From Candidatus Latescibacterota bacterium (GTDB lineage Bacteria > Latescibacterota > UBA2968): a stretch of DNA of 64,000 bases. The DNA is taken from NCBI GenBank assembly GCA_965222605.1, contig OZ244960.1, forward strand, positions 1,280,001 through 1,344,000. Direction: 5' to 3'. Positions 1 through 64,000 of this stretch are shown piece by piece. The notes below the pieces were generated by a model, which saw only the letters and a list, made by a program, of their open reading frames with translations, did not search any database and had not been told where the DNA came from. A program made the position numbers and the translations under genes. Position 1 is the first letter of the stretch. Each line of letters opens with the position of its first letter.

Positions 1-818
1 ATAGTAATCCCTTCGTCGAAAAGTTTTTTCCAGCGTCTTTCGGGCGAACGCGGGGCAAGAAACTCATCAATAGCCTCAGGACCCCTCATATAGACCTTGA
101 TCCACTGACCAACTTCAAGCCTGGAAGCATCTGCCACTGTAATCCAAAAAGTTTCTCTATCTGCACTTTCTGTAATGCGCGTTATATTTGGGGAGCGTGT
201 CTTACTGGGTTTAAAAATGAACATATAGGGCGTTGAAAACAGTTGATTGGGATTTTTTGGAGGCAGATGATTAACCTGTCGAATGACCGTACCTCCCCTT
301 CGGCTACCGCTGCCTCTCAGAACAATATGGCTGCTATGGATGTAGATAGGCTCATTATTATCAGCATCGGTATTAACGAGAATTTCACCCGGCGGAAAGA
401 AGATAACACCGCTTCCATTGGCCTCTGCTGCTGCAATAGCTGCCTGGATAGCCTTCTGATCAGACAGAGCATCATTGGGTATCGCACCATACTTTGTGAC
501 ATCGAAAATGGGATGCGCGACATCGGGCACTGGCTCGCTGAAGTAGTGATATCCCGCGTAGGAAAAATCGGGCAAAATGGGTTCTGTCCCATTCTCTTTG
601 GCCTCCACAAACTGTTGATAAGTAGTCGAGATGCGTGAAGGACGAGCATTGATTTCCGCTGGAATATTGCCTTTGTGGTCATTCTCTACTTTTACATCAG
701 AGGTGACAGTTCGATCGCCTTCAGAACCATTCAGGTTCAGAGATGGTTGAATCAATACAGCTATAATTGCAAAAGTCAAAACATGTGCGAAACGCACGCG
801 ATGTAGCAACTCGGGCAT
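1..818 (-). CDS. Secreted right-handed beta-helix protein (pectate_lyase_3 / DUF4955-like), partial, runs off the left edge
   Basis: Not in the ORF track. Manual translation from ATG 818 (SD GAGGAG at 825-830) gives MPELLHRVRFAHVLTFAIIAVLIQPSLNLNGSEGD...ILPDFSYAGYH...FDVTKYGAIPNDALSDQKAIQAAI...GVIFFPPGE...IVLRGSG. The frame is open to the window edge. Confidence 0.8.
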   Translation of the reverse strand, partial: MPELLHRVRFAHVLTFAIIAVLIQPSLNLNGSEGDRTVTSDVKVENDHKGNIPAEINARPSRISTTYQQFVEAKENGTEPILPDFSYAGYHYFSEPVPDVAHPIFDVTKYGAIPNDALSDQKAIQAAIAAAEANGSGVIFFPPGEILVNTDADNNEPIYIHSSHIVLRGSGSRRGGTVIRQVNHLPPKNPNQLFSTPYMFIFKPSKTRSPNITRITESADRETFWITVADASRLEVGQWIKVYMRGPEAIDEFLAPRSPERRWKKLFDEGIT

Positions 819-833
819 CTTGTACTCCTCTTA

Positions 834-3800
834 TTAGGGACGTTCAATACCCATTTTTTTCATTTTGCTATACAGAGTAGAAGGCGGTAATCCCAGCAGA
901 GTCGCCGCACCCTTTGCTCCCTTTACCCGCCAGTTCGTGTCTTTGAGCACTTCGATGATGTAGCGGCGTTCAAATTCCTCCAAAGGCACGACTCTGTGGT
1001 CTTGATCTAAGATGCTCCTCTCAAGATCGAGAGTTGTATCTTCGATTTGAGAACCGTACAGTCCCAGATCCCGCACTTCAATTTGAGAACCACGACACAC
1101 AATTACGGCTCGCTGTATGACATGCTCCAGTTCTCTCACATTTCCCGGCCAATGGTAGGCTTGTAACGCCTCTATAACCCCTGACGTCAAGGAGCCGATT
1201 TGCTTACCCAAATGCGCTGCCATGCGATTCTTGAAAAATTCGGCCAGGCGCCGTATATCCTTCTTGCGCTCGCGCAAGGCTGGCAGATGAATTGGAAAAA
1301 CCTGGAAGCGATAATAGAGATCCTCGCGGAAAGCTCCCGCGCTGACTATCTCTTTCAGGTCACGATTCGTCGCGGCCACAATGCGCGCCTGTACCTTCAG
1401 CGTCTCGCTGCCCCCAACGCGCTCAAACGTGCGCTCTTCCAGCAAGCGCAACATCCTCGCCTGTGTTTTCGGAGCCATATCCCCGATCTCATCCAAAAAG
1501 AGCGTGCCATCTTTCGCCAGTTCCACCTTGCCCAGCCTGCGGAAAACTGCGCTGGTAAACGCCCCTCTCTCGTGACCAAAAAGTTCACTATCGATCAGCG
1601 ATTCGGGTAAAGCACCGCAGTTGACCTGTATAAAAGGACCATCGCAATGGGCACTCAGTGCGTGTAACACCCGCGCAGCCACCCCTTTGCCCACACCCGT
1701 CTCGCCCAGAATCAGCACCGTCAGATCAGTGGGAGCCACCTCCATGAGTTTGATTTGAAACTGATGCATAGCTGTGCTCTGACCGATAAACTCCTTGCCA
1801 ACGCCATCAGCGCTATTGAGTACGGCGGTCAGTGCGCTGATGTGCGGATCCACCTCTACCGAAAGCCGCGCCTGTGCCATCTCCGAGTAATTGAGATCGC
1901 GATCTATAGCCCTGACCTGGAATGTGTAGTCTCCTGGTAGCAAATCCCGGTAACAGACTCGCATCTCTCGGGTCGCTGGTTGCCAGTCGGAATCATAGCC
2001 CTTCAAGCGATAGACATAGAGCATGTCGCGGGGATGGGTGGAAAAACTCATACCTTTGTACTCGAAAATTACCTGCTGATCCGTCGTAGATACGATGACT
2101 TCCTCTAAATTCTCATAGACCTGATCGGCCATGACCTGGAGCAGCCGAACCATGGGCGGAATGTGCCGCAAGCGGTAGCGTATTATGGCCCCTCCCGCAG
2201 TGCCAAACCAGAAGTCCCCTTTGCGATCTTCGAGTATTTGGAGAATCGATCCTATATGCGGTGACTTGATGGTCTGGAAAAACCGACCATCGTAGTGAGC
2301 CACGCCCCCGTCTGCGCCGAGCCAGAGGTGTCCACGCGAATCCTCGAACAAGCAATGGATGCGGTTGCACGGCAAGCCATCTTTGGTGGTAAAGTTGCGA
2401 AAGACAACACCATCAAAACAACTGAGACCTCTTTGAGTAGCGATCCACAGGTTTCCATGGCGGTCTTCCAGCAGGTCGGTGATCCGGTTGTCTAACAACC
2501 CATCTGCGACAGTATAAAAAGAAATGCCATCTTCTGGATGCCACCGCCCAATGCCCTTGCCACTGCCGAAGGGATTGTAGGTACCTACACTAAACCAGAA
2601 CTCGCGGTTGCGCCTGACGATCAAGGCACTAATGTAATTGCACCAATCTCCTTTTTTTTTGAAAACAGTATGGCACTGCCCGCCCCGGTAGTAAACTATC
2701 TGCAATGGGCTGGCAAAGCGACCTCCTCTTTTTTTAGTCGTGCCATTTTCCCACTTTCCGAAAAGAAGTTGCCCTGCCTGGTCCTCGGCGATTGCGCTGA
2801 CCCCCACCTCACCAAAACTTGCGGTAGTGTCCATTTTTTCAAAGCCCTGTCCATCGTAGCGGAACAGGCCGTTACCGCCTCCAAACCACACATGACCGTC
2901 TCGGTCTTCGTAAATAGCAAAACAACTGTTGAGATCGAGACCCTGTTCTGCGCCAACAAGTTCAAAGTACTCGCCATCGAAGCGCACGAGGCTTTTGGTT
3001 GCGGGCCCCAGAAAAGGATCGGAAAACCCGATCCATATATCTCCGCGTCGATCTTGCCGCATCTGCGATATTTTGCTATCGTCTTCGGGAAAATCTGCGC
3101 TGAAATCGAAAATGCTGATACTATGCGCATCGTAGAGCACCACACCGCCGCCCCATGTGGCAAACCAAAACTGATGCTCGCGATCCTGAAATACGGCGTT
3201 GACAACGGGATGAGGCAGACCATCGGCAGTGGTAAACTTGCAAAAACTGTCACCCTCCTGGTAGAGCACTCCTGCTGAGGTACAGAACCACATCCGACCT
3301 GTACCGTCACTCTGAATTTTGCGTAACTCACCACCCAAATTTACCTCAACAGACTGAAAGGTGCCATCGACATAGCACCAGAGTCCATCTCTGCGTTGAG
3401 ACCGACCGATCCATACCTTGCCGGTATGATCTTTGCCCACAGTATAGCTACTCTGGTCCGGTGGAAAACCCTCATCCTCTTCGTAGCGGTGGAAGGACTC
3501 GCCATCAAAGCGGATGAGGTAGTCAAAGCCAAACCACATGTGACCTTCCATATCCTGGGTAATACCCCAACACTGGTTGGTCCACTGAGGAGAAGGAGGC
3601 TGCTCGTAGTGCTGCAGATAGAGCGGAATCAAATCGTGGAAAGCTGTGCCATCGTAATACCCCAGAGTACTGATACCACCAAACCATATACGGCCCTTAT
3701 TATCTTCGTATATAAATAGCACGGATCGGCCTGCAATGCCGTCGTCCTCCAAATGGTGGAAAACCGCCCCATCGTACCAGCAGACGCCATTCATTGTACC

Positions 3801-4040
3801 GAACCATAGCCGATCCTGGCTATCCAGGTGGATGGCAAAAACTCGGTCACTACACAAACCGTCCTGTTCGGTAAACGTCTCGAACTTGTCCCCATCAAAA
3901 TGGCTGACACCACTATCCCAGGTAGCAATCCAGAGACAACCCTTGTTGTCTTCGGCAATATGTTCGGTGCGCACTCCAGCCAGGCCATTGGCAAGGGAAT
4001 AAGTCCGCCAGGTGCCCTTTCTATCGAGTGACTTGATCAT
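834..4040 (-). CDS. Sigma-54-interacting AAA+ activator fused to two-component-regulator beta-propeller repeats and a Y_Y_Y domain
   Basis: Repeated ED.xG.LW / T.xDGL blades, [10 protein letters not shown]...[13 protein letters not shown] (Y_Y_Y), Walker [39 protein letters not shown]-terminal Fis-type HTH. Confidence 0.92.
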
Positions 4041-4410
4041 GGCAAAGAAACCTCATGATATGGGTGAAAGAAAACCGGATAGATGTCACTACTCCTCCCA
4101 ACAAATATCACGCAACGTCCCAGCCAGAATATTTTATCCAGGTCAGTAAATTCTGTCCCCAGGGTGATAGGTAGCCCTATTATTTTTGACGCTTTACTTC
4201 TCTAATGGTTCGCACACTTTTGATAGATTTCCAATTAGGCGATTGTACTTATAAAACGTTACTTTTAATCAAGATATAACTTTCAAAAAATAAAGAAGCC
4301 AGATTGAATTATATTTTAATGAACGACATATCGTCCATTAACAGTCAATCTGGCTTCTTTGAGCCTGCTTATACTGGGTTTTATAATAAAAGTCTCTATA
4401 CCGTCCGTGT

Positions 4411-5703
4411 TCATCTGTGGTTGCTTTTTGCCACATCGGCAACCGCTTCAATCGTCGCATCGATCACGTCATCTGTATGCGCTGTCGATAAAAACCACGC
4501 GCCTCGCTCCAACGCGCGCACGCCTTTGTAATGAAGTGCCTCTGTAAATTTGATATACCGCTCGCGATCGGCTTGAAGCGAACTGCGATAATCGGTAACT
4601 GGAGAATCAACGCCAAAGCCGACGTGAAAAATCTGCGGGAAACCCGCAACCCTGGCTTGAATACCGGCATCTCTTAGTGCGCACGCAATACCTTCCATAA
4701 GCCGATTGCCCCGCGCATTGAGCACATCAAACGTCTCTTTTTTGCCCAACTCGGTCAGCGTAGCGATCACCGCGGCCATAGAAGCGGGTTGCGCATTATA
4801 AGTGCCTCCGTGCATCACACCCGCGACGAGCATATCCATCAAATCGCCTCGCCCGGCCAAACACGAAACCGGAAACCCATTGGCTATCGCCTTGCCAAAC
4901 GTCGCCAGATCGGGCGTCACCCCAAAGTATTGCTGCGCGCCGCCAGGCGCCACGCGAAACCCCGTAATTACCTCGTCAAAAATGAGCACCGTTCCCGTAT
5001 CGGTACACACCTCCCGAACCCCTTCCAAATAGCCCTCAGCGGGAAAAATCGCGCTGGTATTACACATCACAGGCTCCATAATAACAGCGGCGACATCCCC
5101 GCGTTTCAGACGCGCACGCAGAAGCTCCAGATTATTCCAGGGAAGCACCTCAGTGTGCCGACCTGCCACCAGATCTTGTCCTGCACTGGCGGGAATGGGG
5201 ATGGGCGCGTCAGCCGGGCCATACTGATCGGACGGGGGCGCAATAGACCACAGCACACTGTCAAACCAGCCGTGATAATGCCCCTCAAATTTGATCGCAA
5301 TTAACCGCCCCGTAGCCGCCCGCGCCAGGCGCAAAGCCGCTTGCACCACTTCGCTACCCGTGCAGTTAAACCGCACCCGCTCCGCGCACGGCACCATATC
5401 GCAAACCATCCTGGCTGCCTCTTGCTCAATCGCTGTCTGCCCGGCAAAAAGAATGCCCGACTTGAGCTGTTCCCGAACAGCAAACAGCACGGATTCCGGA
5501 TTGTGCCCCAGAATCATCGGCCCCATGCCCAGATAATAATCTACCAAACGATTGCCATCCACATCGTAGAGATACGGTCCTTCGCCGCGTTCAAAAACCA
5601 GAGGCGAGGGAACCATCCCCAGTCGAAAATTGCTATTTACACCGCCCGGTAAATATCGCGAGGCCTCGGCGATCAAACGCCTGGATTTTTCAAAACTTTT
5701 CAT
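4411..5703 (-). CDS. Class III PLP aminotransferase (glutamate-1-semialdehyde aminomutase-like)
   Basis: PGGVNS, DVDGNRLVDY, KFEGHYHG, LIFDEVITGFR, PDLATFGKAIANGFP. The start was moved to MKSFEKS (5703) from the track's 5757. Confidence 0.88.
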   Translation of the reverse strand: MKSFEKSRRLIAEASRYLPGGVNSNFRLGMVPSPLVFERGEGPYLYDVDGNRLVDYYLGMGPMILGHNPESVLFAVREQLKSGILFAGQTAIEQEAARMVCDMVPCAERVRFNCTGSEVVQAALRLARAATGRLIAIKFEGHYHGWFDSVLWSIAPPSDQYGPADAPIPIPASAGQDLVAGRHTEVLPWNNLELLRARLKRGDVAAVIMEPVMCNTSAIFPAEGYLEGVREVCTDTGTVLIFDEVITGFRVAPGGAQQYFGVTPDLATFGKAIANGFPVSCLAGRGDLMDMLVAGVMHGGTYNAQPASMAAVIATLTELGKKETFDVLNARGNRLMEGIACALRDAGIQARVAGFPQIFHVGFGVDSPVTDYRSSLQADRERYIKFTEALHYKGVRALERGAWFLSTAHTDDVIDATIEAVADVAKSNHR

Positions 5704-5790
5704 GCGAGTTCCTAACAGAAGGCGGGGACAATGGTTTGAAAAATCATGATAATCCACAATCCGCTGAAAGTCGATAGGTTTTCGACCGCG

Positions 5791-6762
5791 TTATTCAGAT
5801 TTTGTTACCTGGGATGATTCTTGATCGAGTTCCATAAATCGCACACGCGAGGAAACATCTTCGAGAAGAGCGCGGTTGGTGGCGATGAGATCGGCGACAA
5901 TACCGGTGAGAAACATCTGAAATCCAGCGAGCAGGAGGATGGCGGCGAGAATGAGCGATTGAATGTGGAGCGCGCCTTCGTCGGTAAAAAAGAAAAAATA
6001 GAGAAATCGGAGACCGATTAACGTGCCAAAAGCGAATACAACAGCACCAAAAGCTGAAAAAATGCGGAGTGCTTTGTAGCGTGCGTAAGTCCGCAGACTA
6101 ATCATGCCCGACTTAAAAACAAATACGCCCGGATTTTTGAAGAGGCGCGATTCGCGCGTTTTGGGATTTGTGCGAATGGACACAGTTTCGACAGCAAGAC
6201 GGTCTTGACCTGCTTGCACAACGTGCTCGGCAGTGTGATCAAAATCCGTGAACATCGACAAATGCAGGGCGGCGTCTCGAGAATAGGCGCGAAAACCACT
6301 GGCAACATCGGGCACCTCAATATGGGCGAGGCGACTGATGACGCGGCTGCCCAAACGCTGTAACCATCGCTTAATAAAAGAAAAGTGGCCGATGCCACTT
6401 GTCTGCCGATCTCCAATCACAATATGAGCGCGTTTCTCGATAATGGGCTGAACGAGTACGACAATATCGGGGCCATAGTACTGGTTATCGCCATCGGTAT
6501 TGACAATAATATCAGCACCGCGTTTGAGGCAGGTGTCAAAACCCGCTTTGAATGCATGACCCAGGCCGCGATTTTTTGGGAATTTGACAATATGATCCAC
6601 GCCGAGGTCGCGCGCGACCTCAGACGTGCGATCCGTAGAACCATCGTCAATGACCAGAATCTCGACTTTATCAATACCGGGAACTTCGCGCGGAATATCG
6701 TTAACCGTATCGGGCAGGGTTTCTTCTTCGTTGAGGCAGGGGATCTGGACAATTAGTTTCAT
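5791..6762 (-). CDS. Glycosyltransferase family 2 (polyprenol-phosphate glycosyltransferase-like) with two C-terminal TM helices
   Basis: IPCLNEE, IDDGSTD, NTDGDNQY, DVASGFRAY, hydrophobic C-terminus. Confidence 0.9.
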   Translation of the reverse strand: MKLIVQIPCLNEEETLPDTVNDIPREVPGIDKVEILVIDDGSTDRTSEVARDLGVDHIVKFPKNRGLGHAFKAGFDTCLKRGADIIVNTDGDNQYYGPDIVVLVQPIIEKRAHIVIGDRQTSGIGHFSFIKRWLQRLGSRVISRLAHIEVPDVASGFRAYSRDAALHLSMFTDFDHTAEHVVQAGQDRLAVETVSIRTNPKTRESRLFKNPGVFVFKSGMISLRTYARYKALRIFSAFGAVVFAFGTLIGLRFLYFFFFTDEGALHIQSLILAAILLLAGFQMFLTGIVADLIATNRALLEDVSSRVRFMELDQESSQVTKSE

Positions 6763-6764
6763 TT

Positions 6765-8438
6765 TTAATCGCCAAAGATAGCAGCTGAAGCGGCTTCGGC
6801 CTTTTCCATTCTTTCTTCATCGGATAAATCGCCCATCGCTTTGTAAAAAATCTCATCGTAATCGCGCGTTTTGATAACCACGGGCATGGGGACTGCATGC
6901 CCAAATACAAGGGCTTGCTGTTTGGAATCGAGACTGGCCAGGACACTGCGCAAGCCAGAGGCATTGGATACCCCTGTGAGCACCCCCTGGATGTCTTTTT
7001 CGTCATTGAGCAAAGCCGTGATTTTTGTGCCGAGTTGTGAAAGCACTTCTTCGTCAATGCCCGAGGGACGTTGATCAACCACGAGGAGCGAGACGTAGTA
7101 TTTGCGCATTTCCCTGGCAATCGTGCCAAAAATGGTTTGCCGCGCTGTCGCGGGGTTGAGAAACTTGTGGGCTTCTTCAATGGTGATGACCAGAGGCCGG
7201 GGCTGATCTTCGGGATTTTGCGAGGCGTAAAATTTTTCGCTTTTTGTGACGTATTGTTCGTGAATACGACGCGAGAGAATATTCGCCACGAGCAAATAGG
7301 CGAGCATACTGGTCTGCCGACCAAATTCGAGCACAATGTGAATACCGCGGTCGATGTAGTCCATCATTGTATCGACAGCATCGGCACCATTCAGACTGTT
7401 GACCATAAAGGGAAAGGTCTCAATGCGTTTGAGTTTGCGGTGCAACGCGGAAAGCGAGCTTTTATTGGCGCCAATATCCTCGGCAAATTGCTCGACATCG
7501 GGACCGTCAAGAGAGAGCAATTGGCGCAGCCAGCGGTTTTTGTACATCGCGTAAACCAGATAGGCAGATTCAGAGGCCGTAGGATTGAGTTGCAGTTCGT
7601 CTTGCAACGCAATAACATCTTCAACGGCGATCTGATCGTAGGTAATGTACACCTCGTGATCGGGTTGAATCCCGCGCTGTCGAGACGATTCGGGGTCGAG
7701 GGAAAATAGGGCGACCTGATTCCCAAAAAGTTGTTTGAGACCCTTGACAAAGCTATTTCCTTGACCGCCCTCTTTCATAGCGCGAAAACCGTATTCGTTG
7801 TGCATATCAAAAATGAGATTGACGGCTTTCTTGTTTTTAATCAGACCACACAACACCAGGCGCGTGAGAAAAGATTTTCCCGTGCCCGTTTTGCCAAAAA
7901 TGCCATTGCTGCGCTCGACAAAGCGATTGAGATTGATGCACACCGGCGTATCCATGTCCAACGGCGTACCCATGTTGAAAAACCGGTCGTCTTTCTCCTC
8001 GCTGCCAAAAACGCGCGATACATCTTCTTCATCGGCGTCAACGACTTTAGAAAAATGACTGGGAATGGTTTTCACCGGACGCGGTTCATCGACGATTTCT
8101 TCGCCCTGTTCCAGCATGAGCATGGGGCGCAGTGCAACGGTGACGTAGGTGCTGGAACCATTGAGAACGCTGTGCAACAACTGGTCGCCCTCGCGCGGCG
8201 GATAAAGCAAAATTTCGGGATTGGTCGCATCCAAACTCAGATCGGTAATCATAGAGAAGAACTGATTTTTATAGCCATCAATAACCACAAATTTGCCGGC
8301 TTTGACGTCTTCCACACTGCGGTCGGGGTTGAGTTTCATCTCAACGCCCTCGGTCAAAGACCCCTGCGTGACAACGCCGATTTCGCCGCCATCCTGAATA
8401 TTGGGCGAACCATTTAGATTATTCCAGAGATCGTTCAT
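6765..8438 (-). CDS. herA: HerA-family ATPase/helicase (N-terminal HAS barrel)
   Basis: Walker A GKTGTGKS, LIFDMHNEYG, Walker B ITIEEAHKF, REMRKY, VDQRPS. Same operon as nurA. Confidence 0.85.
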   Translation of the reverse strand: MNDLWNNLNGSPNIQDGGEIGVVTQGSLTEGVEMKLNPDRSVEDVKAGKFVVIDGYKNQFFSMITDLSLDATNPEILLYPPREGDQLLHSVLNGSSTYVTVALRPMLMLEQGEEIVDEPRPVKTIPSHFSKVVDADEEDVSRVFGSEEKDDRFFNMGTPLDMDTPVCINLNRFVERSNGIFGKTGTGKSFLTRLVLCGLIKNKKAVNLIFDMHNEYGFRAMKEGGQGNSFVKGLKQLFGNQVALFSLDPESSRQRGIQPDHEVYITYDQIAVEDVIALQDELQLNPTASESAYLVYAMYKNRWLRQLLSLDGPDVEQFAEDIGANKSSLSALHRKLKRIETFPFMVNSLNGADAVDTMMDYIDRGIHIVLEFGRQTSMLAYLLVANILSRRIHEQYVTKSEKFYASQNPEDQPRPLVITIEEAHKFLNPATARQTIFGTIAREMRKYYVSLLVVDQRPSGIDEEVLSQLGTKITALLNDEKDIQGVLTGVSNASGLRSVLASLDSKQQALVFGHAVPMPVVIKTRDYDEIFYKAMGDLSDEERMEKAEAASAAIFGD

Positions 8439-8441
8439 AAA

Positions 8442-8528
8442 AGTCAGTGGTTAATAGTTAGTAGTCAGCCCAGCCCCCAGTCCCCAGCCCCTCTTTTTTA
8501 TCTGCGTTCATCTGCGTCATCTGCGGAT
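8442..8528. repeat. Cluster of short tandem repeats (CCCCAG-type and ATCTGCG x3) in the herA/HAS-barrel spacer
   Basis: cccagcccccagtccccagcccc and atctgcgttcatctgcgtcatctgcggat are seen directly. Confidence 0.6.
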
Positions 8529-8533
8529 CACAC

Positions 8534-9130
8534 TTATTGCGAAATCCGCCGCATAATAGAACTCAGCCGGTCGTAGTCATCGCGGATGAGGCGACACAGG
8601 TCTTTGCCAATGCCCACCAGATAGGGCATATCGAAAGCGCGGGCTGCCCACGCATTTCGCACCGAGGCGATGATGAGATCGTCGGCGGGCAGGCGGTTAC
8701 CGCATAAAATGCTGCGTAGAAAATCCCCGCTATTGGTCAAGGCTTTAATTTCAGACTCAGTACAGGGAAAAACAAAACTGTGAATGCCGGGCGGTTGCGG
8801 GGGCAAAACCTGTTGCGGACCTCGGTCGTCGCCATAGCCAATAATAACAGCTTCAAATTCTGTCTTGAGAAGTTCAAAAATTTGCGGTTGTTCTTCGCGC
8901 AATTCTTGCTCGGTAAGCCCATACGCCGTGGCGCGTCGGTTGGGTTCAATAGAGTGCGTACACACATTGAAAACCAGACCATATACAGGCAATGCGCCAA
9001 GGGTCTTGACAAAGGAGCCGAATGGCGGCGCGCCATTTAACTCCCGGCTTTCAGAAGTAAATTGTGAAGTAGAGCTTTCTACAATTTCGCCGATATATTC
9101 AGTGCTGATATCGAGTTGCGCGAGTGACAT
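8534..9130 (-). CDS. Stand-alone HAS-barrel domain protein (NurA/HerA accessory)
   Basis: IGEIVESST..F...PPFGSFV...YGLV...PPQPPGIHSFV...DDYDRL; lies between nurA and herA. Confidence 0.75.
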   Translation of the reverse strand: MSLAQLDISTEYIGEIVESSTSQFTSESRELNGAPPFGSFVKTLGALPVYGLVFNVCTHSIEPNRRATAYGLTEQELREEQPQIFELLKTEFEAVIIGYGDDRGPQQVLPPQPPGIHSFVFPCTESEIKALTNSGDFLRSILCGNRLPADDLIIASVRNAWAARAFDMPYLVGIGKDLCRLIRDDYDRLSSIMRRISQ

Positions 9131-9138
9131 ACGGACCT

Positions 9139-9375
9139 CTATCGTGAAAGGATATACCAGTCTGATGCTGTAATTTCGCGTTCGAGAATCGCTCCAATTT
9201 CTCGGACCATGAACCGCAATTGCGGAACAGAGTATTCAGAATTGGACGGAATGGATAATCGGTGATTTTGATAGGTCATAAACTGGTGACGTGTACCCGA
9301 ATAGGGACCATCAAATCCGAGTTTACGAAGACGACGAATAAAATCGCGACGTTTACACGGTGTCCAACGATTCAT
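9139..9375 (-). CDS. hicA: HicA-family mRNA interferase toxin
   Basis: 78 aa, basic, LRKLGF.GP..G.RH.FM...LSIP; overlaps the hicB-like gene. Confidence 0.82.
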   Translation of the reverse strand: MNRWTPCKRRDFIRRLRKLGFDGPYSGTRHQFMTYQNHRLSIPSNSEYSVPQLRFMVREIGAILEREITASDWYILSR

Positions 9376-9625
9376 ACATGGGCACCTTGTTTAAGTCAAT
9401 ATCATTAATTACAGGAAGTGTATGTCCAAGCTTAATACCCACGAAAATCCAATCTTCGAGTGTGGAATGAAGTTCCGATTCACAATCGCGAAGCGAATTG
9501 GCAAATGCCACTACACCTTTGCATAGAGGAATACGTCCACCGAATGTACCATCTTCAAGTTTGTCGTATTCGGCCTGCGCCATGAGGTCGTTAATATAAT
9601 CCGTGAGGATAAATTGAGTAGCCAT
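9353..9625 (-). CDS. hicB: HicB-family antitoxin
   Basis: 90 aa, acidic, LEDGTF.G.IP..KGV.A...L.DC..EL...LEDW...LP. Confidence 0.82.
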   Translation of the reverse strand: MATQFILTDYINDLMAQAEYDKLEDGTFGGRIPLCKGVVAFANSLRDCESELHSTLEDWIFVGIKLGHTLPVINDIDLNKVPMYESLDTV

Positions 9626-9636
9626 TGATAGCCTCT

Positions 9637-10869
9637 CTACACTGCTGCCGCTATTTTTTTTAGTTGTTTGAGCGACTGTTCGGTTTTGATATTATTTTTG
9701 ACAAAAGCGTCTTTCAAGAACTTAAAAAATATGTCGCGGTCAGCCCCGCGCACAATGGCGCGTTCGTGGGATTCGGATAAGACGACGGGATATCCGCGCC
9801 CCTTATCGACCTGATCGACAATCGTGGCGTGTACGAGATCGAGCAACTCGCGGTCTTTGGCAACCCATTCGGGGATTTCGACGCGCCCAATTTCCCAACC
9901 CGTGTGTACGTAAAAAAAGCAAATGCGGTGGGGACCATAGTCCTCGAGAATTTTAGACGCGCTGCGATAAACACCACTGCGCTCGCCGCGTTTGAGTTTG
10001 CGGGCATACAGCATATCGTCGGTAACACCGGCGATGGGTTCACAGGGAATGGGTGCAGGCGGTTCAGAATCGCCATCAAAATCGAGAAGATGCTGCGCCT
10101 CGGCTGCTTTCCACGGGCACTTGTCGCAGTTGGGGGGCTGTTCGGGACAAAGTCCCACGCGCAGGGCATTGAGCACATCGGCACTGCCGGGATCTGAAAT
10201 ATACCCGGCAATGGGAACGCGGAGTTCGCGCAGATGCTCCAAACCGGCGAGCGTGGCCTGGAGAGTTTCGCGGCGGAAATCGTAGGGTTTGCCTTCGAGC
10301 ATCCACAAAATCAGGGTTCCATCGGTCAGCCCGACACAGGTTCGACCTTCTGCGTGCGCTTGAGCAGAGAGGGCGACGACCTTTTCGAGTTCCATGGCAT
10401 TTCGCCGCACGCCAACGACTTCTCGGGTGATAGGGCTGCGCTTGCCCGCCCATTCCTGATAGAGGTCGTCTTCATCGTAAAAAAGCGTTGGTTCGCTGTT
10501 TAACACGGGGCGTTCTCCCGTGCCATAATGAATGACGACATAGCCAATATTGATCAAAAAACAATTGGCGACTTCGTGCCGGTCGGGGAAAATCTGAGAT
10601 CCATCGGCGGCAATAACAGTGAGTTCTTTTGGACGGTCGGATTTTGGACACGCCTCGGTAACCGGCCCACCGAGTTGGGCAACCAGCCAGGAAGTGCGGC
10701 TGCGCGCAATTTTAATACCCAGAGTCTCCCAGGCATCTTCCCAGCGATCCATCTCGGAACACGCGAGATCAATGCGAGCAAAAAAGTCGTCTTGCAGAGT
10801 ACTGGCATCAACCGCCATCTGGTCAATCTGGCGTTTGAGCAACCCGTAATCGAGCATAAGAGGCTCCAA
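9637..10869 (-). CDS. nurA: NurA-family 5'-3' nuclease
   Basis: AADGSQI, TDGTL, RVEIPEWV, GYPVVLSESHERA. The start may be ATG 10857. Confidence 0.88.
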   Translation of the reverse strand: MEPLMLDYGLLKRQIDQMAVDASTLQDDFFARIDLACSEMDRWEDAWETLGIKIARSRTSWLVAQLGGPVTEACPKSDRPKELTVIAADGSQIFPDRHEVANCFLINIGYVVIHYGTGERPVLNSEPTLFYDEDDLYQEWAGKRSPITREVVGVRRNAMELEKVVALSAQAHAEGRTCVGLTDGTLILWMLEGKPYDFRRETLQATLAGLEHLRELRVPIAGYISDPGSADVLNALRVGLCPEQPPNCDKCPWKAAEAQHLLDFDGDSEPPAPIPCEPIAGVTDDMLYARKLKRGERSGVYRSASKILEDYGPHRICFFYVHTGWEIGRVEIPEWVAKDRELLDLVHATIVDQVDKGRGYPVVLSESHERAIVRGADRDIFFKFLKDAFVKNNIKTEQSLKQLKKIAAAV

Positions 10870-10884
10870 TGACGTGGCTCGTGA

Positions 10885-11442
10885 CTATACGATTGATTCA
10901 TAAAAGAATTGCCGGCCACCGCCGGGTACACTGCCATCGCGCACACGGCACACGAGGCCCATTTTTTGAAGGGCATTGAGCCGATTGCATGCGATATTGA
11001 TATTTTTGTGCAGTGCATGGGCAAACTCGGAAGACGTGCCTTTTTTTCGAGTCAGGACAACGTCAAGGGCTTCCCGAATGGGCGTTTTGAGCACACCAAG
11101 CACCTGAATATCGCCTTCGTCATCTTTGAAAAGTGCGGCCAGGTCGCGCAATTTGAGCACGGCCTCAAAGGTCTCGCGCACGGAATCATTGGCATTTTGG
11201 ATAAAAGAAAAACGATTGCCAAGCTCTCCACTGCCAATACGCATGAGGAGTTTGCAGAGCAACTCGTCGGCACAGGAGATATCGATAAACGAGACATTGG
11301 TAAAGTCGAGAGGCGTAACCGCATCGTCATCGGCTGTTTGCATAAATGCCATAAGCTGATTGAGCAGGACTTCACCTCGATCGCGCCCACTCAGAATACC
11401 CGTAGGCGTTTCAAAAACAAAAGGGGGGGTTTGTTCAGGCAT
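10885..11442 (-). CDS. STAS-like (DUF4325-type) domain + winged-helix DNA-binding protein
   Basis: L.GR..G...LDF.NVSFIDISCADELL (STAS-like with the conserved Ser), followed by TSSEFAHALHKNINIACNRLNALQKMGLV.R (wHTH). Confidence 0.7.
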   Translation of the reverse strand: MPEQTPPFVFETPTGILSGRDRGEVLLNQLMAFMQTADDDAVTPLDFTNVSFIDISCADELLCKLLMRIGSGELGNRFSFIQNANDSVRETFEAVLKLRDLAALFKDDEGDIQVLGVLKTPIREALDVVLTRKKGTSSEFAHALHKNINIACNRLNALQKMGLVCRVRDGSVPGGGRQFFYESIV

Positions 11443-11507
11443 CTCATCGTCCCTTAAAATTCGGTTGAAATTCTATTTGTGGGGGTTGGGGGAACGATGG
11501 GGAAGAA

Positions 11508-11531
11508 AACTTAATTGAATTCAGTTAAGTT
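11508..11531. promoter_or_regulatory. 24-bp near-perfect palindrome, candidate operator
   Basis: AACTTAATTGAA-TTCAGTTAAGTT (1 mismatch), located at the expected start site of the minus-strand promoter. Confidence 0.6.
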
Positions 11532-11537
11532 GTTGAG

Positions 11538-11566
11538 AAATTAGGCGTTCTGAAATAATATGTCAA
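11538..11566 (-). promoter_or_regulatory. Sigma70-type promoter of the wHTH-nurA-herA operon
   Basis: TTGACA-17 nt-TAATTT on the minus strand. Confidence 0.6.
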
Positions 11567-11592
11567 GTATTTTCTTTTATCTGGTGCATTAC

Positions 11593-11621
11593 TTGCAAAT
11601 ACGGCGCGTGTGAGATATATT
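11593..11621 (+). promoter_or_regulatory. Sigma70-type promoter for queE (divergent)
   Basis: TTGCAA-17 nt-TATATT. Confidence 0.45.
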
Positions 11622-11674
11622 TCTTTAACATCATAGACGACTGCTAAAGAGCACAACTTCATAAAGGCTTAAAT

Positions 11675-12298
11675 GTGAACCCTCCGGCATCCAGAGATCA
11701 AATGCCCGTTTGGCGCGGCGATGGCGAGATCTTGCAAATCAATGAAATTTTCTATTCTATAGAAGGTGAGGGCCTGCGCGTGGGACAACCCACAACATTT
11801 GTCAGGCTTGCGCGTTGCAATTTGCGCTGCTTCTTTTGCGATACGGAATTTGATTCTTTTGAAGAAATGACTATTGCTCAAATTGTCGATGAAATCATGC
11901 ATCACCCGGCAAAGTGGGTGTGTTTGACCGGGGGAGAGCCGCTGGGGCAAAATATCACGCCACTGTGCCGGGAACTCGTCAGCGCGGATTTTCGGTTGCA
12001 CATCGAGACAAATGGAACGATTGATCCAGATTCAGCTTTGTGCGATCTAATTGAACACTGGACTGTATCGCCCAAACGGCAAAAAATTGCCGATGGTCTG
12101 ACGCATATCACCGAACTCAAATACGTGGTGGGCAAAGCGTTTTGCGAAAATACAGTCGATGAAAACCGCGCAAAATATATTTATTTACAGCCCGAATCGA
12201 GCAAACCCCAATACATTCACAAGGCATTGGAAATTTTGTCGCGACATCCCAACTGGCGCTTGTCGTGTCGCATTCACAAAATGTTGCAATTGCCTTAA
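11675..12298 (+). CDS. queE: 7-carboxy-7-deazaguanine synthase (radical SAM)
   Basis: EIFYSIEGEG, CNLRCFFCDT, LTGGEPL, IETNGT, TVSPK, LQPE, HK.L. Confidence 0.88.
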   Translation: MNPPASRDQMPVWRGDGEILQINEIFYSIEGEGLRVGQPTTFVRLARCNLRCFFCDTEFDSFEEMTIAQIVDEIMHHPAKWVCLTGGEPLGQNITPLCRELVSADFRLHIETNGTIDPDSALCDLIEHWTVSPKRQKIADGLTHITELKYVVGKAFCENTVDENRAKYIYLQPESSKPQYIHKALEILSRHPNWRLSCRIHKMLQLP

Positions 12299-12310
12299 GG
12301 AGACAGGTAC

Positions 12311-13312
12311 ATGATCAAATTGGGTATGATTGGATGTGGCGGCATGGGAGGTGCCCACATGCGGCGGTTTCACACACTGAGCGATCGGGTCAAATTGGCC
12401 GCCGCCGTCGATGTTGTGCCAGAACGCGCAGAAGCAGTCGCGCAGCAATTTCCAGGAGCCTGTGTGGCGACAGATTATCGCGAGATTTTAGACTCGGTAG
12501 ATGCCGTATTGCTCGCACTACCCCACCATTTGCACTTTTCCGTGGGACATGCGTGTCTCAATGCTGGCGTTCATGTCTTGCTCGAAAAACCCATGGCAAA
12601 TTACGAAGTCGCCTGCAAAGAACTGAACGAGGCATCTGAAACCTCGGGCAAAGTGCTAATGATTGCGTATTGTATGCGCTTTCATCCAATTGTACAGCGT
12701 TTAAAAGCATTGCTGAATGAAGGCGCGTACGGCGACGTATTTCAAGTGTCGATCTGGACCGAACAACTCACTCGATATCCCCCCGATCACTGGGCTTCGA
12801 GCAAAGAGCGGTTGGGCGGGGGGCAGTTGTTTAGTCACGGCTGTCATTATATCGACTTATTGCTCTGGTTTTTAGGACGACCCGTGCAGGGCATGCACAT
12901 GGGCACAAATTTTGGTACGCCGTGGATGGAGCGAGAAGGCACGAGCAATGTGACGATGGAATTTGAAGATGGCCGTCTGGGATATCACTTTGGCACCTGG
13001 GGCGCACGGGGCACCCGGTTGCGGTACTCAATCCATGCGCATTGCACAGAAGGTTTGCTCGATGCCGATCTTTCAGGTGGCAAACTCGTGCATATCATAC
13101 GCGGTCAAGAGAAAGTTTTGTTCGAAGCAGAGCCGGGCAAACACACAGAAAATGAGATGGCCCATTTTCTCGATTGCATTGAAACCGGACAAACACCACT
13201 GACAGATGGCAAAAGCAGCTTGCAGGGATTGCGCGTGATCTGGCGGTTATATGAAGCTGAGCAAGCAGGGAATATTGCAGATTTGACGGGATTGGGTTTG
13301 GATGAAGTCTAA
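12311..13312 (+). CDS. Gfo/Idh/MocA-family oxidoreductase
   Basis: GMIGCGGMG, HVLLEKPM, GCHYIDLL. Confidence 0.9.
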   Translation: MIKLGMIGCGGMGGAHMRRFHTLSDRVKLAAAVDVVPERAEAVAQQFPGACVATDYREILDSVDAVLLALPHHLHFSVGHACLNAGVHVLLEKPMANYEVACKELNEASETSGKVLMIAYCMRFHPIVQRLKALLNEGAYGDVFQVSIWTEQLTRYPPDHWASSKERLGGGQLFSHGCHYIDLLLWFLGRPVQGMHMGTNFGTPWMEREGTSNVTMEFEDGRLGYHFGTWGARGTRLRYSIHAHCTEGLLDADLSGGKLVHIIRGQEKVLFEAEPGKHTENEMAHFLDCIETGQTPLTDGKSSLQGLRVIWRLYEAEQAGNIADLTGLGLDEV

Positions 13313-13375
13313 TAAGTTTCGAAAATTCAATGAATTGAGGTTGTGATTCTATCTCCGCAATTGGGGAATTTCCGC

Positions 13376-13404
13376 TTGACACTCCGATACTCTTATTATA
13401 GATT
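13376..13404 (+). promoter_or_regulatory. Sigma70 promoter of thrS
   Basis: TTGACA-17 nt-TAGATT. Confidence 0.65.
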
Positions 13405-13532
13405 TACCAGACTTTGGCAGGTTTCTATCTTTTAATCTTCATTGCTGAGGGATATCTGCGGGCGAAACTGCTCACCGAACAGTTCCACGATTTCACATCT
13501 CGCGCGCCGGCAATTCCCGAGCGCGATTTTTT

Positions 13533-15467
13533 ATGGCCGAAAATCATTCCATAACCATTACGCTTCCCGACGGTTCAACCAAAGAAATTGAGCGCGGCAC
13601 AACCGTGCTACAAGTGGCCGAATCCATCGGTGCAGGCCTTGCCCGCGCAGCACTGGTCGGGCGGATTGATGGTCGAGCTGTGGATTTGAGTTACCCGGTT
13701 GCTTCAGATGCTGCGGTTGAGATTTTGACTTTTTCCGACGATGAAGGCAAAGAGGTTTACTGGCATAGCACAGCACATGTGATGGCACAAGCCGTGCAGG
13801 ATTTGTTTCCCAATGCCAAAGTAACCATTGGTCCGCCCATCGAAAACGGATTCTATTACGATTTTGATATCGATCGGCCATTTACGCCCGATGAACTGAA
13901 AAAAATTGAAGCGCGAATGTTGGAAATTGTCAAAGAAGACCAGCCCTTTTCTCGCGAGGAAGTCTCGCGCGATGAGGCGTCCTCGCGTTTTCGTGATTTG
14001 GGTGAATCCTACAAACTCGAGCTTTTAGATGCCATTGCGCCCGATGAGACCGTGAGCATCTACAGAAATACCAGGTGGTTTGATCTGTGTCGGGGACCAC
14101 ACCTACCGTCAACGGGGCGCATTAAGGCCATCAAATTGTTAAACGCATCCGGGGCTTATTGGCGGGGCGATGAAAACAACAAAATGCTGCAACGCATCTA
14201 CGGTATCTCGTTTCCTGGCAAAAAAGAATTGCAGGCATATCTCGATAAACTCGAAGAGGCCAAACGCCGAGACCACCGCACTTTGGGCGTGCAGTTGGAC
14301 CTGTATTCAATAAATGAAAATGTAGGTCCCGGCCTGGTGCTCTGGCATCCTAAGGGAATGCGAATTCGACACGAGGTTGAATCATTCTGGCACAGCGCCC
14401 ATTTCGATGGCGGATATGAACTCGTCGGTTCCCCCCATATTGGGCGGTCCAACCTGTGGGAAACGAGCGGGCATCTGGATTTTTTCCGCGAAAATATGTA
14501 CTCGCCAATGGATGTCGATGGACAGGAATATTTCGCCAAACCCATGAATTGCCCTTTTCACAGCATGATTTACAAAAGCCGCCGTCGAAGTTATCGCGAG
14601 TTGCCATTTCGCTGGGCAGAAATGGGAACGGTTTATCGCTATGAACAGGCGGGAGCGCTACACGGGCTTTTGCGGGTGCGAGGATTTACACAGGATGACG
14701 CGCATATCTTCTGTCGCCCAGACCAGGTCGAAAGTGAAATTAAACGGACCATAGATTTTACACTGTTTATTTTGCGGTCATTTGGTCTCGAAGATTTTAA
14801 GATCGATATTTCCACGCGACCCGAAAAAGCCGTAGGTGATCCTCGCGATTGGGATATGGCGACAAATGCCTTAAAGGCCGCGATAGACGCACAGGGCTTA
14901 AAATATGGCATGGACGAAGGCGGCGGTGCATTTTATGGACCCAAAATTGACGTGCAAATTAGAGATGCATTGGGGCGCGAATGGCAGTGTTCGACAATTC
15001 AGTTTGACTTCAATCTGCCCGAGCGATTCGATTTGAGTTTTGCCGGGCAAGATGGCAAGATGCATCGCCCCTATATGGTACATCGCGCACTTTTGGGGTC
15101 AATAGAACGATTTTTTGGCACGCTCATCGAGCATTATGCTGGTAATTTCCCCGTGTGGTTGGCCCCTGTGCAAGCCGTTATTTTACCTGTATCGGATCGT
15201 TTTATCGACTATGCACAGCAAGTTGCCAAACTGCTTCGAGATGCTCAGGTACGCATTGAAGTGGATGATCAGGATGCCAAACTGGGCTACAAAATTCGCG
15301 AGGCAGAAGTTCAAAAAGTGCCCTACATGCTTATTGTTGGCGCGCGGGAAGTTGAGAATGGCACAGTATCTGTCCGCCGTCATGGACAGGGGGATTTGGG
15401 TGCGCTGAGCCTGAAAAATTTAATCGCGCGTATTCAGAAAGAGGTCGAATCCAAACAGTTGTCATAA
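13533..15467 (+). CDS. thrS: Threonine--tRNA ligase
   Basis: TGS domain, HSTAH, DLCRGPH, RDHR, KPMNCP, RVRGFTQDDAH, GAFYGPK. Confidence 0.98.
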   Translation: MAENHSITITLPDGSTKEIERGTTVLQVAESIGAGLARAALVGRIDGRAVDLSYPVASDAAVEILTFSDDEGKEVYWHSTAHVMAQAVQDLFPNAKVTIGPPIENGFYYDFDIDRPFTPDELKKIEARMLEIVKEDQPFSREEVSRDEASSRFRDLGESYKLELLDAIAPDETVSIYRNTRWFDLCRGPHLPSTGRIKAIKLLNASGAYWRGDENNKMLQRIYGISFPGKKELQAYLDKLEEAKRRDHRTLGVQLDLYSINENVGPGLVLWHPKGMRIRHEVESFWHSAHFDGGYELVGSPHIGRSNLWETSGHLDFFRENMYSPMDVDGQEYFAKPMNCPFHSMIYKSRRRSYRELPFRWAEMGTVYRYEQAGALHGLLRVRGFTQDDAHIFCRPDQVESEIKRTIDFTLFILRSFGLEDFKIDISTRPEKAVGDPRDWDMATNALKAAIDAQGLKYGMDEGGGAFYGPKIDVQIRDALGREWQCSTIQFDFNLPERFDLSFAGQDGKMHRPYMVHRALLGSIERFFGTLIEHYAGNFPVWLAPVQAVILPVSDRFIDYAQQVAKLLRDAQVRIEVDDQDAKLGYKIREAEVQKVPYMLIVGAREVENGTVSVRRHGQGDLGALSLKNLIARIQKEVESKQLS

Positions 15468-15522
15468 CGCACCAGGCGTTTGTGATATACCATCGAATAC
15501 ATCCAATCTGGAGGTGGTCACA

Positions 15523-16062
15523 ATCAATAGAGGTTCAAGAAGTCGAGATACCAGACGAGAAATCGGGCCGCGCGTGAATCGGCAGATTCGCATTCCACAG
15601 GTTCGCTTGATCGGTGAATCAGGTGCTCAAGTTGGTATTGTAGAAACGAGCAAAGCTCTGACAATGGCTCAGGGGGCCGGGCTTGATCTGGTCGAAGTCG
15701 CGCCAAATGCACGCCCACCTGTTTGCCGGATTATGGACTACGGTAAATACAGGTATGAGCGAGGGAAAAAAGCCAGAAAGAATCGTCAGAGTACCTCGCA
15801 ATTAAAAGAAATTCGGATGCGTGTTCGAATCAGCGATCACGATTATCAATTTAAGCTCCGGCATGCCGAGAAATTTTTGACCCAGCGCCATAAAGTGCGG
15901 ATTGTTATTGAGTTTTTTGGGCGAGAAAATGCACATCGCGATATGGGCCGCGATCTATTGCAGCGCATTGAAGACCATTTGCAACATATTGGACAGATCG
16001 AAACCCATCCCCGCGACGAAGGGCGAAAGCTCGTGATGATTGTCGCGCCCAAATCTCAGTAG
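15523..16062 (+). CDS. infC: Translation initiation factor IF-3 (probable non-canonical ATC start)
   Basis: N.QIR...VRLI, LDLVEVAPNA.PPVCRIMDYGKY, KEIR. SD GGAGG 15510-15514 overlaps the GTG but lies 8 nt before the in-frame ATC at 15523. Confidence 0.95.
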   Translation: MNRGSRSRDTRREIGPRVNRQIRIPQVRLIGESGAQVGIVETSKALTMAQGAGLDLVEVAPNARPPVCRIMDYGKYRYERGKKARKNRQSTSQLKEIRMRVRISDHDYQFKLRHAEKFLTQRHKVRIVIEFFGRENAHRDMGRDLLQRIEDHLQHIGQIETHPRDEGRKLVMIVAPKSQ

Positions 16063-16110
16063 TAATCCTGTTTTAACCGATCTTTGATGTTGTTCTCAAA
16101 GGAGTTTGTC

Positions 16111-16305
16111 GTGCCCAAAATGAAAACCCATAGCGGTGCCAAAAAGCGTTTCAAAAAGCGCAGTTCTGGCAAAATCAGCCGTCGCCAGGCCACTGCAGCG
16201 CACAATCTGACCAAAAAGACGAGCAAGCGCAAAAGAGGCCTCCGTCAAACTGTACATGTTCACGACGCTGACCAGAGCCGCGTCAATCGCCTGCTGGCGT
16301 CTTGA
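16111..16305 (+). CDS. rpmI: 50S ribosomal protein L35
   Basis: (M)PKMKTHSGAKKRFK...H.L.KK.SKRKR.LR; GTG start after AAGGAG. Confidence 0.96.
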   Translation: MPKMKTHSGAKKRFKKRSSGKISRRQATAAHNLTKKTSKRKRGLRQTVHVHDADQSRVNRLLAS

Positions 16306-16340
16306 CAAGGGTTGGTGATCACTGTTAATTGGAGATAAAA

Positions 16341-16694
16341 ATGTCGAGAGTAACCAACAGTCCTGCATCGAGACGCAGGCGAAAAAAAATTTTGAAACAG
16401 GCTAAGGGCTATCGGGGGGGGCGCAGCAAACTGCTTCGCACAGCCAGCAATGCCGTGGATCGCGCATTGCAATACGCCTATCGCGACCGCAGACAAAAGA
16501 AAAGAAACTTCAGAGCATTGTGGATTGCGCGAATCAACGCTGCGGCAAGGCAACACGGATTGACTTACAGTCGATTTATGGCGGGTTTGAAACGCGACGG
16601 TATCGATATCAACCGCAAAGTATTGGCTAATCTGGCTGTAACCGACGCCAATGCATTTGCCGCCCTGGCCGAAAGAGTTAAGCAAAACGCCTGA
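16341..16694 (+). CDS. rplT: 50S ribosomal protein L20
   Basis: MSRV...[11 protein letters not shown]...[24 protein letters not shown]. Confidence 0.98.
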
Positions 16695-16710
16695 GTATCT
16701 CATTGATTCC

Positions 16711-16748
16711 AAAAAGCGAAATCCGGCATTGTGTGGATTTCGCTTTTT
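16711..16748 (+). terminator. Intrinsic terminator after rplT
   Basis: AAAAAGCGAAATCC-loop-GGATTTCGCTTTTT. Confidence 0.8.
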
Positions 16749-16778
16749 GCATGAGGGTCAAATCCTCGTGGGGCGAGC

Positions 16779-16807
16779 TTGACTTTCGGATAAGATGATG
16801 TTAAATT
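16779..16807 (+). promoter_or_regulatory. Sigma70 promoter of the zap-rny operon
   Basis: TTGACT-17 nt-TAAATT with an extended TG. Confidence 0.55.
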
Positions 16808-16850
16808 GCCTCTATATTTAATAGCTTTTGATTTTTTTAAGGAGCAGACT

Positions 16851-17357
16851 ATGGATATTAACCCCTGGACCGTTAGAAACGCCAAAAAAGTAGAGGAAGT
16901 TGATGAAATAGAGGAAGTGGAGGGCAACGCCGAGGCAGCTGAAGACACCGAAGAAGTAGAGGAAGTTGATGAAATAGAGGAAGTGGAGGGCAACGCCGAG
17001 ACGATCGAAGACGCCGAAGAAGTAGAGGAAATGGCGGAGGAAGTAGATCTGTTGGATATTAACGCTGGGGCAGTGGCGGAAGGAGTGGATCGGCTCGTTG
17101 AAGCAATTAACAACGCCGTTGCAACCATTGAAGATTTGCGTCGTGAAAATGCCGAATTGAAGCAACAGAGTCAGGCATTGCAGTCAGATATATCGCGCCT
17201 CGAAGAAGAACGGGTGGCTCTGTGTAGCGAGCGAGACCGACTGCAAGACATTTACAACGACAATGTGCTTCTGATAGACAATAAGGCGGAAATCCTGGAT
17301 AAGGTCGAGGCGATGTTGCAGCGCCTCAATTCCTTAAACCCCCAAAAAGATGAGTGA
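16851..17357 (+). CDS. ZapB-like coiled-coil protein with an acidic N-terminal repeat
   Basis: SD AAGGAG. C-terminal heptad coiled coil (RLVEAINNAVATIEDLRREN...ILDKVEAML.RL). The stop overlaps the zapA start. Confidence 0.65.
   Translation: MDINPWTVRNAKKVEEVDEIEEVEGNAEAAEDTEEVEEVDEIEEVEGNAETIEDAEEVEEMAEEVDLLDINAGAVAEGVDRLVEAINNAVATIEDLRRENAELKQQSQALQSDISRLEEERVALCSERDRLQDIYNDNVLLIDNKAEILDKVEAMLQRLNSLNPQKDE
16890..17030 (+). repeat. 66-bp in-frame tandem repeat (about 2.1 copies; VEEVDEIEEVEGNAE...)
   Basis: gtagaggaag/a starts at 16890, 16956 and 17022. Confidence 0.85.
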
Positions 17358-17635
17358 TGCCTGTTTTGTCCGACGTGCGCGTTCAGATATTTGGCTCAGA
17401 ATATCGCATTGCCAGTGAAACTGATCCCGAACATATCCGCAAGGTGGCGAGTTATGTCGATCAGAAAATGCGAGAAGTAGCCAGTGCCCTTGCACTCCGC
17501 ACCAGATCAACAGTAGCTGTATTGACGGCTGTGAATTTGGCTGATGAGCTTTTTAAGATCGAGGAAGAAGGTCGTCGGATAGATCAGATTTCACGCGAGA
17601 AAGCCGATCAACTCGCAGACTCGGTCAACCTTTAG
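17357..17635 (+). CDS. zapA: Cell division protein ZapA
   Basis: V.IFG.EY.I...EHI.KVA.YVD.KM...AVLTAVNLADELF. Confidence 0.9.
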   Translation: MPVLSDVRVQIFGSEYRIASETDPEHIRKVASYVDQKMREVASALALRTRSTVAVLTAVNLADELFKIEEEGRRIDQISREKADQLADSVNL

Positions 17636-17701
17636 CGCACGAGCGAAGCGAGTAAACCGTACAATGCGAGTGTGAGACAAGCTATCTCACGGGATTGTGA
17701 A

Positions 17702-17754
17702 CCCCGCCGCGTTTGTCCTTAAAAATGAGCACAAGCGCGGTGGGGATTTCTTTT
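17702..17754 (+). terminator. 15-bp stem-loop with U-rich tail between zapA and rny
   Basis: CCCCGCCGCGTTTGT...ACAAGCGCGGTGGGG followed by ATTTCTTTT. Confidence 0.55.
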
Positions 17755-17777
17755 AATACTACTATTTGGAGAAAGTC

Positions 17778-19340
17778 ATGGAAATCGTATCTGTAATTGC
17801 GCTATCTACCGGGCTATTGGTGCTGGGATTTGTTGTGGGTTGGCTGATCAGCAGTAAAATTGCTCACAAGCGCTTTTACCGCACTGACGCCTCAATTGAA
17901 CAAATTTTGGAAGATGCTCGAAGAGAAGCAGAAACTGAAAAACGCACCGCGTTTTTAGAAGCTAAGGATCAGATTTATCACGAGCGCGTACAAGCCGAAA
18001 AAGCACTGGAAGACCGCAACAATGAAGTGGAACGCAAAGAAGAAGAATTGGATCGCATGTCGAACGAGTTGAATCGGCGTGCAGATCTGCTCAACCACAA
18101 AGCTGGACAAATGGAAGAACTGGAACAAAAATTGGTACAGCAGCAGGATGAACTATCCGTAAAAGAACTGGAATTGGAAGCGATCTTGGAGGCTCAAAAT
18201 GCGCGATTAGAACGCATTGCAGCCCTGACGCGCCATCAGGCCAAACGCGAGTTGATGGAAAATTTGGAGGCCGAAGCCCAGCGCGAAGTTGCCTGGCACT
18301 TAAAAGAGATTCGGGAAGACGCACAAGCGCGGGCCAATGATGAAGCGAGAGAAATTATCGCAAGTGCCATTCAGAGACTGGCAGTCGATTATACGGTAGA
18401 ATCAACGGTGACAGTTGTCGATTTGCCAGCCGATGAAATGAAAGGTCGAATTATCGGGCGCGAAGGGCGCAATATTCGATCTTTTGAGATGTGCACAGGC
18501 GTGGATGTGATTGTTGACGACACCCCCAAAGCCGTAGTGCTGTCCGGGTTTGATCCCATTCGCCGCGCGGTTGCCAAGACAGCTTTGGAACACCTTGTAA
18601 TGGATGGACGCATTCATCCTGGTCGAATCGAAGAAGTAGTTAAAAAATCGCGAGAAAATATGCAGGAATTGATCCGGCAAGCGGGAGAAGAGGCCATTTT
18701 TGACATGGGAGTGCCCGGCTTGCATGACCGCCTGATTGAATGTCTTGGGCGATTAAAATTTCGGACGAGCTATGGGCAAAATATGTTAAACCACAGCAAA
18801 GAGGTGGCTTTTTTAGCCGGGATGATGGCCACGCATTTGGGGCTGGATGCACAACTTGCCAAACGCGCCGGTTTGCTACACGACATCGGCCATGGAATCA
18901 GCCACGAATTTGAAGGCACACCCGGCCAAAATGGTGCTGATATGGCAAAAAAATACAATGAGGATGAAGAGGTAATCAACGCAATTGAAGCTCATCACGG
19001 AGAGGCGGACCCAATCTCGCCAATTGCAGTGCTGGTCGATGCCGCAGACGCCATTTCGAGGGTTCGTCCGGGCGCGAGGCGCGAGGTGTTGGAAAATTAT
19101 GTACGTCGATTGGAGCATCTGGAGCAAACCGCCCGAGAAATAGAAGGAGTAGATGCGGTTTACGCCATTCAAGCGGGTCAGGAGATTCGGGTGGTCGCCA
19201 ACTATGGATTAATCAGCGATGAAGACACCGAGAGACTATCTGCTCAAATTGCCGAACGGCTGGAAAAGACGATGACGTATCCGGGGCATATAAAAGTGAC
19301 CGTGATTCGCGAGGTTCGCTCCGTCAATTTTGCGCGATAA
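17778..19340 (+). CDS. rny: Ribonuclease Y
   Basis: N-terminal TM, coiled coil, KH (MKGRIIGREGRNIR), HD (LLHDIG), DAADAIS..RPGAR. Confidence 0.97.
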   Translation: MEIVSVIALSTGLLVLGFVVGWLISSKIAHKRFYRTDASIEQILEDARREAETEKRTAFLEAKDQIYHERVQAEKALEDRNNEVERKEEELDRMSNELNRRADLLNHKAGQMEELEQKLVQQQDELSVKELELEAILEAQNARLERIAALTRHQAKRELMENLEAEAQREVAWHLKEIREDAQARANDEAREIIASAIQRLAVDYTVESTVTVVDLPADEMKGRIIGREGRNIRSFEMCTGVDVIVDDTPKAVVLSGFDPIRRAVAKTALEHLVMDGRIHPGRIEEVVKKSRENMQELIRQAGEEAIFDMGVPGLHDRLIECLGRLKFRTSYGQNMLNHSKEVAFLAGMMATHLGLDAQLAKRAGLLHDIGHGISHEFEGTPGQNGADMAKKYNEDEEVINAIEAHHGEADPISPIAVLVDAADAISRVRPGARREVLENYVRRLEHLEQTAREIEGVDAVYAIQAGQEIRVVANYGLISDEDTERLSAQIAERLEKTMTYPGHIKVTVIREVRSVNFAR

Positions 19341-19350
19341 AAAATAGCGA

Positions 19351-20142
19351 ATGAAAATTTTATTTGTAGGCGATGTTTATGGCAAGCCCGGGCGACGGGC
19401 CGCCGCACATTTGATTCCTCAACTGATCGCACAGCACGCCATTGATTTCTGCGTTGTTAATGGCGAAAATTCTGCTGGCGGTTTTGGTATTACCGCCAAA
19501 ATCGGACAAAAATTTCACGCTTATGGCGCCGATGTAATTACCATGGGCGATCACGTCTGGGATCAAAAAGATTCGGTTGACTATATCCAAACGGGCGACC
19601 GGGTTTTGCGTGCAGCCAACTTCCCCAAAGAGGTTGGGGGTGTTGGTGCAGCGGTTTTTTCAGCACGCAATGGCGTGTCGGTTGCAGTGCTCAGTCTGCT
19701 TGGGCGAACATATATGAAAATGGCGTTGGACTGTCCCTTTAGAATAGGGCAATGCACCGTAGAGCAACTGCAAAAGAAAACGCCTATTATTCTCGTCGAT
19801 TTCCACGCCGAAGCAACCTCGGAAAAAATTGCTTTTGGGCACTATATGGACGGCAAAGTCAGCGCGGTTTTGGGCACGCATACCCATGTCCAAACAGCCG
19901 ATAATGGGATTTTACCCGGCGGAACCGCGTATATGACAGATGTCGGCATGACAGGGCCTCACGATTCGGTTATTGGCGCGAAAAAAGACCCTGCGATTCG
20001 CCGATTTATAAACCAGATGCCCGTGCGTTTTGAGCCAGCTACAGGCGATATAAAACTCTGCGGAGCACTCATCGATGTGGATGAACGCTCCGGGCGTGCG
20101 CGACACATAGAGCGACTACGGCTCGATTTAGAGGAGGGATAA
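19351..20142 (+). CDS. ymdB: YmdB-like metallophosphoesterase (TIGR00282 type)
   Basis: GDVYG.PG, NGENSAGG.G, DFHAEATSEK, GTHTHV, TDVGMTG. Confidence 0.93.
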   Translation: MKILFVGDVYGKPGRRAAAHLIPQLIAQHAIDFCVVNGENSAGGFGITAKIGQKFHAYGADVITMGDHVWDQKDSVDYIQTGDRVLRAANFPKEVGGVGAAVFSARNGVSVAVLSLLGRTYMKMALDCPFRIGQCTVEQLQKKTPIILVDFHAEATSEKIAFGHYMDGKVSAVLGTHTHVQTADNGILPGGTAYMTDVGMTGPHDSVIGAKKDPAIRRFINQMPVRFEPATGDIKLCGALIDVDERSGRARHIERLRLDLEEG

Positions 20143-21333
20143 GTGGAACATCCGCTTTCCGTATCGGACGTCACACAAGCGGTCAAGCAAACCCTTGAGA
20201 TGCAATTTCCTCCCATGTGGATCGTCGGTGAGTTGACCTCCTTCTCTCAGCCCTCATCTGGACACCGGTATTTCACGCTCTCAGACCCGCACAGTCAATT
20301 GCGCTGTGTGATGTGGCGCTCGCGTTCCATAACCGGGTTTCGTCCCACAGCGGGGATGGCAGTGTTGGCTCAGGGGCAGTTGACGGTATATGAACGGCGG
20401 GGCGAATACCAGTTTAACGTGTCACAACTATTTCCCGCAGGGGTGGGACAACAGCTAATCGCCTATGAAAAACTGAAAAAAAAAATATCAGAAGAGGGGC
20501 TTTTTGACGAAGACCGAAAACGCCCTTTGCCCGAATACCCCAGAACAATAGGGGTTGTGACTTCGCAGACAGGCGCAGCTTTTCGAGATATTTTGGACGT
20601 GTTGAAGCGGCGGTTTCCCTCTGTTCGCATTGTTTTGCGTCCCGCCCTGGTGCAGGGATTGGACGCGCCAGAAGATATTGCACAAGGCATTGCCGAACTC
20701 AATGACTTTGGCGAAGTAGATATACTGATTGTTGGACGCGGCGGCGGCTCCGCTGAAGATTTGGCGGCATTTAATGACGAGACAGTGGTGCGGGCAATCG
20801 CGGATTCTGTAATCCCAGTTATTTCAGCCGTAGGACACGAGATCGACATTTCCCTATCGGATCTAACGGCTGACGTGCGCGCACCAACCCCTTCTGCTGC
20901 TGCAGAAATTGCCGTACGCGATGTTTTAGAGGTGCGCGAACAAGTCGGGCGGCTCACACTTCGCACACGGGAGGCCATGCAGCGGTTGTTAGACGAAAAT
21001 AAAGACCTGCTGGAAGCGTACGAAGGTAGTTATAGCATGCGGCGGTTGTCCGATTTGATCTTTCAGAATGCGCAACACGTCGATGAATTACACCGCGATT
21101 TATACGCGCTTCTGAGGCGACTATTTGAAAGCCGATTGGCCGACTATCACCGCATGACCGGCAAATTGGGATCGCTCAGCCCCCTATCGGTGCTCGAGCG
21201 AGGATTTGGCCTCGTACAACGCGAAGACGGTTCGGTCGTATCTGATGCAGGGGGTTTGACACCCCGTGAACATCTGCACATTCGATTTGCAAAAGGCGAG
21301 GCAACCTGTCGAGTAGAAAAAATAAAAAGGTAA
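20143..21333 (+). CDS. xseA: Exodeoxyribonuclease VII large subunit
   Basis: SGH.YF.L.D, RGGGS.EDL..FN, SAVGHE.D, PTPSAAAE. Confidence 0.96.
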   Translation: MEHPLSVSDVTQAVKQTLEMQFPPMWIVGELTSFSQPSSGHRYFTLSDPHSQLRCVMWRSRSITGFRPTAGMAVLAQGQLTVYERRGEYQFNVSQLFPAGVGQQLIAYEKLKKKISEEGLFDEDRKRPLPEYPRTIGVVTSQTGAAFRDILDVLKRRFPSVRIVLRPALVQGLDAPEDIAQGIAELNDFGEVDILIVGRGGGSAEDLAAFNDETVVRAIADSVIPVISAVGHEIDISLSDLTADVRAPTPSAAAEIAVRDVLEVREQVGRLTLRTREAMQRLLDENKDLLEAYEGSYSMRRLSDLIFQNAQHVDELHRDLYALLRRLFESRLADYHRMTGKLGSLSPLSVLERGFGLVQREDGSVVSDAGGLTPREHLHIRFAKGEATCRVEKIKR

Positions 21334-21338
21334 AATGA

Positions 21339-21596
21339 ATGCCAAAAAAAAAGACAGAAGAACCTACATTTGAAGCAGCTTTGAAGCAATTGGAGATAGC
21401 TGTGGATCGTTTAGAGGAAGGTGCACTACCCTTGTCAGAGGCACTAAAAATTTTTGAAGAAGGTCTAAAAGCATCCAATCAATGCCGCAGTTTATTAGAA
21501 AATGCGCGGCAACAGATTGAAGTGCTCGTGCGCGACAGCGATGGTGAATTTGAATTGGTATCCATAGATTCCAATAAAGGGTTTGCAGACGAATGA
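21339..21596 (+). CDS. xseB: Exodeoxyribonuclease VII small subunit
   Basis: FEAALKQLE..V..LE.G.L.L.EAL..FEEG. Confidence 0.93.
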   Translation: MPKKKTEEPTFEAALKQLEIAVDRLEEGALPLSEALKIFEEGLKASNQCRSLLENARQQIEVLVRDSDGEFELVSIDSNKGFADE

Positions 21597-22453
21597 AGTC
21601 CATCGGTTTGTTTTCGAACCCGACCCAACCGGGCATGGGCGTTGCGGTTGATCAATTGGCCCAGCGCATCCATCAAAAAGGCATTGAGGTGCTGATCGCC
21701 GATAACCTGCGAAAAATTTGCACCTCTGATTCCAATTGGTTTTGTCCGGTCGATCAGTTGCCCACACGCGCTGATATCATTGTGGCGATGGGCGGCGATG
21801 GCACCTTGTTGCGGGCAGCCGATGTCGTTTATCCGCACAGTACGCCAATTTTGGGCGTGAATCTGGGGCGGTTGGGGTTTTTGTCGGGCGCTGAACCCCG
21901 CGAATTAGACGATGGTCTGGATCGGTTGTTGTGTGGCGATTATACCGTTGAAGAGCGGATTGCACTACACGCAAAAACCCGTACGCAAAAAGCGTTCGCG
22001 CTCAATGAAGTCGTAATCGAACGCAGTGTCACGGCGCGTCTGGTCCAGGTCGTGATGCTGGTTGAAGGTCTGCCCGTAAGTTCTTTTTCTGGCAATGGGT
22101 TGATTCTGGCAACGCCGACGGGATCCACCGGTTACAGTTTGTCTTCGGGCGGCCCAATTGTTCATCCAAATTTGTCTGTGCTGGTCGCTACGCCTATATG
22201 CCCGCATTCGCTTTCTCTGCGTCCAATGGTGATGCCAGGCGAGCAGTCGGTAACAGTTAAGGTGATAGCCGACCAGTCTGATGAAATTATGTTATCCACA
22301 GATGGACGCACTGTGTGTTCGCTTTCGGTTGAAGAACCCGTTACAGTGCAGCGGGCATCTGCGCCAGTGCGCTTTATCAATATGCAGGGGTTGACTTTTT
22401 ACGATTTGTTGCAGCGCAAATTAGACTGGGGCCTGGATTGGCGAGATGAGTGA
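21593..22453 (+). CDS. nadK: NAD kinase
   Basis: GGDGT, N.GRLGFL, ALNE, ATPTGSTGYSLSSGGP. Confidence 0.95.
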   Translation: MKSIGLFSNPTQPGMGVAVDQLAQRIHQKGIEVLIADNLRKICTSDSNWFCPVDQLPTRADIIVAMGGDGTLLRAADVVYPHSTPILGVNLGRLGFLSGAEPRELDDGLDRLLCGDYTVEERIALHAKTRTQKAFALNEVVIERSVTARLVQVVMLVEGLPVSSFSGNGLILATPTGSTGYSLSSGGPIVHPNLSVLVATPICPHSLSLRPMVMPGEQSVTVKVIADQSDEIMLSTDGRTVCSLSVEEPVTVQRASAPVRFINMQGLTFYDLLQRKLDWGLDWRDE

Positions 22454-22465
22454 AGGAGTCGTGCC

Positions 22466-24169
22466 TTGTTGTGTCAATTGCATGTGATAAATTACGCCCT
22501 GATCGACGACATGGAAGTCGCGTTTGGCAAAGGGTTAAACATCATTACCGGTGAAACCGGCGCAGGGAAGTCCATTCTGGTCGGGGCATTGGGTCTAATG
22601 CTGGGTATGCGGGCGAGTCCCGACGTGATCCGCACAGGCGAAAAAAAATGCACGGTAGAAGCCATTTTTGAACTCTATCTTCAACACCCAGCACTCAAAC
22701 TCCTGAATGACATGGGCATTGAGACAGAAGATGGTGAGCTGATTTTGCGGCGGGATGTACTATTAGAAGGGCGCAGTCGGTGCTATGCCAATGGCCTGTC
22801 CATCCCCGTGCGTGTACTTCGAGAATTGGGCCGCGCGTTGGTCGATTTGCACGGTCAACACGACCATCAATCGCTTCTGAATATCGATCAGCATCTGGAC
22901 TTTTTAGACGGCTTTGGCGGCTTGCAAACAGCACGCGCACAGGTCGAAAAATCATATCATCAGGTGGTGCGGCTGCAAAACCGGCTGATCGAAAAAACTG
23001 CCGTTGCCCAGCGTCAGCGAGAAAGGCGCGAACTGTTGGACTTTCAGATCAAAGAAATCCATGCGGCAAAACCGGAGCCTGGCGAAGACGAACGCCTACA
23101 ACGCGAACAGTCCATGCTTTTGCATGCAGAACGGCTACTCGAGATCGCCTATCAGATCGAACAGGTGCTTTATGAAGGCGAACAATCGGTGGCCGATCAA
23201 CTCGGCGAAGGCGCACACCTCTTAGATGAGGCCGCACAAATGGACAGCAGTTTGGCGCCGATAGCCGAAGAACTCAATGGTCTGCGGTATGGGGCAGAGG
23301 AACTGGCTCGAGCCTTTGGCGATTATGCCAATCGCGTAGAACACAATCCTCAACGCCTATCAGAAGTAACAGAGCGATTAGAAACGCTGAACGCGCTGAA
23401 AAAAAAATACGGCGGCGATTTAGAAAGTGTGCTGTCTTATGAAAAAAAAGCCCAAAAAGAATTGGAACTAACCGACGAACTCGAAGCATCTCTCAAGAAA
23501 ATTCAGATTAAAATTGACGATGCGATGCAGACGTTCGCGCTCGATTGTGAGAAATTGTCAAGAGGAAGGCAAAAAGCCGCTGGCAAATTGTCAAAAGCGA
23601 TATGCCGCACATTGCGCGAACTGGGCATGCCCGATGTGCAATTTGACGTTCAACTGGATCGGCGCCCAGACCCCGAAGGCTTGATTGAATGCGATGGGCA
23701 GCGATTTGAAGCGGGACCTCGGGGCATAGAGCGCGGCGAATTTTTTATTTCGACCAACCCGGGCGAAGCCATCCGCCCGCTGGTAAAAGTGGCATCGGGC
23801 GGTGAAATTTCGCGTATTATGCTCGCGATGAAAACCGTGCTGGCGCATACAGATTCGGTGCAGGTGTTAATTTTTGACGAAATCGACATCGGAATTTCCG
23901 GGCGTATTGCAGAGGTCGTGGGCAAGAAATTGCGCGACCTATCAGAAACGTATCAAACCATTTCAATTACGCATTTACCACAAATTGCAAAAATGGCTGA
24001 CCGGCATTTTTCAGTCAGAAAAGAAGTGGTTGAGCAACGTGCAGTAACCCGGGTGATCCCACTGGATGAAGAGGCACGCGCCGGCGAACTCGCTTTGATG
24101 ATGGGCGGCGAAGAGATTTCAGAACTGACCATGCAACACGCCCGCGAGATGCTGGCGGAAAAGCCGTAG
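22466..24169 (+). CDS. recN: DNA repair protein RecN
   Basis: TGETGAGKS, HGQHD, ASGGE.SR, FDEID.G, ITHLPQ. Confidence 0.96.
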   Translation: MLCQLHVINYALIDDMEVAFGKGLNIITGETGAGKSILVGALGLMLGMRASPDVIRTGEKKCTVEAIFELYLQHPALKLLNDMGIETEDGELILRRDVLLEGRSRCYANGLSIPVRVLRELGRALVDLHGQHDHQSLLNIDQHLDFLDGFGGLQTARAQVEKSYHQVVRLQNRLIEKTAVAQRQRERRELLDFQIKEIHAAKPEPGEDERLQREQSMLLHAERLLEIAYQIEQVLYEGEQSVADQLGEGAHLLDEAAQMDSSLAPIAEELNGLRYGAEELARAFGDYANRVEHNPQRLSEVTERLETLNALKKKYGGDLESVLSYEKKAQKELELTDELEASLKKIQIKIDDAMQTFALDCEKLSRGRQKAAGKLSKAICRTLRELGMPDVQFDVQLDRRPDPEGLIECDGQRFEAGPRGIERGEFFISTNPGEAIRPLVKVASGGEISRIMLAMKTVLAHTDSVQVLIFDEIDIGISGRIAEVVGKKLRDLSETYQTISITHLPQIAKMADRHFSVRKEVVEQRAVTRVIPLDEEARAGELALMMGGEEISELTMQHAREMLAEKP

Positions 24170-24189
24170 AACAGTATAAGGAGCATAGT

Positions 24190-25338
24190 GTGAGACCGAT
24201 AATTCCCAACGATCTCCGAGACATCGAAGAAAAAGTAAACCTGGGGCAACGGCTTTCTGCCGAAGATGGCATGCGGCTGTACGAGACGCCCGATCTCAAT
24301 GCCGTGGGGTATTTGGCCAATATCTCGCGCGAACGCCTGTGTGGCAATGTGGCGTGGTACGTGCGAAATCAGCACATTAACTATACCAATGTGTGCAACA
24401 AGCTGTGCCGATTTTGCTCCTTTTATGTCAAGCCAAAAGACGATCGGGGCTATGTATTATCCCCCGAAGATATTCAAAAGCGCGTATTGGAATACATCGA
24501 CCTGCCCATTTCTGAAATCCACATGGTCGCGGGTATCAATCCCAAACTTCCCTATTCGTATTATCTCGATATCGTGCGCGCAGTCAAAGACGTGCGTCCC
24601 GATGTGGCGGTAAAAGCATTTACCGCAATTGAATGGGTGCAAATTGCGCGTATCGCAAAAAAGCCATTGAAGGATGTCATGATCGAATTAAAAGCGGCCG
24701 GCGTATCGTCCATTCCCGGCGGGGGCGCAGAAGTATTTAGCGATCGCGTACAGGAAGATTTATTCTGGACCAAAGCGGACTCCGAAGAGTGGCTCGAGAT
24801 AGCGCGCACGGCGCATGAAGTCGGCCTGCCTACCAATGCGACAATGCTATATGGGCATATTGAAAACCCGCGAGAACGCATCGATCATCTCGTGCGATTG
24901 CGCGAATTACAAGATGAGACCGGCGGTTTTTTGACGTATATTCCCCTATCATTTCATCCCGAGCGCACCGAATTAGAGCATTTGTCCGGCCCGACAGGCA
25001 TCGCGGATTTGAGAGAAATTGCCGTGGGGCGATTGATGCTGGACAATTTCCTCCACATCAAAACGTTCTGGATTATGAATACCATTGAAATTTCACAGGT
25101 AGCTTTGTGGTATGGCGCAGACGATATCGACGGCACAATTCAGGAATATGAAATTACGCGCCGTTCATATTCAGAGACGCGACAGGTGCTCACGCGCAAG
25201 CAACTCGTAGAGCGCGTTATAGAAGCCGGACGCGATCCCGTCGAACGGGATAATTTATACAATATTTTATCGGCCGAGCGAGAGATTGTCGAAGAAACAC
25301 CCATCGGAATCCCAGGTGAAATACCAGTGATTTCGTAA
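24190..25338 (+). CDS. mqnE: Aminofutalosine synthase (radical SAM, futalosine pathway)
   Basis: NYTNVCNKLCRFCSF, KAFTAIE, PGGGAEVF, NATMLYGHIE, LQDETGGF, HIK.FW, GADDIDGT. Confidence 0.85.
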   Translation: MRPIIPNDLRDIEEKVNLGQRLSAEDGMRLYETPDLNAVGYLANISRERLCGNVAWYVRNQHINYTNVCNKLCRFCSFYVKPKDDRGYVLSPEDIQKRVLEYIDLPISEIHMVAGINPKLPYSYYLDIVRAVKDVRPDVAVKAFTAIEWVQIARIAKKPLKDVMIELKAAGVSSIPGGGAEVFSDRVQEDLFWTKADSEEWLEIARTAHEVGLPTNATMLYGHIENPRERIDHLVRLRELQDETGGFLTYIPLSFHPERTELEHLSGPTGIADLREIAVGRLMLDNFLHIKTFWIMNTIEISQVALWYGADDIDGTIQEYEITRRSYSETRQVLTRKQLVERVIEAGRDPVERDNLYNILSAEREIVEETPIGIPGEIPVIS

Positions 25339-25378
25339 AACGCCCCTCTCCCATGGCATTATTTTAGCGAGGTGTGTG

Positions 25379-25966
25379 ATGGCAACAGACATTGTGATTC
25401 CCCAAAAAGAGCGATGGACCTATGAAGACTATCTCCATCTCATCCCGCCAGATAGTTTTGGATTTGAAGTTTTGAGAGGAGAACTGGTCGTGTCACCTTC
25501 GCCAAACCGAAAACATCAGCGAACTGTTCTGAGCCTTGGCAGGATTCTCGATGTACATGTCAATACGCAGAATTTGGGCGAAATATTCGTCGCACCTTTT
25601 GATGTTGTATTAGATGCCGATTCCTCCGTATCCGAAAATATAGTACAGCCGGATTTGATGTTTGTCTCAAAAGATCGCCTGAATATAATCACAGATGATA
25701 ATATTCGGGGCGCACCCGATCTGGTTATCGAAGTACTTTCCGATTCGACTGCGCGTTACGACCGGGTGGGAAAGATGCGTACATACACCGAATTTGGCGT
25801 GAAGGAATACTGGATTATTGATGCAGACCAAAAAACGTTAGAGGCTTTCGGCTTAACGGGCGACGAGCCTGTTCTTCAAGCGACTCTGGCTGAATCCGAT
25901 GTGTTTGAGCCGAGGTTATTTCCGGGATTGGCAATCGCGCTTTCTGAACTCTGGTATCCTGAGTAA
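25379..25966 (+). CDS. Uma2 (DUF820) family endonuclease-fold protein, copy 1
   Basis: WTYEDY, E...GE...PSP..KHQ, QPD, PDLVIEVLS, D...K...Y..FGV.EYWI.D. Confidence 0.9.
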   Translation: MATDIVIPQKERWTYEDYLHLIPPDSFGFEVLRGELVVSPSPNRKHQRTVLSLGRILDVHVNTQNLGEIFVAPFDVVLDADSSVSENIVQPDLMFVSKDRLNIITDDNIRGAPDLVIEVLSDSTARYDRVGKMRTYTEFGVKEYWIIDADQKTLEAFGLTGDEPVLQATLAESDVFEPRLFPGLAIALSELWYPE

Positions 25967-26039
25967 GCGGAAAAGTGGGAAGATTGGAAAGTGAAGATGA
26001 CAACCCATCTGGATGATACGGAAACCCATGAGGTGTGTG

Positions 26040-26624
26040 ATGGCAACAGACATTGTAATTCCCCAAAAAGAGCGATGGACTTATGAAGACTATCTTCATC
26101 TCACTCCGCCAGACAATTTTGGATTTGAAATTTTGAGAGGAGAATTAGCAGTGGCTCCCGCACCGGTACCGAGACATCAATGGGCTTGTGATGAACTAAC
26201 GAGTTTGGTGCGTATATTTGTGAAACAGAACGACCTCGGGCGGGTTTTTAGTTCGCCAATAGATGTTATTCTGGGAGGACAGACAGAGGCAGAAAACGTC
26301 GTTCAACCGGATATCCTGTTCGTAGCCAAAGATCGCCTGGATATTATCACTGAAACCAATATTCTCGGCGTACCCGATTTGATGATTGAAGTTTTGTCTG
26401 CTTCAAGTATCCAACGGGATCGGGTCGATAAAATGAAAATATATGCCGAATTTGGCGTGAAGGAATATTGGATTATCGATGCAGATGAAAAAACGTTAGA
26501 GGCTTTTGACTTAACGGGCGACGAGCCTGTTCTACAAGCGACCCTGGCCGAGTCTGATGTGTTTAAACCAAAATTGTTTCCAGGATTAGAAATCTCACTC
26601 TCTGAACTCTGGTATCCCGAATGA
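26040..26624 (+). CDS. Uma2 (DUF820) family endonuclease-fold protein, copy 2
   Basis: Same motifs as copy 1; termini nearly identical to it. Confidence 0.9.
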   Translation: MATDIVIPQKERWTYEDYLHLTPPDNFGFEILRGELAVAPAPVPRHQWACDELTSLVRIFVKQNDLGRVFSSPIDVILGGQTEAENVVQPDILFVAKDRLDIITETNILGVPDLMIEVLSASSIQRDRVDKMKIYAEFGVKEYWIIDADEKTLEAFDLTGDEPVLQATLAESDVFKPKLFPGLEISLSELWYPE

Positions 26625-26665
26625 TGGGCGGCCCTACGCTCTCACGTCTCACCTCTTACCGCCTT

Positions 26666-27778
26666 ATGGAAAACGACATGATCGACGACATTGTTGAAAA
26701 AGTATATAACGACGAGCGCATTTCCACAGATGACGCCACGCGCTTATTTGCACACCCCAATGTGACCGAATTGGGCTTGTTGGCCGATGTGGTGCGGCGG
26801 CGCAAATGGCCCAAAGACACGGTAACTTATAATATCGGGCGAAATATCAATTACACCAATGTGTGCTGGGTAAGATGCGATTTTTGTGCATTTTATCGCC
26901 CGCCGGGATCCGACGAAGGCTACATATTGCCCAGAGAACAGATCTTTGAAAAAATTGACGAACTCATTGCCGTGGGCGGCGACGTGCCAAAAGGCAGCGA
27001 GATTTTGATGCAAGGGGGCCTGAACCCAAAACTGCGCGTGGATTATTACGAAGACCTGTTTTCTTCGATACGCAATCGCTACCCCCAAATCCATCAGCAT
27101 TGTTTATCTGCCACAGAGATTATTTATATCGCGCATATCTCGCGTTTGTCACTCGAAAATTGCATTCGCCGCTTGCGCGATGCCGGGCTGGATTCTATCC
27201 CGGGAGCTGGCGCGGAAATTTTGTCGGACGAAGTGCGCGACATCATCGGTTTTCGCAAAGACCGCGTCCACGAATGGCTTGCGGTGCATCGCATTGCACA
27301 CGAATTGGACATGCACACATCGGCGACCATGATGTATGGACATGTCGAAACCATTGAACAGCGAATAGAACATCTGGAACACATTCGCAATTTGCAGGAT
27401 GAGGCGGGGGGATTCACCGCATTTATCGCGTGGAATTTTCAGCCGGATTACACGGCTCTTGCCAATGATCAGGGGCGATGGGATGGCGTGAAAGCCACCG
27501 GATTTGACTATTTGCGAACCATTGCCATCGCGCGCCTGTTTTTGGACAATATCAAAAGTTTTCAAGCCTCGTGGGTAACGCAGGGTGCCAAAGTCGCACA
27601 GGTCAGCTTAAAATACGGCGTAAACGATTTTGGCAGCACAATGATGGAGGAAAACGTGGTCAGCGCAGCGGGCACGAGCCATACGGATACTATGACACTC
27701 CAGGAGATGCAACGGCTCATTCGAGATGCGGGATACGAGCCTGTGAGGCGAAATACGCGGTACGAGATTTTGAATTAG
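26666..27778 (+). CDS. mqnC: Cyclic dehypoxanthinyl futalosine synthase (radical SAM)
   Basis: RNINYTNVCWVRCDFCAFYR, ILMQGG.NP, TMMYGHVET, FTAFIAW, QASWVTQG, NDFGSTMMEENVV. Confidence 0.9.
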   Translation: MENDMIDDIVEKVYNDERISTDDATRLFAHPNVTELGLLADVVRRRKWPKDTVTYNIGRNINYTNVCWVRCDFCAFYRPPGSDEGYILPREQIFEKIDELIAVGGDVPKGSEILMQGGLNPKLRVDYYEDLFSSIRNRYPQIHQHCLSATEIIYIAHISRLSLENCIRRLRDAGLDSIPGAGAEILSDEVRDIIGFRKDRVHEWLAVHRIAHELDMHTSATMMYGHVETIEQRIEHLEHIRNLQDEAGGFTAFIAWNFQPDYTALANDQGRWDGVKATGFDYLRTIAIARLFLDNIKSFQASWVTQGAKVAQVSLKYGVNDFGSTMMEENVVSAAGTSHTDTMTLQEMQRLIRDAGYEPVRRNTRYEILN

Positions 27779-27790
27779 GGGTGTGTAACG

Positions 27791-28582
27791 ATGCGTGTGC
27801 GTTTGGGCGTGGTGTCATACTTAAACACGCGGCCACTGGTTGAGGTACTGCGCACGGGTGCGATTGGTCGCGATTTTGAACTGATCTACGATGTGCCCTC
27901 GCGATGCGCCGAACGGTTGCACATGGGTGAAACCGATGTGGCGTTGATCCCCGCTGTAGAAATTGGACGCGGACAAGACCCCTACCGGATTGTACCCAAT
28001 GTCGGCATTATTTCAAACGGGCCAGTTGGCAGTGTATTTATCGCACTAAACAAAGAACCCGAAGAAATTCAAACACTGGCTCTGGATCGCGGATCGCGCA
28101 CATCAGTCGTGCTGGCGCAGATCATCCTGGCGCGGCAATTTGGCTGTCGGCCAGAGGTATTTTTTCATCCCCCAGATATAGACGCAATGCTCAAATGCGC
28201 CGATGCCGCCTTACTGATAGGCGATCCCGCGCTGGCATTGCAACGCTATCGAATCCTGGACCTGGGCGAAATTTGGACGCAAATGACCGGGTTGCCTTTT
28301 GTCTATGCCTGCTGGACCGGGCGCCCCGATGCATTGACGCCATATCATATTGCCAAACTGATTGAAGCCAGGGAAAAAGGTAAGCCGCTTATTCCCAAAA
28401 TCGCAAAGGACTATGCCGCTGAAACCCGCACCCTATCGCCCGCTTTTTATGCCGAATATCTAACCAAAAATATCCTCTACGATTTGGGCGATGCAGAACT
28501 GGAAGGCTTGAGGCGATTCTATGCTTATGGTGTAGAACTGGGATTGTTGGACGCAGTGCCAGATATCCGCTTCTATGTTTAA
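27791..28582 (+). CDS. mqnA: Chorismate dehydratase
   Basis: VSYLNTRPL, SRTSVVL, LLIGD.AL, DLGE.W...TGLPFVYA.W. Confidence 0.92.
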   Translation: MRVRLGVVSYLNTRPLVEVLRTGAIGRDFELIYDVPSRCAERLHMGETDVALIPAVEIGRGQDPYRIVPNVGIISNGPVGSVFIALNKEPEEIQTLALDRGSRTSVVLAQIILARQFGCRPEVFFHPPDIDAMLKCADAALLIGDPALALQRYRILDLGEIWTQMTGLPFVYACWTGRPDALTPYHIAKLIEAREKGKPLIPKIAKDYAAETRTLSPAFYAEYLTKNILYDLGDAELEGLRRFYAYGVELGLLDAVPDIRFYV

Positions 28583-28586
28583 ATCT

Positions 28587-28615
28587 AAAAAAATCGGCCT
28601 ATTGCCGATTTTTTT
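28587..28615 (+). terminator. Intrinsic (possibly bidirectional) terminator after mqnA
   Basis: AAAAAAATCGGC-CTATT-GCCGATTTTTTT. Confidence 0.75.
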
Positions 28616-28634
28616 ATCCTCTGGAGAACTTGTG

Positions 28635-29888
28635 ATGCCCAAAAAAAACAAACCACACAAACCGATTCGCGTGGGAGTCGTCGGCGTTGGGCGCGGGCGA
28701 TCATTTATGCGGACGCCAACGGGGATGGAACTGGTTGCAATTTGCGATACCTGGGAAGAGCGATTAGAACCCGAAGGCAAAGCACTCGGTGTATCGACTT
28801 ATGTGGATTACCAGGCATTTTTGGAACACGATATGGATGCGGTAGTACTCGCCAATTATTTTCACGAACACGCGCCCTTTGCCGTTAAAGCACTGAACGC
28901 CGGGAAACACGTCATGAGCGAAACCGCTGCCTGCCATACATTGGGCGAAGGCGTCGCACTTGCGCGGGCCGTAGAGCGCAGTGGCAAAATTTATATGTTT
29001 GCCGAAAATTATCCCTGTACGGCGTATAATCAGGAAATGAAGCGGCTCTACCAAAAAGGACATGTGGGGGAATTTAAATACGGAGAGGGCGAATACGTGC
29101 ATCCCGATCCGCCAGAAGTGAAATTGGGGCGCAGTTGTGGGCGCAATCACTGGCGCAACTGGATTCCCTCGACCTATTATTGCACGCATTCGATTGCACC
29201 GGTAATGTACATTACCGATACGCGTCCGGTGAAAGTGAACGGATTTGTTATCCCCTACGATTTTGGCGATATGACCAAAACCCTGCACATGAACCGCGCG
29301 GATACAGCAGGCGTGATCATCTGTCGAATGGACAATGACGCCGTCATGAAATCCCTGCACGGCGCGTTGCGCGGGCACGGCAATTACGTCAGAATCCACG
29401 GCAACAAAGGCGTGATGGAAAACTGTCGAAACGGCGATAAATATCGGCTGCGTATATGGAGAGAACCGTGGGAAAAGCGAAAAGAGGAACCGGTAGAAAC
29501 CGTTTACAGACCGGATTTCCCAGTGCATCACGATCGCGCAACACAAGCCGGGCATGGCGGCGGCGATTTTTTTACGAGTTACCATTTCGCCGAAGCGATT
29601 CGCACGGGTGAGCAACCCTACCTCGATGTGTATCGCGGCATCGATATGAGTATCGCGGGGATTCAAGCGTGGCGGTCGGCACTCAGTGATTCAGCACCGA
29701 TGGAAGTACCCGATTTTCGCGACGAGTCCATAAGAAAAAAATACGAACGAGATGATTGGTCGCCCGATCCCGCTCGCAAAAAGTCGGGACAACCGCCGAG
29801 CAGTATTCTGGGTGATATCGAACCATCTGATGGCGCCAAAGCACTGGCAAAAAAAGTTTGGGCAAGCCGGGGATACTTTGGAAAATGA
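28635..29888 (+). CDS. Gfo/Idh/MocA-family oxidoreductase
   Basis: VGVVGVGRG, GKHVMSE, AENY, EGEYVH, YYCTHS, GHGGGDF. Start placed after the terminator. Confidence 0.87.
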   Translation: MPKKNKPHKPIRVGVVGVGRGRSFMRTPTGMELVAICDTWEERLEPEGKALGVSTYVDYQAFLEHDMDAVVLANYFHEHAPFAVKALNAGKHVMSETAACHTLGEGVALARAVERSGKIYMFAENYPCTAYNQEMKRLYQKGHVGEFKYGEGEYVHPDPPEVKLGRSCGRNHWRNWIPSTYYCTHSIAPVMYITDTRPVKVNGFVIPYDFGDMTKTLHMNRADTAGVIICRMDNDAVMKSLHGALRGHGNYVRIHGNKGVMENCRNGDKYRLRIWREPWEKRKEEPVETVYRPDFPVHHDRATQAGHGGGDFFTSYHFAEAIRTGEQPYLDVYRGIDMSIAGIQAWRSALSDSAPMEVPDFRDESIRKKYERDDWSPDPARKKSGQPPSSILGDIEPSDGAKALAKKVWASRGYFGK

Positions 29889-29898
29889 GGATCTGGTC

Positions 29899-30336
29899 AT
29901 GATTGAAATAGCACAAGTGGTACTGGCGATTTACGGCATATTGTTGATTGTGGGAGGCATCGTGGGAAAGATGAAATCCGAGAGTTCTGCCTCCCTATTC
30001 GCAGGCGCGATCTGCGGTATTGTTGCACTCGTTGGATTCTGGCAAAGCCTGAGCGATCCCGCTACTGGATTTTTGACCGGCGGATTGGTCGGATTGTTGC
30101 TCACAGGCATTTTTATGAGCCGATTTGTCCGCACGCGAAAATTTATGCCCGCGGGATTGGTGCTGTTACTCAGTATTCTGGTCGGTATTTTGACAATGAT
30201 GGCGAGACAGGAATATTTGCTCAATCAAGACAAACCAGCAGAGGAACTGACAGACAAAAAAGGGCCAGGAACAATGTCCCTGGCCCAACGTCTGAAGGGT
30301 CACAGCCTGAAAATCAGGCGCTCACCTCCGAGTTAA
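29899..30336 (+). CDS. TMEM14-family small membrane protein
   Basis: YGILLIVGGIVG....S.ASL.AG...RF.RTRKFMPAGL; four hydrophobic segments. Confidence 0.8.
   Translation: MIEIAQVVLAIYGILLIVGGIVGKMKSESSASLFAGAICGIVALVGFWQSLSDPATGFLTGGLVGLLLTGIFMSRFVRTRKFMPAGLVLLLSILVGILTMMARQEYLLNQDKPAEELTDKKGPGTMSLAQRLKGHSLKIRRSPPS
30256..30286 (-). terminator. Intrinsic terminator on the minus strand
   Basis: 8-10 bp GC stem followed by U6 on the minus strand. Confidence 0.75.
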
Positions 30337-30400
30337 AATGTTCCACATTAACCTCCTTTCGATATGCGCGACTCCGCTTCCGGAAAGCGTTTTGCGCGGT
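30256..30400 (-). ncRNA. Candidate ~145-nt structured small RNA or small-peptide mRNA
   Basis: Extended -10 TGATATATT (30416-30408), internal hairpins, SD AAGGAGG with a micro-ORF, terminator GGGCCAGG...CCTGGCCC-TTTTTT. Confidence 0.5.
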
Positions 30401-30597
30401 GAATGCCAATATATCAGCAAACCGCACCAACCTGTTGGCTCGGTTACATAAACACTGGAATGGATGCAGTTTTATGCGGCGTACATCGCCTTTTTTTTAT
30501 AAGTCAATGTAGCGAGTTTTACGAGATCACAGAGCAGTTGATCAGGTGGGAGCACGGGCTAAGATCGCAAAAGGGATTGACCTGGTAGAAATCGCTA

Positions 30598-30661
30598 TAT
30601 ATTTTTTTTGCAAAAAGACAAACGGTTGTGTATATTTTTTTCCAAAAAAGACAAACGATTG
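30598..30661. promoter_or_regulatory. 33-bp tandem repeat carrying two LacI-like operator motifs upstream of the TonB receptor
   Basis: TATATTTTTTT..AAAAAGACAAACG(G/A)TTG at 30598 and 30631. Confidence 0.55.
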
Positions 30662-30822
30662 CCAGTCAAATAAAAAATAATTCCTTAATACCGTGAATGC
30701 GTCCCTCGGTGCCAACACGCCAACGAGCTTTGATCCCGAAACCTATATCCAGACAGATACCAATTTCAATTTTGCCTGTTCTGAGAAACCCATTTTCACA
30801 CCCTTATCACAGGAGGTACACG

Positions 30823-33348
30823 ATGCAACACAAATGTCGTTTTTTGTCTCTCTTACTCGGCATGGCTGCCATGCTCATTCTGTATGGACCTGCCGTGTCG
30901 CAGGAAACGCCGCGTTCCGAAAGCACAGATACGACATCTGTCTTTTCGGAAGTGATCATCCTCGAAGAATTGGTGGTCATTGGTTCCCGAGCAAAACCGC
31001 GTTCCGTCGTCGAATCGGCCGTGCCCGTTGATGTGGTTACCAGTGCAGAGATCGTCAAACAAGGCGAAGCCGATTTACAAAATCTGGTGAGAACGGTTGT
31101 GCCTTCCTTCAATATCAACACCCAACCCATCAGCGATGCCTCCACCCTTGTCCGTCCGGCCAATCTGCGCGGCCTGGCACCCGACCACACGCTGGTACTC
31201 ATCAACGGCAAACGCCGCCATCGCAGCTCTCTCGTCGTTTGGCATGGCAATGGCGTATCTGATGGCGCGCAAGGGACCGACATATCGGCCATTCCAGCGA
31301 TTGCCCTGAAACAAGTGGAAGTCCTGCGCGATGGTGCCTCCGCACAATACGGTTCTGACGCCATTGCCGGCGTGATGAGCTTTCAACTCAAAGACCACTA
31401 CCGGGGCGGCTCAATAGAAATCAAACCCGGTATCTATCAGGCAGGCGATGGTTTTAAGTACAGTGTTGCTGGCAATATCGGTCTGGGAAGCGAAAATGCG
31501 TGGGCCAACCTCAGCCTGGAATATGGCAACGCAGAGGATACTGATCGATCTGCACAACGCGATGACGCCAAAGCTCTCATTGCCGCCGGCAATACCGATG
31601 TGGCCGATCCCGCCCAAATTTGGGGTTCGCCCATCATTAGAAATGACCTTAAATTTTTTGCCAACTACGGCGGAAGTCTGTCGGAAAACACCAAATTCTA
31701 TGGCTATGCCAACTATGCGAGCAAAGAAGTGGAAGGCGGATTCTTCTTCAGAAATCCCAATACGCGCGGGGGCGTCTTCAGTACCGATGGCGGTCAGACA
31801 TTGCTCGTGGGCAAATTGAACCCCAATGCGCCCGATCCTCCCGCTGTCAACATAACCAACAACGTGGCAGACCCGAACGCGCTACAACAGGTTTTAAATA
31901 ATAAAAACGACTATTTCACATTTCGCGAACTCTTTCCGGGGGGTTTTACTCCCCGATTTGGTGGCACCACCGCCGATTATGCCCTTCTCGCGGGTGTTAA
32001 AGGCACAAATTTTGACCCGATCTGGACATGGGATCTCAGTGCTTATTACGGAAGTCACGAAGCCGATTTCGTGATTAAAAACACGGTAAATGCCTCTTTG
32101 GGACGCGATACCCCCACGGAATTTAATCCCGGATCCTATATCCAAAAAGATTTCAATTTAAATCTCGACTTTACATTTCCAGTAAGCAATCAGGTCTTCT
32201 TGGCCGCGGGTCTCGAATACAGAAATGAAAAATACGAAGTTGTGCAGGGACAACCCGAGTCCTATCAAATAGGTCCTTTAGCCCCTCAGGGATTCAGTGC
32301 TGCGTCCAATGGTTTTTCCGGCTTTAGCGATATTGCTGCTGGCGACTGGAGTCGGTCCAATTATGCGGCTTATGGGGATGCCGAATTAACCCCGTCGGAC
32401 AATTGGTTGCTCGGCCTCGCGCTGCGCTATGAAAACTTCAGTGACTTTGGTTCGACCCTCAACTACAAAGCAGCTACCAACTTCAGCATCACAGAAGAAC
32501 TGAAATTGCGCGGCAGTTTCAGCACCTGTTTCAGAGCACCCACACCTGGTCAACAAAATTCTTTTAACGTATCAACTCGATTCGATCCCGCGTTAAATGA
32601 TTTGGTCAATAGAGGTACCATTCCATCAACCCACGCCGCGGCAGAACTGGTGGGCGGCAAGCCTCTCAACCCTGAAAAGTCGAACAACTTCACGGCTGGC
32701 TTTATTTTGGACAGGGCAAATTTCAGTTTAACCGTTGATTATTTTCAAATTGACCTGAAGGACCGCCTGGGTATTTCAAAGAACTACTCTCTGACCGATG
32801 CCCAGCGCGACCAATTGATCGCTTCGGGCATAACGAGCGCGAGAAATATCCAAACCTTCCGCTTCTTCATCAACGACTTCGAAACCAGAACCCGTGGCGT
32901 TGACATCGTTTTTGTCACGCCTGTGAGAAATGGCGATTTCAGCTTTGTTTACAACCTCACAGACACAAAAGTAACCAAACTCACGGAAACATTGAGCGAG
33001 ACACGCGTTCGGCAACTGGAGGAAGCACTTCCCCAAAGCCGCGCCAACGCGACCCTGGCGCAATCTTTTAACGATATGTGGGATATCTTGATTCGCATGA
33101 GCTATTACGATTCCTGGTGGGATAGAGACAACGATCAAACATATCCCGGCGTATGGTCGTTGTTTGATATTGAAACCCATATCGCACTGAATGAAAAAAT
33201 GCGGATCACGCTCGGCTCCCGCAATGTCCTCAATACCTTTCCAGAAGAAAATAAGAACAAAGGTTCTGTGGGTGAAAAGTACAGCGAGTACACTCCATTT
33301 GGTTTTAATGGGGCATTTTGGTACTCAAAAGTCAGTTATAACTTTTAG
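30823..33348 (+). CDS. TonB-dependent outer-membrane receptor
   Basis: SD AGGAGG, signal peptide, TonB box EELVVIG, plug motifs (LVLINGKR, VEVLRDGASAQYGSDAIAGV), C-terminal Phe. Confidence 0.95.
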   Translation: MQHKCRFLSLLLGMAAMLILYGPAVSQETPRSESTDTTSVFSEVIILEELVVIGSRAKPRSVVESAVPVDVVTSAEIVKQGEADLQNLVRTVVPSFNINTQPISDASTLVRPANLRGLAPDHTLVLINGKRRHRSSLVVWHGNGVSDGAQGTDISAIPAIALKQVEVLRDGASAQYGSDAIAGVMSFQLKDHYRGGSIEIKPGIYQAGDGFKYSVAGNIGLGSENAWANLSLEYGNAEDTDRSAQRDDAKALIAAGNTDVADPAQIWGSPIIRNDLKFFANYGGSLSENTKFYGYANYASKEVEGGFFFRNPNTRGGVFSTDGGQTLLVGKLNPNAPDPPAVNITNNVADPNALQQVLNNKNDYFTFRELFPGGFTPRFGGTTADYALLAGVKGTNFDPIWTWDLSAYYGSHEADFVIKNTVNASLGRDTPTEFNPGSYIQKDFNLNLDFTFPVSNQVFLAAGLEYRNEKYEVVQGQPESYQIGPLAPQGFSAASNGFSGFSDIAAGDWSRSNYAAYGDAELTPSDNWLLGLALRYENFSDFGSTLNYKAATNFSITEELKLRGSFSTCFRAPTPGQQNSFNVSTRFDPALNDLVNRGTIPSTHAAAELVGGKPLNPEKSNNFTAGFILDRANFSLTVDYFQIDLKDRLGISKNYSLTDAQRDQLIASGITSARNIQTFRFFINDFETRTRGVDIVFVTPVRNGDFSFVYNLTDTKVTKLTETLSETRVRQLEEALPQSRANATLAQSFNDMWDILIRMSYYDSWWDRDNDQTYPGVWSLFDIETHIALNEKMRITLGSRNVLNTFPEENKNKGSVGEKYSEYTPFGFNGAFWYSKVSYNF

Positions 33349-33404
33349 CCATTGCCAGAACCACACCGTATTTATTGGCTCTTTTCTCTCTCGTCACGCT
33401 CATC

Positions 33405-33457
33405 ACTGGAGTTACCCCGCTTTAGTGTATAGTGTAGAAGGTTCCACCGAAGCATCT
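33405..33457 (+). repeat. 53-bp direct repeat, left copy flanking the giant-protein array
   Basis: ACTGGAGTTACCCCGCTTTAGTGTAT....AGAAGGTTCCACCGAAGCATCT; 50/53 identical to 63368-63420. Confidence 0.9.
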
Positions 33458-33590
33458 ATTGAATACAGACGTATGTGTAAACCTGATGTAAAAGTAAAAA
33501 TAACTGCTAAACGGGTACAGGTTCTGCCAGACAAATCCTGTTCGGCCCAAATGCACAACGTAAACCACATCGTACAAAAGAAATTGATAG

Positions 33591-36500
33591 ATGAAACACG
33601 CTATTAAATCGCTCTCTCTTGCGCTCGGTACCATCAGTCTGCTGAGCTTTCTGCTTTTACTATTCCCGTGGTCGCTATCCACCCAGACCAGCAGCTTTTC
33701 GCTTTCTCTGGATTTGGATGGCTCGGAAGGCGATCAAGCAGCCTCCTCTCTCTATGTCTTTCCCAATCGCACGGTTTCCATCCAAATCTTTGGCACAGAT
33801 ATTGGGGCTGCAAGCGATATCTCCCTGCGCTTTGAATTCGATCCCTCTCAGGTTGCTTACGAAGGATTCAAGCGGGCAAATATCGTATCTGGTACCTCTG
33901 CGCTTACGGGCAAAGATTTTGCAAATATCGGGATAACGTTATCCAATAGTAATGCAACCAATAGCGGTCTTATAGGCACCATTCGCTTTCGCACGAGCGA
34001 GGCGTTTTCTGGCACAGACATACGTCTAATGCGTGCCAAACTTGTGCGAGAGGGAAAAACCGAGACCGTATCGATGGACCTGAGCATTACCTTGCGGCTT
34101 GCTAAACCGCCTTCTCCGGACTTTGACAGGAATGGGACGGTGGGTATCCCCGACTTTTTGCTCTTTGTCGATACATTTGGGTCCGAAAGAGGTCAAGATA
34201 CTTATGAGTCCAAATACGATCTGAATGTGGATGGCGAGATAGGGATCCCCGATTTTCTGATCTTTATCGATAACTTCGGCAAAGTAGTCAACCGCGCACC
34301 TGTCTTCACGTCAGAACCACCCGTGACGCTCTCCGTAGATGAGAACACGCCATCGGGACAGGCGATAGGTGATCCTATCACAGCCAGTGATGCTGAGGGC
34401 CATACGCTTACCTATCGCCTCAGCGGTGCCGATGCAGACAGTTTTGCCATAGACGCGAGCACAGGACAAATTCAGACGAAAGGGACGTACAACTTTGAGC
34501 AGAAGGACAGCTATTCCGTCACTGTCCATGTTAGTGATGGCGAAGGTGGTGAGGCCAGCCTTGCTGCAGGTATTGCCATCACTGACATCGACGAACCTCC
34601 TATGCAGCCTGCCCCACCGAGTGTCTCGGCGATCGCGCCCACAACCCTGACGGTAATCTGGGCAGAACCTTCCAACACGGGTCCTGAGATCACGGACTAC
34701 GACGTGCAATATCGACAAGCCGACAGTGATGTGTTGACAGATGCGGATTATGACGGAACGGAACGGTCAGTGCGTCTAACGGGACTGTTTTCAAGTACGC
34801 GCTATGCGATACAGGTGCGGGCGACTAACGAAGAAGGCACGAGTGCGTGGTCTGAGTCGAGTGAGTGGAGCACCTCTGCGCTGTCGATAATACCGGGAGG
34901 CGGCGGTACACCACCGCCTCCACGACCACCACCACGACCGCCTCCACGGCCTCAACCACCACCACAACCACCGGGTCCTAATCAGGTGCCAGTATTCACC
35001 GACGGACCGAGCACCTCGCGTAGCGTGGCTGAGAACACGGCACCCAATCAAAACATCCAGCATCCGGTCAGCGCCACCGATGCCGACCGTCACCGCCTGA
35101 CCTACCGTTTGAGCGGGGACGATGCCGGTTCATTCACCATCCATGCAGGCGGTCAGCTTCGCACCCGATCAGGCGTCACCTACGACTACGAAGAGAAGAA
35201 CAGCTATGAGGTGATCGTGCGCGTAGAAGACGGTCAGGGCGGCACAGCCACCATTGCCGTGACGATCCATGTGAGTGACGTCGATGAACCCCCCGAAGCT
35301 CCGGCGCGGCCCCGGGTCGAGCCCGCCTCTTCAACCAGCCTGACAGTAAGTTGGACCGAGCCAAACAATACCGGACCCGGCATCGACGACTACGACATCC
35401 AATATCGGACGGGCAGCGGTAGCTTCATCCCCTATCAGCACAACACCGGCACGACCACAACCATCACAAACCTGCAGGTGAACACGCGCTACGAGGTGCA
35501 GGTGCGGGCGCACAACGACGAAGGTGAAAGCCTGTGGTCCCCCTCGGGCTTCGGGACGACCAGTGCCAACCAGCGACCGGTATTCGACGAAACTGCGCCA
35601 ACGCGCAGCCTGGTCGAGAACACAACCGGGACCCACAACATCGGCAACCCCATAAGCGCGACCGACCCGGAGGGCCGCACGGTGAGCTACAGCCTTGCAG
35701 GTGGGGACACGGATCAGTTCACGATTGCCCCAGGCATCGGCCAGCTTCGCACACAGACCGGCGTGGATTACAACTACGAGGTGCGAAATCGCTATTCGGT
35801 GACGGTCGAGGCACAGGATGAGCAGGGTGGTCGTGCGACCATCACAGTGACGATTGACATAACTGATGACGACAACGAACGGCCAGAAAGACCCGACCGT
35901 CCCTCGGTGACGGCCTCAACACTGAATAGTCTATCCATACGTTGGACGGAACCAACAAACACCGGTCCCAACATCAATGACTACGACGTGCAGTACAGGA
36001 AGGCCAGCGACTCGTTCGATGACTGGCCGCACAATGGACCCGGCACGAGTACGACCATCACCAGCCTGGAGGCCAACACATCCTACCGGGTGCAGGTACT
36101 GGCACGTAGTCCCGAAGGACAGAGCGATTGGTCCGAATCCGTTACTGTGAGCACTGTCGCCAATCAAGCTCCCACGTTCACCGAAGGTTCGAGCGCCACG
36201 CGCAGGTTGGCAGAGAACACGACGGGTACCCACAACGTCGGCAACCCGATCACCGCCACCGACGGCGACGGGGGGACGCTGACCTATCGTCTCGAAGGCA
36301 CGGACCGGGCCTCCTTTGCTCTCGATGACAACCAGCTTCAGACGGTAGCGGGCGTCGCTTACGACTACGAAGAAAAGAACAGCTATGAAGTAACCGTACG
36401 CGTAGAAGACGGTCAGGGCGGCAGCAACACCATCGAGGTGGCGATCAATCTGACAGACGAACAGGAACCGCCCGGGGACCCGGCAGCACCCAGCGTCATA

Positions 36501-39500
36501 CCGGCCTCATCCACCAGCCTGACCGTGACCTATGACGAGCCGGCCAACACCGGTCCCGACATTGACGACTACGACATCCAGTACCGCGAAGGGGACAGCG
36601 GCGGCTTCACCTCCTATACACACAACGGCGCGGAACTCGCCGCAACCATCACCGGTCGGAGCCCGGGCACGAGCTATGAGGTGCAGGTGCGAGCGCACAA
36701 CGACGAAGGCACGAGCGATTGGTCGCCGTCGGGCACGGGAAGCACCGACCCCAACCAGCCGCCGGTCTTCACCGACGGGTCGAGCGCAACGCGCGCCCTC
36801 GACGAGAACACCACGGACGTGCAGAACATTGGCGATCCGGTAAGCGCCACCGACCCGGAGAACACCACGCTGACCTATAGCCTCGAAGGCACGGACAAAG
36901 ATGCCTTCACCATTGACACGGGTAGTGGTCAACTTCGGACCGACCGCGACGAGACCTACGATTACGAGACGAAGCCCCGCTATGTTCTGAGGGTCAAAGC
37001 GACCGACGGGCACGGCGGCAGCAGCACCATCCTCGTGTTGATAAACCTGAACGACGTCAATGAGCCGCCGGCGTTCACCAGCGACGCGGCCTTCGAGACT
37101 GGGGAAAATGGCACGAGGGTCGGCGAAGTGGTCGCCCGCGATGAGGATAGTGCCGACGATATCACGAATTACACCATCACCGGCGGGTCCGACCAGAACC
37201 TGTTCGAGATCGACAGCGGAGGCGCGTTGACTTTCAAGGAGGCCCCCGACTTCGAGAATCCCACGGATTCTGGAAGTAATAACACATACATCGTCGAGGT
37301 CACAGTGACCGGCGGCACGGAAGGCCGCGCACTGACCGTAGCGCAGACCATCACCGTCACTGTCACCGACGAGAACGAACCGCCACATTTCACCAGTGAT
37401 GCTACCTTCACGGTACAGGAAAATACCCAGTTTGTCGGCCAGGTGACCGCCGATGATGTCGATAGCGGCGATGGTATCACCGGCTACGCGATCACCGGTG
37501 GGGCTGATAGGAACCTATTCGAGATCACCAACACCAACGAGTTGCACTTCAAAGAGGACCCCGACTGGGAGCGTCCGGCGGCTGCGGGAGGCGACAACGA
37601 ATACATCGTCGAGGTCACGGCGACCGGCGGCACGAACACCCGAGAGCGAACAACAACGCAGGCGATAACCGTCACTGTGGAGGACGACGACGAACCTCCG
37701 GGTAAACCCGACGCGCCCACGGTGAGCAACGAGACGGAAAATAGCCTCACCGTGATCTGGACCGAGCCGACCAATACCGGGCCTGAGATCACGAACTACC
37801 ATGTGCAATATCGCATAAATAGTGCGTTCACGGATTGGCCGGACACCGGCCCGTCCCTGACCCGCACGATCACCGGCCTGCGCTCGGGGACCTACCAGAT
37901 CCAGGTACAGGCGGAGAACGACGAAGGGAAGGGCGCGTGGTCCAATTCCGTCAACGGGACCACGCTCACCGCGCCGACGGTATCGAGTATCGCGTTCACC
38001 TCGACGCCGGCCTCCGGGCAGAACAATACCTACAAATTGAACGACGTGATCGACGTGACCGTGACCTTCAATGATGCGGTAACCGTCACCGGCACACCGC
38101 AGATCGACCTGACGATAGGTACTACCGTGCGCCAGGCCGACTACAAAAGCGGCTCGACCACCACCCAGCTTCTCTTCCAATACACCGTGCAAGCTGACGA
38201 CGAGGACGCCGACGGCGCAAGCATCAACGCCAACGGCCTCAAGCTCAACAGCGGAAGCATCCTCGGAACCAATTCCACAATAAACGCGGATCTGGCACAC
38301 GCGGCACTCACCAATCAGTCCACCCACAAAGTCGATGGCATCGCGCCGGGGCTTATCGACGCAGAAGTAATGGGCGACGAGTTGACACTGGCCTATGACG
38401 AGGTGCTCGACAGCAATTCGAGACCGGCGACCAGCGATTTCGCGGTAACGGTAGATGGCACGGCGAGGGACGTCTCAGTTGCGATGAGCAGCAGTGAGGT
38501 GACGCTCACCCTCGCCTCGGCCGTAACATCGGGCCAGGCGGTAAGACTGACCTACACGCCGGGGACCAACCCGATACGCGACCGGGCGCAAAACCCGGCC
38601 ATCGCCCTTACAAACTTGACAACGGCGAACCGAGTCCAACCAATCGTCAGTGTCTGCGATCGTACCGATCAGGTGCGCGACGCGATTGTAGAGGCATCTC
38701 CTGTTAGTACTTGCGGTGCTGTCACGGCGAAACATCTATCTGAGATCACCCGCCTCATTCTGAGTTTTGAGAGTATCTCGAAGCTGAAAGCCAACGACTT
38801 TTCCGGGCTGACGGCACTGACAAGGCTCGATCTGTCAGGAAACGGATTCAGGACACTCCCGGAGAATCTCTTTTCCAGCCTGTCGGCACTGAAACAACTC
38901 ATACTGCCCTACGGCCGACTCAGCAACTTGCCGGCGAATATCTTCTCCAACCTGTCAGCACTGACATGGCTCGATCTGCGCAGCAACAAACTCAGCAGCT
39001 TGGATGCAAGCGCGTTTTCGGGTCTTACAGCACTTGAATGGCTCCGGCTGCAGAACAACGAACTCAGCAGTCTGGATGAGAATATCTTTTCCGACCTAAC
39101 GGCACTGAAAGATCTCTCTCTATCCCGTAACAAACTCAGCAGCCTAAATGCAAATATCTTCTCCGACCTGTCGGCACTGGAATTACTCTACCTGTACAGC
39201 AACGAACTCAGCAGTCTGGATGAGAATATCTTTTCCGACCTAACGGCACTGAAAGAACTCCACCTGCACAACAACGAACTCAGCAGTCTGGATGAGAATA
39301 TCTTTTCCGACCTAACGGCACTGAAAGAACTCCACCTGCACAACAACGAACTCAGCAGTCTGGATGAGAATATCTTTTCCGACCTAACGGCACTGAAAGA
39401 ACTCTACCTGGAGGAAAACGAACTCAGCAGCCTGAATGCAAACGCGTTTTCGGGTCTGACAGCACTTAAAATTCTCACCCTGTTCGGGAACGATCTACAA

Positions 39501-40178
39501 TCAACCTCCCTACCGACGGGTGTATTTTCCAATTTGACAGAACTTGAAACGCTCCGCCTGGACGACAACCAACTCAGCAGCCTGCCAGCAAATCTCTTTT
39601 CCGGGCTGTCATCTCTTCGATTACTCCATCTCGGCGACCAACAATCCGGCCACCAACTCAGCAGCCTGGACGCGAATATCTTTTCCAACCTATCGGCACT
39701 TGAAACGCTCCACCTGGAAAACAACAACTTCAGCAGCCTGGACGCGAACATATTTTCCGGACTGACTGAGATGAGAGAGCTCTCTCTGGGCAACAACCAA
39801 CTCAGCAGCCTGCCCGATGACATATTTTCTGGACTGACTGAGATGACAACGCTCAAACTGGCGGGCAATACGGTTGATCCCTTGCCCATTACCATTTCCC
39901 TTGAATCAATTACCAGCGGTCTATTCAGGGCCAAAGCACACACCGGCGCGCCCTTTGCGATGACCCTGCCACTTCAGGTGGTCAATGGCACCATTGACGG
40001 CGGCACAAGCAGCGTCACAATCTCCCGGGGCAGTGTGGATAGTGAGATCCTCACAGTATCCCGCATGGCCGGCACCACTGCTGCCGTCACCGCTGACATC
40101 GGAACATTGCCAGACTTGCCTCCGCGCAACAGCGGCTACGCACTCGTCAAATCCGCGGACTTGCCACTGGAAGCGTAA
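33591..40178 (+). CDS. Gene A: secreted modular protein (cohesin-like, dockerin-like, cadherin/FN3 stalk, SwmB-like, LRR block)
   Basis: Signal peptide, DFDRNGTVGIPDF/DLNVDGEIGIPDF pair, DYE/N..P.F cadherin repeats, FN3 (W.EP..TGP.I..Y.VQY), 24-aa LRRs. Confidence 0.88.
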   Translation: MKHAIKSLSLALGTISLLSFLLLLFPWSLSTQTSSFSLSLDLDGSEGDQAASSLYVFPNRTVSIQIFGTDIGAASDISLRFEFDPSQVAYEGFKRANIVSGTSALTGKDFANIGITLSNSNATNSGLIGTIRFRTSEAFSGTDIRLMRAKLVREGKTETVSMDLSITLRLAKPPSPDFDRNGTVGIPDFLLFVDTFGSERGQDTYESKYDLNVDGEIGIPDFLIFIDNFGKVVNRAPVFTSEPPVTLSVDENTPSGQAIGDPITASDAEGHTLTYRLSGADADSFAIDASTGQIQTKGTYNFEQKDSYSVTVHVSDGEGGEASLAAGIAITDIDEPPMQPAPPSVSAIAPTTLTVIWAEPSNTGPEITDYDVQYRQADSDVLTDADYDGTERSVRLTGLFSSTRYAIQVRATNEEGTSAWSESSEWSTSALSIIPGGGGTPPPPRPPPRPPPRPQPPPQPPGPNQVPVFTDGPSTSRSVAENTAPNQNIQHPVSATDADRHRLTYRLSGDDAGSFTIHAGGQLRTRSGVTYDYEEKNSYEVIVRVEDGQGGTATIAVTIHVSDVDEPPEAPARPRVEPASSTSLTVSWTEPNNTGPGIDDYDIQYRTGSGSFIPYQHNTGTTTTITNLQVNTRYEVQVRAHNDEGESLWSPSGFGTTSANQRPVFDETAPTRSLVENTTGTHNIGNPISATDPEGRTVSYSLAGGDTDQFTIAPGIGQLRTQTGVDYNYEVRNRYSVTVEAQDEQGGRATITVTIDITDDDNERPERPDRPSVTASTLNSLSIRWTEPTNTGPNINDYDVQYRKASDSFDDWPHNGPGTSTTITSLEANTSYRVQVLARSPEGQSDWSESVTVSTVANQAPTFTEGSSATRRLAENTTGTHNVGNPITATDGDGGTLTYRLEGTDRASFALDDNQLQTVAGVAYDYEEKNSYEVTVRVEDGQGGSNTIEVAINLTDEQEPPGDPAAPSVIPASSTSLTVTYDEPANTGPDIDDYDIQYREGDSGGFTSYTHNGAELAATITGRSPGTSYEVQVRAHNDEGTSDWSPSGTGSTDPNQPPVFTDGSSATRALDENTTDVQNIGDPVSATDPENTTLTYSLEGTDKDAFTIDTGSGQLRTDRDETYDYETKPRYVLRVKATDGHGGSSTILVLINLNDVNEPPAFTSDAAFETGENGTRVGEVVARDEDSADDITNYTITGGSDQNLFEIDSGGALTFKEAPDFENPTDSGSNNTYIVEVTVTGGTEGRALTVAQTITVTVTDENEPPHFTSDATFTVQENTQFVGQVTADDVDSGDGITGYAITGGADRNLFEITNTNELHFKEDPDWERPAAAGGDNEYIVEVTATGGTNTRERTTTQAITVTVEDDDEPPGKPDAPTVSNETENSLTVIWTEPTNTGPEITNYHVQYRINSAFTDWPDTGPSLTRTITGLRSGTYQIQVQAENDEGKGAWSNSVNGTTLTAPTVSSIAFTSTPASGQNNTYKLNDVIDVTVTFNDAVTVTGTPQIDLTIGTTVRQADYKSGSTTTQLLFQYTVQADDEDADGASINANGLKLNSGSILGTNSTINADLAHAALTNQSTHKVDGIAPGLIDAEVMGDELTLAYDEVLDSNSRPATSDFAVTVDGTARDVSVAMSSSEVTLTLASAVTSGQAVRLTYTPGTNPIRDRAQNPAIALTNLTTANRVQPIVSVCDRTDQVRDAIVEASPVSTCGAVTAKHLSEITRLILSFESISKLKANDFSGLTALTRLDLSGNGFRTLPENLFSSLSALKQLILPYGRLSNLPANIFSNLSALTWLDLRSNKLSSLDASAFSGLTALEWLRLQNNELSSLDENIFSDLTALKDLSLSRNKLSSLNANIFSDLSALELLYLYSNELSSLDENIFSDLTALKELHLHNNELSSLDENIFSDLTALKELHLHNNELSSLDENIFSDLTALKELYLEENELSSLNANAFSGLTALKILTLFGNDLQSTSLPTGVFSNLTELETLRLDDNQLSSLPANLFSGLSSLRLLHLGDQQSGHQLSSLDANIFSNLSALETLHLENNNFSSLDANIFSGLTEMRELSLGNNQLSSLPDDIFSGLTEMTTLKLAGNTVDPLPITISLESITSGLFRAKAHTGAPFAMTLPLQVVNGTIDGGTSSVTISRGSVDSEILTVSRMAGTTAAVTADIGTLPDLPPRNSGYALVKSADLPLEA
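39201..39416 (+). repeat. 72-bp near-exact LRR-coding triplication
   Basis: NELSSLDENIFSDLTALKEL(H/Y)L x3 at 39201, 39273 and 39345; another copy near 39057. Confidence 0.9.
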
Positions 40179-40218
40179 CAGAGGGCAACAGCGACACGTA
40201 CACAGTGGTTCTGACCTC

Positions 40219-42648
40219 ATGTACACAGTGGTTCTGACCTTGCAACCAACCGCGAACGTGACGGTCACCGTGACCGTACCGTCTGGTTCGGATGCCTCGG
40301 CGTCCCCGTCGCCACTGACATTCACGGCGGACAATTGGAACGATTCGCAAGCAGTGACTGTCACCACACAGGCCGACATAGACGACCAGGATGACACAGT
40401 CACACTGAGCCATGCAGTAAGCGGTGGGAACTATCAGGGCGTGACCGCGGAAAACGTGACAGTAACAATTGCAGAGGTGGATGTCAGCCCCAACAACTCG
40501 CCAGTCTTCACCAGTGTCAATACCTTTGGTGTAAAGGAAAACGAAACTGAGGTCGGCACAGTGGTCGCCACAGATACCGACGATGCGGGAGACGACATCA
40601 CTGGCTATGAGATTACCGGCGGTGTGGCTCAGGCGCAGTTCTCAATCACGAGCGGGGGTGTATTGGCCTTTGTGACCGCCCCCGACTTTGAGCGGCCACC
40701 CGCCACAGCGAGCAATAACGAATATGTTATCGTGGTCACGGCGACCAGCGGTACGGGCAGCCGTGAACGGACAACGAATCAGACAATTAGCGTCGTCGTA
40801 GATGACGTAGATGAACCGCCGGGACAGCCGCTGGCACCAATATTGGCTGTTCTCAGCAATGATGTATTGAAGCCTATCGAGGTAAGACCGAACCGGACAA
40901 GCCCGACGAATACGGGACCTGACATCACCGCCTGGGAAATTCAGCATCGCGTCAAAAACAGCGGTGACTTTATCAGCGACCCTGTGAATCAGGCATCGGA
41001 TTGGGTGTTTGAACTCAAGGGTTTTTATCGAAACACGACCTTCGAGGTGCAGGTGCGGGCAAAGAACGACGAAGGAGAGAGCGAGTGGTCTCCTTTGGCC
41101 GAGGCGACGATTTCCAATGCCTCGCCGATAGCCAGCAGCATTGACGATGTAACGCTTCCAGCGGGAGGTGCTGTCGAGATTAGCTATGTGCATGGCGGGT
41201 TCGTCGGTCCCAACTTTATATATGGCGGGTTCAACGTTCCCGACGATGACGATAGCGACTTTGTGCATGGCGCGTTCGACGATCCCGACGATAGCGACTT
41301 GAGGTTCACCGCGACATCGAGTAACAGTACAGTCGCGACCGTGCAGATAATCAATGAAGTGGTCCTGATCAATCCGCTATCCGCCGGCACTGCGACCATT
41401 ACCCTAACGGTGACCGACCCCTGGGGCGCGACCGCCTCAACAACCTTCGATGCGAATATCCAGACGCCGACCTTATCGGCTCCTACCCTGAGCATCAGCG
41501 GCAACCTCTTCACTTTTGGATTCACCGATAACTTCGCGGCCAACGAAACCCGGGCGTATCAGGTCAGAATCCGACAAAAGACGAATATTGGACTATGGGC
41601 TACAGGGTGCTTTGCGGAGACGAACGATGAAGATTCCCCAAAGTCCGTTACGGTAACGCTACAGGACCTGATCTCCGATTTCTTCGAACCGGGCACCACT
41701 TATGAGGCTGATTACGGATACCTCGGCACGGATTGTGGAGATAGCGTAATGGGTATTCGCTCCGCGACTGCTGAAGCGACGACCATCAGAACCTCTTCCT
41801 TCGATATCGACCTTATCTTTGTCGGCAGCATCTCCTCGAAGTACCGGTCCGCATTTGAAACCGCCGCCCGGCGTTGGGAGCAGATCATCACGCACGATAT
41901 CCCCAATCAGCATTTGTCCCGTAGCAGTCGCGATTTCTTGAACAGTGTTTATCCGGGAACCACCGCCCCCGAAGTTGTCGATGATCTGGTGATTTACGTG
42001 AGAATGGTTGAAATTGACGGAGAAGAAGGCACCCTCGGACGGGGGGGAGTGCATAGGTGGCGCCTCCCGTCCTGGATGCCAATCGCATCCGGCGTCCAGC
42101 TTGACCAGGACGACGTCGGCACAATGTCTAATGCAAAACTGGCAGCCCTTATGCTACACGAGATAGGTCACACCCTGGGATTCGGCACTAATTGGGACTA
42201 CCTGCTGCAGAACCCGTCGCTCGTATATGGCAATGCCATTGTTCCCACGCCCGACACGCATTTTTCGGGTATAAACGCGATTGCGGCTTTCAATGCTGCC
42301 GGCGGATCGAGCTACACGGGCGAGAAAGTGCCGGTGGAAAACACATTAGGAATATCCCGGGACGGTCACTGGCGGGAATCCGTGCTCGACAACGAACTCA
42401 TGACGTCCAGGGCGGCCGAGGCTGTTTCCTTCCCGTTGAGCGCGATCACGATCCAAGTGCTGGCCGACATGGGCTATCGCGTTGATGTCACACAGGCAGA
42501 TGCTTACACCCTACCTGCGACGTCCTCTTCCTCTAATACCGGCGTAAGGGCGTCCGAGGGTCTCAACTGTACCATCATAACACATCCCGACGCCGGACCC
42601 AATGAGCCTGAGCCTATTACCCTGAATCTAAAGCGGGCGGGTAACTGA
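40219..42648 (+). CDS. Gene A': split C-terminal part of A with cadherin, FN3 and a leishmanolysin-like (M8) zinc metalloprotease
   Basis: Colinear with the C-terminal third of gene C; HEIGH (42157-42171), GHWRES, ELMT. The ATG at 40219 lies between two copies of a 20-bp duplication. Confidence 0.75.
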   Translation: MYTVVLTLQPTANVTVTVTVPSGSDASASPSPLTFTADNWNDSQAVTVTTQADIDDQDDTVTLSHAVSGGNYQGVTAENVTVTIAEVDVSPNNSPVFTSVNTFGVKENETEVGTVVATDTDDAGDDITGYEITGGVAQAQFSITSGGVLAFVTAPDFERPPATASNNEYVIVVTATSGTGSRERTTNQTISVVVDDVDEPPGQPLAPILAVLSNDVLKPIEVRPNRTSPTNTGPDITAWEIQHRVKNSGDFISDPVNQASDWVFELKGFYRNTTFEVQVRAKNDEGESEWSPLAEATISNASPIASSIDDVTLPAGGAVEISYVHGGFVGPNFIYGGFNVPDDDDSDFVHGAFDDPDDSDLRFTATSSNSTVATVQIINEVVLINPLSAGTATITLTVTDPWGATASTTFDANIQTPTLSAPTLSISGNLFTFGFTDNFAANETRAYQVRIRQKTNIGLWATGCFAETNDEDSPKSVTVTLQDLISDFFEPGTTYEADYGYLGTDCGDSVMGIRSATAEATTIRTSSFDIDLIFVGSISSKYRSAFETAARRWEQIITHDIPNQHLSRSSRDFLNSVYPGTTAPEVVDDLVIYVRMVEIDGEEGTLGRGGVHRWRLPSWMPIASGVQLDQDDVGTMSNAKLAALMLHEIGHTLGFGTNWDYLLQNPSLVYGNAIVPTPDTHFSGINAIAAFNAAGGSSYTGEKVPVENTLGISRDGHWRESVLDNELMTSRAAEAVSFPLSAITIQVLADMGYRVDVTQADAYTLPATSSSSNTGVRASEGLNCTIITHPDAGPNEPEPITLNLKRAGN

Positions 42649-42666
42649 TGTTACCTCGCGCATTAT

Positions 42667-45600
42667 ATGGATTATACCAATATGAAACACCGCGTTAAAA
42701 TTTTCCCACTCGCGCTCGGCATCGCCAGCGTATTGAGCCTTTTGCTCTTGGTATTTCCCCTATCCACACAGACCAGCAGTTTTTCCCTCTCTCTGGATTT
42801 AGATAATTCCGAAGGCGACCAGGCAATCTCCTCTCTCGATGTATTTCCCAATCGCGTTGTTCCCATTCAAATCTTCGGCACAGATATTGGGGCTGCAAAC
42901 GATCTCTCCCTGCGCTTTGAATTCGACCCCGCTCAGGTTGCTTACGAAGCATTTAAGCGGTCGAATATCGTATCGGGCACCTCTGCGCTTACGGGAAAGG
43001 ATTTTACAAATATCGGGATAACCCTATCGGCAGGTAATGCATATAGTGGTCTTATAGGCACGATTCACTTTCGCACAATGGAGGCATTTTCAGGTACAGG
43101 CATACGATTGGTGCGTGTCAAACTTGTGCGAGATGGACAAACGGAGACCGTATCGCTGCTGGACCTGAGTGTTACCTTGCGGCTTGCGAAACCGCCTTCT
43201 CCAGACTTTGACAGGAATGGGACGGTGGGTATCCCCGACTTTTTGCTCTTTGTCGATACATTTGGGTCCGAAAGAGGTCAAGATACTTATGAGTCAAAAT
43301 ACGATCTGAATGTGGATGGCGAGATAGGGATCCCCGATTTTCTGATCTTTATCGATAACTTCGGCAAAGTGGTCAACCGCGCACCTGTCTTCACGTCGGA
43401 GCCTCCTGTGACGCTCTCCGTAGATGAGAACACGCCATCGGGACAGGCAATAGGTGATCCTATCACAGCCAGTGATGCTGAGGGCCATACGCTTACCTAT
43501 CGCCTCAGCGGTGCCGATGCAGACAGTTTTGCCATTGAGGAGAGCACAGGGCAAATTCAGACGAAAGGGACGTACAACTTTGAGCAGCAGGACAGCTATT
43601 CCGTCACTGTCCATGTTAGTGATGGCGAAGGTGGTGAGGCCAGCCTTGCTGCAGGTATTGCCATCACTGACATCGACGAACCCCCTATGCCGCCTGCCCC
43701 ACCGAGTGTCTCGGCGATCGCTCCCACAACCCTGACGGTAATCTGGACAGAACCTTCCAACACCGGTCCTGAGATCACCGACTACGATGTGCAATACCGA
43801 CAAGCCGATAGTGATGTGTTCACAGATGCGGATTATGACGGCACGGAACGGTCGGTACGCCTGACGGAACTGTTTTCAAGCACGCGCTATGCAATTCAGG
43901 TGCGGGCGCACAATGAGGAAGGCACGAGTGAATGGTCTGAGTCGAGTGAGTGGAGCACCTCTGCGCTGTCGATAATACCGGGAGGCGGCGGTACACCACC
44001 GCCTCCACGACCACCACGACCGCCTCCACGGCCTCAACCACCGCCTCCACCTCAACCACCCCCTCCACCTCAACCGCCGAGTAATAAGCCCCCGACCTTC
44101 GACGACGGCTCAAGCACCACGCGCAGCCTGGCCGAGAACACAACCGGGACCCACAACATCGGCAACCCCATAAGCGCGACCGACCCGGAGGGCAGGTCCG
44201 TGAGTTACCGCCTCATCAGTGGGGATACGGAGAGTTTTGCCATCGACCCGAACACCGGTCAACTGCAGACCGGGACAAGCGTCGCCTTCGACTACGAAAC
44301 GAAGGATCGCTATTCGGTAAGGGTAGAAGCAGCGGACGAGCAGGGTGGACGGGCGACCATCACAGTGACGATAGACATAACTGATGACGACAACGAACGG
44401 CCAGAAAGACCCGACAGGCCCACGGTAACGGCTTCGACGTTGACGAGCCTGACCGTACGCTGGACCGAGCCACAGAACACCGGTCCTGCCATCAACGACT
44501 ACGACATCCAGTATAAGGAGAGCGGTGGCACATTCACCGACTGGCCGCACAATGGACCCGGCACGAGCACGACCATCATCAGCCTGGAGGCCAACACATC
44601 CTATGAGGTGCGGGTACTGGCGCGCAGTCTCGAAGGACAGAGCGATTGGTCCGAATCCGTTACTGTGAGCACTGTCGCCAACCAGGCGCCCACGTTCAGC
44701 GAAGGATCGAGCGCCACCCGCGCCCTCGACGAGAACACCACCGGCGTCCAGAACGTCGGCGATCCGGTAAGTGCCACCGACCCGGAGAACACCACGCTGA
44801 CCTACAGCCTCGAAGGCACGGACCAGGCCTCCTTCACTCTCGATGTCAACCAGCTTCAAACCAGAGCGAGCGAAACCTACGACTACGAAGAGAAGAACAG
44901 CTATGAGGTAACGGTTCGCGTAGAAGATGATCAGGGCGGCAGCAACACCATCGAGGTGACCATCAACCTGATTGATGAACAGGAACCGCCCGGGGACCCG
45001 GCAGCACCCAGCGTCATACCGGCCTCTTCCACCAGCCTGACCGTGACCTATGACGAGCCAGCCAACACCGGTCCCGACATTGACGACTACGACATCCAGT
45101 ACCGCGAAGGGGACAGCGGCGGCTTCACCTCCTATACACACAACGGCGCGGAACTCGCCGCAACCATCACCGGTCGGAGCCCGGGCACGAGCTATGAGGT
45201 GCAGGTGCGCGCGCACAACGACGAAGGCACGAGCGATTGGTCGCCGTCGGGCACGGGAAGCACCCACCCCAACCAGCCCCCGGTCTTCACCGACGGGTCG
45301 AGCACCACCCGCGCCCTCGACGAGAACACCACCGGCGTGCAGAACATCGGCGATCCGGTCAGTGCCACCGACCCGGAGAACACCGCGCTGACCTACAGCC
45401 TTGAAGGCACAGACGCGGATGCCTTCACCATCAACTCGCGCAGCGGTCAACTTCGGACCAAATCGGATCAGACCTACAACTACGAGGCAAAGCCCCGCTA
45501 TGTTCTGAGTATCAAAGCAACCGACGGGCACGGCGGCAGCAGCACCATCACCGTTTTGATAAACCTGAACGACGTCAACGAGCCGCCGGAGTTTACCAGT

Positions 45601-48600
45601 GACGCGGCCTTCGAGACTGGGGAAAATGGCACGAGGGTCGGCGAAGTGGTCGCCCGCGATGAGGATAGTGCCGACGATATCACGAATTACACCATCACCG
45701 GAGGCGCCGACCGCGACCTGTTCGAGATCGCCAACACCGACGAGCTGCACTTCAAGGACGCCCCCAACTTCGAGGATCCCACGGACAATGGCAGAAACAA
45801 CCAGTACAACGTGACCGTCACCGCCACCGGCGGCGTGGGAGGCCGCGCCCTGACCGCACAGCAGACGATCACCGTCACCGTGGAGGACGTCGACGAGCCG
45901 CCGGGGAAGCCCGATCCGCCCACCGTATCGGACGAGACGGAAAACAGCCTGACCGTGACATGGACCGAGCCGGTCAACATCGGGCCTGACATCGCGAACT
46001 ACCACGTGCAATACCGCATCAGCGGCACATTCACCGATTGGCCGGACACCGGCCCGTCCCTGACCCGCACGCTCACGGGCTTGAGTTCGGGCAGCACCTA
46101 CCAGATCCGGGTACAGGCGGAGAACGACGAAGGGAAGGGCGCGTGGTCCAATTCTGTCAACGGCACCACGCTCACCGCGCCGACCGACGCGCCGCCGGAG
46201 ATCAGTGCCTCGACCTTCACCGTCGATGAGGGGAAGACAGCGGTGGCGACTTTGACCGCGGAGGATCAGGACACCGCCGCGGCGGACCTGGAGTGGTCAA
46301 AGGCGGGCGGCGCCGACGCGGGCCGGTTCACGCTGAGCACCGCCGGCGTCCTGGCCTTCGCGGCGGCCCCCGACTACGAGAACCCGGACGACGCCGACGG
46401 CGACCGGACCTATGAAATCACCGTACAGGTCAGCGACGGCACCCACACGGATACGGAAGACATGGTCGTGACCGTCAAGAACGTGGATGAGGACGGCACC
46501 GTGTCGCTGTTCCCGGCGCAACTCCGGGTGCGGACGGTGGTCCGGGCCACCCTCACCGATCCGGATGGCGATCTCAACGCCGTGTCCTGGCGGTGGGCCG
46601 AGTCCTGGGACAAGACCACCTGGACCAACATCGACGGGGCGACCCGGGCCGATTACCTGCCGACGGAAGCGAGATGGGGCAAGTACTTGCGGGCCACGGC
46701 AACACGCTACAGGGACGGCGAAGGTTCCAACAAGACTTCACGGACGGAGTCGAACGCCACGGTCGGCGAGCGGGAGCCCGGCCCCGAGCTGTCGGTCAAG
46801 ACGCTGGTGTCCGGCTTGAGATTTCCCTGGGGGATCGCCTTCACTCCCGACGGGACGATGCTGTTCACCGAACGGGATGGCCATCGGCAGCAAGACCCAC
46901 TTCCCGACCCTCCCGAAGGGCTCAGCAGCCGGCTCACCGATGGCACGCTCCAGACCGTGTCCGCCGACTTCAGCGACCTGGATACCGACGAAAACGGTGG
47001 GGTGATGGGGCTCGAAGTCGATCCCGACTTCGTCGACAACCGGCGGATCTACATCTGCCAGCAGCGTACCGGCTCCGTGATACAGGTGGTCGCCTGGACG
47101 ATAGACGCGACCTACACCACGGCCACCCGAGCCAATGATCCCCTTGTCGGGAACATCCCGAGGGTGGACAACCACAACGGCTGCCGCCTGCGCTTCGGCC
47201 CCGATGGCAATCTGTGGATCTCCACCGGTGACACCGAGGCTATCGGGACCGTCCCGCAGGACCTGAACTCGCTCGGCGGGAAGATACTGAGGGTGGACCC
47301 CTTGACGGGCGTCGCGCCCGCGGACAACCCGTTCCCGGGATCGTTGGTCTACTCGTACGGTCACCGCAACCCGCAGGGCCTGGCCCTGAGGCCCGGTACG
47401 AGGCAGATGTGGTCGGTCGAGCATGGCCCGACGGTGGACGACGAGATCAACCTGCTGGTCCGCGGCGCCAACTATGGCTGGGATCCAGTGCCCACCGACG
47501 AGAACGGCGATCCGACCTCCGGCTACGACGACACCGCCCCCATGACCGACCTGGTGAAGTTTCCCGGTGCGGTCGAGGCCAGGTGGTCGTCGGGTAACCC
47601 GACCCTGGCCACGAGCGGGGGCATCTTCCTCGAAGGCGAGCAGTGGGGCCTCTGGGAGGGCCGGCTGGCCGTGGCCACGCTCAAGGGCCGATCATTACGC
47701 ATCTTCGAGTTCACCGAAGACGGGACCTTCGTGAGCCACGTCGTTCCGGAGGAACTCGACCACTTCGGTGACCGTGACCACCGACTGCGGACTCCGATGA
47801 TCGGTCCCGACAATGCCTTGTATCTCTCCACTTCTACGAGGGGTTGGAGGGATGATATCCTGAGGGTCACCCCTCAGCAGGCGCCTGAGTTCCCGAACGC
47901 CGCCGACACCCGGCAGGTGCCCGAGAACACCGGCGGCGACATGGTCGTCGCCACGGTCGAGGCGACCGACTACAACCACGACGAACTCACCTACACGCTG
48001 GGCGGCACCGACGGGGAGTCGTTCTACATCCTGGACGAGAACATCGGCGAGCTGCGAGTCCGGTCCACAACGCAACTCGACTACGAGACCAGGCGGACAT
48101 ACGAAGTCACCGTCACCGCCGACGACGAGCAGAACACCAGCGACACGGTCACGTTGACCATCGAAGTCACCGACGTCGAGCACGAGGGGACGGTGATCCT
48201 TCCCTTGACCCAGCCCCGGGTCGGCAGCCCGGTCCAGGCCAGTCTGTCCGACCCCGACGGTGGCGTCACCGGCACGACCTGGAAATGGGAGCGCTCAGAC
48301 GACGGCGTCACCGGCTGGGAGGACATCGACGGGGCCCGGTCGGCGTCGTATACGCCCGGCACGGACGATATCGGCAAGTATCTGCGGGCCACGGTCACCT
48401 ACACCAACATCCACGGACCGGACAAGACCGCACAGAGCGTGACGTCCGGCGCCGTAGGCACCGCGCCCAACAGCAACCCGGAGTTTCCTTCAGCGTCGCT
48501 GGTCCGCCGTGTGGCCGAACACACCGCGGCGGGCCGGTCCATCGACTCACCGGTCGAGGCCGACGACGCCGATGGCGATCCCTTGCAGTACGCACTGTCG

Positions 48601-50700
48601 GGCATGGATGCGGACCTGTTCGACATCAACAGTTCAACGGGACAGTTGCTGACCAGGGCCGCCCTCGACTACGAGGTGGCCAACGAGTACGAAGTCGTCG
48701 TCTCGGTCAGTGATGGCAAGGACACGAACGACTTGCCCGACGACAACGAGGTCGACGACTCCGTCACGGTGACCATCGAGGTCACCAATGTCGACGAGCC
48801 TGGGTCCGTGTCGCTGCTTCCGGCTCAGCTCCGGGCGTGGACGGTGGTGAGGGCAACGCTGAGCGACCCGGACGGCGTGGATCTCCACGCCGTGTCCTGG
48901 CAGTGGGCCGAGTCCTCGGACAAGACCGCCTGGACCAGAATCGACGGAGCGACCCAGGCCGACTACACGCCCACGGACAGCGTCCAGGGGCAATACCTGA
49001 GAGCCACGGCGGGCTACACCGACGGCCAGGGCACCGGGAAGACCACCGAGGTGGTGTCGGATCATGTGGTCGGCGAGCGGGAGCCCGGCCCGGAGCTGAC
49101 CGTCGTCCCGCTGGTCTCCGGCCTGAGCGTTCCGTGGGGGGTGGCCTTCGCGCCCGACGGGACGATGCTGTTCACCGAGCGGGGAGGCAGGCTGAGCAGT
49201 CGGCTGACCGACGGGGCGGTCCAGTCCGTCAGTGCCGACTTCGACGACCTGCTCGTATCGGGAGAGGCCGGATTGATGGCCATCGTCGTCGACCCCGCGT
49301 TCGCTTCCAACCGACGGTTCTACACCTGTCAGGCCCATACCGGGCCGGAAGTGCAGGTGATTGCCTGGACGATAGACGCGACCTACACCGCGGCCACCCG
49401 CGCCGATGACCCCCTCGTTGACAACATCCCCGCCGCCAGTCAGCACAGCGGCTGCCGCTTGCGTTTCGGTCCGGAGGGGTATCTGTGGATCGCAACCGGC
49501 GACGCCTCGTCCGGGACAGTCCCGCAGGATCGGAACTCGCTCGGCGGGAAAGTGCTCCGCGTCAACTCCTCGACGGGCACGGCGGCGCCGGGTAACCCGT
49601 TCGGGACGCGAGTCTACACCTCCGGCCATCGCAATCCACAGGGGCTGGCGCGCCGTCCGGGCACGAACCAGATGTGGTCGGTAGAGCACGGCCCTACGGT
49701 GGACGACGAGATCAACCTGCTGAGCGCGGGCGGCAACTACGGTTGGGATCCGGTGCCGTCCTACAACGAGGGCGTGCCCATGACCGACCTGGTGAAGTTT
49801 CCCGGTGCGGTCGAGGCCAGATGGTCGTCGGGAAATCATACGTTGGCCACCAGCGGCGGCATCTTCCTGGAGGGAGAAGACTGGGAGGAGTGGAACGGGC
49901 GGCTGGCGATCGCGACGCTGAAGGGGCAGTCGCTGCGGGTCTTCGAGTTCTCCGCGAGCGGCGCGTTCATGAGCCATGTCGTTGCGCCCGGCCTGGACGG
50001 TGCGTACGGCCGGCTGCGCACCCCCATGCTCGGCCCTGACGGCGCCCTGTACGTGACCACCTCGAACGGCGCTGGCGCGGACCGGATACTCCGGGTCACC
50101 GCCAGCCGGGCGCCCGCGTTCCTGACCAACACCCAGATTCAACATGTGGAAGAGAACAGCAGCACCTCGGATGTCGTCGCCAGAGTGTTGGCCCTCGACC
50201 CGAAGGGCGAAACGCTCACCTACACGCTCAGCGGCCCCGATGCGCCATCCTTCAATACCGCGGATGCAACCGTCGGAGAGTTGCGTGCCAAAGTAGCGCT
50301 GGACTACGAGACCCGGAGTTCATACGAGGTCATCGTCACCGCCACGAACCCGGGTGGTTTCAGCGACAGCGTCACGTTGACCATCAACGTCACCGACGTG
50401 AACGAGCCGCCGGGCAGGCCCGATCCGCCGACGGTGAGCGGCGAGACGGAAAACAGCCTGACCGTGAGCTGGGACGAGCCGGCCAACACCGGGGCCGACA
50501 TCACCAATTACCATTTGCAATACCGCATCAGCGGCGCGTTTACCGATTGGCCGGACACCGGCCCGTCCCTGAGCCGCACGATCACCGGCTTGAGTTCGGG
50601 CACGACCTACCAGATCCGGGTACAGGCGGAGAACGACGAGGGGAAGGGCGCGTGGTCCAATTCGGTCAACGGCACCACGCTCACCGCACCTACAAATTGA
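42667..50700 (+). CDS. Gene B: secreted modular protein (cohesin-like, dockerin-like, cadherin/FN3 stalk, two PQQ-dependent sugar dehydrogenase domains)
   Basis: Shared N-terminal cassette. GSDH motifs PWG.AF.PDG, H.GCRLRFGP, GHRNPQGL, EHGP..DDEIN, NYGW at about 46790-47870 and 49093-50100. Confidence 0.88.
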   Translation: MDYTNMKHRVKIFPLALGIASVLSLLLLVFPLSTQTSSFSLSLDLDNSEGDQAISSLDVFPNRVVPIQIFGTDIGAANDLSLRFEFDPAQVAYEAFKRSNIVSGTSALTGKDFTNIGITLSAGNAYSGLIGTIHFRTMEAFSGTGIRLVRVKLVRDGQTETVSLLDLSVTLRLAKPPSPDFDRNGTVGIPDFLLFVDTFGSERGQDTYESKYDLNVDGEIGIPDFLIFIDNFGKVVNRAPVFTSEPPVTLSVDENTPSGQAIGDPITASDAEGHTLTYRLSGADADSFAIEESTGQIQTKGTYNFEQQDSYSVTVHVSDGEGGEASLAAGIAITDIDEPPMPPAPPSVSAIAPTTLTVIWTEPSNTGPEITDYDVQYRQADSDVFTDADYDGTERSVRLTELFSSTRYAIQVRAHNEEGTSEWSESSEWSTSALSIIPGGGGTPPPPRPPRPPPRPQPPPPPQPPPPPQPPSNKPPTFDDGSSTTRSLAENTTGTHNIGNPISATDPEGRSVSYRLISGDTESFAIDPNTGQLQTGTSVAFDYETKDRYSVRVEAADEQGGRATITVTIDITDDDNERPERPDRPTVTASTLTSLTVRWTEPQNTGPAINDYDIQYKESGGTFTDWPHNGPGTSTTIISLEANTSYEVRVLARSLEGQSDWSESVTVSTVANQAPTFSEGSSATRALDENTTGVQNVGDPVSATDPENTTLTYSLEGTDQASFTLDVNQLQTRASETYDYEEKNSYEVTVRVEDDQGGSNTIEVTINLIDEQEPPGDPAAPSVIPASSTSLTVTYDEPANTGPDIDDYDIQYREGDSGGFTSYTHNGAELAATITGRSPGTSYEVQVRAHNDEGTSDWSPSGTGSTHPNQPPVFTDGSSTTRALDENTTGVQNIGDPVSATDPENTALTYSLEGTDADAFTINSRSGQLRTKSDQTYNYEAKPRYVLSIKATDGHGGSSTITVLINLNDVNEPPEFTSDAAFETGENGTRVGEVVARDEDSADDITNYTITGGADRDLFEIANTDELHFKDAPNFEDPTDNGRNNQYNVTVTATGGVGGRALTAQQTITVTVEDVDEPPGKPDPPTVSDETENSLTVTWTEPVNIGPDIANYHVQYRISGTFTDWPDTGPSLTRTLTGLSSGSTYQIRVQAENDEGKGAWSNSVNGTTLTAPTDAPPEISASTFTVDEGKTAVATLTAEDQDTAAADLEWSKAGGADAGRFTLSTAGVLAFAAAPDYENPDDADGDRTYEITVQVSDGTHTDTEDMVVTVKNVDEDGTVSLFPAQLRVRTVVRATLTDPDGDLNAVSWRWAESWDKTTWTNIDGATRADYLPTEARWGKYLRATATRYRDGEGSNKTSRTESNATVGEREPGPELSVKTLVSGLRFPWGIAFTPDGTMLFTERDGHRQQDPLPDPPEGLSSRLTDGTLQTVSADFSDLDTDENGGVMGLEVDPDFVDNRRIYICQQRTGSVIQVVAWTIDATYTTATRANDPLVGNIPRVDNHNGCRLRFGPDGNLWISTGDTEAIGTVPQDLNSLGGKILRVDPLTGVAPADNPFPGSLVYSYGHRNPQGLALRPGTRQMWSVEHGPTVDDEINLLVRGANYGWDPVPTDENGDPTSGYDDTAPMTDLVKFPGAVEARWSSGNPTLATSGGIFLEGEQWGLWEGRLAVATLKGRSLRIFEFTEDGTFVSHVVPEELDHFGDRDHRLRTPMIGPDNALYLSTSTRGWRDDILRVTPQQAPEFPNAADTRQVPENTGGDMVVATVEATDYNHDELTYTLGGTDGESFYILDENIGELRVRSTTQLDYETRRTYEVTVTADDEQNTSDTVTLTIEVTDVEHEGTVILPLTQPRVGSPVQASLSDPDGGVTGTTWKWERSDDGVTGWEDIDGARSASYTPGTDDIGKYLRATVTYTNIHGPDKTAQSVTSGAVGTAPNSNPEFPSASLVRRVAEHTAAGRSIDSPVEADDADGDPLQYALSGMDADLFDINSSTGQLLTRAALDYEVANEYEVVVSVSDGKDTNDLPDDNEVDDSVTVTIEVTNVDEPGSVSLLPAQLRAWTVVRATLSDPDGVDLHAVSWQWAESSDKTAWTRIDGATQADYTPTDSVQGQYLRATAGYTDGQGTGKTTEVVSDHVVGEREPGPELTVVPLVSGLSVPWGVAFAPDGTMLFTERGGRLSSRLTDGAVQSVSADFDDLLVSGEAGLMAIVVDPAFASNRRFYTCQAHTGPEVQVIAWTIDATYTAATRADDPLVDNIPAASQHSGCRLRFGPEGYLWIATGDASSGTVPQDRNSLGGKVLRVNSSTGTAAPGNPFGTRVYTSGHRNPQGLARRPGTNQMWSVEHGPTVDDEINLLSAGGNYGWDPVPSYNEGVPMTDLVKFPGAVEARWSSGNHTLATSGGIFLEGEDWEEWNGRLAIATLKGQSLRVFEFSASGAFMSHVVAPGLDGAYGRLRTPMLGPDGALYVTTSNGAGADRILRVTASRAPAFLTNTQIQHVEENSSTSDVVARVLALDPKGETLTYTLSGPDAPSFNTADATVGELRAKVALDYETRSSYEVIVTATNPGGFSDSVTLTINVTDVNEPPGRPDPPTVSGETENSLTVSWDEPANTGADITNYHLQYRISGAFTDWPDTGPSLSRTITGLSSGTTYQIRVQAENDEGKGAWSNSVNGTTLTAPTN

Positions 50701-51473
50701 ACGACGTGATCGACGTGACCGTGACCTTCAACGATGCGGTAACCGTCACCGGCGCGCCGCAGATCGACCTGACGACAGGTACTACCGTGCGCCAGGCGGA
50801 CTATAAAAGCGGCTCGACCACGACCCAACTCCTCTTCCAATCCACCGTGCAGGCTGACGACGAGGACACCGATGGCGCAACCATCAACGCCAACGGCCTC
50901 AAGCTCAACGGCGGTAGCATCCGCAAAAAGGATTCCACCATAAACGCGGACCTCGCGCACGACGCCCAGACCGATCAATCCGGCCACAGGGTCGATGGCG
51001 TTGTGCCGACGCTCATTGACGCGAAAGTGAAGGGCGACGCGTTGACGCTGAGCATTGTTCCCGCGCCCGATACGCATTTCTCAGGCGCAAACGCGATTGC
51101 GGCCTTCAACGCTGCGGGAGGGACGAGCTATACGGGTGCAAAGGTGCCGGTGGAGAACGCTGTTGGGGGATCGGGCAGCCAGGACGGTCACTGGCGAGAG
51201 TCCGTGCTCGACGACGAACTCATGACGCCCAGAATTAGCGATCGCGTTGCGCACCCGCTGAGCGCGATTACGATTCAGTCACTCGCCGATATAGGCTACC
51301 GCGTCAATGTCACGCAGGCCGACGCCTACACGGTGCCCGACCCATCTACGCGAGTGGCCACGGCGTCCGCGGGGGATTCGGTTCCGATCAGCTGTGCGAT
51401 CATAACCCACCCCGGCACCGGGCCGGATCGGCCTGAACCCATTGTCCTGAAGGTGAAGCCGGCAGGTAACTGA
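50686..51473 (+). pseudogene. B': frameshifted, internally deleted remnant of B's former C-terminus (Ig-like domain + M8 tail without HExxH)
   Basis: About 55-bp deletion relative to A/C at ~50686. GDALTLS joins directly to IVPAPDTHF at ~51050. Confidence 0.75.
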
Positions 51474-51492
51474 TGTTACGCACTGACACACT

Positions 51493-54400
51493 ATGGATTA
51501 TGCCAATATGAAACACCGCGTTAAAATTTTCCCACTCGCGCTCGGCATCGCCAGCGTATTGAGCCTTTTGCTCTTGGTATTTCCCCTATCCACCCAGACC
51601 AGTAGCTTTTCCCTGTCTCTGGACTTAGATAATTCCGAAGGCGACCAGGCAGTCTCCTCTCTCGATGTCTTTCCCAATCGCACGGTTCCCATTCAAATCT
51701 TCTGCACAGATATTGCGTCTGCAAGCGATATCTCCCTGCGCTTTGAATTTGATCCTGCTCAGGTTGCTTACGAAGGATTCAAGCGGGCAAATATCGTATC
51801 TGGTACCTCTGCGCTTACGGGCAAAGATTTTGCAAATATCGGGATAACGTTATCCAATAGTAATGCAACCAATAGCGGCCTTATAGGCACGATTCACTTT
51901 CGCACGACAGAGGCATTTTCAGGCACGGACATACTTTTGGTGCGTGCAAGGCTTGTGCGAGGAGGACAAACGGAGACCGTATCGATGGACCTGAGCATTA
52001 CCTTGCGGCTTGCTAAACCGCCTTCTCCAGACTTTGACAGGAATGGGACGGTGGGTATCCCCGACTTTTTGCTCTTTGTCGATACATTTGGGTCCGAAAG
52101 AGGTCAAGATACTTATGAGTCCAAATACGATCTGAATGTGGATGGCGAGATAGGGATCCCCGATTTTCTGATCTTTATCGATAGCTTCGGCAAAGTAGTC
52201 AACCGCGCACCGGTCTTCACCTCAGAGCCTCCTGTGACGCTCTCTGTGCCAGAGAACACGCCGTCGGGACAAGCAATAGGGGAGCCTATCTCTGCGACCG
52301 ATGGCGATGGCCATACGCTTACCTATCGCCTCAGCGGTGCCGATGCCGACAGTTTTGCCATTGAGGAGAGCACAGGGCAAATTCAGACGAAAGGGACGTA
52401 CAACTTTGAGCAGAAGGACAGCTATTCCCTCATCGTCTATGTTAGTGATGGCGAAGGTGGCGAAGCCAGCCTTGCTGCAGGTATTGCCATTACTGACATC
52501 GACGAACCTCCAGGACAGCCTGCCCCACCGAGTGTCTCGGCGATCGCTCCCACAACCCTGACGGTAATCTGGACAGAACCTTCCAACACGGGTCCTGAGA
52601 TCACCGACTACGATGTGCAATACCGACAAGCCGATAGTGATGTGTTCAAAGATGCGGATTATGACGGCACGGAACGGACGGTACGCCTGACGGAACTGTT
52701 TTCAAGCACGCGCTATGCGATACAGGTGCGGGCGACTAACGAAGAAGGCGCGAGTGAATGGTCTGAATCGAGTGAGTGGAGCACCTCTGCGCTGTCGCTA
52801 CCACCAGGAGGAGGCGGTACACCACCACCACGACCGCCTCCACGACCACCACCACGACCACCACCACGGCCTCCTCCACCTCCTCCACCTCCTCCACCTC
52901 AACCGCCGAGTAATAAGCCCCCGACCTTCGACGACGGCTCAAGCACCACGCGCAGCCTGGCCGAGAACACAACCGGGACCCACAACATCGGCAACCCCAT
53001 AAGAGCGACCGACCCGGAGGGTCGCACGGTGAGCTATAGCCTTACAGGTGGGGATACGGAGAGCTTCACCATCGATCCAAACATCGGCCAGCTCCGCACA
53101 CAGAACAGCGTGGATTACAACTATGAGGTACGCAATCGCTATTCGGTCAGGGTAGAAGCAGCGGACGAGCAGGGTGGCCGTGCCACCATCACAGTGACGA
53201 TTGACATAACTGATGACGACAACGAGCGGCCGGAAAGACCCGACAGGCCAGCGGTCACTACCTCGACGCTGAATAGTTTATCTATTCGATGGACGGAACC
53301 AACAAACACCGGTCCCGACATCAATGACTACGACGTGCAGTACAGGAAGGCCAGCGACTCGTTCGATGACTGGCCGCACAATGGACCCGGCACGAGTACG
53401 ACCATCACCAGCCTGGAGGCCAACACGTCCTATGAGGTGCGGGTACTGGCGCGCAGTCCCGAAGGACAGAGCGATTGGTCCGAATCCGTTACTGTGAGCA
53501 CTGTCGCCAATCAAGCTCCCACGTTTAATGAGGGTTCGCGCACCACGCGCAGGTTGGCGGAGAACACGACGGGCACGCAGGACATCGGCAACCCGATCAC
53601 CGCCGCCGACAGTGACGGGGGAACGCTGACCTATCGTCTTGAAGGCACGGACCAGGCCTCCTTTGCTCTCAATGACAACCAGCTTCAAACCAGAGCGAGC
53701 GAAACCTACGACTACGAAGAGAAGAACAGCTATGAGGTAACGGTGCGCGTAGAAGATGATCAGGGCGGCAGCAACACCATCGAGGTGACCATCAACCTGA
53801 TCAACCAACAGGAACCGCCCGAGACGCCAGACCCTCCCAGCGTCTCAGCGGCCTCTTCCACCAGCCTGGCTGTAACCTGGGATGAGCCAAACAATACCGG
53901 TCCCGACATCGACGACTACGACATCCAATACCGCGAAGGGGACAGCGGCGGCTTTACCTCCTGGAGACACAACAGCACGGACCTGACCGCGACCATCACC
54001 GGTCGGAGCCCGGGCACGAGCTATGAGGTGCAGGTGCGAGCGCACAACGACGAAGGCACGAGCGATTGGTCGCCGTCGGGCACGGGAAGCACCGACCCCA
54101 ACCAGCCGCCGGTCTTCACCGACGGGTCAAGCGCCGCGCGCAGCTTTGACGAGAACACCACCGGCGTGCAGGACATCGGCGATCCGGTGGGCGCCACCGA
54201 CCCGGAGAACACCGCGCTGACCTATAGCCTTGAAGGAACAGATGCGGATGCCTTCACCATCAACTCGCGCAGCGGTCAACTTCGGACCAAATCGGATCAG
54301 ACCTACGACTACGAGGCGCAGCCCCGCTACGTTCTGCGTATCAAAGCAACCGACGGGCATGGCGACGAGCGCACCATCACCGTTTTGATAAACCTGAACG

Positions 54401-57400
54401 ACGTCAACGAGCCGCCGGAGTTTACCAGTGACGCAACCTTCCAGACTGGGGAAAACAACCCGTCCATCGGCCGTGTGGAGGCGCGCGATCTCGATAACGC
54501 CGATGACATCACCGGCTACACCCTCACCGGCGGTGCTGACCGTGACCTGCTTGAGATCGACAGCGCCGGCGCACTGACCTTCAAAGATGCCCCCAACTTC
54601 GAGGATCCCACGGACAACGGCAGGAACAACACATACATCATCGTGGTCACGGTAACCGGCGGCGCGGGAGGCCGCGCCCTGGCCGCACAGCAGACCATCA
54701 CCGTCACCGTCACCGACGTGAACGAACCGCCCCGTTTCACCAGTGACGGTGCCCTGCGGGGCAAGGAAAACATCCGTTTTGTCGGCCGGATCGTCGCCGA
54801 GGACGTCGATAGCGACGACCACGTCACAGGCTACGAGGTCACCGGCTGGGCCGACCGGGACCGATTCGAGATCGCCAACACCGACGAGCTGCACTTCAAG
54901 GAGGCCCCCGACTGGGAGCGTCCGGCGGCCTCTCATAGCGGCAACCAGTACCTCGTCGCGGTCACGGCGACCAGCGGCACGGGGACGAGGGAGCGACGGG
55001 GGCAACAGGGGATAACCGTCATCGTGGAGAACGTCGACGAACCGCCGGGCAAGCCCGATCCGCCCACGGTGAGCGACGAAACCGAGAGCAGCCTGACCGT
55101 GACCTGGACCGAGCCGGCCAACACCGGTCCCGACATCGCGAACTACCACGTCCAGTACCGCATAGGCAGCAGCGGTGCGTTCACCGATTGGCCGGACACC
55201 GGCCCGTCCCTGACCCGCACGATCACCGGCCTGCGCTCGGGCCGAACCTACCAGATCCGGGTACAGGCGGAGAACGCAGAGGGCAAGGGCGCGTGGTCCA
55301 ATTCCGTCAACGGGACCACGCTCACCGCGCCGACGGTTTCGAGCGTCGCGTTCACCTCCACCCCGGCCTCCGGGCAGAACAACACCTACAAATTGAACGA
55401 CGTGATCGACGTGACCGTGACCTTCAATGATGCGGTAACCGTCACCGTCACACCTCAGATCGACCTGACGATAGGTACTACCGTGCGCCAGGCCGACTAT
55501 AAAAGCGGCTCGACCACGACCCAACTCCTCTTCCAATACACCGTGCAGGCTGACGACGAGGACGTCGATGGCGCAAGCATCAACGCCAACGGCCTCAAGC
55601 TCAACGGCGGGGGCATCCGCAAGAACAACTCCACCATAAACGCGGACCTCGCGCACGACGCGCAGACCGATCAATCCGGGCACAAGGTCGATGGCGTTGT
55701 CCCGGCGCTCACCGAAGCGGAAGTAGAGGGAGACGAGTTGGCGCTGTTGTACGGCGAGGTGCTCGACAGCAGTTCCCAACCGGCGACCGGCGATTTCGCG
55801 GTAGCGGTAGATAGCGAGGCACGGAGCGTCTCTGAGATTGCGATGAGCAGCAGTGAGGTGAAGCTCACCCTCGCCTCGGCCGTAACATCGGGCCAGGCGG
55901 TAAGACTGACCTACACGCCAGGGACCCATCCGATCCGCGACCCGGCGCAGAACCCGGCTATCGCCCTCACGAATCTGACGGTGGCAAACCTAACTCAGGA
56001 CCCGACCATCAATATCTGCAACCGCACCGCGCAGGTACGCGACGCGATCGTCGCGGCTGCGCCGGTAAGCACCTGCGGTGCTGTAACGGCGGACCATCTA
56101 TCCGCGATTACCGTCCTCGACCTGGATGGCAAGAGCACATCGACGCTGAAAGCCGGGGATTTTTCCGGGCTGACGGCACTGGAATCTCTCGACCTGTCTT
56201 GGAACAGACTCAACAGCCTGCCGCAGAATATCTTTTCCAACCTGTCGGCACTGGAAAAACTCAAACTGTATGGCAACCAACTCAGCAGCCTGAATGATGC
56301 GGATATCTTTTCCAGCCTGTCGGCATTGAAAAGTCTCGACCTGAGAGGGAACGGTCTTCGCAGCCTGGACGCGAATATCTTTTCCAGCCTGTCGGCACTG
56401 GAAGTACTCTATCTGGGAGATAGCAACATACTCAGCAGCCTGGACGCGGATATTTTTTCCAACCTGTCCGCACTGGAAGAGCTCTACTTGAACGACAACG
56501 ACCTCAGCAGTCTGGATGCGAATATCTTCTCCAACCTGTCGGCACTGAAAACACTCTGGCTGAATAGAAACGACCTCAGCAGTCTGGATGCGAATATGTT
56601 TTCCAGCCTGTCAGCACTGAAAACACTCTGGCTGAATAGGAACGACCTCAGCACCGTGGCTTCGGGTACGTTTTCGGGTCTGTCAGCACTTGAAACGCTT
56701 CGCCTGGACTACAACGACCTCAGCAGTCTGGATGCGAATATGTTTTCCAGCCTGTCAGCACTGAAAACACTCTGGCTGAATAGGAACGACCTCAGCACCG
56801 TGGCTTCGGGTGCGTTTTCGGGTCTGTCAGCACTGGAAACGCTCTATCTGGACGGAAACGATCTGCAACCAACCTCCCTGCCGGTGGGCGTTTTTTCCAG
56901 TTTGACGGCACTTGAAACGCTTCGCCTGGACGACAACCAACTCAGCAGTCTGCCGGCCGATTTCTTTTCCGGGCTGTCATCACTTCGAGAACTCTTTCTC
57001 AGCGGTCAACAATCCGGTCACAAACTCGGCAGTCTGGACGCGAACACATTTTCCGGTCTCACCGCGCTGACAAGGCTCCACCTGGACGGCAACAACCTCA
57101 GCAGTCTGCCCGACGGCGTTTTTTCCGGACTGACCGCGCTTGAAGCGCTCATACTGGCGGGCAATACAGTCGATCCCCTGCCCATTACTGTTTCGCTGGA
57201 ATCGCCTGGCAGCCGTATATTCAGGGCCAGAGCGCACACCGGCGCGCCTTTTGCAATGACCCTCCCGCTCCAGGTGGTCAATGGCACGATCGGCGGTGGC
57301 GCCAGCAGCATCGAGATTCCCCAGGGCAGCGTGGAAAGCCGCCTTCTCTTCGTTTCCCGCACCGCCGGTACCACCGCTGCCGTCACCGTCGATGTCGGCA

Positions 57401-59919
57401 CATTGCCGGACTTGCCCTCAAGCGACAACGGCTACGCGCTCGTCAAATCCACCGACTTGCCGCTGGTAGTGATAGAAGGGCTACCGGGTGTGACAGTTTA
57501 TCCGACGGCGTTGACCATACCGGAGGGCAACAGCGACTCGTACACAGTGGTACTGCAATTGCAACCGACCGAAGACGTGACGGTCACAGTGACCGTGCCG
57601 GGAGGTTCGGATGCTTCCGTGAACCCCGCGAGGCTGACGTTCACGGAGGACAATTGGGACGATTCGCAAACGGTAACGGTCACCACAAAGACGGACACGG
57701 ACGACGCGGATGACACGGTCACGCTGAGTCATGCAGTAAGCGGCGGGAACTACGAGGGCGTGACCGCGGATAACGTGAACGTGACCATTGCAGAGGTGGA
57801 TGTCAGCGCCAACAATCGGCCGGTCTTCACCAGTGACGATATCTTCGACAAAAAGGAAAACGAAACCGAGGTCGGCACGGTGGTTGCCACGGATGCCGAT
57901 GCCAGAGACCCTATCACCGGCTATGAGATTACCGGCGGCGGTGCCCAGGCGCAGTTCTCGATCACGAGTGGGGGCGTATTGACCTTTGCGACCGCCCCCG
58001 ACTATGAGCGGCCACCCGCCACCGCGAGCAATAACAAATATGTCGTCGTGGTCACGGCGAGCAGCGGCACGGGCAGCCGGGAACGGACAGCGACTCAGAC
58101 GATAACCGTCAATGTAGATGACGTAGATGAACCTCCTGGACGGCCGCCGGCGCCGATACTGAGGGTTTTCAGCATCGGCAGTGGATTCGAGCCGGTCGTC
58201 CTGGTGCACGAGGGCCGGACAGCGCCGGCGAATACGGGTCCTGACATCACGGCCTGGGACGTTCAGTATAACGTCAAGAACAGCGGCGCCTTCAGAGCCA
58301 CCATTTTGAACAAGCCACCGGATGTGGTGCAGGAAATCACGGGTTTATTCCGAAACACGACCTACGAGGTGCGGTTGCGGGCGAAGAACGACGAAGGGGA
58401 GAGCGAGTGGTCTCCTTCGTCCGAGGCGACGATCCCTAACGCCTCGCCGATAGCCAGCGGCAGCATTGACGATCTGACGATGCCCGCAGGGGGCGCCGTC
58501 GCGGTCGTGTTCGTGGATGACGCCTTCGATGATCCCGACGATTTTCGCCTGCGATATACCGCGACGTCGAGCAACGGCGCCATCGCGACCGTGCGGATGA
58601 TCGGTGGCGTGGTCCTGATCGATCCGCTATCCGCCGGTACTGCGACCATTACCGCAACGGCGACCGACCCCTGGGGCGCGAATGCCTCGACAACCTTCGA
58701 CGCGACTGTTCAGACGCCGACCCTGTCGACGCCCACCCTGAGCATCAGCGACAATGTTTTCTCATTCGGATTCACCGATGACTTCGCCGCCAACGAAACC
58801 CGGTATTACGACGTCAGAATCCGGCAAAAGTCGCCTGTCGGACGGTGGTCCGGGGCATGCATCCGCACCACGAACACGGCAGATTTCTCCCGGAACATCG
58901 CGGCGGCGCTGGATATCCTGGCCTCCAACTTCTTTGAGCCGGGCGCCACTTATGAAGCGGATTACGGATACCTGGGCGCCGATTGCGGCGGCAGCGTCGT
59001 GGGCGTTCGCTCCGCGCCTGCCGAAGCGACCACCGCCGGAACGCCTTCCTTCGATATCGACCTGGTCTTCGTCGGCAGCATCTCCTCGAGCTACCAGTTG
59101 GCGGTTGAAGCCGCCGCCCGGCGCTGGGAGCAGATCATCACGCACGACATCCCCCACCATTCCTTGTCCGATAACGCGCGCATTTTCTTGAACGAGCTTT
59201 ATCCGGAGAACGCCGCCCCCGACAACGTCGATGATCTGCTGATCTACGTGAAAATCGTACCCATCGACGGAGAAGGAGGCACACTCGGTCAAGCGGGATC
59301 GGATGTGTGGCGCATTTCGTCCGCCTTGCCGATCGTATCCTTCATAGAGCTTGACGCGGACGATCTGGATACATTGTCCGACCGACTACTGGCAGCCCTA
59401 ATGCTGCACGAGATGGGTCACACCCTGGGATACGGCCTTGAACCGTGGACAGATCACAATCTGCTGCAGAACCCATCCCTCGATGTGTATAACAACCGCA
59501 TTGTTCCCGCGCCCGATACGCATTTCTCAGGCGCAAACGCGATTGCGGCCTTCAACGCCGCAGGCGGTTCGAGCTACACGGGCGCGAAGGTGCCGGTGGA
59601 AAACACGCTTGGGGGATCGGGCAGCCGGGACAAGCACTGGCGTGAGTCCATCCTCGACAACGAACTCATGACGCCCAGAATCAGCGATCGCGTTGCGCAA
59701 TCGCTGAGCGCGATTACGATTCAGTCACTCGCCGATATAGGCTACCGCGTCGATGTCACGCAGGCCGACGCCTACATGGTGCCCGACCCATCGACGCGAG
59801 TGGCCACGGCGTCCGCGGGGGATTCGGTTCCGATCAGCTGTGCGATCATATCCCGCCCCGGCGCCGGACCCGATGAGCCTGAGCCTATCATCTTGAATCT
59901 ACAGCCTGCGGGTAACTAA
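51493..59919 (+). CDS. Gene C: intact full-length modular protein (cohesin-like, dockerin-like, cadherin/FN3, SwmB-like, LRR, M8-like metalloprotease)
   Basis: 2808-aa ORF; LRRs about 56.0-57.2 kb; HEMGH (59407-59421), HWRES, ELMT. Confidence 0.9.
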   Translation: MDYANMKHRVKIFPLALGIASVLSLLLLVFPLSTQTSSFSLSLDLDNSEGDQAVSSLDVFPNRTVPIQIFCTDIASASDISLRFEFDPAQVAYEGFKRANIVSGTSALTGKDFANIGITLSNSNATNSGLIGTIHFRTTEAFSGTDILLVRARLVRGGQTETVSMDLSITLRLAKPPSPDFDRNGTVGIPDFLLFVDTFGSERGQDTYESKYDLNVDGEIGIPDFLIFIDSFGKVVNRAPVFTSEPPVTLSVPENTPSGQAIGEPISATDGDGHTLTYRLSGADADSFAIEESTGQIQTKGTYNFEQKDSYSLIVYVSDGEGGEASLAAGIAITDIDEPPGQPAPPSVSAIAPTTLTVIWTEPSNTGPEITDYDVQYRQADSDVFKDADYDGTERTVRLTELFSSTRYAIQVRATNEEGASEWSESSEWSTSALSLPPGGGGTPPPRPPPRPPPRPPPRPPPPPPPPPPQPPSNKPPTFDDGSSTTRSLAENTTGTHNIGNPIRATDPEGRTVSYSLTGGDTESFTIDPNIGQLRTQNSVDYNYEVRNRYSVRVEAADEQGGRATITVTIDITDDDNERPERPDRPAVTTSTLNSLSIRWTEPTNTGPDINDYDVQYRKASDSFDDWPHNGPGTSTTITSLEANTSYEVRVLARSPEGQSDWSESVTVSTVANQAPTFNEGSRTTRRLAENTTGTQDIGNPITAADSDGGTLTYRLEGTDQASFALNDNQLQTRASETYDYEEKNSYEVTVRVEDDQGGSNTIEVTINLINQQEPPETPDPPSVSAASSTSLAVTWDEPNNTGPDIDDYDIQYREGDSGGFTSWRHNSTDLTATITGRSPGTSYEVQVRAHNDEGTSDWSPSGTGSTDPNQPPVFTDGSSAARSFDENTTGVQDIGDPVGATDPENTALTYSLEGTDADAFTINSRSGQLRTKSDQTYDYEAQPRYVLRIKATDGHGDERTITVLINLNDVNEPPEFTSDATFQTGENNPSIGRVEARDLDNADDITGYTLTGGADRDLLEIDSAGALTFKDAPNFEDPTDNGRNNTYIIVVTVTGGAGGRALAAQQTITVTVTDVNEPPRFTSDGALRGKENIRFVGRIVAEDVDSDDHVTGYEVTGWADRDRFEIANTDELHFKEAPDWERPAASHSGNQYLVAVTATSGTGTRERRGQQGITVIVENVDEPPGKPDPPTVSDETESSLTVTWTEPANTGPDIANYHVQYRIGSSGAFTDWPDTGPSLTRTITGLRSGRTYQIRVQAENAEGKGAWSNSVNGTTLTAPTVSSVAFTSTPASGQNNTYKLNDVIDVTVTFNDAVTVTVTPQIDLTIGTTVRQADYKSGSTTTQLLFQYTVQADDEDVDGASINANGLKLNGGGIRKNNSTINADLAHDAQTDQSGHKVDGVVPALTEAEVEGDELALLYGEVLDSSSQPATGDFAVAVDSEARSVSEIAMSSSEVKLTLASAVTSGQAVRLTYTPGTHPIRDPAQNPAIALTNLTVANLTQDPTINICNRTAQVRDAIVAAAPVSTCGAVTADHLSAITVLDLDGKSTSTLKAGDFSGLTALESLDLSWNRLNSLPQNIFSNLSALEKLKLYGNQLSSLNDADIFSSLSALKSLDLRGNGLRSLDANIFSSLSALEVLYLGDSNILSSLDADIFSNLSALEELYLNDNDLSSLDANIFSNLSALKTLWLNRNDLSSLDANMFSSLSALKTLWLNRNDLSTVASGTFSGLSALETLRLDYNDLSSLDANMFSSLSALKTLWLNRNDLSTVASGAFSGLSALETLYLDGNDLQPTSLPVGVFSSLTALETLRLDDNQLSSLPADFFSGLSSLRELFLSGQQSGHKLGSLDANTFSGLTALTRLHLDGNNLSSLPDGVFSGLTALEALILAGNTVDPLPITVSLESPGSRIFRARAHTGAPFAMTLPLQVVNGTIGGGASSIEIPQGSVESRLLFVSRTAGTTAAVTVDVGTLPDLPSSDNGYALVKSTDLPLVVIEGLPGVTVYPTALTIPEGNSDSYTVVLQLQPTEDVTVTVTVPGGSDASVNPARLTFTEDNWDDSQTVTVTTKTDTDDADDTVTLSHAVSGGNYEGVTADNVNVTIAEVDVSANNRPVFTSDDIFDKKENETEVGTVVATDADARDPITGYEITGGGAQAQFSITSGGVLTFATAPDYERPPATASNNKYVVVVTASSGTGSRERTATQTITVNVDDVDEPPGRPPAPILRVFSIGSGFEPVVLVHEGRTAPANTGPDITAWDVQYNVKNSGAFRATILNKPPDVVQEITGLFRNTTYEVRLRAKNDEGESEWSPSSEATIPNASPIASGSIDDLTMPAGGAVAVVFVDDAFDDPDDFRLRYTATSSNGAIATVRMIGGVVLIDPLSAGTATITATATDPWGANASTTFDATVQTPTLSTPTLSISDNVFSFGFTDDFAANETRYYDVRIRQKSPVGRWSGACIRTTNTADFSRNIAAALDILASNFFEPGATYEADYGYLGADCGGSVVGVRSAPAEATTAGTPSFDIDLVFVGSISSSYQLAVEAAARRWEQIITHDIPHHSLSDNARIFLNELYPENAAPDNVDDLLIYVKIVPIDGEGGTLGQAGSDVWRISSALPIVSFIELDADDLDTLSDRLLAALMLHEMGHTLGYGLEPWTDHNLLQNPSLDVYNNRIVPAPDTHFSGANAIAAFNAAGGSSYTGAKVPVENTLGGSGSRDKHWRESILDNELMTPRISDRVAQSLSAITIQSLADIGYRVDVTQADAYMVPDPSTRVATASAGDSVPISCAIISRPGAGPDEPEPIILNLQPAGN
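56569..56856 (+). repeat. 144-bp (two-LRR) tandem duplication in gene C
   Basis: NDLSSLDANMFSSLSALKTLWLNRNDLSTVASG(T/A)FSGLSALETL twice. Confidence 0.85.
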
Positions 59920-59938
59920 TGTTGCGCACTGACACACT

Positions 59939-60736
59939 ATGGATTATACCAATATGAAACACCACATTAAAATATTCCCGCTCGCGCTCGGCACCTTCGG
60001 CTTGCTGAGCCTGATACTCTTATTTGCCCCGTGGTCTCTTTTTTCCCAAAATAGCAGCCCGCCATCCCCGGACTTTAATGACAATGGGACGGTTGATATC
60101 CCCGACTTTTTGCTCTTTGTCGATGCGTTTGGGTCTCAGGAAGGCCGGGAAAAGTATGATGCAAAATACGATCTGGACGGTAATGGCGAGATAGGGATTC
60201 CCGATTTTCTGATCTTTGTCGATAACTTCGGCGAAGTAGTAAAGCGCCTGCCGCCCACCTGCATGCCAACCTCAGGCCACCTGCACCCCAAAGTGACCCT
60301 GTCAGACAGAGCCGGGCAATACCAGCTAACGCTTGTAGAGGTTGTCAACGGCACCGACGCCCGCTCCGCACAGGGCACGCTTACCCTGCGCCAGCAACCA
60401 TCGGGACTCGAATCGCTGGGCAGTGCAGCGACACCATTGTACGGATTTACAAACGTGAATCTCCGCGCAGTTGGTGCTTATGAAGTCGGCGATCCCGATA
60501 GTGAAGACCCACAGGCACCGGGCGTTCTCGTGCTCGAAAGCGATCGCGATGGCACACGCCGCATATTGTTGCGCCTCGGCGCAGACGCCAATCGACGAGA
60601 CGACATGCTCTTCGACGGAGCCTATACGGTACTGGAAGTGCGGGAAATTGCCGCTGACGGTTTTGCAGGCACCTGGCGTAGCGGCCTGCGATTATCGCGT
60701 ATCGAAGGCTACTTTTGCGCGAGAAGAGAATTCTAA
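59939..60736 (+). CDS. Gene D: signal peptide + dockerin-like pair + unrecognised beta-rich domain
   Basis: Same signal-peptide family; DFNDNGTVDIPDF/DLDGNGEIGIPDF; no cohesin-like domain. Confidence 0.85.
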   Translation: MDYTNMKHHIKIFPLALGTFGLLSLILLFAPWSLFSQNSSPPSPDFNDNGTVDIPDFLLFVDAFGSQEGREKYDAKYDLDGNGEIGIPDFLIFVDNFGEVVKRLPPTCMPTSGHLHPKVTLSDRAGQYQLTLVEVVNGTDARSAQGTLTLRQQPSGLESLGSAATPLYGFTNVNLRAVGAYEVGDPDSEDPQAPGVLVLESDRDGTRRILLRLGADANRRDDMLFDGAYTVLEVREIAADGFAGTWRSGLRLSRIEGYFCARREF

Positions 60737-60760
60737 GAACAACTTGAAAGTAAGGAATCT

Positions 60761-63217
60761 ATGACAACATTTTTGAATGAAAACCAAACAGTAGCCTCTG
60801 CTGTGGGAGTCACATCCTATTTCCAGACGCGAGATACCACACACATAAACTTCTATAAGTTAATAAAAAACAAAGTATTACCCCCCCCCCCCCGCATTTC
60901 TCACACCTGGTATATCAGTTTACTGAGCCTTCTGCTCTTGCTATTTCCCCTATCCACACAGACCAGTAGCTTTTCCCTGTCTCTGGACTTAGATAATTCC
61001 GAAGGCGATCAGGCAGTCTCCTCTCTCGATGTCTTTCCCAATCGCGTTGTTCCCATTCAAATCTTCGGCACAGATATAGGGACTGCAAGCGATATCTCCC
61101 TGCGCTTTGAATTCGATCCCTCTCAGGTTGCTTACGAAGGATTCAAGCGGGCAAATATCGTATCGGGCACCTCTGCGCTTACGGGTAAGGATTTTGCAAA
61201 TATCGGGATAACCCTATCGGCAGGTAATGCATATAGTGGTCTTATAGGCACGATTCACTTTCGCACGAGCGAGGCGTTTTCTGGCACAGACATACGTCTA
61301 ATGCGTGCCAAACTTGTGCGAGGAGGACAGACCGAGACCGTATCGATGGACCTGAGCATTACCTTGCGGCTTGCGAAACCGCCTTCTCCGGACTTTAATG
61401 GCAATGGGATTGTAGATATCCCCGACTTTTTGCTCTTTGTTGATGTATTTGGTTCCCGAAGAGGTCAAGAGAGTTATGAGGCAAAATACGACCTTGATGT
61501 GGATGGCGAGATAGGGATCCCCGATTTTCTGATCTTTATCGATAGCTTCGGCAAAGTGGTCAACCGCGCACCGGTCTTCACGTCAGAGCCTCCTGTGATG
61601 CTCTCCGTAGATGAGAACACGCCATCGGGACAGACGATAGGTGATCCTATCTTAGCAACCGATGGCGATGGCCATACGCTTACCTATCGCCTCAGCGGTG
61701 CCGATGCAGACAGTTTTGCCATAGACGAGAGCACAGGACACATTCAGACGAAAGGGACGTACAACTTTGAGCAGCAGGACAGCTATTCCGTCACTGTCCA
61801 TGTTAGTGATGGCGAAGGTGGCGAAGCCAGTCTTGCTGTGAGCATCACTATCAACGACATCGATGAACCTCCAGGACAGCCTGCCCCACCGAGTGTCTCG
61901 GCGATCGCGCCCACAACCCTGACGGTAATCTGGACAGAACCTTCCAACACCGGTCCTGAGATCACCGACTACGATGTGCAATATCGACAAGTCGACAGTG
62001 ATGAGTTCATCGATGCGAATTATGACGGCACAGAACGGACGGTGCGTCTGACGGAACTGTTTTCAAGCACGCGCTATGCGATACAGGTGCGGGCGCACAA
62101 TGAAGAAGGCGCGAGTGAATGGTCTGAGTCGAGTGAGTGGAGCACCTCTGCGCTGTCGCTACCACCAGGAGGCGGCGGTACACCACCGCCACCACCGCCA
62201 CCACCGCCACCACCGCCACCACGACCACCACCACGACCTCAACCACCACCGCAACCACCACCGCCAATCGCCAGCATTTGTGATCGTGTGCCGCCGATAC
62301 GCGACGCAATCGTGAACGCGATTCCCGACGTGGATGCTTGCAGAGACGTGACGGAAAGCCACCTGGCCGAGATTGCTTCTCTGGACGTGAGACACAAGGA
62401 TATAAGGGGACTGGACGCCAGCGACTTTTCCGGTCTGACGGGCATGGAAGATCTCGTGTTGGAGCATGTCGATATAAGGGTGTTGCCCAATGGCGTTTTT
62501 TCCGGCCTGATCTCCTTAAAAAAGATCAAGATATACGACGGCCGTCTGAGCGAATTGAACGCCGATATCTTTTCCGGCCTGCCCGCGCTCGAAAGCCTCG
62601 ACTTGCGTGCCAACTATCTGACCACCTTACCCGCAGGCGTATTTTCCAGGCTGCCGAGCTTGAAGTCGATCTTCCTGTGGGGCAACAGATTGAGCTCCCT
62701 GGATGCTGGTACTTTTTTGGGTCTGCCGGTGCTGCAAAACCTCTCCCTGGCCGGCAACCAATTCAGCACCTTGCCGAAGAATGTGTTTTCCAATCTGCCG
62801 GCACTGGAAAAGCTCTACTTGTCTTACAATCAATTCAGCACCTTGCCAGAGAACATATTTTCCGGGCTGGAAGCCCTGAAATGGCTTGATCTGGAAGGCA
62901 ATCCCGGCACGCCCTTGCCCATTACGGTGTCGCTGGAACAGGTTGGAGCGGGCCAATTCAAGGCTAAAGCGCACGCCGGCGCGCCCTTTGATATCGCGTT
63001 GCCGATCAGTATCGCCAACGGCACCATTGACGGTGGGACAAGCAGCATCACGATCCATCAAGGTCAGGCCGAAAGCGATGTCATCAGGGTATCTCGCTCC
63101 CCCGGCACCACCGCTGTCGTCACCGTTGATATCGAACAGTTGCCTGCACTGCCACTGTTACATCAAGGCTATACTCTCGTCAAGTCTGCTGACTTGCCCC
63201 TGGTCGTTTTGGAATGA
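60761..63217 (+). CDS. Gene E: shared N-terminal cassette joined directly to an LRR block
   Basis: Cohesin-like, dockerin-like, cadherin, FN3 and poly-Pro, then SICDR...LRRs. Atypical N-terminus with a C13 tract. Confidence 0.82.
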   Translation: MTTFLNENQTVASAVGVTSYFQTRDTTHINFYKLIKNKVLPPPPRISHTWYISLLSLLLLLFPLSTQTSSFSLSLDLDNSEGDQAVSSLDVFPNRVVPIQIFGTDIGTASDISLRFEFDPSQVAYEGFKRANIVSGTSALTGKDFANIGITLSAGNAYSGLIGTIHFRTSEAFSGTDIRLMRAKLVRGGQTETVSMDLSITLRLAKPPSPDFNGNGIVDIPDFLLFVDVFGSRRGQESYEAKYDLDVDGEIGIPDFLIFIDSFGKVVNRAPVFTSEPPVMLSVDENTPSGQTIGDPILATDGDGHTLTYRLSGADADSFAIDESTGHIQTKGTYNFEQQDSYSVTVHVSDGEGGEASLAVSITINDIDEPPGQPAPPSVSAIAPTTLTVIWTEPSNTGPEITDYDVQYRQVDSDEFIDANYDGTERTVRLTELFSSTRYAIQVRAHNEEGASEWSESSEWSTSALSLPPGGGGTPPPPPPPPPPPPPRPPPRPQPPPQPPPPIASICDRVPPIRDAIVNAIPDVDACRDVTESHLAEIASLDVRHKDIRGLDASDFSGLTGMEDLVLEHVDIRVLPNGVFSGLISLKKIKIYDGRLSELNADIFSGLPALESLDLRANYLTTLPAGVFSRLPSLKSIFLWGNRLSSLDAGTFLGLPVLQNLSLAGNQFSTLPKNVFSNLPALEKLYLSYNQFSTLPENIFSGLEALKWLDLEGNPGTPLPITVSLEQVGAGQFKAKAHAGAPFDIALPISIANGTIDGGTSSITIHQGQAESDVIRVSRSPGTTAVVTVDIEQLPALPLLHQGYTLVKSADLPLVVLE
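60881..60893 (+). repeat. Poly-C13 homopolymer in the 5' coding region of gene E
   Basis: 13 consecutive C. Confidence 0.9.
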
Positions 63218-63367
63218 ACCGCGAGGTAAACGAACCAGCAAGGCCGCTTACATCTCACCGGGATGAGAGTCTCTATGGTCTTATTCCATAACGCCTCCTC
63301 TGCAAAGCCCAATAATACAACTTTAATTTCTCCAACCCCCAAGAGGTATTCATGTCCAACAAACCAA

Positions 63368-63420
63368 ACTGGAGTTACCCCGCTTTAGTGTATGGTACAG
63401 AAGGTTCCACCGAAGCATCT
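63368..63420 (+). repeat. 53-bp direct repeat, right copy flanking the giant-protein array
   Basis: 50/53 identical to 33405-33457, same orientation. Confidence 0.9.
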
Positions 63421-63701
63421 TATGTCAACTGTTATACACCAAAACGAGTCAAGACCGGTCTAACCTCACCATACACCCCGCCGCGAACAATCAAGGGACA
63501 ATTCTTTCACCATGCCGCTCAAATGCATTGCGGGTCACCTTGTCGAAGCCGAAATGGTCGAAGTACCGGACGCTTTCCCTGGCGTCATGGAATCGACAAT
63601 CCTCAAAATACGGGTAATCGGCGAACGATGAACCACCGAGAAACGATGATATCTTACCCGTGGGCTATTCAGAACTACAAATACCCAAAGCTACCTAATA
63701 G

Positions 63702-63736
63702 AAAACGCCTGAGCTATAACACTCAGGCGTTTTTTT
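63702..63736. terminator. Bidirectional intrinsic terminator
   Basis: AAAACGCCTGAG-loop-CTCAGGCGTTTTTTT. Confidence 0.8.
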
Positions 63737-64000
63737 AATTTGTGATGGCAATGCCGTGTTTGCGGCAGAGTTTGCGAAGTTTTTTCACAGCACCACCCAC
63801 GGATTTTCCGTTTCGCGTAATGCCGAACAAATGCTGGCTGACCACCCTGCGCGAAATACCCATAATTTCTGAGATTTCTCGCTGGGTCTTGCCGTATTTG
63901 AAATACAATACAGCAGCTTCAAATTGTTTTTGCGTAAGCGATCGATTTAAGAGGGTATTGATCTGTGGGATGAGACGCCCAATCCGGTCTTCATGTTTAT
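63735..64000 (-). CDS. Sigma-70 region-4-type HTH protein, partial (C-terminus only)
   Basis: Manual translation: ...SLTQKQFEAAVLYFKYGKTQREISEIMGISRRVVSQHLFG...GGAVKKLRKLC...N*. Confidence 0.7.
   Translation of the reverse strand, partial: KHEDRIGRLIPQINTLLNRSLTQKQFEAAVLYFKYGKTQREISEIMGISRRVVSQHLFGITRNGKSVGGAVKKLRKLCRKHGIAITN

Follow-up and report, generated by a model that had tools for sequence, protein, structure and literature searches.

Cohesin-dockerin docking is understood almost solely from the polysaccharide-degrading machines of Gram-positive anaerobes. The cellulosomal pairs (Clostridium thermocellum CipA; PDB entries 3kcp, 4fl4 and 2ccl; Acetivibrio cellulolyticus 4uyp) combine beta-sandwich cohesins with dockerins that have two Ca loops and near-symmetrical helices, on exported proteins. 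Cohesins also occur outside cellulose degradation, as with PDB 2xdh (Archaeoglobus fulgidus) and 2jh2 (Clostridium perfringens), whose genomes are not known to have more than a few copies or a large set of dockerins.

Two described systems are closer to the present one. For Amy4 of the Ruminococcus bromii amylosome, a Gram-positive amylase with cohesin and dockerin apart in one exported chain, the accessible part of PMC4611034 reports that the cohesin binds Amy4's own dockerin, and it proposes, from measured binding, that Amy4 multimerises and recruits further dockerin proteins. For Ca. Stygibacter (Cloacimonadota), an FCB-group diderm, the accessible part of PMC8542988 describes one 3755-aa scaffoldin, inferred in silico, with tandem cohesins, CBMs and a conserved T9SS attachment C-terminal domain (CTD); the dockerins are on exported hydrolases and peptidases.

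We analysed a window of 64,000 nucleotides from a Latescibacterota genome. Judged by sequence, it is one site of a cohesin-dockerin network that is non-cellulolytic and extends over the genome. Its heads share with Amy4 the presence of cohesin and dockerin in one exported polypeptide, but as far as sequence and model tell, the modules are adjacent and N-terminal, stand before a stalk and non-glycosidase cargo, and number 15 per genome. The cohesin fold and the dockerin layout are those of the cellulosome; however, the host is a diderm, its genome has no multi-cohesin scaffoldin, the 93 dockerin-only ORFs scanned include no cellulase or cellulose-binding module, the candidate anchors have a T9SS-type tail rather than SLH or sortase signals, and the window modules score under the Pfam cut-offs. 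As in Ca. Stygibacter, a cohesin protein with a CTD accompanies dockerin-tagged exported proteins, although here the cohesins are single, many sit in cohesin-dockerin heads, and the cargo is mostly WD40, Ig-like and LRR.

We found no literature joining Latescibacteria with both cohesin and dockerin, and the literature on Latescibacteria and dockerin consisted, judged by title, of fungal-microbiome studies alone. The word 'dockerin' occurs 0 times in the available portion of a paper on sponge-associated Latescibacterota genomes (PMC12993501), and PMC7081726, in the portion available, speaks of 'cellulosome-affiliated enzymes' in Latescibacteria, with Farag et al. 2017 as the source. An adjacent cohesin-dockerin head on giant proteins was not described in the literature searched.

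Layout of the array

We observed that four plus-strand genes (starting at 33591, 42667, 51493 and 60761) open with a common head of about 440 aa: signal peptide, beta domain (cohesin), double Ca-loop module (dockerin), cadherin, FN3 and poly-Pro. Identity among the four heads (A, C, E and G) is 82-91% in the beta domain, 84-100% in the Ca-loop module and 86-95% in cadherin+FN3. The initial annotation had noted both this head and the swapping of cargo behind it. The ORFs, Pfam and pairwise identity confirm the former, and the Pfam families (Cadherin, fn3, LRR_8, Peptidase_M8 and GSDH) the latter, the cargo being LRR blocks, an M8-like protease and PQQ-type dehydrogenases. Its five listed genes (A to E, here A, C, E, F and G) stand, but the list omitted a continuation of gene A and a remnant behind gene C.

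Gene A (33591..40178, + strand; ORF and Pfam) encodes 2195 aa as assembled. It has a signal peptide, cohesin (residues 32-172, 33684..34106), dockerin (residues 173-235, 34107..34295), cadherin, FN3, poly-Pro, cadherin/FN3 repeats, a SWM repeat and an LRR block (about 38733-39887). It is 70% identical to gene E over residues 237-1991 (tblastn). Its continuation lies in another frame at 40198..42648 (+) and contains cadherin, FN3 and an M8-like metalloprotease with HEIGH (Peptidase_M8, 27.2 bits, Pfam); gene E residues 2009-2808 align there in frame 2 with 66% identity (tblastn). In short-read contigs of runs X1, X5 and X9, 46/49 letters are added at 40175 and 23 are absent at 40198. This net gain of 23 letters places gene A and the protease piece in one frame.

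Gene C (42667..50700, +, 2677 aa; ORF and Pfam) has the head (cohesin 42769-43191, dockerin 43192-43380), cadherin/FN3 repeats, two GSDH propellers and FN3. The GSDH (PQQ-type sugar dehydrogenase) match reaches 453.8 bits in two stretches, the best being residues 2153-2471 (Pfam). Behind it and out of frame with it, at 50682..51473 (+), a SWM-repeat piece runs straight into the final ~139 residues of an M8-like protease, and the HExxH part is missing. Gene E residues 1296-1418 align to 50682-51050 and residues 2670-2808 to 51054-51470 (tblastn), and an X1 contig bridges the inner joint over 50974-51081 with zero differences. From these alignments we identify the piece as a deletion remnant.

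Gene E (51493..59919, +, 2808 aa; ORF and Pfam) is the full form, with the head (cohesin 51595-52017, dockerin 52018-52206), cadherin/FN3 repeats, the LRR block, further cadherin/FN3 and an M8-like protease with HEMGH (about 59230-59772; Peptidase_M8, 45.3 bits). Gene G (60761..63217, +, 818 aa; ORF and Pfam) has the head (cohesin 60959-61378, dockerin 61379-61567) with cadherin, FN3 and poly-Pro, followed by an LRR block. The N-terminus of gene G is atypical, with about 45 residues before the hydrophobic core if the ATG is at 60761.

Gene F (59939..60736, +, 265 aa; ORF, Pfam and AF2) has a head-type signal peptide, a dockerin (60059-60247; Dockerin_1, 22.0 bits) and a ~160-aa eight-stranded beta-barrel, and the beta domain is absent from it. 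This agrees with the initial annotation, which had given the gene the EF-hand pair but no beta domain. The barrel contains two invariant Cys and has 440 homologues, mostly of about 200 aa and dockerin-free. Its AF2 model (pLDDT around 90) aligns by VIA-align with designed barrels at Z 9.8 and with lipocalins/avidins at Z 6-7. The signal and dockerin of gene F are, by their sequence, head-derived.

Cohesin and dockerin modules of the head

The head of gene A (residues 1-240) gave an AF2 model with pLDDT 85.1 and single-chain pTM 0.69. Between residues 37 and 170 it has 10 strands (pLDDT about 90 in that part). When compared with the PDB using Foldseek, 39 of the 41 matches listed were cohesins (best E 6.7e-10, TMt up to 0.70). 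These included 4uyp_A (E 2.7e-8, TMt 0.69), with 2xdh and 2jh2 at ranks 21 and 41. Model and matches together show the nine-stranded jelly-roll beta-sandwich of cohesins, the fold that had been proposed for this domain.

The window heads have no match to Pfam Cohesin (PF00963, cut-off 24.1 bits) even at E<=10. A paralogue at genome position 1277270 scores 23.8 bits, or 24.1 with its neighbours. A search with the beta domain among 1.84 billion sequences returned 270 cluster representatives at E<=1e-3; Pfam Cohesin was found at E<=0.01 in 9 of the 20 relatives scanned, and eight of these exceeded 24.1 bits. Relatives P0009-P0012, of the same subfamily and with 3-7 tandem copies, passed with 75.8, 38.1, 31.6 and 33.4 bits; P0009 (75.8 bits) has 7 copies plus a dockerin, and P0010, P0011 and P0012 are tandem arrays without a dockerin. 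We conclude from the model and these relatives that the window beta domain is, in fold and family, a divergent cohesin.

The Ca-loop module has the duplicated 12-residue EF-hand-like loop, each followed by a helix, that characterises type I dockerins. The loops are DFDRNGTVGIPD and DLNVDGEIGIPD, with FLxFxDxFG after each, and the modelled helices are at residues 186-193 and 219-227. D177, D188, D210 and D221 (loop positions 1 and 12 of both repeats) are invariant in 33 heads. The gene A module matched 2y3n_B at E 3.2e-4 (phmmer), and a profile of the 33 heads matched PDB dockerins at E 2.7e-9 to 3.6e-5. By these sequence matches the module is a dockerin, as had been suspected from the repeated motif. 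Scores of 18.3 (A), 18.8 (G) and 22.0 bits (F) miss the Dockerin type I cut-off (PF00404, 22.9 bits), while other dockerins of the same genome reach 32.6 and 38.5 bits, and one consensus is common to dockerins of all positional classes in the genome. Genes A, C and E have dockerins of 99-100% identity. Both repeats show Ile-Pro at loop positions 10-11 in the eight heads of the window's clade and also in five N-terminal dockerin-only proteins, F and its two paralogues among them. These two paralogues stand after other head genes.

Cohesins, dockerins and anchors across the genome

The initial annotation had pictured a single array. This was not the case, since a genome-wide count gave 109 dockerin ORFs and 19 cohesins (far off one-to-one), 15 of the cohesins being in cohesin-dockerin heads. 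Within the phylum, 151 sampled genomes included 61 with the same head. Its presence there and on 15 ORFs here is not expected by chance. No ORF of the genome has the two cohesins of a scaffoldin; among relatives, multi-cohesin ORFs are P0009 (7 copies) and a 1835-aa ORF of genome G041 (3 copies). Counting E and G, which both flank gene F, 8 of the 15 head genes adjoin a dockerin-only gene, the neighbours including three F-type barrels and three redoxins.

We tallied by hand the cargo of the 93 dockerin-only ORFs (Pfam scan at E<=1e-7): 11 WD40, 14 He_PIG, 8 LRR, about 19 enzyme-like and 25 without a family. Carbohydrate- or sulfate-active members were one each of GH113, chondroitinase B, PL8 lyase, BNR_4 and sulfatase, and three DUF4955. 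No cellulase, xylanase family or cellulose-binding module was found among the 93 at this threshold. The earlier view of the cargo as non-cellulolytic thus holds for these ORFs as well as for the window proteins.

None of the window's seven products matched a Por_Secre_tail, autotransporter, RTX or sortase-type family, or had the C-terminal Por_Secre_tail or FlgD_ig-like domain that marks type A cargo of type IX secretion (T9SS) (Pfam, E<=0.01). This agrees with the initial annotation, which saw no anchor on the array proteins, but in the genome four further cohesins, all outside the window, are on proteins with a T9SS-type CTD. Two are 268-aa cohesin + CTD proteins (95% identical), and two are dockerin-cohesin-CTD proteins of 1329 and 1560 aa. 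Por_Secre_tail has 6 matches in the genome, including 2 on cohesin proteins; in the 268-aa proteins the same tail scores below the cut-off. From their domain makeup, the four are likely anchors. Head and CTD cohesins showed no significant profile similarity (hhalign E 0.38), and their partners may therefore not be common. The genome (rated 98.68% complete) has a SprA_N-like ORF. No secretin and no GldM were found in it; GldL was not found either, a weak blank since the GldL model matched no control genome.

Function of the cohesin-dockerin heads

We consider it probable, on sequence and model, that the heads serve as adaptors within a docking network that spans the genome and is non-cellulolytic. 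The head proteins would be exported by Sec, and the head dockerin would plug, in a Ca-dependent manner, into the cohesin of an outer-membrane tail-anchored protein or of another head. The head cohesin would then take a further dockerin protein, i.e. a giant protein, the gene F product, or one of roughly 90 dockerin-only proteins (WD40, Ig-like, LRR or enzyme proteins). Short assemblies, branched or in chains, would result and would present a few enzymes along with binding domains of eukaryote-like type at the envelope, with the dominant partner set by abundance and affinity (as in R. bromii Amy4) and the cadherin-FN3-polyPro stalk keeping cargo off the docking point. In this picture the window proteins would be exposed at the surface, against which count the missing secretin, their lack of a sorting tail and the blanks for GldM and, weakly, GldL. 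Also against the adaptor reading are the low Pfam scores of the window modules, the dissimilarity of head and CTD cohesins, the ratio of 19 cohesins to 109 dockerins and the closeness of the two modules in a head, which might permit binding in cis.

A pure daisy-chain, in which each head dockerin sits in the next head's cohesin to give a homo- or heterotypic lattice with F as chain terminator, appears rather unlikely. Both modules are in one polypeptide, as in self-binding Amy4, and that such a protein can multimerise in principle, as proposed initially, is supported by the Amy4 experiment (PMC4611034, accessible part). The near-identical dockerins of A, C and E and the Ile-Pro signature common to heads and dockerin-only proteins also fit a chain. 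The latter is, however, not independent evidence, because the signature is passed on together with the head and the signal and dockerin of F are head-derived. Moreover, the head dockerins have some 90 other dockerin proteins as rivals for a small set of cohesins, and the existence of four separate CTD-cohesins makes the head more likely an adaptor from anchor to dockerin protein than a unit of a pure lattice. We strongly doubt that the cohesin instead clasps its own adjacent dockerin to form a stable N-terminal knob that is closed and plays no part in assembly. The linker (AKPPSP) is about 6 residues, the pair is never split in the 15 paralogues and 29 further heads aligned from Latescibacterota genomes, and the single-chain pTM is as given above. 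But 15 self-occupied heads would leave 4 cohesins for about 94 dockerin-only proteins, and the dockerin-free tandem arrays of P0010-P0012 show cohesins of this type serving in trans.

That the dockerin is a hitch-hiking tag, binding cohesin-CTD carriers in the periplasm and travelling with them through or onto the outer membrane, is very improbable. Sec-type signals are present on the 109 dockerin proteins, yet those of the window have no CTD, and the missing secretin and the few Por_Secre_tail matches (a third of them on cohesin proteins, besides the 268-aa pair) are in line with such a role. So are the lipobox-type signals in about 44 of 102 F-barrel relatives (regex count), where the dockerin of F occupies the place of another envelope-sorting signal. 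However, the T9SS motor genes GldL and GldM were not detected, cargo of 2800 aa would need passage folded and docked, and we know of no precedent for piggy-back T9SS export. A broader proposal seems decidedly doubtful to us: the dockerin would be a general envelope-sorting tag replacing lipid anchors and secretion tails, the four CTD-cohesins would carry about a hundred proteins, including eukaryote-like adhesins of 2000-3000 aa, onto (perhaps through) the outer membrane, and the heads would polymerise the giants into an exchangeable, recombination-diversified coat facing an animal host.

Under the adaptor reading, the head pair likely clips giant proteins to each other and to anchor proteins, so that their binding and enzyme domains form a coat that can change. 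About a hundred binding proteins of eukaryote-like type, most of them non-enzymatic, would then be organised by this plug and socket in a diderm whose phylum has no cultured member. If binding holds, it would offer new orthogonal cohesin-dockerin pairs for protein engineering, a candidate explanation for the localisation of proteins without a known outer-membrane signal, and a simple, testable rule for surface assembly and variation in such bacteria.

Modules of the shared head and their cargo

We observed that genes A (33591-40178), C (42667-50700), E (51493-59919) and G (60761-63217) begin with the same head of about 440 residues, as the initial annotation had reported under the labels A, B, C and E. 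Pairwise identity among the four was 82-91% in the beta domain, 84-100% in the Ca-loop pair (99-100% among A, C and E) and 86-95% across the cadherin and FN3 part. The 5' end of gene G (60761-60960) was unlike that of its paralogues; if the start is the ATG at 60761, about 45 residues precede the hydrophobic core, so that either the true start or the signal peptide is uncertain.

The window proteins gave no cohesin match in Pfam, even at E<=10 with the head alone. When residues 32-172 of A were searched against the full library with HMMER, no more than 270 cluster representatives out of 1.84 billion reached E<=1e-3. Pfam Cohesin matched 9 of the 20 representatives scanned (8 above the cut-off, with P0009 at 75.8 bits), and some of these relatives carry the domain in tandem, with seven copies followed by a dockerin in P0009, five in P0010, four in P0011 and three in P0012. 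We then examined the fold using an alignment of 33 heads, 4 from the window and 29 from Latescibacterota genomes; L027 and L031 (longer, gapped matches), L032 (dockerin only) and L033 (27% identity, Caulobacteraceae) had been dropped from 33 loci beforehand. AlphaFold2 returned a beta domain of ten strands (pLDDT 85.1). Cohesins made up 39 of 41 among the matches listed by Foldseek against the PDB (the other two being an integrin and a glycosidase), including 3kcp_A (E 6.7e-10), 4uyp_A (TMt 0.69) and the non-cellulosomal cohesins 2xdh and 2jh2. At the sequence level, the 33-head profile retrieved no cohesin from the PDB, only dockerins and EF-hand proteins, among the best 60 of 173 matches. 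The Foldseek result and the tandem relatives in Pfam Cohesin argue against the possibility, raised in the initial annotation, that the first domain lacks a cohesin fold, and by its predicted structure the beta domain is a cohesin, as had been proposed.

P0009 to P0012, along with G041:C1:586549-589953 from another genome, are scaffoldin-like, with 3-7 tandem copies of the head cohesin subtype, in some cases joined to LRR blocks. The window's genome contained none of these tandem-cohesin proteins.

The single-sequence Pfam scores of the window dockerins were 18.3-22.0 bits, just below the cut-off of 22.9. The Ca-loop module matched the solved dockerin 2y3n_B by phmmer (E 3.2e-4), and the 33-head profile matched seven solved dockerin chains (E 2.7e-9 to 3.6e-5), ranked above calmodulin-type EF hands. 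The 12-residue pattern was seen in both loops, its positions 1 and 12 being invariant, and since an identical FLxFxDxFG helix follows each, the pair has the internal symmetry of type I dockerins. Judged by its sequence, the duplicated Ca-binding motif is a dockerin, and here too the earlier assignment held.

Pfam domains agreed with the differing cargo described earlier (LRRs, an M8-like protease and PQQ dehydrogenases). Cadherin and fn3 repeats were accompanied by LRR blocks in A, E and G and by two GSDH propellers in C, and both E and the piece that follows A had a leishmanolysin-like (M8) domain. Cohesins and dockerins are already known as modules, as is the concept of docking outside cellulosomes, and an excerpt of a citing paper credits Latescibacteria with 'cellulosome-affiliated enzymes' (PMC7081726). 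Neither an adjacent cohesin-dockerin head on giant eukaryote-like proteins nor a dockerin repertoire of this size and composition was found described in open-access text.

Organization of the array and the barrel of gene F

The genome is a single contig of 6.34 Mb, and the closest named relatives of the window are Latescibacteria/Latescibacterota MAGs. Positions 1-30336 hold housekeeping genes (threonyl-tRNA synthetase, IF-3, RNase Y, exonuclease VII, a RecN-like gene and futalosine-pathway genes). Within this region, a HerA-like (DUF87/HAS-barrel) ATPase lies near a NurA-domain nuclease gene on the - strand (6765-10869), and two tandem Uma2-family (putative restriction endonuclease-like) genes (25376-26624) sit between radical-SAM/CofH-like and other menaquinone (futalosine-type) biosynthesis genes. 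A TonB-dependent receptor, identified by Pfam at 30697-33348, shows the presence of an outer membrane.

From 33591 to 63217 every long ORF is on the + strand, with a spacing of 19-24 bases: gene A, the M8-like protease piece (40198-42648), gene C, a remnant (50682-51473), gene E, gene F (59939-60736) and gene G. A terminator-like site with a 14-bp stem follows the array (63700-63735), and a sigma-70 promoter scan upstream of gene A found 0 sites. The G+C content of the array was 0.54-0.67 (34000-60000) vs 0.47-0.52 elsewhere in the window; Pro/Gly/Asp/Thr-rich repeats could be the cause, as an alternative to horizontal transfer.

The complete form of the LRR and M8 protein is E. The similarity of gene A to E runs to residue 1991 and resumes at 40198 in a different frame, a segment being missing after 40175 and 23 bases being directly duplicated (at 40198). 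Short-read contigs from the runs X1, X5 and X9 (three studies, of which X1 may be the source sample) had 46-49 extra letters at 40175 and lacked 23 letters at 40198. The net gain of 23 places both parts of A in one frame, as judged by the length of the inserted letters (an internal stop is possible), so the split reflects either a misassembly or a variant, and in A there is probably a second protein of the E type, about 3000 residues long. The remnant arose by two deletions that brought an SWM-repeat piece up against the C-terminal 139 residues of an M8-like protease; the protease zinc motif is absent from the remnant, which is out of frame with gene C before it. One of its joints was spanned by an X1 contig with a perfect match. 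At the C/remnant junction (50300-51500), the short-read contigs were broken up by repeats, including around the frame change at 50682-50700. Both these lesions and the shuffling of the cargo are consistent with recombination between the repeated cadherin/FN3 modules.

Gene F consists of a head-type signal peptide and the Ca-loop pair without the beta domain, as first described for this gene under the label D, followed by a C-terminal domain of 160 residues that was modelled as an eight-stranded barrel (pLDDT about 90). This barrel aligned with designed barrels (Z 9.8, rmsd 3.1, 105 aligned) and with lipocalins or avidins (Z 6-7), a likeness of the predicted model that is one of fold class and not of function. 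A C-terminal GxFCA motif was kept in 102 of the best 120 homologues; 17 of these had a dockerin, about 44 a lipobox-like signal (a crude regular expression, hence indicative only) and 41 neither. In this bacterial lineage, the dockerin appears to occupy the place that a lipid anchor has in many relatives. The domain (P0159-P0278) represents an unnamed family, without a Pfam entry, of ~160-residue eight-stranded barrels in which two cysteines are invariant; its members are mostly ~200 aa and many have lipoprotein-type signals.

Dockerins across the genome and the phylum

We further estimated the dockerin content of the genome with an HMM iterated over stop-to-stop ORFs. This gave 109 dockerin ORFs, and 15 cohesin-dockerin heads plus one fragment. 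Among the 105 dockerin ORFs of at least 50 aa, the dockerin followed a cohesin in 15, was N-terminal just after the signal peptide in 30, lay at the extreme C-terminus in 54 and was internal in 6, with a single consensus common to every positional class.

The 93 dockerin-only ORFs outside the window were scanned with Pfam (E<=1e-7) and tallied by hand. The tally included 11 WD40 propellers, 14 He_PIG Ig-like and 8 LRR proteins, along with several CARDB, cadherin-like, NHL and FG-GAP proteins, and 25 of the 93 had no family. About 19 were enzyme-like (three redoxins, GSDH, arylsulfotransferase, three DUF4955, GH113, chondroitinase B, PL8 lyase, sulfatase, FGE-sulfatase, BNR_4, M10, S8, Vgb-lyase, DUF1501 and one M8). 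At this threshold, neither cellulases nor xylanases were detected in these ORFs, nor any cellulose-binding module, and the few predicted polysaccharide enzymes with a dockerin suggest sulfated or animal-type glycans as substrates instead of plant walls. Three small dockerin-tagged AhpC/redoxin genes (L040, L058:1896-2855 and L063:1-759; genome 698847, 2783027 and 3390738) each directly adjoin a cohesin-dockerin head gene.

With the cohesin alone as query, a match was obtained in 61 of the 151 phylum genomes sampled: 29/29 in the window's family, 18/19 and 2/2 in two others, 11/64 in a fourth and 0/36 in ten more.

Proposed anchoring and docking of the heads

Pfam Cohesin matches led to four proteins, all outside the window, that fuse a cohesin to a FlgD_ig/Por_Secre_tail domain, the type IX secretion C-terminal domain. 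Two are 268-aa proteins (genome 2787078-2787884 and 6190360-6191166; 95% identical) with a signal peptide, cohesin and tail, and two are large adjacent proteins (1329 and 1560 aa) with the C-terminal order dockerin-cohesin-tail. In the L058 cluster, one 268-aa cohesin-tail gene is found together with a gene for a dockerin-redoxin, a further dockerin gene and one for a cohesin-dockerin head. By hhalign, the 268-aa protein had no significant similarity to the head alignment (E 0.38), and by sequence the tail cohesins are very distant from those of the heads.

With regard to secretion, a SprA_N-like ORF of 2086 aa (204338-205807) was present in the genome, with only 6 Por_Secre_tail matches in all. 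Secretin (PF00263) was not found at an estimated completeness of 98.68%, and GldM_1st (PF12081) had no genome match. GldL (TIGR03513) also had none, a blank that says little since the model was silent in 14/14 control genomes. GldK (TIGR03525) was uninformative: its 28 matches were all sub-threshold, consistent with the FGE-sulfatase domain common to GldK and many proteins, and one fell within the FGE-sulfatase dockerin protein. A 382-aa GldK-like/FGE-sulfatase-domain ORF (genome 2640203-2641102; 102 bits, far short of the GldK threshold) was located at a distance of 2 kb from the pair of dockerin-cohesin-tail genes. Anchoring through the cohesin-tail proteins is a plausible, putative route; the giant proteins of the window themselves carry no such tail. 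A T9SS-tailed cohesin scaffoldin was inferred for a Cloacimonadota MAG (excerpt of PMC8542988).

The dockerin of a head would dock into a cohesin, either of an anchor protein or of another head, while the head's own cohesin would take another dockerin protein. Use of the head cohesin in trans is suggested by the dockerin-free tandem arrays of the same cohesin type in relatives, by the large excess of dockerins over cohesins and by the dockerin-only neighbours of head genes. Such a neighbour was present for 8 of 15 head genes, with E and G, the two genes flanking F, both included in the count, and three F-type barrels and three redoxins are among these neighbours. The first two of these observations weigh against a clasp in cis, with each cohesin closed on the dockerin of its own chain, which we consider improbable. 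A complex prediction for the head cohesin (34-172) and head dockerin (173-236), each with its own alignment, scored 0.02 vs a mark of 0.32 with no controls, and weighs neither way.

Pure head-to-head chaining might draw on an Ile-Pro at loop positions 10-11 of both repeats, which we found in eight window-clade heads and in five dockerin-only proteins with an N-terminal dockerin, among them F and its two paralogues; at these positions, Phe-x prevails in the other dockerins. This signature hints weakly at a sub-specificity that may favour head-head and also head-F pairs. It is a weak hint because the head is inherited as a unit and the signal and dockerin of F derive from a head. Chaining as the sole arrangement seems unlikely to us. 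A role of the dockerin in sorting or hitch-hiking is more doubtful still than the clasp. Amy4 of R. bromii, whose cohesin was found experimentally to bind its own dockerin and those of other enzymes (excerpt of PMC4611034), offers an experimental precedent for the putative docking of the heads. Together, these results place the window within a genome-wide cohesin/dockerin network, and we favour, with some confidence, the view that the heads are putative adaptors in a non-cellulolytic docking system.
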